The position numbers and the translations under genes were made by a program. Below, piece by piece: positions 1 through 64,000 of a stretch of DNA of 64,000 nt (position 1 is the first letter of the stretch; every line of letters begins with the position of its first letter). The notes under the pieces were generated by a model. That model did not search any database. It saw nothing but the letters and a program-made list of their open reading frames with translations, and was not told where the DNA came from. The stretch comes from Centroscyllium fabricii. Its lineage: Eukaryota. Where the stretch lies: contig JBNRSN020000025.1 in NCBI GenBank assembly GCA_051313645.2, positions 496,001 through 560,000 of the forward strand. Direction: 5' to 3'.

Positions 1-1472
1 GGATTTCCAGTGCCACCTGAAGAGCGTGACAGTGCAGGGGATCGGACATTTACCAGGTCGGAGGTCGGGCGTATGCTGAAGGAGGGGATAATTGAAGCCA
101 GCACCAGCCCCTGGCGGGCCCAGGTCGTAGTGGTTAAGACAGGCGAGAAACTGCGGATGGTGATCGACTACAGCCAGACCATTAACCGCTACACCGGGCT
201 CGACGCCTACCCCATTCCCCGCATCTCGGAAATGGTTAACCAGATCGCCCAGTACAAGGTGTTCTCCACAATCGACCTTAAGTCGGCGTATCACCAACTC
301 CCGATCCGGAAAGCCGACCGCCCGTACACCGCCTTCGAGGCGAACGGTTGGCTCTACCACTTCCTCCGGGTCCCCTTCGGCGTGACCAACGGAGTGTCGG
401 TATTCCAAAGGGAGATGGACCGCATGGTTGACCAGAACGGGTTGAAGGCCACTTTCCCCTACCTGGACAACGTGGCCATCTGCGGACATGACCAGCAGGA
501 CCACGATGCCAACCTGGCCAAATTCCTCCACACGGCGAAATGGCTCGATCTCACGTACAATAAAGATAAGTGCGTCTTTAGTACAGATCGGCTCGCCATC
601 CTCGGATACGTGGTGGAAAACGGGGTCCTCGGCCCCGACCCACAGCGTATGCGTCCCTTACAGGAACTGCCCCTACCTCACAACCCCAAAGCCCTGAAGA
701 GATGTCTGGGATTTTTCTCTTATTACGCGCAATGGGTCCCCCAGTTCGCGGATAAGGCCAGACCGCTCCTCAAGGCTGCCATCTTCCCCCTCTCGGTAGA
801 AGCCCACACGGTGTTCGCCCGGATCAAGGAAGATATTATCAAGGCGACCATGCACGCCGTTGATGAGTCCATCCCTTTCCAGGTGGAGAGTGACGCTTCG
901 GACTTTGCCCTTGCTGCCACCCTGAATCAGGCAGGCAGGCCCATAGCGTTTTTCTCCCGCACCCTACAGGGACCCGAAACTCGCCACTCTGCAGTGGAAA
1001 AGGAGGCCCAGGCCATCGTGGAGGCCGTGCGCTACTGGCGTCATTACCTGGCCGGTAAACGTTTTACCCTGCTCACCGACCAACGGTCGGTCGCGTTTAT
1101 GTTTAACAATAAACAAAAGGATAAAATCAAGAATGATAAGATCCTGCCATGGCGGATCGAGCTCTCGACTTACGACCAGGCAAACTCAATGAACCCCCAG
1201 ACGCACTGTCCAGGGGAACGTGCGCCAGTGCCCAGCTAGACTGGCTGAAGGAACTCCACGATCGCCTCTGCCACCCGGGTATCACCAGACTTGCCCATTT
1301 CGTTAAGTCCCGTAGCCTCCCCTACTCCATCACGGAGATCAAGGCTATGACCAGAGAGTGCCCTGTTTGCGCTGAGTGCAAACCCCAATTTTACAGGCCA
1401 GACGCGGCACTCCTCATTAATTGCAAGAAGTCAAACAACACCAGATTATAGTCCAACAGTTTTATTTTAAAT

Positions 1473-1508
1473 CACAAGCTTTCGGAGCGTTTGCCCCTTC
1501 GTCAGGTG
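1473..1508 (-). ncRNA. Second hammerhead motif in the inverted arm
   Basis: Reverse complement reads CACCTGACGAAGGGGCAAACGCTCCGAAAGCTTGTG. Confidence 0.6.
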
Positions 1509-1568
1509 GAAAGAGAGACTGACCTCCCTTCCTCCGTTATGTGTTTTCTTTAGGTCAGTCTCTCTTTC

Positions 1569-1604
1569 CACCTGACGAAGGGGCGAACGCTCCGAAAGCT
1601 TGTG
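1569..1604 (+). ncRNA. Minimal type I hammerhead ribozyme motif (Penelope-type)
   Basis: CAC-CTGACGA-A-GGGGCG-AA-CGCTCC-GAAA-GCTT-GTG: core boxes, stem II, palindromic stem III AGCT, stem I CAC/GTG. Confidence 0.65.
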
Positions 1605-2807
1605 ATTTAAAATAAAGCTATTGGACTATAATGTGGTGTTGTGTGACTTCTTGCAATTGTCCACCCCCGTCCAACACCGGCACCTCCATATCATACCTCA
1701 TTAAGGCCACCTGCCGCTTTGAACGTCTAAGCGTGGACTTCAAAGGCCCCCTCCCCTCCACCGACCGCAACTCGTACTTCCTCATGGTCGTAGACGAGTT
1801 CTCCCGCTTCCCCTGCCCAGATATGACGAGCGCAATGGTGATCAAACACTTCACCACGCTGTTCGCCATTTTCGGTCTCCCCAGCTACATCCATAGCGAC
1901 CGGAGGTCGTCGTTCATGAGCGACGAACTGCGTCAGTTCCCGCTTCAGAAAGGGGTTGCCTCAAGCAGAACGACCAGTTACAACCCCCGGGGGAACGGCC
2001 AGGTAGAAAGGGAGAACGGGATCATCTGGAAGGCGGTCAGCCTGGCCCTGAAGTCCAGAGGCCTTCCAGTGTCCCGTTGGCAGGCAGTCCTCCCAGACGC
2101 GCTGCACTCCATCCGCTCTCTGCTGTGTACGGCTACCAACGCCACACCTCACGAATTGCTCTTTTCCTTCCCCAGGAAGTCGACTTCAGGGACAGCACTC
2201 CCACCATGGCTCACGATGCCGGGGCCGGTCTTACTTAGAAAGCATGTCCGCGGCCATAAGACCGACCCCCTGGTGGAGAAGGTGCAGCTGCTGCACGCCA
2301 ACCCACAGTACGCATACGTGCAGTTCCTGGACGGGCGCGAAGACACAGTTTCCATCAGGGACCTAGCGACCGCCGGGAGCACCGCAGCAGAGCCCCTGGT
2401 CGAGCCTCAGCCCGACCAGCCACTACCTACCGACCACTGGCCTACACACCAACCACAACCCACCGGATTTTGGCCTATGCACACACACACACCAGAGCCC
2501 CCTCCACTACCAGCCGAGGACCAAGAACCGGATGCCGCACCGCAGCCACAGCAGCAGCCGGAGGACCTGCAGGCACAGCAGCAGCCGGAGGGCCCGGCCC
2601 CACCGACACTACCGGCACCAGCGCCGCCGACACTACAGGCACCAGTGCCGCAGACACTACCGGCACCAGCGCCGTCAACAGTGCAGGCACCAGTGCTGCT
2701 AACAGAGACCCGGCGGTCCTCAACACAGACGCAACCGCCGGAGAGACTTATTATGAACTGCTCTGTCCATTCACCCCGCCGGATTTAATTTTCAAAGAAG
2801 GGGTGAA

Positions 2808-3099
2808 TGTGGTAACCATTATATAATGTTTATTACCACTGTAATATTGATGCACAATATCAACCAGCATGTATAGTGGCTGGGTGCACTATACACAGCT
2901 TTGTATTGCGACACTGTCGCGGGGTCAGGTCAGCCACACCTCTAACTCCTCCCCTCAGGTGAGTGCCTTATAGGTGGGGTCTGACCTGCCCCCATTCATT
3001 CTGTACCTGATGTTCGACCGGAGCGTAGCTCCTTTGTAAAGCTAATAAAAGCCTTTAGTTAAGGTAACTACGCGTCTTTATATTATTGACGATACGTCA
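2808..3099 (+). repeat. 3' LTR of Gypsy copy 1
   Basis: Starts TGTGG after the PPT, contains AATAAAAGCC, ends TTATTGAC...GTCA like the LTR ends of copies 2 and 3. Confidence 0.8.
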
Positions 3100-3180
3100 G
3101 TGGAGTAGGCTTGAGACAGCAGATTTAGGAGGTTGTGGTGATACACACAGCAGGATGTAGGTGAATGTGCCACTGCTCGC

Positions 3181-3390
3181 ACCTTTCCTGCAATGGATTC
3201 AGGAACATGGCACCATGCTCCTGCTGCTTACCTCTTCTGTCACCTCCAACCACTCCTTCTTGGTGCCCCCAGCCAGTTTCTTTCTTCCGTTGCGAGGGAA
3301 GATTATCTCTCCCTGGGTCCTCACTACCCACAGCAGCAGATCCAGGGAGGCATCCGTGAAGCGCGGTGCAGCATTTGCCCTCCTGGCCTC
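3181..3390 (-). pseudogene. Myb/SANT-like DNA-binding protein fragment, probably from a PIF/Harbinger transposon
   Basis: Manual translation of the minus strand: EARRANAAPRFTDASLDLLLWVVRTQGEIIFPRNGRKKLAGGTKKEWLEVTEEVSSRSMVPCS*IHCRK, with the PRF...W.EV...CRK pattern and an in-frame stop. Confidence 0.6.
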
Positions 3391-3737
3391 TATAGCAACA
3401 ATCCAGTTCTCTGACAGTGAACTCCAACTTCTTCAAGTTGCATCTTTGGATTGTCCCTTTAAATACTGGAGTTGAGACATGTCATATGGGTCGTCATCGC
3501 TCCCGCTGCTGCTGATTGGACGGAAAACCTGGAAATAAAAGGTTAATTAAGTGGTTACGTTAAAAAGCCATGGATAGACGTGCTTAACATATTTCTGGAT
3601 TTCCCACGCACTCTGCATTTCCCACGTACTATCGGGTCCCCTGCTCCCAGCACGTTTGTACATTAAAATCCAACTCTCAGTTTTTATTCGCTCGAAACCA
3701 CCCATGAGGTGGGTTCTTTCAACAAGTTGAAAGCCTA

Positions 3738-3920
3738 TGTCTATAGTTGTTTATAGTTGTCTATAGATGCCTGTAGTTATCTATAGTTGTCTGTAGTTGT
3801 CTGTAGTTGTCTGTAGTTTTCTATAGATGTCTATAGTTGTCGATAGTTGTCTGTGGTTGTCTGTAGTTGTCTAATGATGTTTATAGTTGTCGATGTCTAT
3901 AGTTGTCTATAGTTGTCTAC
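3738..3920. repeat. 10-bp minisatellite (GTCT[A/G]TAGTT)n
   Basis: Directly visible degenerate tandem copies. Confidence 0.9.
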
Positions 3921-3989
3921 AAGGTTACCACATCAATCTTTGATGCATTTTAACACATCACCCGAAGAAGGCGGCAGAGAATGAAAAAC

Positions 3990-4280
3990 AGAAAGATTTG
4001 CATTTATTCAACGCCTTTCATGACCTCAGGACATCCCAAAGTGCTTTACAGCCAATGAAATAATTTTGAAGTGTAGTCACTGCTGTAATGTCCAAAATGT
4101 GGCAGCCAATTTGCGCACAGCAAGATCCCACAACAGCAATGTGATAATGACCAGACAATCTGTTTTAGTGATGTTGGGTGAGGGATAACTTTTGGCCAGG
4201 ACACTGGGGATTAATCCCCTACTCTTCTTAGTGACATGGGATCTTTTACTTGAGAGAGCAGACTGTTTAATGTCTCATCC
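3990..4280 (-). mobile_element. Deu-domain SINE fragment (SacSINE1/AmnSINE1-like)
   Basis: Reverse complement has AAAAGATCCCATG, GTGTCCTGGCCAA, TTGCTGTGCGCAAATTGGCTGCC, TGTAAAGCACTTTGGGATG...ATAAATGCAA, recognised from memory of the Deu-SINE core and tail. Confidence 0.7.
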
Positions 4281-4575
4281 CTACTTACTACTACGAAAAT
4301 CAGCAAGGCCAGCGCTCCTCACTTGCCTGCACCATGGGTGACACAGTCCCAACTTTGCCGATATCACAAAATGGGGACCAATACCTTAAATAAAAATAAA
4401 TAATGCTTGTATTTATAGCATTATCAAAATGACTGAAGGTTTTCCGGACAAGACGGAAGTGACTGAACATATTCACTAGTGGCCTTGGAACTCGAGTGCG
4501 CCTGGATGAATATATGTGCTGGATGAATACATTTGTCAATGGTACTTCAGTGCTTACTATGCACCAAATTGCTTT

Positions 4576-4857
4576 TGTGATAAACTATATATCACTGTAT
4601 ATAACGAACCAACTTGTAATACCTTGTAATACCTTGTAATACCTGTAATACCTTGTAATACCTGTATGGGATCCCAGGGACATACCTGGCGCCGCCCATG
4701 ACTCCTCCCGCGCTGGAGGAGGTATATAAGAGACTGCTACCATCCCCCGCGCCATTCTGGGGACAGTCAGCTCTGTTGAGTATTGCTAAACGTAGTTAAT
4801 AAAAGCCTGATTATTATAACCAACTATTCGACTCCGAAGACGTTATTGACGGTTACA
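4576..4857 (+). repeat. 5' LTR of copy 2
   Basis: Direct repeat of 8990-9271; (CCTTGTAATA)n repeats, TATA box TATATAAG at ~4723, AATAAA at 4798. Confidence 0.96.
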
Positions 4858-4876
4858 ATTTTATTAACCACTGGAA

Positions 4877-7800
4877 ATGGATACTACAATGTTGAAACCA
4901 TCAGTGTTCGAAGTTGACCCCCGATCGCCTGGAGCATCAAACGCTTTCTCACACTGGCGAAATGTACTTGAAGGATACGTTAGAGCCAACGCAGCGGTCA
5001 TACTGACCGAGGAGCAAAAAACGACGGCTCCTCCACGCCCGGGTGGGCCCGCAAGTATATTCGATGATAGTGGACGCCCCATCATTCCAAGAAGCCCTCA
5101 GGATCCTCGAGGCGGAATACAATCGGGCACCAAACAGAGTCCACGCGAGACATATACTTGCCACCCGAAAACAACAGAATAACGAATCGAGTGTGCAGTT
5201 CCTAAGAGCCCTCAGAACTCTGGCACGGGATTGTGACTGCAGAGCGCAAACGGCCCTAGTGCATATGGAGAGTCTCATCAGGGATGCCTATGTAACAGGC
5301 CTGAAATCGGACTATGCTAGACAAAGACTGCTAGAGCAGAATGGCCAGGACTTACAGGCCACTACAGATTTGGGACACGCGCTAGATAGCGCCTCTACGG
5401 ATTTATCATCCTACTCTAGTAACTATACGGGCCCAGCCCCGCAATCTTGGACAGTACTGGCGCAAAGACCGCCAGAGGAACTTCTCACAGCGGCACACGC
5501 TAAAGCTAAATGCTACTTCTGTGGGCAACCACAGCATCCAAGACGCAGCTGCCCCGCAAAAGAAGCAATCTGCTCCAAGTGCGACAAAAAAGGACACTAT
5601 GCGAAGGTCTGCAAAGGCCCAAACGTTAAATCAAGACTGGGCAGCGCTGCATGTGGAACAGGGGAGCAGCAATATCGGGCTCACCCATCCCCCACTCGGC
5701 AGCACTCAAGGCAGCAACAGCACCCATCCCCCACTCAACAGCACAGCACATGGCGGCAGCCATCTCAGGAAGCTGATCTGGAGGACTACTCTCCGGATCA
5801 AAATAACTACTCTCCGGACCAAGATAACTACTCTCCGGATCAAGACTTTGCGGAGGACCTGGTACTAGCATCCGTGAGCCTAGACCAGAGGAAAATCCAG
5901 CCACTAGAGAGGTCGATGATGCCGGTGGAAGTTAACGGTGAAGAGGTGATGTGCCTGTTCGACAGTGGGAGCACAGTAAGTTTTGTTCACCAGAATACTG
6001 TAAAGCGCCTCTCCCTTAAAGTAATCCCTGCGCGCCAGAGAATATCTATGGCGTCAAAGTCAGAATCCGCTGACGTCACCGGGCGCTGTATTGTAACTCT
6101 TAATGTACAGGGGGCAATGTTTAATGATTTTAGTTTTTACGTGCTGCCGCAGCTCTGCGCCCCCCTACTCCTGGGACTGGATTTCCAGTGCCATCTTCGG
6201 AGCGTTACGATGGCATTCGGTGGACCCCTTCCCCCTCTCACGGTCACAAACCGCGGCTCAAAGCGGCACCCCCAGTACACTACCTGTGGTCTCTCAACCC
6301 TTAAGGTTGCCCCTCCATCCCTCTTTGCCAATCTCACCCCAGACTGTAAGCCCGTCGCCACCAAGAGTAGGCGCTACAGTGCTGGGGACATGGCATTTAT
6401 AAAATCTGAGGTGCAGCGCCTCCTAAAAGAAGGGGTCATAGAGGCCAGTAATAGCCCTTGGAGAGCACAGGTAGTCGTGGTGAAAACCGGGGAGAAGAAT
6501 AGGATGGTAGTGGATTACAGCCAGACCATAAACCGGTTCACCCAATTAGATGCCTACCCCCTTCCCCGGATAGCGGACATGGTGAACCAAATCGCCCAGT
6601 TTAAAGTGTTCTCAACCATTGACCTAAAATCTGCTTATCACCAGCTCCCCATCCGCTCACAGGACCGTCTTTATACTGCTTTTGAGGCTGACGGCCGCCT
6701 CTACCACTTCCTTAGGGTGCCGTTCGGAGTCACGAACGGGGTCTCGGTCTTCCAAAGGGAGATGGACCGAATGGTCGATCGGTACAGGCTGCGAGCGACC
6801 TTCCCGTACCTTGATAATGTGACCATCTGCGGCCATGACCAGCAGGACCATAACACCAATCTCCAAAAATTTCTCCACACAGCCAAAACCCTGAATTTAA
6901 CGTATAATAAGGAGAAATGTGTGTTTAGCACCACCCGCCTCGCCATCCTCGGCAACGTGGTGGAAAATGGAGTCATCGGTCCAGACCCGGACCGCATGCG
7001 CCCCCTCATGGAGCTTCCCCTCCCCCACTCCCCCAAATCTCTTAAACGGATTTTGGGATTCTTTGCCTATTATGCCCAGTGGGTCCCCAATTACGTGGAC
7101 AAAGCTCGCCCACTATTAAAATCAACCTCTTTCCCACTTTCTGCAGAAGCCAACTCGGCATTCTGCAGAATTAAAAAGGACATAGCCAAAGCCACGATGC
7201 ACGCTGTGGATGAGTCCGTCCCATTCCAAGTGGAAAGTGATGCATCTGACTTTGCCCTGGCCGCCACCCTAAACCAGGCGGGCAGACCCGTGGCCTTCTT
7301 TTCACGTACCCTCCAAGGCCCAGAAACCCGCCATTCCTCAATTGAAAAGGAGGCCCAAGCCATTGTTGAAGCAGTGCGGCATTGGAAGCACTACCTGGCC
7401 GGCAAGCGTTTTACCCTGTTGACTGACCAACGCTCAGTCGCTTTTATGTTCAACAACAAAGAGCGGGGTAAGATCAAGAACGACAAAATACTAAGGTGGA
7501 GAATTGAACTATCAGCGTTCAATTATGATATTTTGTACCGGCCCGGGAAATTTAACGAACCCCCAGATGCCCTATCCCGCGGTACCTGTGCCAGCGCACA
7601 GGCTGACCGTCTCCAAACCCTTCACAATGACCTCTGCCACCCGGGGGTCACCAGGTTGGTTCACTTTGTGAAGTCCCGCAACCTCCCCTACTCCATCGAA
7701 GAAGTCAAGACCATGACCAGCAACTGCCAGGTCTGTGCGGAGTGCAAGCCGCACTTCTACCGGCCCGACCGGGCGCACTTAATCAAGGCCACTCGTCCCT

Positions 7801-8861
7801 TTGAACGACTCAGTGTCGACTTTAAAGGGCCCCTTCCCTCAGCCAACAGGTACGTCTATTTCCTCAATGTTATAGATGAGTACTCCCGTTTCCCCTTCGC
7901 CATCCCCTGCCAGGACATGACCTCCGCCACCGTTATCAAAGCCCTCAGTAGCATCTTCTCCCTGTTCGGGTACCCGAACTATATCCATAGTGACCGGGGG
8001 GCCTCTTTTATGAGTGACGAGCTGCGTCAGTTCCTGCTAGCAAAAGGCATCGCGACTAGCAGGACTACCAGCTACAACCCCCGGGGGAACGGGCAGGTAG
8101 AGAGGGAGAACGCCACGGTCTGGAAAGCCATCCAGTTAGCCCTAAAGTCCAAAGACCTCCCAGTCACCCGATGGCAGGACGTGCTCCCTGAAGCCCTCCA
8201 CTCTATCCGGTCCCTCCTGTGTACTGCCACTAATGCCACCCCTCACGAAAGACTTTTTGCCTTCCCCAGGAAGTCAGCTTCCGGGACCTCGCTACCATCG
8301 TGGCTGCTATCCCCGGGACCGGTCCTGCTGCGGAAGCATGTGAGGGGACACAAGGCAGATCCCCTAGTCGAACGGGTCCACCTCCTGCACGCCAATCCCC
8401 AGTACGCTTACATAGAGTACCCCGACGGGAGGGAGGACACCGTGTCCATAAAGGACCTAGCCCCAGCAGGAGTCCCCAAAACCAGCCCCGCCAGGCAGCC
8501 CGAGCTCCCAAAACGTCCTGTGACGCCCCCCGAGCCACCGAGGCCGAAGTACACGCCCCGACACGTGGGCCCAGTACCCCAGTATGTCCACAAGGCACCT
8601 GCGAGCAGCACGACCCGGCCCCAAGCCTGGATCCACAACGCGCGCCCCCTAGAGCCAGAGGACGAAGGAGAGAACGCGCCCCCTGCTGTCGAAATAGGGG
8701 CATCACCGCCACCCAGAAGTGACATAACCACCACCAGTCTACCGGCAGCAAGGGAACAACCGACACAACCAGCCACTCCACGACAACGAACACCACAGGC
8801 ACCACCAGCGGTGCGAAGATCAGCGCGGATAACGAAACCGCCTGAAAGACTGAATTTATAG
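4877..8861 (+). CDS. gag-pol: Gag-Pol polyprotein (2x CCHC, protease, RT, RNase H, integrase) with a single +1 frameshift at the A6 run 5016-5021
   Basis: ATG 4877; removing one A joins ...TEEQKRRLLHARVGPQVY to the 1272-aa ORF. Motifs CYFCGQPQHPRRSC, CSKCDKKGHYAKVC, LFDSGS, YLDN, ESDAS, HHCC and DDE. Confidence 0.88.
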
Positions 8862-8989
8862 TCATAAGAACTCTGATTGTATATATTTTGTTAATGAGCA
8901 CCTTGTAATTATTAGTTTTTTTTCTCACCCCATTGTACCTCTGTGTTTTGTTCACCCCGCTGTACTTTTGTTTTTAAAGAAGGGGTGAA

Positions 8990-9271
8990 TGTGATAAACT
9001 ATATATCACTGTATATAACGAACCACCTTGTAATACCTTGTAATACCTTGTAATACCTGTAATACCTTGTAATACCTGTATGGGATCCCAGGGACATACC
9101 TGGCGCCGCCCATGACTCCTCCCCCGCTGGAGGAGGTATATAAGAGACTGCTACCATCCCCCGCGCCATTCTGGGGACAGTCAGCTCTGTTGAGTATTGC
9201 TAAACGTAGTTAATAAAAGCCTGATTATTATAACCAACTATTCGACTCCGAAGACGTTATTGACGGTTACA
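8990..9271 (+). repeat. 3' LTR of copy 2
   Basis: Direct repeat of 4576-4857, preceded by PPT AAAGAAGGGGTGAA. Confidence 0.96.
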
Positions 9272-9739
9272 GCTTTGTTTTGCAATGTTTGTATTACACA
9301 TACAGCAGCTGAATGACCTTAATGAAAGCACCATGGAGTGCATTCTAATTGTTGCTTTCTGTGGAATGCACTATCTGACACAGTTGAAAAATCCAACTTT
9401 TGCTGATTGGTTCAGTGATGTGATCCTTGAAGGACAGTACGCAATACAACTGTTCACTCAAGTGCTTCAGAGTTAAAATTCTCGAGGCTAAACTATTTAT
9501 ATAGACTTGATAAAGTGTTCTTTTGTCAAGACTTCCACTGTATTGTCTGAAGAACTTTCAGTCATTTTGATAATGCTATAAGTGCAAGCATTATTTATTT
9601 TTATTTAAGGTGCTGGCCCCCATTTTGTGATGTCGGCAAAATTAGGACTGTGTCACCCATGGTGCAGGCAAGCCTGCGCTGGCAATGAGGAGCGCTGGCC
9701 TTGCTGATTTTTGCAGGGTGAGTAGGGTACGACAGCCAA

Positions 9740-9875
9740 GAGTTATGGTACTGGGTCAGCAATCCATAAGTCGTAAGTTCAAATCTCAGTATAGCAAGTT
9801 GAATTCATTAATATCCTTTAGGAAAATGACCTAACCCTTGCCTCGTCTGGCCTACATGTGAATCCAGTCCCAAAT
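9740..9875 (+). mobile_element. Degraded tRNA-derived SINE fragment
   Basis: B-box-like AGTTCAAATCT and the segment GTCTGGCCTACATGTGAATCCAG, which resembles a common shark SINE (from memory only). Confidence 0.4.
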
Positions 9876-10018
9876 TATTTGACTTCAGGACAGTTAAAGA
9901 TGGCAATACATGTGTTTTTCCAGTGTTGCCTGTGTTCCAAGCACAAATTTTAAAAAAAAGTCCTTTTCTCATCTCAATAGGCTCCCCGTGCAAGAAAAGC
10001 AATCACAGGGATTGGCTG

Positions 10019-10131
10019 TGGGGGGCCGGCGGGGGGGAGTGGGGGGGATGGGCGGGTGGGTGGGGGGAGCGGGGGGGTGGGATGGGGGCGATGGAGGGAG
10101 AGCGGGGGGTGGGGAGTGGAGTGGGGAGGGT
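10019..10131 (+). other. G-rich tract with G-quadruplex potential
   Basis: More than 12 runs of 3 or more G with short loops. Confidence 0.75.
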
Positions 10132-10302
10132 GGAAGGTCCTGTGATGCCGCAGCTCTTAAAGGGGATGGGAATGTTTCTTGTGATTACTGGAGAAGAAAC
10201 TGCAACCAACAATAGGTAAAATGGGCAGAAGCATCTGGAATCAAGAATGTGTGAAAAACATTTTTACTCAGGAAATCTCAGAGGTTTTGCTGAAGGAGGT
10301 GC

Positions 10303-10390
10303 TCTGGAATTCAGTTCAAGTCTGGAGCTGGTTGAGTCTGGGAAAGGTTTGGATTGGTGGACAAGCAGAAGAGAGGAAGCAGCAGAGGCA
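10303..10390 (+). repeat. Left arm of an 88-bp inverted repeat (partner 52508-52595)
   Basis: Manual alignment gives 80/88 identity to the reverse complement of 52508-52595, no gaps. Confidence 0.9.
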
Positions 10391-10435
10391 CGAGGGGCCA
10401 AGTGGCCTAATCCTACTCCTATTTCTTCTGTTCTT
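10391..10435 (+). mobile_element. CR1-type 3' terminal stem-loop and tail running directly into the satellite
   Basis: CGAGGGGCCAAGTGGCCTAATCCTACTCCTATTTCTTCTGTTCTT matches the LINE 3' end at 55482-55536 on the minus strand. Confidence 0.8.
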
Positions 10436-10567
10436 ATAGATAGATATCATGCTCTTATAGATGGATTTCATGCTCTTTTTGATGGATTTTATGCTCTTAT
10501 AGATGGATTTCATGTTCTTATAGATGGATTTCATGTTCTTACAGATGGATTTCATGTTCTTATAGAT
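10428..10567. repeat. 21-bp satellite, block A
   Basis: About 6-7 monomers before the LINE insertion. Confidence 0.95.
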
Positions 10568-12598
10568 CATAGAATCATAGAAGATAGGAGCAGGAGTAGG
10601 CCATTCAGCCCTTCGAGCCTGCTCCGCCATTCAATGAGATCATGGCTGATCTTTAGCAAGCTAGTACCCCGTCCCCGCCTTTTCTCCATAACCTTTAATC
10701 CCTTTAGCTTGAAGAAATATATCCAATTCCCTCTTGAATATGTTTAATGAACTGGCCTCCACCGCCCTCTGTGGCAGGGAATTCCACAGGCCCACCACTC
10801 TCTGAGTGAAGAAATTCTTCCTCATGTCTGTCCTAAATGGTTTACCCCTTATCCTTAGACTGTGGCCCCTGGTTCTGGACTCCCCCGCCATTGGAAACAT
10901 TCTCTCTGAATCTAACCTGTCCAGACCTTTCAGAATTTTATACGTCTCAATGAGATCGCCTCTCAATCTTCTAAACTCCAACGAGTACAAGCCCAGACTA
11001 CACAATCTCTCTTCGTAGGTCATTCCTGCCATTCCAGGAATCAGCCTGGTGAAACGCCGCTGCACTCCTTCCATGGCAAGAACATCCTTCCTCAGGCGAG
11101 GCGACCAGAACTGTACACAATACTCGAGGTGTGGTCTCACCAGTGCCTTGTACAGCTGCAGTAAGGTATCCTTATTCCTATACTCGAACCCTCTTGATAT
11201 GAAGGCCAACATACCATTTGCCTTCCCAACCGCCTGCTGCACCTGCGTGCTCGCCTTCAGCGACTGGTGCACAAGAACACCCAGGTCTCTCTGCACCTCC
11301 CCATCTCCCAATCTATTGCCATTTAAGTAGTAATCTACCCTCCTGTTTTTGCCCCCAAAGTGGATAACCTCACATTTATCCACATTATAGTGCATCTGCC
11401 ATCTATCTGCCCAGTCCCCCAACTTATCCAAATCGCCCTGTAACTTCCTGACACCCTCTTCAGAGCCTGCCCCCCCTCCTAGTTTGGTGTCATCCGCGAA
11501 TTTGGAGATATTACATTCAATTCCCTGATCCAGATCATTAATATATATTGTAAACAGCTGAGGTCCCAGGACAGACCCCTGCGGTACTCCACTAGTCACC
11601 GGCTGCCACTCAGAAAACGAGCCGTTAATTCCAACTCTCTGTTTTCTGTCTGCCAACCAGTTCTCTATCCACATCAAAACTTTGCCCCCAATCCCATGAG
11701 CCTTAATTTTACATGCTAATCTTTTATGTGGAACCTTATCGAAGGCTTTCTGGAAGTCAAGGTACACCACATCTACTGGCTCTCCCCCATCTACTTCCCG
11801 AGTTACTTCCTCAAAGAATTCCAATAGATTAGTTAAACATGATTTACCTTTTGTAAATCCATGTTGACTCTGTCCGATCTCATCCCTAATTGTCAAATGC
11901 TCCGAGATTACATCCTTGATAATGGACTCGAGCATTTTGCCCACTACTGATGTAAGGCTTACTGGTCTATAATTCCCTGCTTTCTCTCTGCCCCCCTTTT
12001 TAAATAGTGGGGTAACATTAGCCACCCTCCAATCCGTGGGTACTGATCCAGAGTCTATCGAGTTCTGGAAAATGATCCTTAAAGAACCCTCTATTTCCAG
12101 GGCTACCTCTTTAAGTACCCTAGGATGTAGATTATCAGGCCCTGTGGATTTGTCGGCCTTCAATCCCTTTAACTTCCCCAAAACCATCTCCCTAGAAATA
12201 CTGATATCTGTCAGCTCCTCCCTTGCATTAGACCCTATGTTCGCTGCTATCCCTGGGAGGTTGCTTGTGTCCTCCTTTGTGAAGACAGTACCAAAATATG
12301 AATTTAGTTGGTCTGCCATTTCTTTATTCCCCATTATATATTCCCCTGAATCAGACTGCAAGGGACCGACTTGGGATTTTACCAATCTTTTCCTCTTGAT
12401 GTACCTATAAAAGCTTTTGCAGTCAGTTTTTATGTTTGCCGCCAGCTTACATTCGTAATCTATCTTCCCCCTCCCGATTAATCCCTTTGTCTTCCTTTGC
12501 TGTATCCTGAACTGATCCCAATCTTCCGGCCTAGTACTTTTTTTGGCCAATTGATGTGCCCATTTTTTGGATTTAATGTTGTCCCTTATTTCCCTTGT
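10568..12598 (-). mobile_element. 5'-truncated CR1 LINE inserted in the satellite
   Basis: RT ORF, CR1 3' UTR and (TTCTATGA)-type tail, TAGAT shared at both junctions. Confidence 0.95.
10661..12550 (-). CDS. CR1 ORF2 C-terminal part (reverse transcriptase); uninterrupted but lacks the endonuclease
   Basis: GNYRPVSLTS, QHGF, YLDFQKAFDKV, GVPQGSVLGP, KFADD motifs. Confidence 0.9.
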   Translation of the reverse strand: MAKKSTRPEDWDQFRIQQRKTKGLIGRGKIDYECKLAANIKTDCKSFYRYIKRKRLVKSQVGPLQSDSGEYIMGNKEMADQLNSYFGTVFTKEDTSNLPGIAANIGSNAREELTDISISREMVLGKLKGLKADKSTGPDNLHPRVLKEVALEIEGSLRIIFQNSIDSGSVPTDWRVANVTPLFKKGGREKAGNYRPVSLTSVVGKMLESIIKDVISEHLTIRDEIGQSQHGFTKGKSCLTNLLEFFEEVTREVDGGEPVDVVYLDFQKAFDKVPHKRLACKIKAHGIGGKVLMWIENWLADRKQRVGINGSFSEWQPVTSGVPQGSVLGPQLFTIYINDLDQGIECNISKFADDTKLGGGAGSEEGVRKLQGDLDKLGDWADRWQMHYNVDKCEVIHFGGKNRRVDYYLNGNRLGDGEVQRDLGVLVHQSLKASTQVQQAVGKANGMLAFISRGFEYRNKDTLLQLYKALVRPHLEYCVQFWSPRLRKDVLAMEGVQRRFTRLIPGMAGMTYEERLCSLGLYSLEFRRLRGDLIETYKILKGLDRLDSERMFPMAGESRTRGHSLRIRGKPFRTDMRKNFFTQRVVGLWNSLPQRAVEASSLNIFKRELDIFLQAKGIKGYGEKAGTGY

Positions 12599-15500
12599 TA
12601 GATGGATTTCATGCTCTTATAGATGGATTTCATGTTCTTATAGATGGATTTCATGTTATTATAGATGGATTTCATGCTCTTATAGATAGATTTCATGTTC
12701 TTATAGATAGATTTCATGCTCTTATAGATGGATTTCATGCTCTTATAGATGGATTTCATTCTCTTATAGATGGATTTCATGTTCTTATAGATAGATTTCA
12801 TTCTCTTATAGATGGATTTCATTCTCTTATAGATGGATTTCATTCTCTTATAGATGGATTTCATTTTCTTATAGATGGATTTCATTCTCTTATAGATGGA
12901 TTTCATTCTCTTATAGATGGATTTCATGTTCTTATAGATGGATTTCATGCTCTTATAGATGGATTTCATGTTCTTATAGATAGAGTTCATTCTCTTATAG
13001 ATGGATTTCATGTTCTTATAGATAGATTTCATTCTCTTATAGATAGATTTCATGTTCTTATAGATGGATTTCATTCTCTTATAGATGGATTTCATGCTCT
13101 TATAGATGGATTTCATGTTCTTATAGAGAGATTTCATTCTCTTATAGATAGATTTCATGCTCTTATAGATAGATTTCATGTTCTTATAGATAGATTTCAT
13201 TCTCTTATAGATGGATTTCATGCTCTTATAGATGGATTTCATGTTCTTATAGATGGATTTCATTGTTCTTATAGATAGATTTCATGCTCTTATAGATGGA
13301 TTTCCTGCTCGTATAGATAGATTTCATTCTCTTATAGATAGATTTCATGCTCTTATAGATGGATTTCATGCTCTTATAGATGGATTTCATGTTCTTATAG
13401 ATAGATTTCATTCTCTTATAGATGGATTTCCTGCTCGTATAGATAGATTTCATTCTCTTATAGATAGATTTCATTCTCTTATAGATAGATTTCGTTCTCT
13501 TATAGAGAGATTTCATTCTCTTATAGATGGATTTCATGTTCTTATAGATGGATTTCATGCTCTTATAGATGGATTTCATGCACTTATAGATGGATTTCAT
13601 GCTCTTATCGATGGATTTCATGCTATTATAGATGGATTTCATGTTCTTATAGATGGATTTCATGCTCTTATAGATAGATTTCATGTTCTTATAGATGGAT
13701 TTCATTCTCTTATAGATGGATTTCATGCTCTTATCGATGGATTTAATGTTCTTATAGATAGATTTCATGCTCTTATAGATGGATTTCATGCTCTTATAGA
13801 TAGATTTCATGCTCTTATAGACGGATTTCATGCTCTTTTAGATAGATTTCATGCTCTTATAGATGGATTTCATGTTCTTATAGATGGATTTCATGCTCTT
13901 ATAGATGGATTTCATGCTCTTATAGATGGATTTCATGTTCTTATAGATAGATTTCATGCTCTTATAGATGGATTTCATGCTCTTATAGATAGATTTCATT
14001 CTCTTATAGATGGATTTCATGTTCTTATAGGTGGATTTCATGCTCTTATAGATGGATTTCATGCTCTTATAGATAAATTTCATTCTCTTATAGATGGATT
14101 TCATGTTCTTATAGATGGATTTCATGTTCTTATAGATGGATTTCATGCTCTTATAGATAGATTTCATGCTCTTATACATGGATTTCATGCTCTTATAGAT
14201 AGATTTCATTCTCTTATAGATGGATTTCATGCTCTTATAGATGGATTTCATGTTCTTATAGATGGATTTCATGCTCTTATAGATGGATTTCATGTTCTTA
14301 TAGATAGATTTCATGCTCTTATAGATGGATTTCATGCTCTTATTGATGGATTTCATGTTCTTATAGATGGATTTCATGTTCTTATAGATAGATTTCATGT
14401 TCTTATAGATAGATTTCATGTTCTTATAGATAGATTTCATTCTCTTATAGATGGATTTCATGTTCTTATAGTTCGATTTCATGTTCTTATAGATAGATTT
14501 CATTCTCTTATAGATGGATTTCATGCTCTTGTAGATGGATTTCATGTTCTTATAGATGGATTTCATGTTCTTATAGATGGATTTCATGCTCTTAAAATGG
14601 ATTTCATTCTCTTATAGATGGATTTCCTGCTCGTATAGATAGATTTCATTCTCTTATAGATGGATTTCATGCTCTTATAGATGGATTTCATGCTCTTAAA
14701 ATGGATTTCATGTTCTTATAGATGGATTTCATGCTCTTATAGTTCGATTTCATGTTCTTATAGATGGATTTCATGTTCTTGTAGAGAGATTTCATGCTCT
14801 TATAGATGGATTTCATGTTCTTATAGATGGATTTCATTCTCTTATAGATCGATTTCATGTTCTTATAGATGGATTTCATTCTCTTATAGATAGATTTCAT
14901 GTTCTTATAGATGGATTTCATTCTCTTATAGATGGATTTCATGTTCTTATAGATGGATTTCATGCTCTTAAAATGGATTTCATGTTCTTATAGATGGATT
15001 TCATGCTCTTATAGATGGATTTCATTCTCTTATAGATGGATTTCCTGCTCGTATAGATAGATTTCATTCTCTTATAGATGGATTTCATGCTCTTATAGGT
15101 GGATTTCATGTTCTTGTAGAGAGATTTCATGCTCTTATAGATGGATTTCATGTTCTTATAGATAGATTTCATTCTCTTATAGATCGATTTCATGTTCTTA
15201 TAGATGGATTTCATTCTCTTATAGATAGATTTCATGTTCTTATAGATGGATTTCATTCTCTTATAGATAGATTTCATGCTCTTATAGATGGATTTCATGT
15301 TCTCATAGATGGATTTCACGCTCTTATAAATGGATTTCATGTTCTTATAGATGGATTTCATGTTCTTATAGTTCGATTTCATGTTCTTATAGATGGATTT
15401 CATGTTCTTATAGATAGATTTCATTCTCTTATAGATGGATTTCATGTTCTTATAGAGAGATTTCATTCTCTTATAGATAGATTTCATGCTCTTATAGATG

Positions 15501-18500
15501 GATTTCATGTTCTTATAGATAGATTTCATGCTCTTATAGATGGATTTCCTGCTCGTATAGATAGATTTCATTCTCTTATAGATAGATTTCATTCTCTTAT
15601 AGATGGATTTCATGCTCTTATAGATGGATTTCATGTTCTTATAGATTTCATGCTCTTATCGATGGATTTCATGCTCTTATAGACGGATTTCATGTTCTTA
15701 TAGATGGATATCATGCTCTTATAGATGGATTTCATGCTCTTATAGATGGATTTCATGTTCTTATAGATGGATTTCATGCTCTTATAGATAGATTTCATTC
15801 TCTTATAGATGGATTTCCTGTTCTTATAGATGGATTTCATGTTCTTATAGATGGATTTCATGTTCTTATAGAGAGATTTCATTCTCTTATAGATGGATTT
15901 CATGCTCTTATAGATAGATTTCATTCTCTTATAGATGGATTTCATGTTCTTATAGATGGATTTCATGCTCTTATAGATAGATTTCATGCTCTTATAGATG
16001 GATTTCATGCTCTTATAGATAGATTTCATTCTCTTATAGATGGATTTCATGCTCTGATAGATTGATTTAATGTTCTTATAGATGGATTTCATGCTCTTAT
16101 AGATGGATTTCATGTTCTTATAGATAGATTTCATTCTCTTATAGATAGATTTCATTCTCTTATAGATGGATTTCATGCTCTTATAGATGGATTTCCTGTT
16201 CTTTTAGATAGATTTCATTCTCTTATAGATAGATTTCATGCTCTTATAGATGGATTTCATGCTCTTATAGATGGATTTCCTGCTCGTATAGATGGATTTC
16301 ATGTTCTTATAGATGGTTTTCATTCTCTTATTGATGGATTTCATGCTCTTATAGATGGATTTCATGTTCATATAGATGGATTTCATTCTCTTATAGATAG
16401 ATTTCATTCTCTTATAGATGGATTTCATGTTCTTATAGATGGATTTCATGTTCTTATAGATGGATTTCATGTTCTTATAGATGGATTTCATTCTCTTATA
16501 GATGGATTTCATGTTCTTATAGATTGATTTCATGTTCTTATAGAGAGATTTCATTCTCTTATAGATAGATTTCATGCTCTTATAGATGGATTTCATGCTC
16601 TTATAGATGGATTTCCTGTTCTTTTAGATAGATTTCATTCTCTTATAGATGGTTTTCATGCTCTTATAGATGGATTTCATGTTCATATAGATGGATTTCA
16701 TTCTCTTATATATAGATTTCATGTTCTTATAGATGGATTTCATGTTCTTATAGATGGATTTCATGCTCTTATAGATGGATTTCATGTTCTTATAGATGGA
16801 TTTCATGCTCTTATAGATGGATTTCATGTTCTTATAGATGGATTTCATGCTCTTATAGATAGATTTCATTCTCTTATAGATGGATTTCATGCTCTTATAG
16901 GTGGATTTCATGTTCTTGTAGAGAGATTTCATGTTCTTATAGATGGATTTCCTGCTCGTGTAGATGGATTTCATGTTCTTATAGATGGATTTCATTCTCT
17001 TATAGATAGATTTCATTCTCTTATAGATGGATTTCATGCTCTTATAGATGGATTTCATGCTCTTATAGATGGATTTCATGTTCTTATAGATGGATTTCAT
17101 GCTCTTATAGATGGATTTCATGTTCTTATAGGTGGATTTCATGTTCTTATAGATGGATTTCATGTTCTTATAGATGGATTTCATGCTCTTATAGGTGGAT
17201 TTCATGTTCTTATAGATGGATTTCATTCTCTTATAGATGGATTTCATGTTCTTATAGATGGATTTCATGCTCTTATAGATGGATTTCATGTTAATATAGA
17301 TGGATTTCATTCTCTTATAGATAGATTTCATGTTGTTATAGATGGATTTCACGCTCTTATAGATGGATTTCATGTTCTTATAGATGGATTTCATGTTCTT
17401 TTAGATAGATTTCATTCTCATATAGATGGATTTCATGTTCTTATAGATGGATTTCATTCTCTTATAGATGGATTTCATGCTCTTATAGATGGATTTCATG
17501 TTCTTATAGATGGATTTCATGTTCTTATAGATGGATTTCATTCTCTTATAGATGGATTTCATTCTCTTATAGATAGATTTCATGCTCTTATAGATAGATT
17601 TCATTCTCTAAAAGATGGATTTCATGCTCTTATAGATGGATTTCATGCTCTTATAGATGGATTTCATGCTCTTATAGATGGATTTCATGTTCTTATAGAT
17701 AGATTTCATGCTCTTATAGATGGATTTCCTGCTCGTATAGATAGATTTCATTCTCTTATAGATGGATTTCATGTTCTTATAGATTTCATGCTCTTATAGA
17801 TGGATTTCATGCTCTTATAGATGGATTTCATGTTCTTCTAGATTTCATGCTCTTATAGATGGATTTCATGCTCTTATAGATGGATTTCCTGCTCGTATAG
17901 ATAGATTTCATTCTCTTATAGATAGATTTCATTCTCTTATAGGTGGATTTCATGCTCTTATCGATGGATTTCATGCTCTTATAGATGGATTTCATGTTCT
18001 TAAAGATGGATTTTTTGCTCTTAGAGATGGATTTCATGCTCTTATAGATGGATTTCATTCTCTTATAGATGGATTTCATGCTCTTATAGATGGATTTCAT
18101 GTTCTTATAGTTGGATTTCATGTTCTTATAGATAGATTTCATTCTCTTATAGATGGATTTCATGTTCTTATAGATGGATTTCATGCTCTTATAGATGGAT
18201 TTCATGTTCTTATAGATGGATTTCATGCTCTTATAGATGGATTTCATTCTCTTATAGCTGGATTTCATGCTCTTATCGATGGATTTCATGCACTTATAGA
18301 TGGATTTCATGTTCATATAGATAGATTTCATGCTCTTATAGATGGATTTCATGCACTTATAGATAGATTTCATGCTCTTATAGATGGATTTCATGCTCTT
18401 ATAGATAGATTTCATGCTCTTATAGATGGATTTCATGTTCTTATAGATGGATTTCATGTTCTTATAGATGGATTTCATTCTCTTATAGATAGATTTCATG

Positions 18501-21500
18501 TTCTTATAGATGGATTTCATGCTCTTGTAGAGAGATTTCTGCTCTTATAGATAGATTTCATGCTCTTATAGATAGATTTCATGCTCATATAGATGGATTT
18601 CATGTTCTTATAGATAGATTTCATTCTCTTATAGATAGATTTCATGCTCTTATAGATGGATTTCATGCTCTTATAGATGGATTTCCTGCTCGTATAGATA
18701 GATTTCATTCTCTTATGGATGGATTTCATGTTCTTATAGATGGATTTCATGCTCTTATAGATGGATTTCATGTTCCTATAGATGGATTTCATGTTCTTAT
18801 AGATAGATTTCCTTCTCTTATAGATAGATTTCATGTTCTTATAGATGGATTTCATTCTCTTATAGATGGATTTCATGCTCTTATAGATGGATTTCATGTT
18901 CCTATAGATGGATTTCATGTTCTTATAGATAGATTTCATTCTCTTATAGATAGATTTCATGTTCTTATAGATAGATTTCATGCTCTTATAGATAGATTTC
19001 ATTCTCTTATAGATAGATTTCATGTTCTTATAGATAGATTTCATGCTCTTATAGATGGATTTCATGCTCTTATAGATGGATTTCATGTTCTTATAGATAG
19101 ATTTCATGCTCTTATAGATGGATTTCATTCTCTTATAGATGGATTTCATGCTCTTATAGATGGATTTCATGCTCTTATAGATGGATTTCATGCTCTTATA
19201 AATGGATTTCATGTTCTTATAGATGGATTTCATTCTCTTATAGATGGATTTCATGTTCTTATAGTTCGATTTCATGTTCTTATAGATAGATTTCATTCTC
19301 TTATAGATGGATTTCATGTTCTTCTAGATAGATTTCATGTTCTTATAGATAGATTTCATTCTCTTATAGATGGATTTCATGTTCTTATAGATGGATTTCA
19401 TGCTCTTATAGATGGATTTCATGTTCTTATAGATGGATTTCATGCTCTTATAGATTGATTTCATGCTCTTATAGATGGATTTCCTGCTCGTATAGATAGA
19501 TTTCATTCTCTTATAGATGGATTTCATGCTCTTATAGATGGATTTCATGTTCATATAGATGGATTTCATTCTCTTATAGATAGATTTCATGTTGTTATAG
19601 ATAGATTTCATTCTCTTATAGATGGATTTCATGTTCTTATAGATGGATTTCACGCTCCTATAGATGGATTTCATGTTCTTATAGATGGATTTCATGTTCT
19701 TATAGATGGATTTCACGCTCTTATAGATGGATTTCATGTTCTTATAGATGGATTTCATGTTCTTATAGATAGATTTCATTCTCTTATAGATGGATTTCAT
19801 GCTCTTATAGATGGATTTCATGTTCTTATAGAGAGATTTCATTCTCTTATAGATAGATTTCATGCTCTTATAGATGGATTTCATGCTCTTATAGATGGAT
19901 TTCCTGCTCGTATAGATAGATTTCATTCTCTTATAGATAGATTTCATGCTCTTATAGGTGTATTTCATGTTCTTATAGATGGATTTCATGTTCTTGTAGA
20001 TAGATTTCATTCTCTTATAGGTGGTTTTCATGCTCTTATAGATGGATTTCATGTTCATATAGATGGATTTCATTCTCTTATATATAGATTTCATGTTCTT
20101 ATAGATGGATTTCATGTTCTTATAGATGGATTTCATGCTCTTATAGATGGATTTCATGTTCTTATAGATGGATTTCATGCTCTTATAGATGGATTTCATT
20201 CTCTTATAGATACATTTCATGCTCTTATAGATGGATCTCATGCTCTTATAGATCGATTTCCTGCTCGTATAGATAGATTTCATTCTCTTATAGATGGATT
20301 TCATGCTCTTATAGGTGGATTTCATGTTCTTGTAGAGAGATTTCATGCTCTTATAGATGGATTTCATGCTCTTATAGATGGATTTCCTGCTCGTGTAGAT
20401 GGATTTCATGTTCTTATAGATGGATTTCATGCTCTTATAGATGGATTTCATGCTCTTATAGATAGATTTCATGTTCTTATAGATGGATTTCATTCTCTTA
20501 TAGATAGATTTCATGCTCTTATAGATGGATTTCATGTTCTTATAGATGGATTTCATGCTCTTATAGATGGATTTCATGTTCTTATAGGTGGATTTCATGT
20601 TCTTATAGATGGATTTCATGTTCTTATAGATGGATTTCATGCTCTTATAGGTGGATTTCATGTTCTTATAGATGGATTTCATGTTCTTATAGATGGATTT
20701 CATGCTCTTATAGATGGATTTCATGTTCTTATAGGTGGATTTCATGTTCTTATAGATGGATTTCATGTTCTTATAGATGGATTTCATGCTCTTATAGGTG
20801 GATTTCATGTTCTTATAGATGGATTTCATGCTCTTATAGATGGATTTCATGTTCTTATAGATGGATTTCAAGCTCTTATCGATGGATTTCATTCTCTTGT
20901 AGAGAGATTTCATGTTCTTATAGATGGATTTCATGCTCTTATAAATGGATCTCATTCTCTTATAGATGGATTTCATGCTCTTATAGATGGATCTCATTCT
21001 CTTATAGATGGATTTCATGCTCTTATAGATGGATCTCATTCTCTTATAGATGGATTTCATGTTCTTATAGATGGATTTCATTCTCTTATAGATGGATTTC
21101 ATGCTCTTATAGATGGATCTCATTCTCTTATAGATGGATTTCATGTTCTTATAGATGGATCTCATTCTCTTGTAGAGAGATTTCATGTTCTTATAGATGG
21201 ATTTCATGCTCTTATAGATGGATCTCATTCTCTTATAGATGGATTTCATGTTCTTATTGATGGATTTCATTCTCTTATAGATGGATTTCATGCTCTTATA
21301 GATGGATCTCATTCTCTTATAGATGGATTTCATGTTCTTATAGATAGATTTCATGCTCTTATAGATGGATTTCAAGCTCTTATCGATGGATTTCATGCTC
21401 TTATAGATGGATCTCATTCTCTTATAGATGGATTTCATGTTCTTATAGATGGATTTCATTCTCTTGTAGAGAGATTTCATGCTCTTATAGATGGATTTCA

Positions 21501-24500
21501 TGTTATTATAGATGGATTTCATTCTCTTATAGATGGATTTCATGCTCTTATAGATCGATTTCATGTTATTATAGATGGATTTCATTCTCTTATAGATGGA
21601 TTTCATGCTCTCATAGATGGATTTCATGTTCTTATAGATGGATTTCATGCTCTTATAGATTGATTTCATGCTCTTATAGATGGATTTCCTGCTCGTATAG
21701 ATAGATTTCATTCTCTTATAGATGGATTTCATGCTCTTATAGGTGGATTTCATGTTCTTGTAGAGAGATTTCATGCTCTTATAGATGGATTTCCTGTTCT
21801 TTTAGATAGATTTCATTCTCTTATAGATGGATTTCATGCTCTTATAGATGGATTTCATGCTCTTATAGATGGATTTCCTGTTCTTTTAGATAGATTTCAT
21901 TCTCTTATAGATAGATTTCATGCTCTTATAGATGGATTTCATGCTCTTATAGATGGATTTCCTGCTCGTATAGATGGATTTCATGTTCTTATAGATGGTT
22001 TTCATTCTCTTATTGATGGATTTCATGCTCTTATAGATGGATTTCATGTTCATATAGATGGATTTCATTCTCTTATAGATAGATTTCATTCTCTTATAGA
22101 TGGATTTCATGTTCTTATAGATGGATTTCATGTTCTTATAGATGGATTTCATGTTCTTATAGATGGATTTCATGTTCTTATAGATTGATTTCATGTTCTT
22201 ATAGAGAGATTTCATTCTCTTATAGATAGATTTCATGCTCTTATAGATGGATTTCATGCTCTTATAGATGGATTTCCTGCTCGTATAGATAGATTTCATT
22301 CTCTTATAGATGGATTTCATGCTCTTATAGATGGATTTCCTGTTCTTCTAGATAGATTTCATTCTCTTATAGATGGTTTTCATGCTCTTATAGATGGATT
22401 TCATGTTCATATAGATGGATTTCATTCTCTTATATATAGATTTCATGTTCGTATAGATGGATTTCATGTTCTTATAGATGGATTTCATGCTCTTATAGAT
22501 GGATTTCATGTTCTTATAGATGGATTTCATGCTCTTATAGATAGATTTCATTCTCTTATAGATGGATTTCATGCTCTTATAGATGGATTTCATGCTCTTA
22601 TAGATGGATTTCATGTTCTTATAGATGGATTTCATGCTCTTATAGATAGATTTCATTCTCTTATAGATGGATTTCATGTTCTTATAGATGGATTTCATGT
22701 TCTTATAGATGGATTTCATGCTCTTATAGATGGATTTCCTGTTCTTTTAGATAGATTTCATTCTCTTATAGATAGATTTCATGCTCTTATAGATGGATTT
22801 CATGCTCTTATAGATGGATTTCCTGCTCGTATAGATGGATTTCATGTTCTTATAGATGGTTTTCATTCTCTTATTGATGGATTTCATGCTCTTATAGATG
22901 GATTTCATGTTCATATAGATGGATTTCATTCTCTTATAGATAGATTTCATTCTCTTATAGATGGATTTCATGTTCTTATAGATGGATTTCATGTTCTTAT
23001 AGATGGATTTCATGTTCTTATAGATGGATTTCATGTTCTTATAGATTGATTTCATGTTCTTATAGAGAGATTTCATTCTCTTATAGATAGATTTCATGCT
23101 CTTATAGATGGATTTCATGCTCTTATAGATGGATTTCCTGCTCGTATAGATAGATTTCATTCTCTTATAGATGGATTTCATGCTCTTATAGATGGATTTC
23201 CTGTTCTTCTAGATAGATTTCATTCTCTTATAGATGGTTTTCATGCTCTTATAGATGGATTTCATGTTCATATAGATGGATTTCATTCTCTTATATATAG
23301 ATTTCATGTTCGTATAGATGGATTTCATGTTCTTATAGATGGATTTCATGCTCTTATAGATGGATTTCATGTTCTTATAGATGGATTTCATGCTCTTATA
23401 GATAGATTTCATTCTCTTATAGATGGATTTCATGCTCTTATAGATGGATTTCATGCTCTTATAGATGGATTTCATGTTCTTATAGATGGATTTCATGCTC
23501 TTATAGATAGATTTCATTCTCTTATAGATAGATTTCATTCTCTTATAGATGGATTTCATGTTTTTATAGATGGATTTCATGCTCTTATAGATAGATTTCA
23601 TGTTCTTATAGATGGATTTCATGCTCTTATAGATAGATTTCATTCTCTTATAGATGGATTTCATGTTCTTATAGATGGATTTCATGTTCTTGTAGAGAGA
23701 TTTCATGTTCTTGTAGAGAGATTTCATGTTCTTATTGATGGATTTCCTGCTCGTGTAGATGGATTTCATGTTCTTATAGATGGATTTCATTCTCTTATAG
23801 ATAGATTTCATTCTCTTATAGATGGATTTCATGCTCTTATAGATGGATTTCATGCTCTTATAGATGGATTTCATGTTCTTATAGATGGATTTCATGCTCT
23901 TATAGATGGATTTCATGTTCTTATAGGTGGATTTCATGTTCTTATAGATGGATTTCATGTTCTTATAGATGGATTTCATGCTCTTATAGGTGGATTTCAT
24001 GTTCTTATAGATGGATTTCATTCTCTTATAGATGGATTTCATGTTCTTATAGATGGATTTCATGTTAATATAGATGGATTTCATTCTCTTATAGATAGAT
24101 TTCATGTTCTTATAGATGGATTTCATGCTCTTATAGATGGATTTCATGCTCTTATAGATGGATTTCATGTTAATATAGATGGATTTCATTCTCTTATAGA
24201 TAGATTTCATGTTGTTATAGATGGATTTCACGCTCTTATAGATGGATTTCATGTTCTTATAGATGGATTTCATGTTCTTATAGATAGATTTCATTCTCAT
24301 ATAGATGGATTTCATTTTCTTATAGATGGATTTCATTCTCTTATAGATGGATTTCATGCTCTTATAGATGGATTTCATTCTCTTATAGATAGATTTCATG
24401 CTCTTATAGATGGATTTCATGTTCTTATAGAGAGATTTCATGCTCTTATAGATAGATTTAATTCTCTAAAAGATGGATTTCATGCTCTAACAGATGGATT

Positions 24501-27500
24501 TCATGCTCTTATAGATGGATTTCATGCTCTTATAGATGGATTTCATGCTCTTATAGATGGATTTCATGTTCTTATAGATAGATTTCATGCTCTTATAGAT
24601 GGATTTCCTGCTCGTATAGATAGATTTCATTCTCTTATAGATAGATTTCATTCTCTTATAGATGGATTTCATGTTCTTATAGATTTCATGCTCTTATAGA
24701 TGGATTTCATGCTCTTATAGATGGATTTCATGTTCTTATAGATTTCATGCTCTTATAGATGGATTTCATGCTCTTATAGATGGATTTCCTGCTCGTATAG
24801 ATAGATTTCATTCTCTTATAGATAGATTTCATTCTCTTATAGATGGATTTCATGCTCTTATAGATGGATTTCATGTTCTTAAAGATGGATTTTTTGCTCT
24901 TAGAGATGGATTTCATGCTCTTATAGATGGATTTCATGTTCTTATAGTTGGATTTCATGTTCTTATAGATAGATTTCATTCTCTTATAGATGGATTTCAT
25001 GTTCTTATAGATGGATTTCATGCTCTTATAGATGGATTTCATGTTCTTATAGATGGATTTCATGCTCTTATAGATGGATTTCATTCTCTTATAGCTGGAT
25101 TTCATGCTCTTATCGATGGATTTCATGCACTTATAGATGGATTTCATGTTCATATAGATAGATTTCATGCTCTTATAGATGGATTTCATGCACTTATAGA
25201 TAGATTTCATGCTCTTATAGATGGATTTCATGCTCTTATAGATAGATTTCATGCTCTTATAGATGGATTTCATGTTCTTATAGATGGATTTCATGTTCTT
25301 ATAGATGGATTTCTTGCTCTTGTAGAGAGATTTCTGCTCTTATAGATAGATTTCATGCTCTTATAGATAGATTTCATGCTCTTATAGATGGATTTCATGT
25401 TCTTATAGATAGATTTCATTCTCTTATAGATAGATTTCATGCTCTTATAGATGGATTTTCTGCTCGTATAGATAGATTTCATTCTCTTATGGATGGATTT
25501 CATGTTCTTATAGATGGATTTCATGCTCTTATAGATGGATTTCATGTTCCTATAGATGGATTTCATGTTCTTATAGATAGATTTCATTCTCTTATAGATA
25601 GATTTCATGTTCTTATAGATGGATTTCATTCTCTTATAGATGGATTTCATGCTCTTATAGATGGATTTCATGTTCTTATAGAGAGATTTCATTCTCTTAT
25701 AGATAGATTTCATGCTCTTATAGATAGATTTCATGCTCTTATAGATGGATTTCATTTTCTTATAGATAGATTTCATGCTCTTATAGATGGATTTCATTCT
25801 CTTATAGATGGATTTCATGCTCTTATAGATGGATTTCATGCTCTTATAGATGGATTTCATGCTCTTATAGATGGATTTCATGTTCTTATAGATAGAATTC
25901 ATGCTCTTATAGATGGATTTCATGCTCTTATGGATAGATTTCATTCTCTTATAGATGGATTTCATGTTCTTATAGGTGGATTTCATGCTCTTATAGATGG
26001 ATTTCATGCTCTTATAGATAGATTTCATTCTCTTATAGATGGATTTCCTGTTCTTATAGATGGATTTCATGTTCTTATAGATGGATTTCATGCTCTTATA
26101 GATAGATTTCATGCTCTTATAGATGGATTTCATGCTCTTATAGATAGATTTCATTCTCTTATAGATAGATTTCATGCTCTTATAGATGGATTTCATGCTC
26201 TTATAGATGGATTTCCTGCTCGTATAGATGGATTTCATGTTCTTATAGATGGTTTTCATTCTCTTATTGATGGATTTCATGCTCTTATAGATGGATTTCA
26301 TGTTCATATAGATGGATTTCATTCTCTTATAGATAGATTTCATTCTCTTATAGATGGATTTCATGTTCTTATAGATGGATTTCATGTTCTTATAGATGGA
26401 TTTCATGTTCTTATAGATGGATTTCATGTTCTTATAGATTGATTTCATGTTCCTATAGAGAGATTTCATTCTCTTATAGATAGATTTCATGCTCTTATAG
26501 ATGGATTTCATGCTCTTATAGATGGATTTCCTGCTCGTATAGATAGATTTCATTCTCTTATAGATGGATTTCATGCTCTTATAGATGGATTTCCTGTTCT
26601 TTTAGATAGATTTCATTCTCTTATAGATGGTTTTCATGCTCTTATAGATGGATTTCATGTTCATATAGATGGATTTCATTCTCTTATATATAGATTTCAT
26701 GCTCTTATAGATGGATTTCATGTTCTTATAGATGGATTTCATGCTCTTATAGATAGATTTCATTCTCTTATAGATGGATTTCATGCTCTTATAGATGGAT
26801 TTCATGCTCTTATAGATGGATTTCATGTTCTTATAGATGGATTTCATGCTCTTATAGATAGATTTCATTCTCTTATAGATAGATTTCATTCTCTTATAGA
26901 TGGATTTCATGTTCTTATAGATGGATTTCATGCTCTTATAGATGGATTTCATGTTCTTATAGATGGATTTCATGCTCTTATAGATAGATTTCATTCTCTT
27001 ATAGATGGATTTCATGTTCTTATAGATGGATTTCATGTTCTTGTAGAGAGATTTCATGTTCTTGTAGAGAGATTTCATGTTCTTATTGATGGATTTCCTG
27101 CTCGTGTAGATGGATTTCATGTTCTTATAGATGGATTTCATTCTCTTATAGATAGATTTCATTCTCTTATAGATGGATTTCATGCTCTTATAGATGGATT
27201 TCATGCTCTTATAGATGGATTTCATGTTCTTATAGATGGATTTCATGCTCTTATAGATGGATTTCATGTTCTTATAGGTGGATATCATGTTCTTATAGAT
27301 GGATTTCATGTTCTTATAGATGGATTTCATGCTCTTATAGGTGGATTTCATGTTCTTATAGATGGATTTCATTCTCTTATAGATGGATTTCATGTTCTTA
27401 TAGATGGATTTCATGTTAATATAGATGGATTTCATTCTCTTATAGATAGATTTCATGTTGTTATAGATGGATTTCATGCTCTTATAGATGGATTTCATGT

Positions 27501-30500
27501 TCTTATAGATGGATTTCATGTTCTTATAGATAGATTTCATTCTCATATAGATGGATTTCATGTTCTTATAGATGGATTTCATTCTCTTATAGATGAATTT
27601 CATGCTCTTATAGATGGATTTCATTCTCTTATAGATAGATTTCATGCTCTTATAGATGGATTTCATGTTCTTATAGAGAGATTTCATGCTCTTATAGATA
27701 GATTTCATTCTCTAAAAGATGGATTTCATGCTCTAACAGATGGATTTCATGCTCTTATAGATGGATTTCATGCTCTTATAGATGGATTTCATGCTCTTAT
27801 AGATGGATTTCATGTTCTTATAGATAGATTTCATGCTCTTATAGATGGATTTCCTGCTCGTATAGATAGATTTCATTCTCTTATAGATAGATTTCATTCT
27901 CTTATAGATGGATTTCATGTTCTTATAGATGGATTTCATGCTCTTATAGATGGATTTCATGTTCTTATAGATGGATTTCATGCTCTTATAGATGGATTTC
28001 ATTCTCTTATAGATACATTTCATGCTCTTATAGATGGATCTCATGCTCTTATAGATCGATTTCCTGCTCGTATAGATAGATTTCATTCTCTTATAGATGG
28101 ATTTCATGCTCTTATAGGTGGATTTCATGTTCTTGTAGAGAGATTTCATGCTCTTATAGATGGATTTCATGCTCTTATAGATGGATTTCCTGCTCGTGTA
28201 GATGGATTTCATGTTCTTATAGATGGATTTCATGCTCTTATAGATGGATTTCATGCTCTTATAGATAGATTTCATGTTCTTATAGATGGATTTCATTCTC
28301 TTATAGATAGATTTCATGCTCTTATAGATGGATTTCATGTTCTTATAGATGGATTTCATGCTCTTATAGATGGATTTCATGTTCTTATAGGTGGATTTCA
28401 TGTTCTTATAGATGGATTTCATGTTCTTATAGATGGATTTCATGCTCTTATAGGTGGATTTCATGTTCTTATAGATGGATTTCATGTTCTTATAGATGGA
28501 TTTCATGCTCTTATAGATGGATTTCATGTTCTTATAGGTGGATTTCATGTTCTTATAGATGGATTTCATGTTCTTATAGATGGATTTCATGCTCTTATAG
28601 GTGGATTTCATGTTCTTATAGATGGATTTCATGCTCTTATAGATGGATTTCATGTTCTTATAGATGGATTTCAAGCTCTTATCGATGGATTTCATTCTCT
28701 TGTAGAGAGATTTCATGTTCTTATAGATGGATTTCATGCTCTTATAAATGGATCTCATTCTCTTATAGATGGATTTCATGCTCTTATAGATGGATCTCAT
28801 TCTCTTATAGATGGATTTCATGCTCTTATAGATGGATCTCATTCTCTTATAGATGGATTTCATGTTCTTATAGATGGATTTCATTCTCTTATAGATGGAT
28901 TTCATGCTCTTATAGATGGATCTCATTCTCTTATAGATGGATTTCATGTTCTTATAGATGGATCTCATTCTCTTGTAGAGAGATTTCATGTTCTTATAGA
29001 TGGATTTCATGCTCTTATAGATGGATCTCATTCTCTTATAGATGGATTTCATGTTCTTATTGATGGATTTCATTCTCTTATAGATGGATTTCATGCTCTT
29101 ATAGATGGATCTCATTCTCTTATAGATGGATTTCATGTTCTTATAGATAGATTTCATGCTCTTATAGATGGATTTCAAGCTCTTATCGATGGATTTCATG
29201 CTCTTATAGATGGATCTCATTCTCTTATAGATGGATTTCATGTTCTTATAGATGGATTTCATTCTCTTGTAGAGAGATTTCATGCTCTTATAGATGGATT
29301 TCATGTTATTATAGATGGATTTCATTCTCTTATAGATGGATTTCATGCTCTTATAGATCGATTTCATGTTATTATAGATGGATTTCATTCTCTTATAGAT
29401 GGATTTCATGCTCTCATAGATGGATTTCATGTTCTTATAGATGGATTTCATGCTCTTATAGATTGATTTCATGCTCTTATAGATGGATTTCCTGCTCGTA
29501 TAGATAGATTTCATTCTCTTATAGATGGATTTCATGCTCTTATAGGTGGATTTCATGTTCTTGTAGAGAGATTTCATGCTCTTATAGATGGATTTCCTGT
29601 TCTTTTAGATAGATTTCATTCTCTTATAGATGGATTTCATGCTCTTATAGATGGATTTCATGCTCTTATAGATGGATTTCCTGTTCTTTTAGATAGATTT
29701 CATTCTCTTATAGATAGATTTCATGCTCTTATAGATGGATTTCATGCTCTTATAGATGGATTTCCTGCTCGTATAGATGGATTTCATGTTCTTATAGATG
29801 GTTTTCATTCTCTTATTGATGGATTTCATGCTCTTATAGATGGATTTCATGTTCATATAGATGGATTTCATTCTCTTATAGATAGATTTCATTCTCTTAT
29901 AGATGGATTTCATGTTCTTATAGATGGATTTCATGTTCTTATAGATGGATTTCATGTTCTTATAGATGGATTTCATGTTCTTATAGATTGATTTCATGTT
30001 CTTATAGAGAGATTTCATTCTCTTATAGATAGATTTCATGCTCTTATAGATGGATTTCATGCTCTTATAGATGGATTTCCTGCTCGTATAGATAGATTTC
30101 ATTCTCTTATAGATGGATTTCATGCTCTTATAGATGGATTTCCTGTTCTTCTAGATAGATTTCATTCTCTTATAGATGGTTTTCATGCTCTTATAGATGG
30201 ATTTCATGTTCATATAGATGGATTTCATTCTCTTATATATAGATTTCATGTTCGTATAGATGGATTTCATGTTCTTATAGATGGATTTCATGCTCTTATA
30301 GATGGATTTCATGTTCTTATAGATGGATTTCATGCTCTTATAGATAGATTTCATTCTCTTATAGATGGATTTCATGCTCTTATAGATGGATTTCATGCTC
30401 TTATAGATGGATTTCATGTTCTTATAGATGGATTTCATGCTCTTATAGATAGATTTCATTCTCTTATAGATGGATTTCATGTTCTTATAGATGGATTTCA

Positions 30501-33500
30501 TGTTCTTATAGATGGATTTCATGCTCTTATAGATGGATTTCCTGTTCTTTTAGATAGATTTCATTCTCTTATAGATAGATTTCATGCTCTTATAGATGGA
30601 TTTCATGCTCTTATAGATGGATTTCCTGCTCGTATAGATGGATTTCATGTTCTTATAGATGGTTTTCATTCTCTTATTGATGGATTTCATGCTCTTATAG
30701 ATGGATTTCATGTTCATATAGATGGATTTCATTCTCTTATAGATAGATTTCATTCTCTTATAGATGGATTTCATGTTCTTATAGATGGATTTCATGTTCT
30801 TATAGATGGATTTCATGTTCTTATAGATGGATTTCATGTTCTTATAGATTGATTTCATGTTCTTATAGAGAGATTTCATTCTCTTATAGATAGATTTCAT
30901 GCTCTTATAGATGGATTTCATGCTCTTATAGATGGATTTCCTGCTCGTATAGATAGATTTCATTCTCTTATAGATGGATTTCATGCTCTTATAGATGGAT
31001 TTCCTGTTCTTCTAGATAGATTTCATTCTCTTATAGATGGTTTTCATGCTCTTATAGATGGATTTCATGTTCATATAGATGGATTTCATTCTCTTATATA
31101 TAGATTTCATGTTCGTATAGATGGATTTCATGTTCTTATAGATGGATTTCATGCTCTTATAGATGGATTTCATGTTCTTATAGATGGATTTCATGCTCTT
31201 ATAGATAGATTTCATTCTCTTATAGATGGATTTCATGCTCTTATAGATGGATTTCATGCTCTTATAGATGGATTTCATGTTCTTATAGATGGATTTCATG
31301 CTCTTATAGATAGATTTCATTCTCTTATAGATAGATTTCATTCTCTTATAGATGGATTTCATGTTTTTATAGATGGATTTCATGCTCTTATAGATAGATT
31401 TCATGTTCTTATAGATGGATTTCATGCTCTTATAGATAGATTTCATTCTCTTATAGATGGATTTCATGTTCTTATAGATGGATTTCATGTTCTTGTAGAG
31501 AGATTTCATGTTCTTGTAGAGAGATTTCATGTTCTTATTGATGGATTTCCTGCTCGTGTAGATGGATTTCATGTTCTTATAGATGGATTTCATTCTCTTA
31601 TAGATAGATTTCATTCTCTTATAGATGGATTTCATGCTCTTATAGATGGATTTCATGCTCTTATAGATGGATTTCATGTTCTTATAGATGGATTTCATGC
31701 TCTTATAGATGGATTTCATGTTCTTATAGGTGGATTTCATGTTCTTATAGATGGATTTCATGTTCTTATAGATGGATTTCATGCTCTTATAGGTGGATTT
31801 CATGTTCTTATAGATGGATTTCATTCTCTTATAGATGGATTTCATGTTCTTATAGATGGATTTCATGTTAATATAGATGGATTTCATTCTCTTATAGATA
31901 GATTTCATGTTCTTATAGATGGATTTCATGCTCTTATAGATGGATTTCATGCTCTTATAGATGGATTTCATGTTAATATAGATGGATTTCATTCTCTTAT
32001 AGATAGATTTCATGTTGTTATAGATGGATTTCACGCTCTTATAGATGGATTTCATGTTCTTATAGATGGATTTCATGTTCTTATAGATAGATTTCATTCT
32101 CATATAGATGGATTTCATTTTCTTATAGATGGATTTCATTCTCTTATAGATGGATTTCATGCTCTTATAGATGGATTTCATTCTCTTATAGATAGATTTC
32201 ATGCTCTTATAGATGGATTTCATGTTCTTATAGAGAGATTTCATGCTCTTATAGATAGATTTAATTCTCTAAAAGATGGATTTCATGCTCTAACAGATGG
32301 ATTTCATGCTCTTATAGATGGATTTCATGCTCTTATAGATGGATTTCATGCTCTTATAGATGGATTTCATGTTCTTATAGATAGATTTCATGCTCTTATA
32401 GATGGATTTCCTGCTCGTATAGATAGATTTCATTCTCTTATAGATAGATTTCATTCTCTTATAGATGGATTTCATGTTCTTATAGATTTCATGCTCTTAT
32501 AGATGGATTTCATGCTCTTATAGATGGATTTCATGTTCTTATAGATTTCATGCTCTTATAGATGGATTTCATGCTCTTATAGATGGATTTCCTGCTCGTA
32601 TAGATAGATTTCATTCTCTTATAGATAGATTTCATTCTCTTATAGATGGATTTCATGCTCTTATAGATGGATTTCATGTTCTTAAAGATGGATTTTTTGC
32701 TCTTAGAGATGGATTTCATGCTCTTATAGATGGATTTCATGTTCTTATAGTTGGATTTCATGTTCTTATAGATAGATTTCATTCTCTTATAGATGGATTT
32801 CATGTTCTTATAGATGGATTTCATGCTCTTATAGATGGATTTCATGTTCTTATAGATGGATTTCATGCTCTTATAGATGGATTTCATTCTCTTATAGCTG
32901 GATTTCATGCTCTTATCGATGGATTTCATGCACTTATAGATGGATTTCATGTTCATATAGATAGATTTCATGCTCTTATAGATGGATTTCATGCACTTAT
33001 AGATAGATTTCATGCTCTTATAGATGGATTTCATGCTCTTATAGATAGATTTCATGCTCTTATAGATGGATTTCATGTTCTTATAGATGGATTTCATGTT
33101 CTTATAGATGGATTTCTTGCTCTTGTAGAGAGATTTCTGCTCTTATAGATAGATTTCATGCTCTTATAGATAGATTTCATGCTCTTATAGATGGATTTCA
33201 TGTTCTTATAGATAGATTTCATTCTCTTATAGATAGATTTCATGCTCTTATAGATGGATTTTCTGCTCGTATAGATAGATTTCATTCTCTTATGGATGGA
33301 TTTCATGTTCTTATAGATGGATTTCATGCTCTTATAGATGGATTTCATGTTCCTATAGATGGATTTCATGTTCTTATAGATAGATTTCATTCTCTTATAG
33401 ATAGATTTCATGTTCTTATAGATGGATTTCATTCTCTTATAGATGGATTTCATGCTCTTATAGATGGATTTCATGTTCTTATAGAGAGATTTCATTCTCT

Positions 33501-36500
33501 TATAGATAGATTTCATGCTCTTATAGATAGATTTCATGCTCTTATAGATGGATTTCATTTTCTTATAGATAGATTTCATGCTCTTATAGATGGATTTCAT
33601 TCTCTTATAGATGGATTTCATGCTCTTATAGATGGATTTCATGCTCTTATAGATGGATTTCATGCTCTTATAGATGGATTTCATGTTCTTATAGATAGAA
33701 TTCATGCTCTTATAGATGGATTTCATGCTCTTATGGATAGATTTCATTCTCTTATAGATGGATTTCATGTTCTTATAGGTGGATTTCATGCTCTTATAGA
33801 TGGATTTCATGCTCTTATAGATAGATTTCATTCTCTTATAGATGGATTTCCTGTTCTTATAGATGGATTTCATGTTCTTATAGATGGATTTCATGCTCTT
33901 ATAGATAGATTTCATGCTCTTATAGATGGATTTCATGCTCTTATAGATAGATTTCATTCTCTTATAGATAGATTTCATGCTCTTATAGATGGATTTCATG
34001 CTCTTATAGATGGATTTCCTGCTCGTATAGATGGATTTCATGTTCTTATAGATGGTTTTCATTCTCTTATTGATGGATTTCATGCTCTTATAGATGGATT
34101 TCATGTTCATATAGATGGATTTCATTCTCTTATAGATAGATTTCATTCTCTTATAGATGGATTTCATGTTCTTATAGATGGATTTCATGTTCTTATAGAT
34201 GGATTTCATGTTCTTATAGATGGATTTCATGTTCTTATAGATTGATTTCATGTTCCTATAGAGAGATTTCATTCTCTTATAGATAGATTTCATGCTCTTA
34301 TAGATGGATTTCATGCTCTTATAGATGGATTTCCTGCTCGTATAGATAGATTTCATTCTCTTATAGATGGATTTCATGCTCTTATAGATGGATTTCCTGT
34401 TCTTTTAGATAGATTTCATTCTCTTATAGATGGTTTTCATGCTCTTATAGATGGATTTCATGTTCATATAGATGGATTTCATTCTCTTATATATAGATTT
34501 CATGCTCTTATAGATGGATTTCATGTTCTTATAGATGGATTTCATGCTCTTATAGATAGATTTCATTCTCTTATAGATGGATTTCATGCTCTTATAGATG
34601 GATTTCATGCTCTTATAGATGGATTTCATGTTCTTATAGATGGATTTCATGCTCTTATAGATAGATTTCATTCTCTTATAGATAGATTTCATTCTCTTAT
34701 AGATGGATTTCATGTTCTTATAGATGGATTTCATGCTCTTATAGATGGATTTCATGTTCTTATAGATGGATTTCATGCTCTTATAGATAGATTTCATTCT
34801 CTTATAGATGGATTTCATGTTCTTATAGATGGATTTCATGTTCTTGTAGAGAGATTTCATGTTCTTGTAGAGAGATTTCATGTTCTTATTGATGGATTTC
34901 CTGCTCGTGTAGATGGATTTCATGTTCTTATAGATGGATTTCATTCTCTTATAGATAGATTTAATTCTCTTATAGATGGATTTCATGCTCTTATAGATGG
35001 ATTTCATGCTCTTATAGATGGATTTCATGTTCTTATAGATGGATTTCATGCTCTTATAGATGGATTTCATGTTCTTATAGGTGGATATCATGTTCTTATA
35101 GATGGATTTCATGTTCTTATAGATGGATTTCATGCTCTTATAGGTGGATTTCATGTTCTTATAGATGGATTTCATTCTCTTATAGATGGATTTCATGTTC
35201 TTATAGATGGATTTCATGTTAATATAGATGGATTTCATTCTCTTATAGATAGATTTCATGTTGTTATAGATGGATTTCATGCTCTTATAGATGGATTTCA
35301 TGTTCTTATAGATGGATTTCATGTTCTTATAGATAGATTTCATTCTCATATAGATGGATTTCATGTTCTTATAGATGGATTTCATTCTCTTATAGATGAA
35401 TTTCATGCTCTTATAGATGGATTTCATTCTCTTATAGATAGATTTCATGCTCTTATAGATGGATTTCATGTTCTTATAGAGAGATTTCATGCTCTTATAG
35501 ATAGATTTCATTCTCTAAAAGATGGATTTCATGCTCTAACAGATGGATTTCATGCTCTTATAGATGGATTTCATGCTCTTATAGATGGATTTCATGCTCT
35601 TATAGATGGATTTCATGTTCTTATAGATAGATTTCATGCTCTTATAGATGGATTTCCTGCTCGTATAGATAGATTTCATTCTCTTATAGATAGATTTCAT
35701 TCTCTTATAGATGGATTTCATGTTCTTATAGATTTCATGCTCTTATAGATGGATTTCATGCTCTTATAGATGGATTTCATGTTCTTATAGATTTCATGCT
35801 CTTATAGATGGATTTCATGCTCTTATAGATGGATTTCCTGCTCGTATAGATAGATTTCATTCTCTTATAGATAGATTTCATTCTCTTATAGATGGATTTC
35901 ATGCTCTTATAGATGGATTTCATGTTCTTAAAGATGGATTTTTTGCTCTTAGAGATGGATTTCATGCTCTTATAGATGGATTTCATGTTCTTATAGTTGG
36001 ATTTCATGTTCTTATAGATAGATTTCATTCTCTTATAGATGGATTTCATGTTCTTATAGATGGATTTCATGCTCTTATAGATGGATTTCATGTTCTTATA
36101 GATGGATTTCATGCTCTTATAGATGGATTTCATTCTCTTATAGCTGGATTTCATGCTCTTATCGATGGATTTCATGCACTTATAGATGGATTTCATGTTC
36201 ATATAGATAGATTTCATGCTCTTATAGATGGATTTCATGCACTTATAGATAGATTTCATGCTCTTATAGATGGATTTCATGCTCTTATAGATAGATTTCA
36301 TGCTCTTATAGATGGATTTCATGTTCTTATAGATGGATTTCATGTTCTTATAGATGGATTTCATGCTCTTGTAGAGAGATTTCTGCTCTTATAGATAGAT
36401 TTCATGCTCTTATAGATAGATTTCATGCTCTTATAGATGGATTTCATGTTCTTATAGATAGATTTCATTCTCTTATAGATAGATTTCATGCTCTTATAGA

Positions 36501-39500
36501 TGGATTTCCTGCTCGTATAGATAGATTTCATTCTCTTATGGATGGATTTCATGTTCTTATAGATGGATTTCATGCTCTTATAGATGGATTTCATGTTCCT
36601 ATAGATGGATTTCATGTTCTTATAGATAGATTTCATTCTCTTATAGATAGATTTCATGTTCTTATAGATGGATTTCATTCTCTTATAGATGGATTTCATG
36701 CTCTTATAGATGGATTTCATGTTCTTATAGAGAGATTTCATTCTCTTATAGATAGATTTCATGCTCTTATAGATAGATTTCATGCTCTTATAGATGGATT
36801 TCATTTTCTTATAGATAGATTTCATGCTCTTATAGATGGATTTCATTCTCTTATAGATGGATTTCATGCTCTTATAGATGGATTTCATGCTCTTATAGAT
36901 GGATTTCATGCTCTTATAGATGGATTTCATGTTCTTATAGATAGAATTCATGCTCTTATAGATGGATTTCATGCTCTTATGGATAGATTTCATTCTCTTA
37001 TAGATGGATTTCATGTTCTTATAGGTGGATTTCATGCTCTTATAGATGGATTTCATGCTCTTATAGATAGATTTCATTCTCTTATAGATGGATTTCCTGT
37101 TCTTATAGATGGATTTCATGTTCTTATAGATGGATTTCATGCTCTTATAGATAGATTTCATGCTCTTATAGATGGATTTCATGCTCTTATAGATAGATTT
37201 CATTCTCTTATAGATGGATTTCATGCTCTGGTAGATTGATTTAATGTTCTTATAGATGGATTTCATGCTCTTATAGATGGATTTCATGTTCTTATAGATA
37301 GATTTCATTCTCTTATAGATGGATTTCATGTTCTTATTGATGGATTTCATGTTCTTATAGATGGATTTCATGTTCTTCTAGATAGATTTCATGTTCTTAT
37401 AGATAGATTTCATGTTCTTATAGATAGATTTCATTCTCTTATAGATGGATTTCATGCTCTTATAGATGGATTTCATGTTCTTATAGATGGATTTCATTCT
37501 CTTATAGATGGATTTCATGTTCTTATAGTTCGATTTCATGTTCTTATAGATAGATTTCATTCTCTTATAGATGGATTTCATGTTCTTCTAGATAGATTTC
37601 ATGTTCTTATAGATAGATTTCATTCTCTTATAGATGGATTTCATGTTCTTATAGATGGATTTCATGTTCTTATAGATGGATTTCATGTTCTTATAGATGG
37701 ATTTCATGCTCTTATAGATTGATTTCATGCTCTTATAGATGGATTTCCTGCTCGTATAGATAGATTTCATTCTCTTATAGATGGATTTCATGCTCTTATA
37801 GATGGATTTCATGTTCATATAGATGGATTTCATTCTCTTATAGATAGATTTCATGTTGTTATAGATAGATTTCATTCTCTTATAGATGGATTTCATGTTC
37901 TTATAGATGGATTTCACGCTCCTATAGATGGATTTCATGTTCTTATAGATGGATTTCATGTTCTTATAGATGGATTTCACGCTCTTATAGATGGATTTCA
38001 TGTTCTTATAGATGGATTTCATGTTCTTATAGATAGATTTCATTCTCTTATAGATGGATTTCATGCTCTTATAGATGGATTTCATGTTCTTATAGAGAGA
38101 TTTCATTCTCTTATAGATAGATTTCATGCTCTTATAGATGGATTTCATGCTCTTATAGATGGATTTCCTGCTCGTATAGATAGATTTCATTCTCTTATAG
38201 ATAGATTTCATGCTCTTATAGGTGGATTTCATGTTCTTATAGATGGATTTCATGTTCTTGTAGATAGATTTCATTCTCTTATAGATGGTTTTCATGCTCT
38301 TATAGATGGATTTCATGTTCATATAGATGGATTTCATTCTCTTATATATAGATTTCATGTTCTTATAGATGGATTTCATGTTCTTATAGATGGATTTCAT
38401 GCTCTTATAGATGGATTTCATGTTCTTATAGATGGATTTCATGCTCTTATAGATGGATTTCATTCTCTTATAGATACATTTCATGCTCTTATAGATGGAT
38501 TTCATGCTCTTATAGATGGATTTCCTGCTCGTATAGATAGATTTCATTCTCTTATAGATGGATTTCATGCTCTTATAGGTGGATTTCATGTTCTTGTAGA
38601 GAGATTTCATGCTCTTATAGATGGATTTCATGCTCTTATAGATGGATTTCCTGCTCGTGTAGATGGATTTCATGTTCTTATAGATGGATTTCATGCTCTT
38701 ATAGATGGATTTCATACTCTTATAGATAGATTTCATGTTCTTATAGATGGATTTCATTCTCTTATAGATAGATTTCATGCTCTTATAGATGGATTTCATG
38801 TTCTTATAGATGGATTTCATGCTCTTATAGATGGATTTCATGTTCTTATAGGTGGATTTCATGTTCTTATAGATGGATTTCATGTTCTTATAGATGGATT
38901 TCATGCTCTTATAGGTGGATTTCTTGTTCTTATAGATGGATTTCATTCTCTTATAGATGGATTTCATGTTCTTATAGATGGATTTCATGCTCTTATAGAT
39001 GGATTTCATGTTCTTATAGGTGGATTTCATGTTCTTATAGATGGATTTCATGTTCTTATAGATGGATTTCATGCTCTTATAGGTGGATTTCATGTTCTTA
39101 TAGATGGATTTCATGCTCTTATAGATGGATTTCATGTCCTTATAGATGGATTTCAAGCTCTTATTGATGGATTTCATTCTCTTGTAGAGAGATTTCATGT
39201 TCTTATAGATGGATTTCATGCTCTTATAGATGGATTTCATGCTCTTATAGATGGATCTCATTCTCTTATAGATGGATTTCATTCTCTTATAGATGGATTT
39301 CATTCTCTTATAGATGGATTTCATGTTCTTATAGATGGATTTCATTCTCTTATAGATGGATTTCATGCTCTTATAGATGGATCTCATTCTCTTATAGATG
39401 GATTTCATGTTCTTATAGATAGATTTCATGTTCTTATAGATGGATTTCAAGCTCTTATCGATGGATTTCATGCTCTTATAGTTGGATCTCATTCTCATAT

Positions 39501-42500
39501 AGATGGATTTCATGTTCTTATAGATGGATCTCATTCTCTTATAGATGGATTTCATGCTCTTATAAATGGATTTCATGCTCTGATAGATTGATTTAATGTT
39601 CTTATAGATGGATTTCATGCTCTTATAGATGGATTTCATGTTCTTATTGATGGATTTCATGTTCTTATAGATGGATTTCATGTTCTTCTAGATAGATTTC
39701 ATGTTCTTATAGATGGATTTCATGTTCTTATAGATGGATTTCATGTTCTTATTGATAGATTTCATGTTCTTATAGATAGATTTCATTCTCTTATAGATGG
39801 ATTTCATGTTCTTATTGATGGATTTCATGTTCTTATAGATGGATTTCATGTTCTTATAGATAGATTTCATTCTCTTATAGATGGATTTCATGTTCTTATA
39901 GATGGATTTCATGTTCTTATAGATAGATTTCATTCTCTTATAGATAGATTTCATGTTCTTATAGATAGGTTTCATTCTCTTATAGATGGATTTCATGTTC
40001 TTATTGATGGATTTCATGTTCTTATAGATGGATTTCATGTTCTTCTAGATAGATTTCATGTTCTTATAGATAGATTTCATGTTCTTATAGATGGATTTCA
40101 TTCTCTTATAGATGGATTTCATGCTCTTATAGATGGATTTCATGTTCTTATAGATGGATTTCATTCTCTTATAGATGGATTTCATGTTCTTATAGTTCGA
40201 TTTCATGTTCTTATAGATAGATTTCATTCTCTTATAGATGGATTTCATGTTCTTCTAGATAGATTTCATGTTCTTATAGATAGATTTCATTCTCTTATAG
40301 ATGGATTTCATGCTCTTATAGATGGATTTCATGTTCTTATAGATGGATTTCATGCTCTTATAGATTGATTTCATGCTCTTATATATGGATTTCCTGCTCG
40401 TATAGATAGATTTCATTCTCTTATAGATGGATTTCATGCTCTTATAGATGGATTTCATGTTCATATAGATGGATTTCATTCTCTTATAGATAGATTTCAT
40501 GTTGTTATAGATAGATTTCATTCTCTTATAGATGGATTTCATGTTCTTATAGATGGATTTCACGCTCTTATAGATGGATTTCATGTTCTTATAGATGGAT
40601 TTCATGTTCTTATAGATGGATTTCACGCTCTTATAGATGGATTTCATGTTCTTATAGATGGATTTCATGTTCTTATAGATAGATTTCATTCTCTTATAGA
40701 TGGATTTCATGCTCTTATAGATGGATTTCATGTTCTTATAGAGAGATTTCATTCTCTTATAGATAGATTTCATGCTCTTATAGATGGATTTCATGCTCTT
40801 ATAGATGGATTTCCTGCTCGTATAGATAGATTTCATTCTCTTATAGATAGATTTCATGCTCTTATAGGTGGATTTCATGTTCTTATAGATGGATTTCATG
40901 TTCTTGTAGATAGATTTCATTCTCTTATAGATGGTTTTCATGCTCTTATAGATGGATTTCATGTTCATATAGATGGATTTCATTCTCTTATATATAGATT
41001 TCATGTTCTTATAGATGGATTTCATGTTCTTATAGATGGATTTCATGCTCTTATAGATGGATTTCATGTTCTTATAGATGGATTTCATGCTCTTATAGAT
41101 GGATTTCATTCTCTTATAGATACATTTCATGCTCTTATAGATGGATTTCATGCTCTTATAGATGGATTTCCTGCTCGTATAGATAGATTTCATTCTCTTA
41201 TCGATGGATTTCATTCTCTTATAGATACATTTCATGCTCTTATAGATGGATTTCATGCTCTTATAGATGGATTTCCTGCTCGTATAGATAGATTTCATTC
41301 TCTTATAGATGGATTTCATGCTCTTATAGATGGATTTCCTGCTCGTATAGATAGATTTCATTCTCTTATAGATGGATTTCATGCTCTTATAGGTGGATTT
41401 CATGTTCTTGTAGAGAGATTTCATGCTCTTATAGATGGATTTCATGTTCTTATAGATGGATTTCATGCTCTTATAGATGGATTTCATACTCTTATAGATA
41501 GATTTCATGTTCTTATAGATGGATTTCATTCTCTTATAGATAGATTTCATGCTCTTATAGATGGATTTCATGTTCTTATAGATGGATTTCATGCTCTTAT
41601 AGATGGATTTCATGTTCTTATAGGTGGATTTCATGTTCTTATAGATGGATTTCATGTTCTTATAGATGGATTTCATGCTCTTTTAGGTGGATTTCATGTT
41701 CTTATAGATGGATTTCATTCTCTTATAGATGGATTTCATGTTCTTATAGATGGATTTCATGCTCTTATAGATGGATTTCATGTTCTTATAGGTGGATTTC
41801 ATGTTCTTATAGATGGATTTCATGTTCTTATAGATGGATTTCATGCTCTTATAGGTGGATTTCATGTTCTTATAGATGGATTTCATGCTCTTATAGATGG
41901 ATTTCATGTTCTTATAGATGGATTTCAAGCTCTTATCGATGGATTTCATTCTCTTGTAGAGAGATTTCATGTTCTTATAGATGGATTTCATTCTCTTGTA
42001 GAGAGATTTCATGCTCTTATAGATGGATTTCATGTTCTTATAGATGGATTTCATTCTCTTGTAGAGAGATTTCATGCTCTTATAGATGGATTTCATGTTC
42101 TTATAGATGGATTTCATTCTCTTGTAGAGAGATTTCATGTTCTTATAGATGGATTTCATTCTCTTGTAGAGAGATTTCATGCTCTTATAGATGGATTTCA
42201 TGTTCTTATCGATGGATTTCATTCTCTTGTAGAGAGATTTCATGCTCTTATAGATGGATTTCATGTTCTTATAAATGGATTTCATTCTCTTATAGATGGA
42301 TTTCATTCTCTTATAGATGGATTTCATGTTCTTATAGATGGATTTCATTCTCTTATAGATGGATTTCATGCTCTTATAGATGGATCTCATTCTCTTATAG
42401 ATGGATTTCATGTTCTTATAGATAGATTTCATGTTCTTATAGATGGATTTCAAGCTCTTATCGATGGATTTCATGCTCTTATAGATGGATCTCATTCTCT

Positions 42501-43318
42501 TATAGATGGATTTCATGTTCTTATAGATGGATCTCATTCTCTTATAGATGGATTTCATGCTCTTATAGATGGATTTCATTCTCTTGTAGAGAGATTTCAT
42601 GCTCTTATAGATAGATTTCATGTTATTATAGATGGATTTCATTCTCTTATAGATGGATTTCATGCTCTTATAGATGGATCTCATTCTCTTATAGATAGAT
42701 TTCATGTTATTATAGATGGATTTCATTCTCTTATAGATGGATTTCATGCTCTTATAGATGGATCTCATTCTCTTATAGATGGATTTCATGTTCTTATAGA
42801 TGGATCTCATTCTCTTATAGATGGATTTCATGTTCTTATCGATGGATTTCATTCTCTTATAGATGGATTTCATGTTCTTATAGATGGATTTCATTCTCTT
42901 ATAGATGGATTTCATGCTCTTATAGATGGATCTCATTCTCTTATAGATGGATTTCATGCTCTTATAGATGGATCTCATTCTCTTATAGATAGATTTCATG
43001 CTCTTATAGATGGATTTCAAGCTCTTATCGATGGATTTCATTCTCTTGTAGAGAGATTTCATGCTCTTATAGATGGATTTCATGCTCTTATAGATGGATT
43101 TCATGTTCCTATAGATGGATTTCATGTTCTTATAGATAGATTTCATTCTCTTGTAGATAGATTTCTTTCTCTTATAGATAGATTTCATGTTCTTATAGAT
43201 GGATTTCATGTTCTTATAGAGAGACTTCATTCTCTTATAAATTTCATGCTCTTATAGATGGATTTCATGCTCTTATAGATGGATTTCATTCTCTAAAAGA
43301 TGGATTTCATGCTCTAAC
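12599..43318. repeat. 21-bp satellite, main block with higher-order repeats
   Basis: Continuous monomers ATG(C/T)TCTT or ATTCTCTT plus ATAGAT(G/A)GATTTC; identical ORF-track translations at 861, 2667, 3246 and 7803 bp offsets. Confidence 0.99.
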
Positions 43319-46300
43319 TGTCACAGGGTGCCTGTTCCTTTAAGAATGAGAAACAGTTTTTGTGGTGCTTCACAGCTGTTTTGAGGACTGGGTTCCCTTG
43401 TTATGTCATTAATTATTCTATTATCTGTCTATTGCTAGTTGTGTCCTGCTCTCATTGCCTCCAAGTTATTGGCTATCACCAAAGGGTTTGCTTGCTGGTT
43501 TTAGTTCTTAAACTGGAGGTAGGCATGAGAGCAGCGCGGGATCATTGTACTGTATTGTATTGTAATGTGTTACGGAACTGGACTTCTACCACACATTCTA
43601 CAGGCCACTGGACAAAGTGGTTACTGCTGTTGAGCTGAGTGGCCGTCAGAGGCAAGGAGGTTTGGAGATCGACTGACTCAGCCTTTACTTTGCACTCTGC
43701 TATTTCAGGTGCTCAGGCTGAGTTGCCCGACAGGGTCATTGGGGTGGAACTCATATCACTCTGCCTTGACAGTGCGCCCTGCTATCGGGAACCCAGCAAT
43801 GGACAACTCATATGTGGAGTAAGGGCGTTCCCCTGCTTGTGGATCTGAATCCACTACTTGGACATTCGTTTCTTCATCCGAACCCAGGTTTGGACATTGG
43901 ATACCTGTATGCAGAAGCTGTTCCCAAATCCTCTACGAAGTATTTGGATTGTGATGTCCTACTCGCAGAGGAGAACTTGTTCGTTTCTCTTTAAGTATTT
44001 GGATTGTGATGTCCTGCTTCTAGAGGAGAGCTCGTTTAAGTTGGACAGTTATGCCTGGACTTGTATTCCTCGGGAGAATGACGCGCTTGGTTGCGTGGCA
44101 CCCCTCTATCCATTACTCACTATTTTGGGAAGTCTGTGCCAGTCTTTAGATAAGACTTGTGTTCAATATGTTTCTTATATATTTGTATGTTTATACTATT
44201 TTATGGGGTTGTGTAATAAAGGAGTTTAGTTATATAAGACGTTTCAGTGTCTCTGCATTTGGGCCTCGCCCTCATTCCATTTACACCTACCCGCTACAGA
44301 ATGATCCCGCCACGCCAAATTTGGGGCTCAGCAGACACTGTAGCGTCTAAGCACTCCTTAAATTTTTTTTTGGTAGACTGTTGTCTCTTCTCTGTACCCT
44401 CCGCCCACCCTATTTCGGCATATTGGGTATTTGGGCCGTCGCCGTCGGCCCTTAAGGGGGGGGTCCTGTCACAGGGTGCCTGTTCCTTTAAGAATGAGAA
44501 ACAGTTTTTGTGGTGCTTCACAGCTGTTTTGAGGACTGGGTTCCCTTGTTATGTCATTAATTATTCTATTATCTGTCTATTGCTAGTTGTGTCCTGCTCT
44601 CATTGCCTCCAAGTTATTGGCTATCACCAAAGGGTTTGCTTGCTGGTTTTAGTTCTTAAACTGGAGGTAGGCATGAGAGCAGCGCGGGATCATTGTACTG
44701 TATTGTATTGTAATGTGTTACGGAACTGGACTTCTACCACACATTCTACAGGCCACTGGACAAAGTGGTTACTGCTGTTGAGCTGAGTGGCCGTCAGAGG
44801 CAAGGAGGTTTGGAGATCGACTGACTCAGCCTTTACTTTGCACTCTGCTATTTCAGGTGCTCAGGCTGAGTTGCCCGACAGGGGCATTGGGGTGGAACTC
44901 ATATCACTCTGCCTTGACAGTGCGCCCTGCTATCGGGAACCCAGCAATGGACAACTCATATGTGGAGTAAGGGCGTTCCCCTGCTTGTGGATCTGAATCC
45001 ACTACTTGGACATTCGTTTCTTCATCCGAACCCAGGTTTGGACATTGGATACCTGTATGCAGAAGCTGTTCCCAAATCCTCTACGAAGTATTTGGATTGT
45101 GATGTCCTACTCGCAGAGGAGAACTTGTTCGTTTCTCTTTAAGTATTTGGATTGTGATGTCCTGCTTCTAGAGGAGAGCTCGTTTAAGTTGGACAGTTAT
45201 GCCTGGACTTGTATTCCTCGGGAGAATGACGCGCTTGGTTGCGTGGCACCCCTCTATCCATTACTCACTATTTTGGGAAGTCTGTGCCAGTCTTTAGATA
45301 AGACTTGTGTTCAATATGTTTCTTATATATTTGTATGTTTATACTATTTTATGGGGTTGTGTAATAAAGGAGTTTAGTTATATAAGACGTTTCAGTGTCT
45401 CTGCATTTGGGCCTCGCCCTCATTCCATTTACACCTACCCGCTACAGAATGATCCCGCCACGCCAAATTTGGGGCTCAGCAGACACTGTAGCGTCTAAGC
45501 ACTCCTTAAATTTTTTTTTTGTAGACTGTTGTCTCTTCTCTGTACCCTCCGCCCACCCTATTTCGGCATATTGGGTATTTGGGCCGTCGCCGTCGGCCCT
45601 TAAGGGGGGGGTCCTGTCACAGGGTGCCTGTTCCTTTAAGAATGAGAAACAGTTTTTGTGGTGCTTCACAGCTGTTTTGAGGACTGGGTTCCCTTGTTAT
45701 GTCATTAATTATTCTATTATCTGTCTATTGCTAGTTGTGTCCTGCTCTCATTGCCTCCAAGTTATTGGCTATCACCAAAGGGTTTGCTTGCTGGTTTTAG
45801 TTCTTAAACTGGAGGTAGGCATGAGAGCAGCGCGGGATCATTGTACTGTATTGTATTGTAATGTGTTACGGAACTGGACTTCTACCACACATTCTACAGG
45901 CCACTGGACGAAGTGGTTACTGCTGTTGAGCTGAGTGGCCGTCAGAGGCAAGGAGGTTTGGGGATCGACTGACTCAGCCTTTACTTTGCACTCTGCTATT
46001 TCAGGTGCTCAGGCTGAGTTGCCCGACAGGGGCATTGGGGTGGAACTCATATCACTCTGCCTTGACAGTGCGCCCTGCTATCGGGAACCCAGCAATGGAC
46101 AACTCATATGTGGAGTAAGGGCGTTCCCCTGCTTGTGGATCTGAATCCACTACTTGGACATTCGTTTCTTCATCCGAACCCAGGTTTGGACATTGGATAC
46201 CTGTATGCAGAAGCTGTTCCCAAATCCTCTACGAAGTATTTGGATTGTGATGTCCTACTCGCAGAGGAGAACTTGTTCGTTTCTCTTTAAGTATTTGGAT

Positions 46301-46595
46301 TGTGATGTCCTGCTTCTAGAGGAGAGCTCGTTTAAGTTGGACAGTTATGCCTGGACTTGTATTCCTCGGGAGAATGACACGCTTGGTTGCGTGGCACCCC
46401 TCTATCCATTACTCACTATTTTGGGAAGTCTGTGCCAGTCTTTAGATAAGACTTGTGTTCAATATGTTTCTTATATATTTGTATGTTTATACTATTTTAT
46501 GGGGTTGTGTAATAAAGGAGTTTAGTTATATAAGACATTTCAGTGTCTCTGCATTTGGGCCTCGCCCTCATTCCGTTAACACCAAATCCGCTACA
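43319..46595 (+). mobile_element. Non-coding tandem LTR element (LTR-int-LTR-int-LTR, 1148-bp period; TRIM-like)
   Basis: LTRs 43319-44298, 44467-45446 and 45615-46595 (TGTCACA...CTACA); 168-bp internal parts ending in a hairpin plus PPT AAGGGGGGGG; 5-bp TSD CTAAC (43314-43318, 46596-46600). Confidence 0.88.
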
Positions 46596-46758
46596 CTAAC
46601 AGATGGATTTCATGCTCTTATAGATGGAGTTCATGCTCTTATAGATGGATTTCTTGCTCTTATAGATGGATTTCATGCTCTTATAGATGGATTTCATGTT
46701 CTTATAGATAGATTTCATGCTCTTATAGATGGATTTCCTGCTCGTATAGATAGATTTC
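46596..46758. repeat. 21-bp satellite, block C
   Basis: About 8 monomers between the two LTR insertions. Confidence 0.95.
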
Positions 46759-47756
46759 TGTAACGGAGGTGTGTGGGGCCCAAATGCAAAGACACTGATA
46801 AAACTGTCTAGGTCTTAAATCCTTTATATACCAAACAGTAATGAAAAAACATACATGCATACATTCAAGAAGTTACAAAACATAATTAAATGGCATACAA
46901 ATAGTTATAACAGAAAACAAGTTCCTTTACGAACTGGTACTAAACTTCCCTTGGTGCATGGAACGATACGCAACCAAGCGCATCATAGTGTTGTGAATTA
47001 CATGTCCAACCCTGACTACAGGTGGTAGAGAGAAAATGTCCAGGAAGTTGAATTAGGAATACTCCCGAGTCCGCCCTACGGTCGAAACTCACTCCAACGG
47101 AGTCTTCAGAGGAAGAATCCATCTTCACAAACAAGGAAACTCCTCACATACCCTACTGAAACGTCCAAACCTCAGTTCGGGTGATATCGACCAATGTCCA
47201 GGAAGTTGAATTAGGAATACTCCCGAGTCCGCCCTATGGTCGAAACTCACTCCAACGGAGTCTTCAGAGCAAGAATCCCTGATCTACTTAGCAGGGGAAC
47301 GCCCTTACTTATCTAATGGAATGTCCAAACCTGAGTTCAGGAGGTAAAGTGCAATGTCCTGAATGTAGACAACCGTAGTTCTCCGAAGTCCGCTCCACAG
47401 CTAAGACTTTACTCTACCCGAGTTTCCTGAAGAGAATACATCATCTACAAGGCAGGGGAACACCCACACCCATTGCCTCTCCAGCAGCTCAGACAGCAAC
47501 CACTTCTTCCAATGGTTCGTAGTAATGAGTAGTAAGTAGAGTCTAATGATCCGGCCTCTGCCTGGTCAAAGCACCCAGCTTATAAGCCAAAACAGGCAAA
47601 CCAGATTATTTAGTGCTAGCCAATAAGCTGCAGGTATTGATAACCAGGAACACACAGGTATGTGAAACAGTTAATTGAAATACAATGAACCAAAACAGAG
47701 AAACAAAACCTAGAATTCCAAAATGGATTCCTTAAAGGGGAATGCCATCTGTGACA
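46759..47756 (-). mobile_element. Solo LTR related to the tandem element, opposite orientation
   Basis: Minus strand starts TGTCACAG and ends CCGTTACA; shares AGTAAGGGCGTTCCCCTGCT, CAGTGTCT.TGCATTTGGGCC and GGATCATT with the 980-bp LTR; GATTTC on both flanks; internal ~85-bp duplication (~47036 and ~47194). Confidence 0.82.
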
Positions 47757-50700
47757 GATTTCATTCTCTTGTAGAGAGATTTCATGCTCTTCTAGATGGA
47801 TTTCATGCTCTTCTAGATGGATTTCATGTTCTTATAGATAGATTTCATTCTCTTATAGATAGATTTCATGTTCTTATAGATGGATTTCATTCTCTTATAG
47901 ATGGATTTCATGCTCTTATAGATGGATTTCATGTTCTTATAGAGAGATTTCATTCTCTTATAGATAGATTTCATGCTCTTATAGATGGATTTCATGCTCT
48001 TATAGATGTATTTCATGTTCTTATAGAGAGATTTCATGCTCTTATAGATGGATTTCATGCTCTTATAGATAGATTTCATTCTCTAAAAGATGGATTTCAT
48101 GCTCTAACAGATGGATTTCATGCTCTTATAGATGGAGTTCATGCTCTTATAGATGGATTTCATGATCTTATAGATGGATTTCATGCTCTTATAGATGGAT
48201 TTCATGTTCTTATAGATAGATTTCATGCTCTTATAGATGGATTTCTTGCTCGTATAGATAGATTTCATACTCTTATAGATAGATTTCATTCTCTTATAGA
48301 TGGATTTCATGCTCTTATAGATGGATTTCATGTTCCTATAGATGGATTTCATGTTCTTATAGATAGATTTCATTCTCTTATAGATAGATTTCATGTTCTT
48401 ATAGATGGATTTCATTCTCTTATAGTTGGATTTCATGCTCTTATAGATGGATTTCATGTTCTTATAGAGAGATTTCATTCTCTTATAGATAGATTTCATG
48501 CTCTTATAGATGGATTTCATGCTCTTATAGATGGATTTCATGTTCTTATAGAGAGATTTCATGCTCTTATAGATGGATTTCATGCTCTTATAGATAGATT
48601 TCATTCTCTAACAGATGATTTCATGCTCTTATAGATGGAGTTCATGCTCTTATAGATGGATTTCATGATCTTATAGATAGATTTCATTCTCTTATAGATG
48701 GAGTTCATGCTCTTGTAGAGAGATTTCATGCTCTTATAGATAGATTTCATGCTCTTATAGATAGATTTCATGCTCTTATAGATGGATTTCATGTTCTTAT
48801 AGATAGATTTCATTCTCTTATAGATAGATTTCATGCTCTTATAGATGGATATCATGCTCTTATAGATGGATTTCCTGCTCGTATAGATAGATTTCATGCT
48901 CTTATAGATAGATTTCATTCTCTTATAGATAGATTTCATGCTCTTATAGATGGATTTCATGCTCTTATAGATGGATTTCCTGCTCGTATAGATAGATTTC
49001 ATTCTCTTATGGATGGATTTCATGTTCTTATAGATGGATTTCATGCTCTTATAGATGGATTTCATGTTCCTATAGATGGATTTCATGTTCTTATAGATAG
49101 ATTTCATTCTCTTATAGATGGATTTCATGCTCTTATAGATGGATTTCATGTTCTTATAGAGAGATTTCATTCTCTTATAGATAGATTTCATGCTCTTATA
49201 GATGGATTTCATGCTCTTATAGATGGATTTCATGTTCTTATAGAGAGATTTCATGCTCTTATAGATGGATTTCATGCTCTTATAGATAGATTTCATTCTC
49301 TAAAAGATGGATTTCATGCTCTAAAAGATGGATTTCATGCTCTTATAGATGGAGTTCATGCTCTTATAGATGGATTTCATGATCTTATAGATGGATTTCA
49401 TGCTCTTATAGATGGATTTCATGTTCTTATAGATAGATTTCATGCTCTTATAGATGGATTTCTTGCTCGTATAGATAGATTTCATACTCTTATAGATAGA
49501 TTTCATTCTCTTATAGATAGATTTCGTGCTCTTGTAGAGAGATTTCATGCTCTTATAGATAGATTTCATGCTCTTATAAATAGATTTCATGCTCTTATAG
49601 ATGGATTTCTTGCTCGTATAGATAGATTTCATACTCTTATAGATAGATTTCATTCTCTTATAGATAGATTTCATGCTCTTGTAGAGAGATTTCATGCTCT
49701 TATAGATAGATTTCATGCTCTTATAAATAGATTTCATGCTCTTATAGATAGATTTCATGCTCTTATAAATAGATTTCATGCTCTTATAGATAGATTTCAT
49801 TCTCTTATAGATAGATTTCATGCTCTTATAGATGGATTTCATGCTTTTATAGATGGATTTCCTGCTCGTATAGATAGATTTCATGCTCTTATACATAGAT
49901 TTCATTCTCTTATAGATAGATTTCATGCTCTTATAGATGGATTTCCTGCTCGTGTAGATAGATTTCATGCTCTTATAGATAGATTTCATTCTCTTATAGA
50001 TAGATTTCATGCTCGTATAGATGGATTTCATGCTCTTATAGATGGATTTCATGATCTTATAGATGGATTTCCTGCTCGTATAGATAGATTTCATTCTCTT
50101 ATAGATGGAGTTCATGCTCTTGTAGAGAGATTTCATGCTCTTATAGATAGATTTCATGCTCTTATAGATAGATTTCATGCTCTTATAGATGGATTTCATG
50201 TTCTTATAGATAGATTTCATTCTCTTATAGATAGATTTCATGCTCTTATAGATGGATTTCATGCTCTTATAGATGGATTTCCTGCTCGTATAGGTAGATT
50301 TCATGCTCTTATACATAGATTTCATTCTCTTATAGATAGATTTCATGCTCTTATAGATAGATTTCATTCTCTTATAGATAGATTTCATGCTCGTATAGAT
50401 GGATTTCATGCTCTTATAGATAGGTTTCATTCTCTTATAGATAGATTTCATGCTCTTATAGATGGATTTCATGTTCTTATAGATAGATTTCATTCTCTTA
50501 TAGATAGATTTCATGCTCTTTTAGATGGATTTCATGTTCTTATAGATGGATTTCATGTTCTTATAGATGGATTTCATGCTCTTAAAATGGATTTCATGTT
50601 CTTATAGATACATTTCATGCTCTTTTAGATGGATTTCATGCTCTTATAGATGAATTTCATGCTCTTATAGATGGATTTCATGCTCTTATAGATGGATTTC

Positions 50701-52235
50701 ATGCTCGTATAGATAGATTTCATGCTCTTATAGATAGATTTCATGCTCTTATAGATAGATTTCATTCTCTTATAGATGGATTTCATGCTCTTATAGATGA
50801 ATTTCATGTTCTTATAGATGGATTTCATGTTCTTATAGATGGATTTCATGCTCTTATAGATGGATTTCATGTTCTTATAGATAGATTTCATACTCTTATA
50901 GATAGATTTCATTCTCTTATAGATAGATTTCATGCTCTTGTAGAGAGATTTCATGCTCTTATAGATAGATTTCATGCTCTTATAAATAGATTTCATGCTC
51001 TTATAGATAGATTTCATGCTCTTATAAATAGATTTCATGCTCTTATAGATAGATTTCATTCTCTTATAGATAGATTTCATGCTCTTATAGATGGATTTCA
51101 TGCTTTTATAGATGGATTTCCTGCTCGTATAGATAGATTTCATGCTCTTATACATAGATTTCATTCTCTTATAGATAGATTTCATGCTCTTATAGATGGA
51201 TTTCCTGCTCGTGTAGATAGATTTCATGCTCTTATAGATAGATTTCATTCTCTTATAGATAGATTTCATGCTCGTATAGATGGATTTCATGCTCTTATAG
51301 ATGGATTTCATGATCTTATAGATGGATTTCCTGCTCGTATAGATAGATTTCATTCTCTTATAGATGGAGTTCATGCTCTTGTAGAGAGATTTCATGCTCT
51401 TATAGATAGATTTCATGCTCTTATAGATGGATTTCATGTTCTTATAGATAGATTTCATTCTCTTATAGATAGATTTCATGCTCTTATAGATGGATTTCAT
51501 GCTCTTATAGATGGATTTCCTGCTCGTATAGATAGATTTCATGCTCTTATACATAGATTTCATTCTCTTATAGATAGATTTCATGCTCTTATAGATAGAT
51601 TTCATTCTCTTATAGATAGATTTCATGCTCGTATAGATGGATTTCATGCTCTTATAGATAGGTTTCATTCTCTTATAGATAGATTTCATGCTCTTATAGA
51701 TGGATTTCATGTTCTTATAGATAGATTTCATTCTCTTATAGATAGATTTCATGCTCTTTTAGATGGATTTCATGTTCTTATAGATGGATTTCATGTTCTT
51801 ATAGATGGATTTCATTCTCTTTTATAGTTAAATTTCATTCTCTTATAGATGGATTTCATGCTCTTATAGATGGATTTCATGCTCTTATAGATGGATTTCA
51901 TGCTCGTATAGATAGATTTCATGCTCTTATAGATAGATTTCATGCTCTTATAGATAGATTTCATTCTCTTATAGATGGATTTAATGCTCTTATAGATGAA
52001 TTTCATGTTCTTATAGATGGATTTCATGTTCTTATAGATGGATTTCATGCTCTTATAGATGGATTTCATGCTCTTATAGATAGATTTCATGCTCTTATAG
52101 ATGGATTTCATTCTCTTATAGATAGATTTCATGCTCTTATATATAGGTTTCATGCTCTTATAGATAGATTTCATGCTCTTATAGATGGATTTCATGCTCT
52201 TATAGATGGATTTCATGCTCTTATCGATGGATTTC
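47757..52235. repeat. 21-bp satellite, block D
   Basis: Same monomer, richer in GATAG and GCT variants; 1238-bp internal duplication. Confidence 0.98.
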
Positions 52236-52378
52236 TAAACACAAAATGTATCAAGAGGCATGGGGAGAGAGCGGGAATGTGGTATTGAGGTAGAGGATCA
52301 GCCATGATATTGAATGGCGGAGCAGGCTCGAAGGGTGAATGGCTGACTCCTGCTCCTATTTTTCTATGCTTCTATATT
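52223..52378 (+). mobile_element. CR1 3'-end fragment continuous with the last satellite monomer
   Basis: Reads IDGFLNTKCIKRHGERAGMWY*, collinear with the ORF2 C-termini in this window (IDSFLEEKGIKGYGERAGKWT*), followed by the CR1 3' UTR and tail. Confidence 0.85.
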
Positions 52379-52507
52379 TCCATAATCCTTGGTTACTTTT
52401 TTCCGCCATCAAATGTATCTCTAAATCCCTCTCCCCTGCCCCCTCCAGCCTCACCTCCAACAACAAGCCCTAGCTGCTCATGGGCTACTTTATCATTAAG
52501 ATTGAGC

Positions 52508-52595
52508 TGCCTCTGCTGCTTCCACCCTTCTGCTTGTCCACCAATCCAAACCTTCCCCAGGCTCAACCTGCACCAGCCCTGAACTGAATTCCAGA
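52508..52595 (-). repeat. Right arm of the 88-bp inverted repeat
   Basis: Reverse complement of 10303-10390 (80/88). Confidence 0.9.
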
Positions 52596-53967
52596 AGTGA
52601 GGTGAGAGTGACTGCCCATGACATCAAGGCAGCATTTGACCGAGTGTGGCATGAAGGAGGCCCAGTAAAACTGAAGTCATTGGAAATCCGGGGGTGGGGG
52701 GGAAACTCTCCACTGGCTGGAATCATACCTAGCACAAAGGAAGATGGTTGTGGTTGTTGGCGGCCAATCATCTCAGGCCCAGAACATCACTGCAGTAGTT
52801 CCTCAGGGTAGTGTTTAGGCCGACCCATCTTTAGCTGCTTCGTCAATGACCTTCCCTCCATCATAAGATCAGAAATGGGGATGTTCGCTGATGATTGCAC
52901 AGTGTTCAGTTCCATTCGCAACTCCTCAAATAATGAAGCAGTCCGGGTCCTCATGCAGCAAGACCTGGGCAACATTCAGGCTTGGGCTGATAAGTGGCAA
53001 GTAACAATCGCGCCACACAAGTGCCAGGCAATGACCATCTCCAACAAGAGAGAATATAGCCACCTCCCCATGACATTTAATAGCATTACCATCAAGCCAG
53101 GAGACCAACCTTGGTTCAATAAGGAGTGTTGAAGAGCATGCCAGGAGCAGCACCAGGCATACCTAAAAATGAGGTGCCAACCTGGGGAAGCTACAACACA
53201 GAACTACATACATGCTAAAAAGCGGAAGCAGCATGCTATAGACAGGGCTAAGCGATCCCACAATCAATGGATCAGATCAAAGCTCTGCAGTCCTGCCACA
53301 TCCAGTCGTGAATGGTGGCAGACCATTAAATAACTAACGGGAGGAGGAGGCGGCTCCATGAATATCCTCATCCTCAATGATGGTGGAGCCCAACACGTGA
53401 GTGCAAAAGACAAGGCTGAAGCATTTGCAACCATCTTCATCCAGAAGTACTGAGTGGATGATCCATATCGGCCTCCTCCTGAGGTCCCCACCATCACAGA
53501 ATCCAGTCTTCAGCCAATTCGATTTACTCCACGTGATATCAAGAAATGGCTGAGTGCACTGCATACAGCAAAGGCTATGGGCCCTGACAACATCCCAGCT
53601 ACCCTGCTGAAGACTTGTGCTCCAGAACTAACCGCGCCTCTAGCCAAGCTGTTCCAGTACAGCTACAACACTAGTATCTATCTGACAATGTGGGGAACTA
53701 CCCAGGTGTGTCCTGTCCACAAAAAGCAGGATTAATCCAACCCAGCCAATTACTGCCCCATCAGTTTACTCTCAATCATCGGCAGAGTGATGGAAGGTGT
53801 CATCGACAGTGCTATCAAGCGGCACTTACTCACCAATAACCTGCTCACTGGTGCACAGTTTGGGTTCCGCCAAGACCACTTGGCTGCCAACCTCATTACA
53901 GCCTTGGTCCAAACATGGGCAAAGGAGCTGAATTCCAAAGGTGAGGTGAGAGTGACTGCCCTTGACA
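52581..53967 (+). mobile_element. Degraded CR1/L2-group LINE RT fragments in permuted order
   Basis: VRVTAHDIKAAFDRVW, MFADD, then upstream motifs KAMGPDNIP and QFGFR; multiple stops and frameshifts. Confidence 0.8.
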
Positions 53968-53990
53968 TTTTTTTTTTATCCATTGATGGG

Positions 53991-54143
53991 ATACATAGAT
54001 ACATAGATGATAGGAGCAGGAGTAGGCCATTCGGCCCTTCGAGCCTGCTCCGCCATTCAATGAGATCATGGCTGATCCTTCAGTTCAGTATCCCGTCCCT
54101 GCCTTCTCTCCGTAACCTTTAACCCCTTTTGCCTGCAGAAATA
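53991..54143 (-). mobile_element. CR1 3'-end fragment
   Basis: IFLQAKGVKGYGEKAGTGY* plus a 3' UTR nearly identical to that of the 10568-12598 LINE. Confidence 0.85.
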
Positions 54144-55481
54144 TATGTGGGCGTCGCTGGCTGGCTAGGCCTGCATTTAGTGCCCAGAGGGACGACACGG
54201 TGGCGCAGTGGTTAGCACTGCTGCCTCGCAATAATGAGCTCCTGGGTTCGAATCCTGCTTGGCCCGGGACCTCTCTGCGTGGAGTTTGCATGTTCTCCCC
54301 GTGTTCGTGTGGGTTTCCTCCGGGTACTCCGGTTTCCTCCCACCACCCAAAGACATGCAGGTTAGGTGAATTGGAGATACTAAAAATTGCCCATGAGTAT
54401 GTGTGTGAGATATAGTTCTTAGATTTGGGGGGTGCTGGGGGATATGGGGAGAGGGTAGTGTGGTAAACCACTGTATGTTATATATATATGTCTCCCCCTT
54501 GTGTCCCCTCCCTGTAACTGCACGTAATGTCTCCCTGCCAGGGAGGACTCACCTGGGAGGACTCCGCTCCTCGGCTTCCTCCCCAGACTCCGCCCACTGG
54601 GTATAAAAGTGAGAGCACACCTGAGTGCTCTCACTTTGGCTTGGAAGACTGTCGGACCTGTGTACAGTTCTATGTGAATAAAAGCCTCGATTACATCTCA
54701 CCAACGACTGGAGTAATTGATTGTGCATCAATTTAATTCACATAGTTTTTTTTCTGCAACAAGGATTGAGAAGTTCCTGAGACCCGAAAGACTTAATCTT
54801 GTCCCGCGATCAGCAGGCGCTGAGCGGGCCTTCACTCACTGGGTCTCCTGCTTCGAATCCTTCCTCGCGGAATCCCGCCTGATCGTGGACACAGACCAAC
54901 GGAAGCTCAACGTCCTGCGGGCCCAGGTCAGCCCCGAGCTCTTCAGCCTAATCGAGGGCGAAACGACCTACAGGAGCGCCCTGGACGCCCTAAAAGCTCG
55001 GTTCACGATACCGACGAACGAGATCTACACCAGGCATCTACTGTTGAACAGGAAACAACAGCCTGGTGAGTCTTTAATGAACTATATGGCAGCATTGCGA
55101 ACGCTCGTGCGCGCCTGCAATTGTAGGCCGCTGACAGCCAACGAGCACCAGGACATAATCCTAAGGTATGCGCTAATGGCTGGACTCAGGTCATCCTATA
55201 CGCGCCAGCGGCTGCTGGAGCAAAGTAACATAGGCCTGGCGGCAGCTGAAGCGCTGACAAAATCCCTGGAGGCTGCGCACTTGCAAAGAGAGTCCTACGG
55301 CCAGCACAGTGCGCGAGCGCTGACCTCGTGGGCGGGCGAGATGACTTTCGCTGCGCCCCCACTCACGCCCGCGGCAGCGGCCCAACCCCAGAAGTGCTAT
55401 TTCTGTGGTCAGTCAAAACACCCCAGGCAGTGCTGCCCTGCTAAAGAAGCGCTGTGCTCCAGCTGCAAGAAGAAGGGACAT

Positions 55482-57792
55482 AAGAACATAAGAACATAAG
55501 AAATAGGAGCAGGAGTAGGCCAATCGGCCCCTCGAGCCTGCTCCGCCATTCAACAAGATCATGGCTGATCTGATCCCAACCTCAATTTTATTTTAACTTT
55601 CCATCCCACCCAAACATATGTGATCACCCGGGAGAGGCGAAAAACCAGATAAAAAACCCAGCAGCCAATTTGGGATAAAAAATCTGGGAAATTCCTCTCC
55701 GACCCATCTAAGCGATCGAAAACTAGTCCAGGAGATCACATGGCCGATCTGAACTTATCCTCATGTCCACTTGCCTGCCCGCTCACCATAACCCTTAATT
55801 CCCTTTTCTTCCAGGAAACTGTCTATCTCTGATTTAAATTTATTCAAAGTAGTAGCTTCCACAGCTCTCTGGGGCAGCAAATTCCACAGCCCCACCACCC
55901 TCTGGCTGAAGAAATTCCTCCTCATCTCCGTCCTAAATGAGTCACCCCTTATCCTTAGACTATGACCCCTGGTTCTGGACTCTCCTACCATCGGGAACAT
56001 TCTTCCTGCATCAAGTCTGTCCAGACCATTTAGAATTTTATACGTTTCGATGAGATCCCCTCTCAATCTTCTAAACTCCAGAGAGTACAAACCCAGTCTA
56101 CCCAGTCTTTCCCCATACGTCAATCCTGCCATCCCAGGTATCAGCCTGGTGAATCTCCTCTGCACTCCCTCCATGGCAAGAACGTCCTTCCTTAGATAAG
56201 GAGACCAAAACTGCACACAGTACTCAAGGCTTGGTCTCACCAAAGCCCTGTACAACTGCAGCAAGACCTCCCTATTCCTGTACTCAAAACCTCTCGCTAT
56301 GAAGGCCAACATACCATTTGCCTTCTTAACCGCCTGCTGCACCTGCAAGCTCACCTTTAGCGACCGGTGCACCAGGACACCCAGGTCTCGTTGTACTTCC
56401 CTTTCTCCTAATCTATTGCCATTTAGATAATAGTCAGCATTTCTATTTTTTCCCCCAAAGTGGATAACCTCGCATTTATCCACATTATACTGCATCTGCC
56501 ATGTATCAGCCCACTCGCCCAACATGTCCAAATCATCCTGGAGCATCCTGCTATCCTTCTCGCAGCACACACGTCCTCCCAGCTTTGTGTCATCTGCAAA
56601 CTTGGAGACATTAGATTTAGTTCCCTTTTCTAAATCATTAATGTATATTGTGAATAGCTGGGGTCCCAGGACTGAGCCCTGTGGTACCCCACTAGTCACT
56701 GCCCGCCACCCAGAAAAAGACCCATTTAATCCCACTCTCTGCTTTCTGCCTGCCAACCAATTTTCAATCCAAGACAATACCTTGCCCCCAATCCCATGTG
56801 CCTTAACTTTAAATGCTAGTCTCTTGTGCGGGACCTTGTCGAATGCCTTCTGAAAGTCCAAGTATATCACATCTACTGGTTCTCCCTGATCAATTTTCCC
56901 AGTTAAATCCTCAAAAAATTCCAGCAGATTAGTCAAGCATGATTTACCTTTTGTAAATCCATGTTGACTTTGTCTAATCCTGCCGCTGCTTTTAAAGTGC
57001 TCAGTGATTTCATCCTTTATTATGGACTCCAGCATCTTTCCCACTACCGATGTCAGGCTTACTGGTCTGTAATTTCCTGCTTTCTCCCTACCACCCTTCT
57101 TGAATAGTGGGGTAACATTTGCCACCCTCCAATCCATGGGTACAGTTCCAGATTCCATCGATTGCTGGAAGATAATCAGCAATGCATCTACTATTTCCAT
57201 GGCTACCTCCCTAAGTACCCTAGGATGTAGACCATCAGGCCCCGGGGATTTATCGGCCTTCAATCCCTTCAATTTCCCTAAAACCATTTCCCTGCAAATA
57301 CGGATATCCTTTAATTCCTCCCCATCATCAAACCTTATTTTTCTTAATATCTCTGGGAGGTTACTTGTGTCCTCCTTTGTAAACACAGAGCCAAAATATG
57401 AATTTAATTGTTCAGCCATTTCTTTGTTCCCCATTATCACTTCTCCTGCTTCTGACTGTAAGGGACCTACACTTGATTTCACCAATCTTTTCCTCTTTAC
57501 ATATCTATAAAAGCTCTTACAGTCTGTTTTTATATTCTTTGCAAGCTTACTTTCATATTCTATTTTCCCTTTCTTAATTAATCCTTTTGTCCTCCTTTGT
57601 TGAATCCTAAACTGTTCCCAATCATCAGGGTTACCGTTTTTTTTGGCCAGTTTATATGCCCTTTCCTTTAATCTTATGCTGTCCCTAATTTCTTTCGTCA
57701 GCCACGGTTGCGTTACCCTTTTTGTTTTATTCTTGTGCCACACTGGGATGAACAACTTCTGTAGCTCATCCATGTGGCCTTTGAATATTTGC
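55482..57792 (-). mobile_element. 5'-truncated CR1 LINE nested in gag of copy 3
   Basis: 670-aa RT ORF, (ATGTTCTT)n tail, CAT duplicated at the junctions; removal restores KKGHCAAVCK. Confidence 0.95.
55761..57773 (-). CDS. CR1 ORF2 C-terminal part (reverse transcriptase), no endonuclease
   Basis: GNYRPVSLTS, YLDFQKAFDKV, GVPQGSVLGP, KFADD. Confidence 0.9.
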   Translation of the reverse strand: MDELQKLFIPVWHKNKTKRVTQPWLTKEIRDSIRLKERAYKLAKKNGNPDDWEQFRIQQRRTKGLIKKGKIEYESKLAKNIKTDCKSFYRYVKRKRLVKSSVGPLQSEAGEVIMGNKEMAEQLNSYFGSVFTKEDTSNLPEILRKIRFDDGEELKDIRICREMVLGKLKGLKADKSPGPDGLHPRVLREVAMEIVDALLIIFQQSMESGTVPMDWRVANVTPLFKKGGREKAGNYRPVSLTSVVGKMLESIIKDEITEHFKSSGRIRQSQHGFTKGKSCLTNLLEFFEDLTGKIDQGEPVDVIYLDFQKAFDKVPHKRLAFKVKAHGIGGKVLSWIENWLAGRKQRVGLNGSFSGWRAVTSGVPQGSVLGPQLFTIYINDLEKGTKSNVSKFADDTKLGGRVCCEKDSRMLQDDLDMLGEWADTWQMQYNVDKCEVIHFGGKNRNADYYLNGNRLGEREVQRDLGVLVHRSLKVSLQVQQAVKKANGMLAFIARGFEYRNREVLLQLYRALVRPSLEYCVQFWSPYLRKDVLAMEGVQRRFTRLIPGMAGLTYGERLGRLGLYSLEFRRLRGDLIETYKILNGLDRLDAGRMFPMVGESRTRGHSLRIRGDSFRTEMRRNFFSQRVVGLWNLLPQRAVEATTLNKFKSEIDSFLEEKGIKGYGERAGKWT

Positions 57793-60700
57793 CATTGTGC
57801 AGCAGTCTGTAAGAGCAGACCATCCCCCTCCAGCAGCGCCGCGTGGGCTCCATCAGAGCGGCCATTGTGGGGCTACCAGCATTCACCCCCACGTGGCGAC
57901 TGTGGCAGCGGCCATCTTGGATCAGACGGCCATCTTGCACCCTCCCCCCCTCCACACAGTGAATACGGGGGCAGCCATCTTGGACCAGCACCACGTTTTC
58001 GCCCACAAGGTGGCCATCTTGAGGCCTACTCAGCCGCGTGCGACCAGTGGACATCACCACGCCTGACGACGGAGCTCCCGCAGCTCGCATCGGTGACACT
58101 GGACCAGACCCGGCCTCACCAACTGGCGCGATCGAAAATGGACATTGAGGTAAACGGCTGTACGCTTAATTGCCTTTTTGATTCGGGGAGTACCGAAAGT
58201 TTCATACACCCAGACACTGTACGGAGGCTTTCCCTCACGGTACTCCCCGCGCGCCAGCGGATCCTAATGGCCTCCAACGCCGCGTCGGCGGAAGTCGGTG
58301 GGATTTGCGTAGTAACATTGAAAGTGTGGGGTACCGTGTACGACCATTTTAAACTATTAGTCCTCCCCCACCTCTGTGCTGCCGTCCTACTGGGCCTTGA
58401 CTTTCAGAGCCACCTCGACAGCGTTATCATGAAATACGGCGATCCCCTCCCCCCCGTTGACTGGCTGTAGCCAGCAGTTCGCGCAACGCGACCCCACACC
58501 GTTTGCAGCCTTTCGACCCTTAAAGTCTCCCCTCCCTCACTATTTGCTAACCTCACCCCCGACTGTAAGCCCATAGCTACCAAGAGCAGGCGCTACAGCA
58601 CGGGGGACAGACTGTTTATTAAGTCTGAGGTCCAGCGGTTACTGAAGGAGGGGATCATCGAGGCCAGCAACAGCCCCTGGAGAGCCCAGGTTGTAGTCGT
58701 CAAGACCGGCACCAAACACCGCCTGGTCATCGATTACAGCCAGACGATCAACCGCTTCACACAATTGGACGCATACCCCCTGCCTCGCATCTCAGACATG
58801 GTCAATGAGATTGCGCAGTACAGGGTGTTCTCTACAATTGACCTTAAGTCCGCATACCATCAGCTCCCCATCCACCCTGGAGACCGCCACTTCACCGCCT
58901 TTGAGGCGAATGGCCGCCTCTACCACTTTTTGAGGGTCCCTTTCGGGGTCTTCCAGCGGGAGATGGACCGGATGGTGGACCAAAACGGGCTGCTGGCTAC
59001 CTTCCCCTACCTTGACAACGTCACCATCTGTGGCCACGATATGAGGGACCACGATGCCAACCTGGCCAAATTCCTCCACACCGCCAAGCTCCTCAACCTC
59101 ACTTACAACGAGGAAAAATGTGTTTTCCGCACCACCCGCCTCGCCATCCTGGGGTGCGTCGTGGCAAACGGGGTCATCGGCCCGGACCCCGAACGCATGC
59201 GTCCCCTCATGGAGCTCCCCCTCCCCCAGAGCCCAAAGGCCCTGAAAAGGTGCCTGGGCTTCTTTTCATACTACGCCCAATGGGTCCCCCAGTACACTGA
59301 CAAAGCCCGCCCCCTCCTGAAATCAACCTCCTTTCCCCTGTCGAACGAGGCTCGTGCAGCCTTCGACAGCATCAGAGCAGCCATCGCCAAGGCGACCATG
59401 CACGCTGTGGACGAATCCGCCCCGTTCCAGGTGGAAAGTGATGCCTCTGACTTTGCCCTGGCCGCCACTCTCAACCAGTCTGGTCGGCCGGTAGCCTGCT
59501 TCTCCCGCACCCTCCATGGCCCCGAAATCAGGCATTCATCAGTGGAGAAGGAGGCCCAGGCCATCGTGGAAGCGGTGCGGCACTGGAGACACTACCTGGC
59601 CGGTAGAAGATTTACCCTGCTCACTGACCAGCGGTCAGTGGCTTTCATGTTTAGTAACAATCAGCGGGGTAACATAAAAAACGACAAAATCCTAAGGTGG
59701 AGAATTGAACTGTCCACCTATAATTACGACATCTTGTACCGGCCCGGTAAACTCAATGAGCCCCCGGACGCACTATCCCGTGGAACCTGTGCCAGCGCAC
59801 AAGTGGATAGACTGCAAGCCATCCACAATGACCTCTGCCATCCCGGAGTCACGCGGCTGTTTCATTTCGTGAAGTCCCGCAACCTGCCCTACTCCATCTC
59901 GGACGTCCGGGAAGTCACCAGGCACTGCCCCACCTGCGCGGAGTGCAAACCTAAATTTTTCCGGCCTAGCAGAGCCAGCTTGGTCAAAGCCACCCGCCCC
60001 TTTGAACGACTGAGCGTCGATTTCAAGGGCCCCCTCCCCTCCATCAACAGGAACGGGTACTTCCTGACAGTGATTGATGAGTACTCACGCTTCCCATTCG
60101 CAATCCCGTGCCCAGACATGACCACAGCCACAACCATCAGGTGTCTGCACAGCATCTTCACCATGTTCGGCTACCCCAACTATATTCACTCAGACAGGGG
60201 GTCAGCATTCATGAGTGACGAGCTGCGCCAGTACCTGCTGTCCAAAGGGATTGCGACAAGCAGGACCACCAGCTACAACCCCCGGGGCAACGGGCAGGTT
60301 GAGCGGGAGAATGGCACCGTCTGGAAGGCCATCAGCCTTGCCCTGCGGTCCAGGGGCCTCCCCGGGTTTCCGCTGGCAGGAGGTCCTCCCAGATGCCCTC
60401 CACTCCATCAGGTCACTGCTCTGCACCGCCACCAATGCCACCTCCCACGAGCGGATGTTTTGCTTCCGCAGGAAGTCTGCATCCGGGACCTCGCTGCCAA
60501 CGTGGCTGACGTCCCCCGGGCCTGTCTTGCTCCAGAGACACGTGAGGGCCCACAAGACAGACCCCCTGGTCGAGAGGGTGCAGCTTCTCCACGCCAACCC
60601 CCAGTACGCCTACGTGGCGTTCCCAGACGGGCGGGAGGACACGGTCTCCATTAGGGACCTTGTGCCCTCGGGGGCCCCAGAAACCATCAGCCACCACCGA

Positions 60701-61307
60701 CTTCGGAAGACATCGTACGGACGGAGATCGGACAACTGCTGGAGACTGCACGGCTGTCGACCCCGGAAACTACCCCAAGACCCCCGGAAACGACCCCAAG
60801 ACCTGCTCTGCGATGGTCGACTTGGCAGACCAGACCGCCAGACAGACTGAATATTTGACTTTGTGTATATATATTAAAAGATCACTCACCCCCGCCTTCA
60901 TTTTTTTAAACAGGGGGTGAATGTGGTAAACCACTGTATCTTATATATATATGTCTCCCCCTTGTGTCCCCTCCCTGTAACTGCACGTAATGTCTCCCTG
61001 CCAGGGAGGACTCACCTGGGAGGACTCAGCTCCTTGGCTTCCTCCCCAGGCTCCGCCCACTGGGTATAAAAGTGAGAGCACACCTGAGTGCTCTCACTTT
61101 GGCTTGGAAGACCGTCGAACCTGTGTACAGTTCTATGTGAATAAAAGCCTCGATTACATCTCACCAACGACTGGAGTAATTGATTGTGCATCAGGTAGTA
61201 GGGGGGTGCTGGGTTTGGATGATCAGCCATGATCTCATCAAAATGGTGGAGCAGGCTCGAAGGGCCGAGTGGCCTACTCCTGCTCCTATCTTCTGTATTT
61301 CTGTGTA

Positions 61308-61405
61308 TCACTAATTGCCCTTGAGAAGCTGGTGATGAGCTGCCTTCTTGAACCGCTGCAGTCCATATGGTGTAGGTACACCCACTATGTTGTTAGGAAG
61401 GGAGT
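61308..61405 (-). mobile_element. Continuation of an older retroposon 3' end, split into 53968-53990, 54144-54186 and 61308-61405
   Basis: Pieces join into a continuous T-tailed sequence (TTTTATCCATT.ATGGGA / TGTGGGCGTCGCTGGC...TGCCCA / TCACTAATTGCCCTTGAGAAG...) resembling a common shark LINE end (from memory). Confidence 0.55.
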
Positions 61406-61459
61406 CTTAGTGTTTTTCGGAGCGGATGTTTACAACGGAGTGGCTTGCTGGGCCTGACA

Positions 61460-63822
61460 TAAAGAAGCTGGATTGTAAAGTGGAGGGAGCTCCTGGAGCG
61501 GGCGAAGTCTTTCCGGGTCTGGTTTCATGATACCATTGCCTACGCAGTAGCCAAGAATGTTGATGGTCGGTTGCGACTCCACAGATTTGGATTCATTTAA
61601 AGTTAAGTTACGGTGATGGAGAGCATCCCGAAATCTTTGGAGGTTGGCATTATGTTCCTGCTGGTCGTGGCCTGCAACAGTAATGTTATCAAGGTAGGGA
61701 AAAGTATCCCTTAAGTTTTCCTGCTCAACGAGGCCATCCATTGCCCGTTGGAAGACAGCCACTCCATTAGTGACCCCGAATGGGAGGCGACAAAATTGAT
61801 ACAGCCGTCCATTAGCCTCAAAGGCCGTGTACTTCTTATCGGAGACCCGTAGGGGTACCTGATGATAGGGACTCTTTAAATTATATGTTGAGAACACTTT
61901 GTATTCAGCCAGTTTATTAACCATGTCGTCAATACGTGGCAATGGGTAGGCGCTAAGGTCAGTATATTGATTGACGGTTTGAGAGTAATCAATGCATAGT
62001 CATTTTTTGTGAGGTTTTAGAGGGTTCTGAACGATGAAGATTTGAGCCCGCCAGGGCGATGAACATGGTTCGATGATGTCCTCTGCTAAAAGACGAGAGA
62101 TTTCTGTCTCAATGAAAGATTGATCTTCCTGACTGAAGCGTCGAGATTTGGTTATTATTGGTTTGCATTGAGGAGGAATCCTGGTGAATAATGATGGTTC
62201 ATCAAGTGAGGCTGCTGACAGTGCACAAAATGGTGATTTAGACGGTATATTAGAAATAGTAAGTCCAGGTTTGGATCCGCCGAACTCAATGATGAGTTTT
62301 TTATGCTGTTTTTGAAAATTCAGCCCTAGGATAAGATCACTACATAAGTCCTTGAGCACTGAGAGCCGAGTGGAGGGATACATGCGGCCATTAAGTGTCA
62401 TGTCAATAATACAAAACTCAGAGATTCTGGTATTAAGTGATGACTGAGCCATTGCAATTGCCTGGTCCGATGGGAAGACATGTAGTTTCAATTTCTCAAC
62501 AATCTGTTTTCTAAAGAAACTATCAGTACTTCCTGAGTCAATTAAGGCATCAAAAGGTATGCCCATTAATCAAGACTTTTGTGACTGCATGAAATAAATT
62601 TTGAGGGCAGGCAGCTGTAATTGATGTGGTTGCACAGAGGGAGGCTGTAATTCTAGGTGTGTTTCTTCGGGAAGGAGCTCGATAGGTCCTAGCTGGAGCA
62701 TCTTGATAGGCCCTAATTGGGGCAGCTCGGTAGGCCTTAGTTTGATAGGCCCTCGTAGAGGCTCTTGATTGGCAAACTTTTGCAAAGTGTCCTTTTTTAC
62801 TGCAATGACTGCAGATTGCATTGCGAGCAGGGCAGAATTTCCTAGGGTGGAAAGAGTCTCCACAAAAGAAGCATTTCTTCCTAGATTGCCAAGAGGCTGC
62901 TAAAGTGGGGTCATCCTCCTCCTCATCACTGAACTCATCAGGACTAGATTCTTCCATGATAGGGTCCACCTGAGGCCCCTTGAATGGTCTGATTGCAGTT
63001 GCAGCAGCAATTCGAGATCTCGGCAGCTGAGCAGTCCAGAGCACAAGCCAGGTCAAAAGCCTTTGATAGCTCAAGCGTTTTTCTCTCTAGCAGACGCTGG
63101 CGTATAAATGGAGAGGCGATCCTGCAGATGAAAGCATCTCAAATCATTTCTTCGCGGTACACCTCAGCTGAGGCTGCCTTAAAATTACAATCTACACTGA
63201 GCCTGCGAAGTTCTTGAAGGAACTCCTGAATCGATTGCCCTGGCCTTTGTTGGGCCATGGACAGTAAATGTCTAGCATAGACCTCGTTTGGGGCATTAGT
63301 ATATAGTTCTTTCAGTGTTTGGGTTACCTTCATTATAGTTATCCCATTTATCAACATATTCATGTACGTTTGGGGACACATAATTCACAAGTAATCGTAG
63401 TTTGGTAGAGGCATCCTCACAACATTCTTCAAGAAAATTCTCAAATGTATGGAACCAGTGCTTCCATACCTTGGCAGCTGCTGGTGCATTTGGGTCCGGA
63501 TCCAGGCGAGTCGGTTTGAGGAGGCTTTCCATGATGGGTTGGTCCCTGGATCCTCAGTTCCGTGCTGTCCAAAAGTTTTAAGGATTTTGAGCGTGAAGTT
63601 TTTAGTGGATTAAATTGATGTAATAATGGAGTCTGATACATCAATAACTTAATTAATCTACTACATTATCACTATGTACAAAGACGGGTTTTACCATGCT
63701 TCCAGGTGAAGCGTTCCCCCATACTGAGCAGTTCCAGTATTTATACTAATAGAAAACAGGAAGTGACATGTACAGAGTTCACCCCTTAGCCTTCTCCCGG
63801 AAGTCTGTTCAATATTACCACA
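61460..63822 (-). mobile_element. 3'-truncated, degraded Ty3/Gypsy copy 4 (5' LTR, gag, protease, RT)
   Basis: LTR 63822-63616 (TGTGG...CATCA, TATAAA), gag ATG 63532 MESLLKPTRLDPDP, two CCHC, LIDSGS, FPYLDN; many frameshifts. Confidence 0.88.
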
Positions 63823-63879
63823 GAATATATATTTTTTGGAAGTTGTTAAGTAACTCCTTAAATGTACACCATTGATCAT

Positions 63880-64000
63880 GTATCATCTTACCCTTTAATC
63901 TGTTTTCCCAATCCACTCTAATCAATTCCTCTCTCATACCTTCATAGTCTCCTTTATTCAAGCTTAGCACGCTTGTTTGAGATCCAAACTTCTCATCCTC
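63880..64000 (-). mobile_element. CR1 ORF2 fragment running off the window
   Basis: Minus strand translates EDEKFGSQTSVLSLNKGDYEGMREELIRVDWG, typical of the CR1 post-endonuclease region. Confidence 0.7.

Follow-up and report, generated by a model that had tools for sequence, protein, structure and literature searches.

The 64,000-nucleotide window of the shark Centroscyllium fabricii analyzed here (contig JBNRSN020000025.1, positions 496,001 to 560,000) holds a long array of a 21-bp satellite, and with it the question of where a satellite monomer comes from. How single-copy DNA first becomes a tandem repeat can seldom be seen, since turnover removes the parental sequences, and known mechanisms explain only about 6% of the human repeats derived from transposable elements (TEs) in the account given by PMC3389668. 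At this locus both edges of the array are CR1 3' ends in the same orientation, which we call parents A and B, and the 21-mer is likely the amplified seam of a tail-to-internal CR1 tandem that grew where it now lies. The features of the locus are as follows:

10303–10390, plus strand: left arm of an 88-bp inverted repeat (X), host of the CR1 pieces; 90.9% identical to the opposite strand of 52508–52595.
10386–10437, plus strand: parent A, a 52-bp 5'-truncated CR1 3' end with inner hairpin and 8-mer tail; 46 of 52 positions identical to the CR1 at 55488–55539 (junction alignment and fold).
10436–10567, plus strand: satellite block 1, about 6.5 monomers, joined directly to the parent A tail.
10568–12598, minus strand: younger 5'-truncated CR1 within the array, with a 651-codon open reverse transcriptase frame and 4–5 nt of satellite duplicated.
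12599–43318, plus strand: satellite block 2, about 1,465 monomers.
20097–35733, plus strand: 7,803-bp tandem duplication in block 2, with 1 mismatch in 7,834 bp.
43319–46595, plus strand: LTR-spacer-LTR-spacer-LTR insert with a 1,148-bp period, TG...CA ends and a 5-bp target duplication.
46596–46758, plus strand: satellite block 3, about 7.5 monomers.
46759–47756, minus strand: solo LTR, a distant relative of the triple LTR, with a 6-bp target duplication.
47757–52235, plus strand: satellite block 4, about 213 monomers, the last being a 13-nt half monomer common to parent B.
52223–52381, plus strand: parent B, a second 5'-truncated CR1 3' end with the last 21 ORF2 codons, stop, 3'UTR and decayed tail.
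52508–52595, minus strand: right arm of X, its outer side cut by a fragment of another LINE.
55483–57692, minus strand: separate CR1 outside the array with a tail of the parent A type, used as the in-window reference.

Summed over the four blocks, the array comprises about 1,690 homogenized head-to-tail monomers in 35,492 bp (35.5 kb), in agreement with the roughly 1,700 copies given in an earlier note on this DNA. The note's picture of an array continuous between both parents has to be replaced by one of four blocks, split by the younger CR1 and by two LTR inserts. The CR1 insert, 2 kb in length, separates the 6.5 monomers of block 1 at parent A from the rest, and the triple-LTR insert (43319–46595) is non-coding and TRIM/ERV-like.

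The right edge runs in frame into a CR1 3' end, as had been proposed: 52223–52288 encodes IDGFLNTKCIKRHGERAGMWY*, followed by a CR1 3'UTR and tail that share 79–89% identity with four further CR1 ends of the window. At the left edge, the array was said to start from a CR1 3' stem-loop and tail; the CR1 3' end is confirmed by the 46/52 identity, but the stem-loop is not complete, since only the inner hairpin is present and the outer stem is missing. Folding accordingly retains the outer stem in parent B and only the inner hairpin in parent A, with weak z-scores (−0.2 to −1.5). Assignment to the CR1 clade follows from ORF2 similarity to CR1 reverse transcriptases in the long copies of the window and in parent B (parent A has no coding part), and from a 3'UTR stem-loop followed by an 8-mer tail, recognized by sequence match to other CR1 ends in the window. 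RVT_1 is present in the long copies, whose closest named matches are from Hypanus and Chiloscyllium (74–75%), and the 17 residues after the motif in parent B match relatives at up to 11 positions. The CR1 reverse transcriptase is thought to recognize the 3' stem and tail.

CR1-clade LINEs are expected to produce target duplications of 3–5 bp (PMC4245944). The CR1 inserted in the array has one of 4–5 nt, and none was recognizable by eye in the flanks of parent A or parent B. Both parent pieces look decayed, and the origin of the satellite is therefore probably old; the recency implied by the earlier word "birth" is overstated, given this decay and the three later insertions within the array.

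The proposed composition of the monomer, 8 nt of CR1 tail followed by 13 nt of ORF2, was scored in the register that the right flank sets. Matches number 20 and 19 of 21 for the two commonest monomers, the scores of the 1,666 full monomers all lie between 16 and 21, and a negative control with the register 13 nt off reached only shuffle level (14–15 of 21). Shuffled sequences attained 19 in 4 of 30,000 cases and 20 in none. The split is thus beyond chance, but it is not exact as claimed, a full 21/21 match being found in just 31 of the 1,666. An unguided tiling search over 1,910 CR1 positions and 42 phases chose the same site and the same split; this result leans on allowing either of two CR1 copies, because single copies favored another site. 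That preference counts against a junction origin, as do the 9 of 300 shuffles that reached 19/21 in the free search and the G7 and C17 carried by the majority of monomers (position 17 is C in 1,113 of 1,695 slices and the tail-like T in 574). Together, the unguided search and the fixed-register shuffles argue strongly that the monomer derives from the junction of two CR1 ends, as the earlier note proposed.

The 13-nt half had been read as the ID(R/G)F codons of ORF2. As a whole it is absent from both long CR1 copies of the window, each of which matches 10 of 13 positions, but together they account for 13 of 13. Every position of the A-variant half matches one or the other copy, and the 12 nt upstream match at 5. 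The 31 non-satellite bases past the array, in their best alignment to both long CR1s, place the 13-mer on I-D-x-F codons, with the best offset tying with one other in one of the two. Among 4-mers at this site IDRF ranks second in frequency, occurring in 12 of the 89 relatives that cover the site (120 examined). Three observations run against the junction model here: IDGF occurs in none of the 89, IDRF in none of the five proteins nearest parent B (three IDKF, one VDKF, one VDRF), and the half monomer at the end of the array departs from the best-fitting 13-mer at two positions.

The tail half bears on the possibility that parent B was the only source of the monomer, a deletion or circularization having joined the 5' end of this CR1 to its own tail, with parent A incidental. 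The ATGC form of the majority monomer is present in the parent B tail, and the C17 monomer scores 7 against that tail, near its score of 8 against the decayed left tail. However, three gaps are needed for this derivation as opposed to one 2-nt gap for the A-type tail, against which the tail half of the two monomers scores 12 and 10 (7 and 7 against parent B), and the array continues from the tail of parent A without a break; we consider an origin from parent B alone very improbable. The continuation of host repeat X was rejected as a source of the monomer, with a score of 2.

The same scores can be set against a history in which an older, unrelated satellite came first and two CR1s joined its edges by chance microhomology, one through its tail on the left and the other through its truncated 5' end on the right. 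Microhomology joins are frequent at truncated LINE 5' ends (PMC4245944), long overlaps do occur here (the LINE junction at about 52581 matches at 13 of 15 bases, including an exact core of 10 nt), one CR1 did enter the array at a tail-like spot, and a 12/13 match of the body at the site was obtained in 118 of 30,000 shuffles. Such a history nevertheless calls for two independent events at the exact edges with no satellite outside, whereas the true CR1 insertion is flanked by satellite on either side. Elsewhere in the window, overlaps between CR1 5' joins and their targets are limited to about 2–5 nt, and the monomer would by chance have to tile end to end from both parents, the 20/21 that no shuffle reached. 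We regard this order of events as quite improbable.

In the preferred reading, the amplified CR1 seam, an older inverted-repeat element would have received two 5'-truncated CR1 3' ends with different tail types in head-to-tail order, through either two insertions at the same site or a single reverse transcription with a template jump. The structure is visible in the window; from both edges and the monomer we infer the history, in which the parent A tail was joined to truncated parent B. One tail octamer and the first 13 nt of the downstream piece would then have been duplicated. The earlier note attributed this to slippage on ATTTC microhomology, but the spacing of the motifs at the left junction is 23 bp, which predicts a 23-mer, not a 21-mer, and no 23-mer relic was found in the array; slippage therefore needs an extra 2-bp deletion or has to give way to another mechanism. 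Likewise, the unit of a microhomology-mediated tandem duplication (Haber-Louis/MTD) should equal the spacing of its arms, which would hold here (23 vs 21 bp) only given a later 2-nt deletion. Misalignment on the shared ATTTC(T) may accordingly have produced a 23-mer that lost 2 nt before amplification. Alternatively, templated extra nucleotides may have been added during LINE 5' joining, a route for which exact homology would be unnecessary; at such joins, microhomology is used or additional bases are copied from the flank (PMC4245944).

The later steps have left direct traces. Amplification proceeded by the repeated duplication of blocks of 0.8 to 7.8 kb, carrying three common single-base variants across the array, and the younger CR1 and the two LTR elements inserted into it subsequently. 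Monomers diverge by 2–4% at non-diagnostic sites. No short higher-order periodicity was detected at lags of 1–12; a 372-monomer block alone stands out. The 7,803-bp duplication is either very recent or an assembly error, and copy number is soft because of it. This duplication, and two of the three LTR copies differing at 1 of 984 positions, could suggest that the array is largely an assembly artefact, which we consider extremely improbable: it contains 131 monomer types and nested duplications of several sizes with 0–7 mismatches, the three insertions bear proper target duplications, and such an error could alter the copy number but not the junctions.

Expansion in place is favored because the parents are in register, X brackets the locus, and the edges are richer in private variants. 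In the left block, 3 of 6 monomers are of unique types, compared with 4 of 30 at the right end and none of 30 in the middle, off-length units being counted as unique. The presence of X on both sides suggests that a few hundred bp once separated the flanks. Against the junction model, a steady gradient toward the parent-like form is absent at the edges, and the tail-like T17 is lowest in the right block (0.10–0.15). A junction-derived monomer could also have reached this locus as a secondary copy that expanded here, either by duplication of the parent A-(21)n-parent B unit with its flanks or as an SVA-like composite moved by the CR1 3' end of parent B. The foldable 3' stem and tail kept in parent B and the great plasticity of the array are compatible with this, and the view of one window leaves room for paralogues. 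However, the 5' end of parent A overlaps the host repeat by about 4–5 nt in the junction alignment, like an ordinary truncated insertion, the host inverted repeat lies on both sides, and a target duplication around the A-to-B unit was not seen by eye; a secondary copy is unlikely.

TE-derived satellites and tail-to-internal LINE tandems are already known, and a literature search found no junction-only monomer with both parents in register. Tail-to-internal LINE tandems are described as common in Drosophila (McGurk and Barbash 2018, PMC5932611), where a tail joined to a 5'-truncated copy is likewise a proposed satellite seed. In the portions of that work used here, the element itself is repeated and the expansion seen amounts to about 16 hobo copies, whereas at this locus only the 21 bp across the seam are repeated, some 1,690 times, and the tails of the parents are of different types. 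The locus therefore has the tail-to-internal, head-to-tail dimer of a tandem-TE satellite but a unit consisting of the junction only, not of a whole or truncated element. Maize CRM1TR/CRM4TR, as presented in the relevant parts of PMC3648361, are also retrotransposon-derived arrays that a new junction defines and that later received nested insertions, and there, too, short direct repeats for one-step formation were not found. They originate from LTR elements, have internally repetitive monomers of hundreds of bp, and are explained by the authors through a deletion either inside a single element or between nested ones; the unit here is minisatellite-sized and joins two LINE ends.

The chicken HinfI repeat and Cen2/3/4/7/11 (PMC9659126, PMC6947457) include a CR1 3' region with part of ORF2 in a tandem repeat, although by the descriptions in these reviews it is a contiguous piece of one CR1 and not a seam of two. 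Minisatellites born inside TEs, as treated in the sections of PMC3389668 and PMC13167724 considered, resemble this one in their short unit and in a candidate end microhomology of 5–6 nt, but the unit here is 2 nt below the microhomology spacing and spans two elements; in PMC3389668, moreover, TE-derived repeats that known mechanisms leave unexplained have mostly only two units. SVA-type composite retroposons share the order of retroposon piece, tandem repeat and retroposon 3' end; unlike these, the array is tens of kb long and dispersed copies are not in evidence in this one window.

An array with both dead-retrotransposon parents attached is an unusually complete record of a satellite DNA origin. 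Because the host site and three later insertions are preserved along with both parents, comparison with related shark genomes can directly test what the ancestral unit was, in which order the events occurred and how the array grew. The locus also indicates that a satellite monomer without TE homology by ordinary search can be the seam of two TE pieces, a class missed by standard homology screens. It is distinctly unlikely that this locus alone founded an elasmobranch satellite family, with the first duplication made during retrotransposition and the 21-mer spread by the CR1 reverse transcriptase via the attached CR1 3' end. On that reading the first duplication may have occurred by template jump or templated 5' joining, and the result would be a LINE-made, LINE-dispersed satellite whose whole history is readable at one locus.

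Dating by the epaulette shark pedigree mutation rate, given as 7e-10 per generation in the passage of PMC10587355 used, was set aside, as a divergence of several percent yields implausibly large ages. Rfam gave no match on the whole window, the fold of 52370–52620 is unremarkable (z 0.5), and parent B had no match among plasmids. A search for contaminating shark DNA in bacterial and archaeal genomes returned no match to an exact 34-nt satellite pattern; two matches to a 20-nt CR1 3'UTR pattern were dismissed as chance, both lacking CR1 context. The repeat reading frame of the satellite had no match at E 1e-5 among 8,000 scored candidates of a protein collection, and this provides neither a sign of a protein nor a clue to taxonomic range. 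Judged from its sequence, the array is most likely a neutral heterochromatic satellite, and its long reading frames of a 7-residue repeat arise because the 21-bp unit contains no stop in some frames.

The 21-mer satellite occupies four blocks totalling 35,492 bp (approximately 1,690 units), and the gaps between them are insertions, each flanked by satellite on both sides. The three insertions that interrupt the array are not mentioned in the earlier note.

Blocks of the 21-mer satellite (Tandem Repeats Finder) and the insertions in the array
10432-10567, 21-mer block 1
10568-12598, minus strand, CR1 insertion with an open 651-codon RT frame; 4-5 nt duplicated
12599-43315, 21-mer block 2
43319-46595, triple LTR insertion; 5-bp duplication
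46601-46758, 21-mer block 3
46759-47756, solo LTR insertion; 6-bp duplication
47756-52235, 21-mer block 4

The triple LTR insertion consists of tandem LTRs with spacers of about 165 bp and no coding sequence (TRIM- or ERV-like); its copies 1 and 2 differ at one position, and it is distantly related to the solo LTR. When the array was decomposed into 1,695 slices, 1,666 had the full 21-nt length; the monomers fall into 131 types. Three positions carry high-frequency variants (position 7, G 1,159 and A 496; position 16, G 1,291 and T 394; position 17, C 1,113 and T 574), while divergence at the other sites is 2-4%. No short higher-order period was found. Expansion proceeded through the duplication of blocks between 0.8 and 7.8 kb in size; the largest is a 7,803-bp tandem (20097-35733) with 1 mismatch in 7,834 bp, which may reflect very recent unequal exchange or an assembly error. 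That the array is largely an assembly artefact is scarcely credible, and an artefact could affect nothing but the copy number. One frame per strand of the 21-mer lacks stops, producing open frames of up to 1,007 codons (12599-52235); the single piece searched returned no protein relatives.

At the left edge, the array adjoins a 52-bp, 5'-truncated CR1 3' end (parent A; 10386-10437, plus strand) that agrees with the CR1 at 55488-55539 in 46 of its 52 bases and shares its tail type. The CR1 3' end and tail described previously are present, but of the stem-loop only the inner hairpin is retained. The proposed in-frame passage into a second CR1 3' end (parent B; 52223-52381, plus strand) at the right edge is borne out: the final half monomer continues as IDGFLNTKCIKRHGERAGMWY*, followed by a CR1 3'UTR that is 79-89% identical to four other CR1 ends in the window and carries 3-bp and 1-bp deletions. 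The 31 bases directly past the array have no satellite content, and their best alignment to the two long CR1s (10568-12598 and 55483-57692, both minus) makes the 13-nt half monomer coincide with the I-D-x-F codons of ORF2, with one tie in offset in one of the two copies. In a short CR1 piece (53990-54146, minus) the 5' truncation falls at the same ORF2 codons as in parent B, give or take a few bases; two window CR1 pieces ending there may point to a hotspot of truncation or to a short form that is non-autonomous.

At the I-D-x-F site, the 13-mer of the monomer form with A at position 7 matches each long CR1 at 10/13 bases and the two combined at 13/13, with agreement at only 5 of the 12 upstream bases. 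When 13 nt are compared with either long CR1 and 8 nt with the tail (maximum 21), the two commonest monomers reach 20/21 and 19/21; among 30,000 base-composition shuffles, with all 42 phases allowed, 19/21 occurred in four and 20/21 in none. A free search over any split and any of 1,910 CR1 positions arrived at this site, and at the 8+13 split, with each of the three monomers tried (19/21 in 9 of 300 shuffles, 20/21 in 0 of 300), although against single CR1 copies another site had the top score. The split thus exceeds chance, but is not exact as claimed: a 21/21 fit is seen in just 31 of 1,666 monomers, the majority departing from the tail at position 17. Among 120 relatives, 89 cover the motif, 81 with D (IDRF 12, IDKF 10, LDIA 16, IDGF 0), and the five closest to parent B have IDKF (three), VDKF and VDRF. 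Judged by these sequences, I-D-R-F counts as an ordinary variant here at the protein level. Derivation from parent B alone gives a poorer fit and is very improbable. Somewhat less remote, yet still improbable, is a pre-existing satellite to which two CR1s became joined by chance. This reading is genuinely supported: the array has been hit by one CR1, and close by, the junction of a LINE fragment and an inverted repeat (52581-52600) overlaps at 13/15 bases (10-nt exact core), long for such a junction. It requires, however, that two events fell precisely at the edges and that the two parents between them happen to tile the monomer.

Growth of the junction-derived array in place is suggested by its surroundings. 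An 88-bp inverted repeat (arms 10303-10390 and 52508-52595, 91% identical) brackets the whole structure, and once array and inserts are taken out, about 330 bp would separate the arms, the layout of a small inverted-repeat element; the gypsy element at 4279-9727 is enclosed by a comparable pair. The 5' end of parent A and the left arm share an overlap of about 4-5 nt. Unique monomer types, off-length units included, number 3/6 in the left block, 2/30 at the start of block 2, 0/30 in the middle and 4/30 at the right end. This distribution fits old, unhomogenised array edges, but no gradient of parent-like alleles towards the edges was found, which counts against them. Overall, the satellite is real, well supported as junction-derived and probably grown in place; that this locus is a secondary copy is unlikely. 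A continuation of the host inverted repeat (52487-52507, minus) loosely resembles the tail-to-monomer seam and was possibly the site of tail annealing; as a monomer source it was rejected, the resemblance being too weak.

The proposed ATTTC slippage does not by itself yield a 21-bp unit. The ATTTC in the tail region of parent A and its counterpart in the first monomer are 23 bp apart rather than 21, and the monomer-to-tail alignment requires a 2-nt gap, so simple slippage needs a second step; no 23-mer relics survive within the array. Alternatively, templated extra bases could have been added at the LINE 5' join, where, according to PMC4245944, such bases are often copied from the flank. Nor does "birth" describe the locus well: because both parents look decayed and the three insertions postdate the array, we infer an old, preserved origin rather than a birth under way.

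Tail-to-internal tandems have been proposed as satellite seeds by McGurk and Barbash (PMC5932611), and the structure here works as one, although their repeat unit is a whole element, which this monomer is not. The monomer also departs from the rule on unit length in microhomology-mediated duplication (PMC13167724). In maize CRM repeats (PMC3648361), too, a new junction underlies the repeat and the short repeats that would be expected are missing. CR1-derived chicken satellites are known, according to two reviews (PMC9659126, PMC6947457); the main text of PMC3389668 contains neither "junction" nor "boundar", and the accessible text of PMC11406177, which reports shark satellites, mentions neither CR1 nor a 21-bp unit. 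Our literature search, which took in few subscription papers, found neither a monomer consisting solely of a junction whose two parents are still in place nor this 21-mer, which may stand in supplementary shark satellite catalogues.

Transposons make up most of the window beyond the array, among them gypsy-type LTR elements and pieces of CR1 and other LINEs. The window is cartilaginous-fish DNA: for the CR1 ORF2 at 55761-57200, the closest named relatives are from Hypanus sabinus and Chiloscyllium punctatum (74-75% identity). This CR1 is nested in a gypsy-type element (54450-61193; LTRs 54450-54730 and 60912-61193), has a 3'UTR about 190 nt longer than other CR1 ends and has a block of different sequence past its 5' end. 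Another, near-intact gypsy-type element (4576-9273) encodes protease, RT, RNase H and integrase in a frame of 1,284 codons; its LTRs show differences at 5/290 positions, it has a 5-bp target duplication, and it sits between inverted-repeat arms of about 190 bp (4279-4460 and 9531-9727). The segment at 54190-54400, which we take to be SINE-like with a head resembling a tRNA, adjoins the short CR1 piece at 53990-54146, and 3738-3919 holds a degenerate minisatellite with a 10-bp unit in about 18 copies.

Follow-up and report, generated by a model that had tools for sequence, protein, structure and literature searches.

A tandem non-autonomous LTR retrotransposon bearing a putative Tf1/sushi-type self-primer in a satellite array of Centroscyllium fabricii

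Introduction

In chromoviruses of the Tf1/sushi group, the primer-binding site is complementary to the element's own 5′ LTR over 9-13 nt. To our knowledge, bench proof of such self-priming exists only for fission yeast, and the mechanism is inferred for vertebrate sushi elements. Two papers, which cite Lin and Levin 1997 and Butler et al. 2001, describe self-priming as demonstrated for Tf1 and implicated from fungi to vertebrates (PMC4600332, PMC6317226). The Tf1 priming fold combines a central primer duplex with two further duplexes, in which the neighbours of the primer site pair with LTR sequence that lies downstream of the primer (10.1101/2022.12.06.519325).

A second group of described elements, the TRIMs, is defined by a size below 1,000 bp (1,500 bp in wider usage), repeats of 100-250 bp and a tRNA primer site (PMC6934838, PMC3532108, 10.1101/010850). 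TRIMs also exist in vertebrates: the non-autonomous, high-copy Helenus TRIMs of zebrafish (LTR-11_DR) and coelacanth (LTR1_LCh, LTR2_LCh), with tandem arrays, are described as having tRNA-like LTR sequence, tRNA 3′-end primers and, in animals, 4-bp duplications (PMC10886601). For tandem arrays, recombination and template switching have both been proposed (PMC7215508). Sizes of 1.5-4 kb form an unnamed part of a continuum, and the non-autonomous sugar beet elements of this range ('long TRIMs') have long LTRs around a very short interior and also occur as solo LTRs and as tandems of three LTRs that retain their duplications (PMC13570524).

Here we describe an element of Centroscyllium fabricii that is close to the first group at its primer and to the second in its lack of proteins. 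The window referred to below is the whole stretch of DNA analysed, 64,000 nucleotides in length.

Results

Architecture and insertion site

The element lies on the forward strand and consists of three LTRs (980, 980 and 981 bp) and two 168-bp interiors in the order LTR-interior-LTR-interior-LTR. LTR1 (43319-44298) is followed by interior 1 (44299-44466), by LTR2 (44467-45446), with 1 difference from LTR1, by interior 2 (45447-45614), with 1 difference from interior 1, and by LTR3 (45615-46595). All three LTRs are bounded by TG...CA, and the monomer would measure 980+168+980 = 2,128 bp. A single perfect 5-bp target-site duplication, CTAAC, encloses the whole tandem (left copy 43314-43318, right copy 46596-46600, forward strand). 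LTR1 has an AATAAA poly(A) signal at 44215-44220, 84 nt from its end, and the borders inferred from this signal and the TATA-like box described below divide it into a U3 of ~217 nt, an R of ~700 nt and a U5 of ~60 nt. The interior closes with a 6-bp hairpin, GGGCCG-7nt-CGGCCC (44433-44451), and a 10-nt polypurine tract (44454-44463) that ends 3 nt 5′ of the next LTR.

The insertion was made into an array of more than 1,600 units of a 21-bp satellite (12599-52235, no strand assigned), which also hosts a second, solo LTR. Intact satellite units with the same CTAAC variant occur at five other places in the window. In the neighbouring satellite, a stretch of 7,063 nt recurs exactly at an offset of 7,803, and the tandem element sits outside this duplicated block of 7.8 kb.

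Neither of the two element ORFs tested matched a Pfam family. An ATG-initiated ORF of 161 codons runs from the interior into the next LTR, likewise without a Pfam match. An Rfam scan of positions 43300-47800 gave no credible match (its single match had an E of 3.6), and ARAGORN found no tRNA gene within the 64-kb window. An intact Gypsy element at 4576-9271 was considered as a coding partner and rejected, as it has no chromodomain and its LTRs are unrelated. The LINEs and short repeats of the window appear to resemble those of cartilaginous fishes. An earlier sequence-only reading of this DNA had proposed the LTR-interior-LTR-interior-LTR order inside one 5-bp duplication, the hairpin and polypurine tract that close the interior, and the lack of coding capacity; all three hold.

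A self-complementary primer site

The primer-binding site, AATGATCCCGC, occupies positions 44300-44310 (forward strand), begins 1 nt after the LTR and is the exact complement of the 11 nt at 43536-43546 of the same strand, within LTR1. These 11 nt form the putative self-primer, and would mark the RNA 5′ end. Resampling the LTR 20,000 times with first-order statistics gave a complement of at least 11 nt, starting at any of the first five positions of the interior, on 14 occasions. A TATA-like box, CTTAAA (43507-43512, forward strand), has its first base 29 nt before the self-primer. The primer site does not begin with TGG; its complementarity is to the element's own 5′ LTR rather than to a tRNA 3′ end, as in the Tf1/sushi group. 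The same reading had claimed the 11-nt self-complement behind the LTR, the CTTAAA upstream of the primer and the lack of a tRNA primer site; our results agree on all of these points, the last being in line with the missing initial TGG and the absence of tRNA genes from the window.

We also predicted the folding of the transcript. In the nascent RNA (43536-44466), the primer duplex has a pairing probability of ~0.98, which drops to 0.001 once the fold reaches 44700 and so takes in the primer sequence a second time. For the full-length RNA, the fold of minimum energy is one in which U5 pairs with the leader and the primer stays unpaired, and forcing the primer to pair costs 2.5 kcal/mol, these being values from a program that scores no crossed helices together and whose scope therefore ends short of the full pretzel fold. 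The 5′ copy of the primer would be made first and may thus be favoured during transcription.

Coding relatives in metagenome contigs

A degenerate pattern taken from the 3′ end of the interior was scanned over metagenome contigs and retrieved 10 loci. Four of them (L001, L003, L005 and L010) proved to be fortuitous matches, in coding DNA of bacterial appearance, and were excluded before families were counted. The remaining six of the 10 are LTR elements in four families, three of which have a chromodomain, and their LTRs measure 598-664 bp. A complete element is represented by L009, which has gag, protease, reverse transcriptase, RNase H, integrase, a Tf2-like SH3 domain and a chromodomain; its closest solved relative is Ty3 Gag-Pol. 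L008 and L002 also end in a chromodomain. L004, L006 and L007 have the self-complement, and no Pfam domain was found in the single frame scanned behind their primer site. In L004, L006, L007 and L008, one LTR each lies between a 3′ and a 5′ interior; these loci were excluded from the tandem count, and their single-LTR layout may reflect a collapsed assembly. Two pattern scans of viral contigs gave no match, and the pol portion of L009, used as query in a protein scan, likewise returned nothing.

In the chromodomain elements, the 3′ motif, which comprises the hairpin of our element, represents the last pol codons and is followed by a purine tract. The interior ends of our element match those of L008, L009 and L002, a likeness that is circular at the 3′ end, where the motif was itself the search pattern, and independent of the query for the features at the 5′ end. 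There, all four families have a self-complement of 10-11 nt located 28-32 nt after a TATA-like box, and their primer site begins 1-3 nt behind the LTR (the LTR end of L002 being uncertain). One of the six loci, L006, has one mismatch in its self-complement. The primer letters differ among our element, L007, L002 and the pair L008/L009, whose two members share theirs. Since the letters differ between families, primer and site change together.

The chromodomain and the self-complement suggest a placement of these relatives in the Tf1/sushi group. The length, spacing and position of the self-primer in our element match those of the coding relatives, which supports the earlier proposal of a non-autonomous derivative of a sushi-like chromovirus. 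When the LTR, the interior and the solo LTR were compared with the 10 loci by blastn, there was no match at E 0.01, and none of the 10 is therefore a direct partner of the element.

These relatives also bear on whether a host RNA could serve as primer, be it a piece from within a tRNA or the 18S rRNA 3′ end, which we take to be complementary to 8 nt of the primer site. Priming by half-tRNAs is described for other LTR elements (PMC6317226, PMC10886601). Against such a primer, the element's own LTR offers a longer and perfect match, the spacing from the TATA-like box is that of four families whose sites track their own LTRs, and the site lacks an initial TGG. We therefore regard host-RNA priming as highly improbable and retain self-priming.

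A second complementarity between U5 and the leader

Downstream of the primer site, the interior has a leader (44322-44348, forward strand) that can be aligned with the region of the gag start in L007 and in L008/L009 and has the character of a gag-start remnant without start codon. It pairs with a block of U5 (44237-44268, forward strand) containing TGCATTTGGG, a sequence common to the U5 of our element, the solo LTR, L008 and L009. The duplex has a predicted energy of -36.6 kcal/mol, a value matched by 9 of 3,000 and 5 of 1,000 resampled leaders in two tests, and U5 was the best partner for the leader among the LTR windows tested. This pairing is absent from the description given in the sequence-only reading.

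The same two-helix stem, in other letters, is found in L007, L008 and L009, where U5 pairs with the first gag codons. Its energy lies above background in L007 (6/1,000 resamplings) and L008 (20/1,000), and not in L009 (227/1,000) or L002 (137/1,000). In our element, the helix between U5 and leader would cross the primer helix in a pretzel-like manner, and the third duplex is weak in the predicted fold. Judged from its letters, the gag remnant is still predicted to pair with the conserved block of U5, which recalls the Tf1 'pretzel'. The 168-bp interior is made up of a primer site, a decayed gag start, filler, a pol-end hairpin and a polypurine tract.

A related solo LTR in the same satellite

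The solo LTR lies on the reverse strand at 46759-47756 (998 bp) and belongs to a related family. It is flanked by a 6-bp duplication, GAAATC, and not by one of 5 bp. Aligned with the element LTR, it is identical at 601 of 811 aligned columns (1,166 columns counting gaps), which makes it a distant relative. Its TATA box, TATAAG (47579-47584, reverse strand), stands 29 nt before the candidate self-primer GCCGGATCATT (47545-47555, reverse strand), which is 1 letter off the primer of the element. A TATAAG followed by a primer-like sequence had been noted earlier in this solo LTR, and the 29-nt spacing bears this out. The conserved U5 block is present here too.

Both LTRs can be compared with the Sushi LTR model: the start of the element LTR fits TGTYANR, and AATAAA is found near the LTR end (PMC3601003). 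At the Sushi 3′ motif, CNTNACA, the element is one letter off (CGCTACA) and the solo LTR fits.

Many variants of the interior in sequencing runs

At least half of the sampled element words were found in 9 of 18 sequencing runs, one of which is labelled as a fish gut metagenome. We compared the contigs of four of the 18 runs with one full period of the element. In two of them (X1 and X7), 30 of 30 bins were covered, the interior included, and the share running into unlike sequence was 0. The other two runs (X10 and X12), which have other organism labels, cover LTR parts only (25/30 and 10/30 bins), and their three interior-only bins are without depth. The ratio of summed contig depth between interior and LTR was 0.52 in X1 and 0.35 in X7, a figure that does not represent copy number.

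The interior is variable in these contigs. Each of five listed interior substitution sites in X1 is carried by 17-41 contigs, and roughly one third of the depth at 44308 comes from a 5-nt deletion placed there (28,400 of 82,004 units of depth in X1; 2,314 of 7,733 in X7). CGCCA is doubled at this point; the deletion takes away one of the two, and the primer site stays complete. More generally, the listed indels at 43544, 44308 and 44310 remove repeated letters and keep both 11-mers intact, and there were no substitutions in primer or primer site among the best 40 of 79 rows. Because many variant contigs cover the interior end to end, the element belongs to a multi-copy family, whose diverse interior is joined to the element's LTR in many copies and is no one-off deletion. 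The sequence-only reading would have been given up had the interior been unique to this locus, and the many interior variants of X1 and X7 show otherwise.

Such variants also weigh against an inert relic, that is, a self-priming site merely inherited from a coding ancestor, with copies spread by satellite or segmental duplication. The satellite that hosts both LTR insertions does duplicate blockwise, and independent insertion sites are not visible in the contigs: among those listed, none spans the whole interior or has two target duplications. However, the tandem element is outside the duplicated block, its target duplication is perfect, and its U5:leader stem stays paired despite the loss of the gag start codon. 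We consider a relic of this kind very unlikely and favour a family mobilised by a partner.

Origin of the tandem

Units 1 and 2 differ at only 2 of 1,148 sites, one in the LTR (43736) and one in the interior (44372). LTR3 differs from LTR2 by four substitutions in its body, three of them CpG transitions, and by a cluster of differences in the last 21 nt, at its U5 end. LTR2 is equal to LTR1 at four of five body sites and across the U5 cluster, and these two LTRs alone have a CpG-type change at position 296. Since LTR1 matches LTR2 and not LTR3, the tandem probably stems from a duplication after insertion or from an assembly duplicate.

The simplest path, as far as can be read from these differences, would be a two-LTR insertion that aged and was then, recently, subject to unequal exchange, its crossover falling within LTR bases 1-295. 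Three CpG transitions among the four body differences of LTR3 would be expected from ageing after insertion. Ageing alone leaves the clustered U5 differences of LTR3 unexplained, and a second template or conversion is needed for them.

If the second unit were an assembly duplicate, the true locus would be LTR-interior-LTR. This would fit the near identity of units 1 and 2, whose two differences both lie beside homopolymer runs and whose unit-1 letters are almost absent from the contigs of the runs. The exact duplicate in the adjoining satellite points the same way, but exact recent duplications are normal in satellites. Moreover, tandems of three LTRs with one duplication are described as the commonest form in plants, with PCR confirmation in maize (10.1101/010850, PMC13570524). 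We hold an assembly duplicate to be unlikely. The joint of 44647 to 43501 in the contigs was tried as a sign of the tandem and rejected, as it is only a circular permutation of the reference unit.

If the tandem instead arose at reverse transcription, or through recombination of cDNA, and was inserted or lengthened as one piece, this would account for the one target duplication around the whole. Precedents are found in two papers: template switching has been proposed for Cassandra arrays (PMC7215508), and Tf1 cDNA makes single-LTR tandems at existing copies (PMC11042837). The U5 letter of the LTR3 type, 44279 G, is common in the runs (22% of depth in X1 and 31% in X7), and LTR3 may accordingly stem from another template. 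However, models of read-through or extra transfer want the outer LTRs to be alike, whereas here LTR1 resembles LTR2 and LTR3 differs, and the CpG-type change at position 296 is confined to LTR1 and LTR2. An origin in reverse transcription or from cDNA thus seems quite unlikely, and we prefer unequal exchange at the inserted copy.

Discussion

Like Tf1, Tf2, Tj1, Tosmo1-3, Tcry1 and sushi-ichi, the element has a self-primer in its 5′ LTR that is complementary to a site behind that LTR, and its U5:leader complementarity recalls the 'pretzel'-type flanking duplexes reported for the Tf1/sushi group (10.1101/2022.12.06.519325). In contrast to the members of this group, it has no gag, pol or chromodomain, and its inferred R is ~700 nt; its LTR of 980 bp also exceeds the LTRs of the six retrieved loci. 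With the plant TRIMs, Cassandra, PbTRIM and biv-TRIM, it shares a short non-coding interior with a primer site and a purine tract, and with tandem-array TRIMs the arrangement of three LTRs, two interiors and one target duplication (L3I2), here in assembled sequence.

The name TRIM, which the sequence-only reading had applied, nevertheless fails in its classical sense: the monomer of 2,128 bp, the LTRs of 980-981 bp and the self-complementary primer site depart from the definition in size, repeat length and primer type. LARDs, which exceed 4 kb and have a long conserved interior, are ruled out by the 2.1-kb monomer. Helenus, Cassandra and Ajax, with LTR sequence derived from tRNA or 5S, were likewise rejected, ARAGORN having found no tRNA gene and Rfam no credible match; the tRNA-like LTR sequence, tRNA 3′-end primers and 4-bp duplications of Helenus are all missing from the element. 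In size and layout, the closest likeness is to the sugar beet elements of the size continuum, which are from a plant and in whose main text the term 'self-priming' does not occur (PMC13570524). The element is therefore Tf1/sushi-like at the priming step and TRIM-like in its dependence on a partner, a derivative and not a coding member of the Tf1/sushi group.

We consider it likely that the locus represents a multi-copy non-autonomous LTR retrotransposon whose ancestor, a Ty3/gypsy element with a chromodomain and of the Tf1/sushi group, underwent an internal deletion, and that it is mobilised by a partner, primes itself and became a tandem by unequal exchange. A coding partner would act on the deleted element in trans. 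RNA polymerase II would start at or near 43536 and produce a transcript of ~1.85 kb with a long R, whose first 11 nt, given the observed complementarity, are predicted to base-pair with the primer site that follows the LTR. U5, complementary to the decayed gag start, would pair with it and close a crossed 'pretzel' fold. The RNase H of the partner would then free the 11-mer and its reverse transcriptase extend it, as is known for Tf1; the purine tract would prime the plus strand, and the partner integrase would insert the cDNA, the 5-bp duplication being the observed product. A two-LTR copy would thus have entered the satellite and aged a little before one LTR and interior were duplicated in place by unequal LTR exchange.

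The ingredients are all known. The novelty for vertebrates implied by the sequence-only reading is not supported, as TRIMs of zebrafish and coelacanth, and tandem arrays of LTR-11_DR, are already published (PMC10886601). Vertebrate self-priming and three-LTR tandems have been published as well; for the combination, we found no paper. Our search of the literature, to which Repbase and most subscription journals did not belong, returned no published self-primed non-autonomous LTR element in a vertebrate, and the family may already be filed in Repbase. No new mechanism is revealed.

A high-copy family with 168 bp between its LTRs amounts to a natural deletion series of cis signals, in which the primer site, the stem between U5 and gag start, the pol-end hairpin and the purine tract are kept by selection without any protein. 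Such families escape annotation when a tRNA site or a small overall size is required. It is possible, though we put it forward as a doubtful and tentative proposal, that fishes harbour unrecognised, abundant and recently active self-primed parasites of sushi chromoviruses that consist of cis signals only. The gag start would then be an arm of the priming fold, and the 168 bp would mark the least sequence with which tRNA-independent priming is possible in a vertebrate, with L004, L006 and L007 as an independent second case. In such fishes, the chromodomain integrase of the partner may steer the parasites into satellite and thereby seed tandem arrays.

Neighbouring LTRs and their satellite host

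The non-coding tandem LTR element shares its host, a 21-bp satellite array, with a distantly related solo LTR (46753-47762 including flanking duplications), and the two insertion sites are only about 160 bp apart. The solo LTR is flanked by a 6-bp duplication, whereas that of the tandem element is 5 bp, and it contains an internal repeat well above 100 bp in length. The two LTRs share a recurring hexamer, TGGACA: the tandem element's LTR has five copies between 43609 and 44063, within its inferred R region, and the solo LTR has four. A 20-nt block (43818-43837) is also identical in both. These repeats and the common block are candidate packaging or factor-binding sites. Within the satellite itself, a near-perfect 7.8-kb block is duplicated (20097-27930, with its copy 7,803 bp further on), including exact runs of 7,063 and 770 nt.

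A further LTR family with a putative self-primer

Among the metagenome-contig loci retrieved with the 3′ motif of the tandem element's interior, L004, L006 and L007 form one LTR family with a predicted self-primer and a predicted stem between U5 and the gag start. Behind the primer site, L007 carries a repetitive frame of 678 codons, in which a scan found no Pfam domain. This family is probably another non-autonomous sushi-type derivative, one with a long interior.

Gypsy elements in the window

The window contains two Gypsy families. The first (4576-9271; LTRs 4576-4857 and 8990-9271) is, judged from its sequence, a young copy: a 5-bp duplication (GCTTT) flanks it, its LTRs are 98% alike and a single stop-to-stop frame of 1,284 codons (5007-8861) encodes protease, reverse transcriptase, RNase H and integrase in the Pfam scan. 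The first ATG past the LTR lies in a separate short frame, not in this one. The second family (54459 to about 61193; LTRs 54459-54730 and about 60921-61193) is interrupted by a 5′-truncated LINE reverse-transcriptase frame on the minus strand (55761-57872). Another such frame, also 5′-truncated and on the minus strand, lies at 10661-12616, and the DNA of the two is about 80% alike over the part compared.

Neither Gypsy family has a TGG-type tRNA site, and no chromodomain was found by Pfam in the first, the one of the two that was scanned. In both, the element's own AATAAA is overlapped by a 10-nt stretch complementary to sequence within the 15 nt that follow the 5′ LTR, in letters that differ between the families. 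This stretch lies about 70 nt downstream of the TATA box, and the arrangement differs from the Tf1 geometry. Such pairing may represent another mode of self-priming, or a means of masking the 5′ poly(A) signal.
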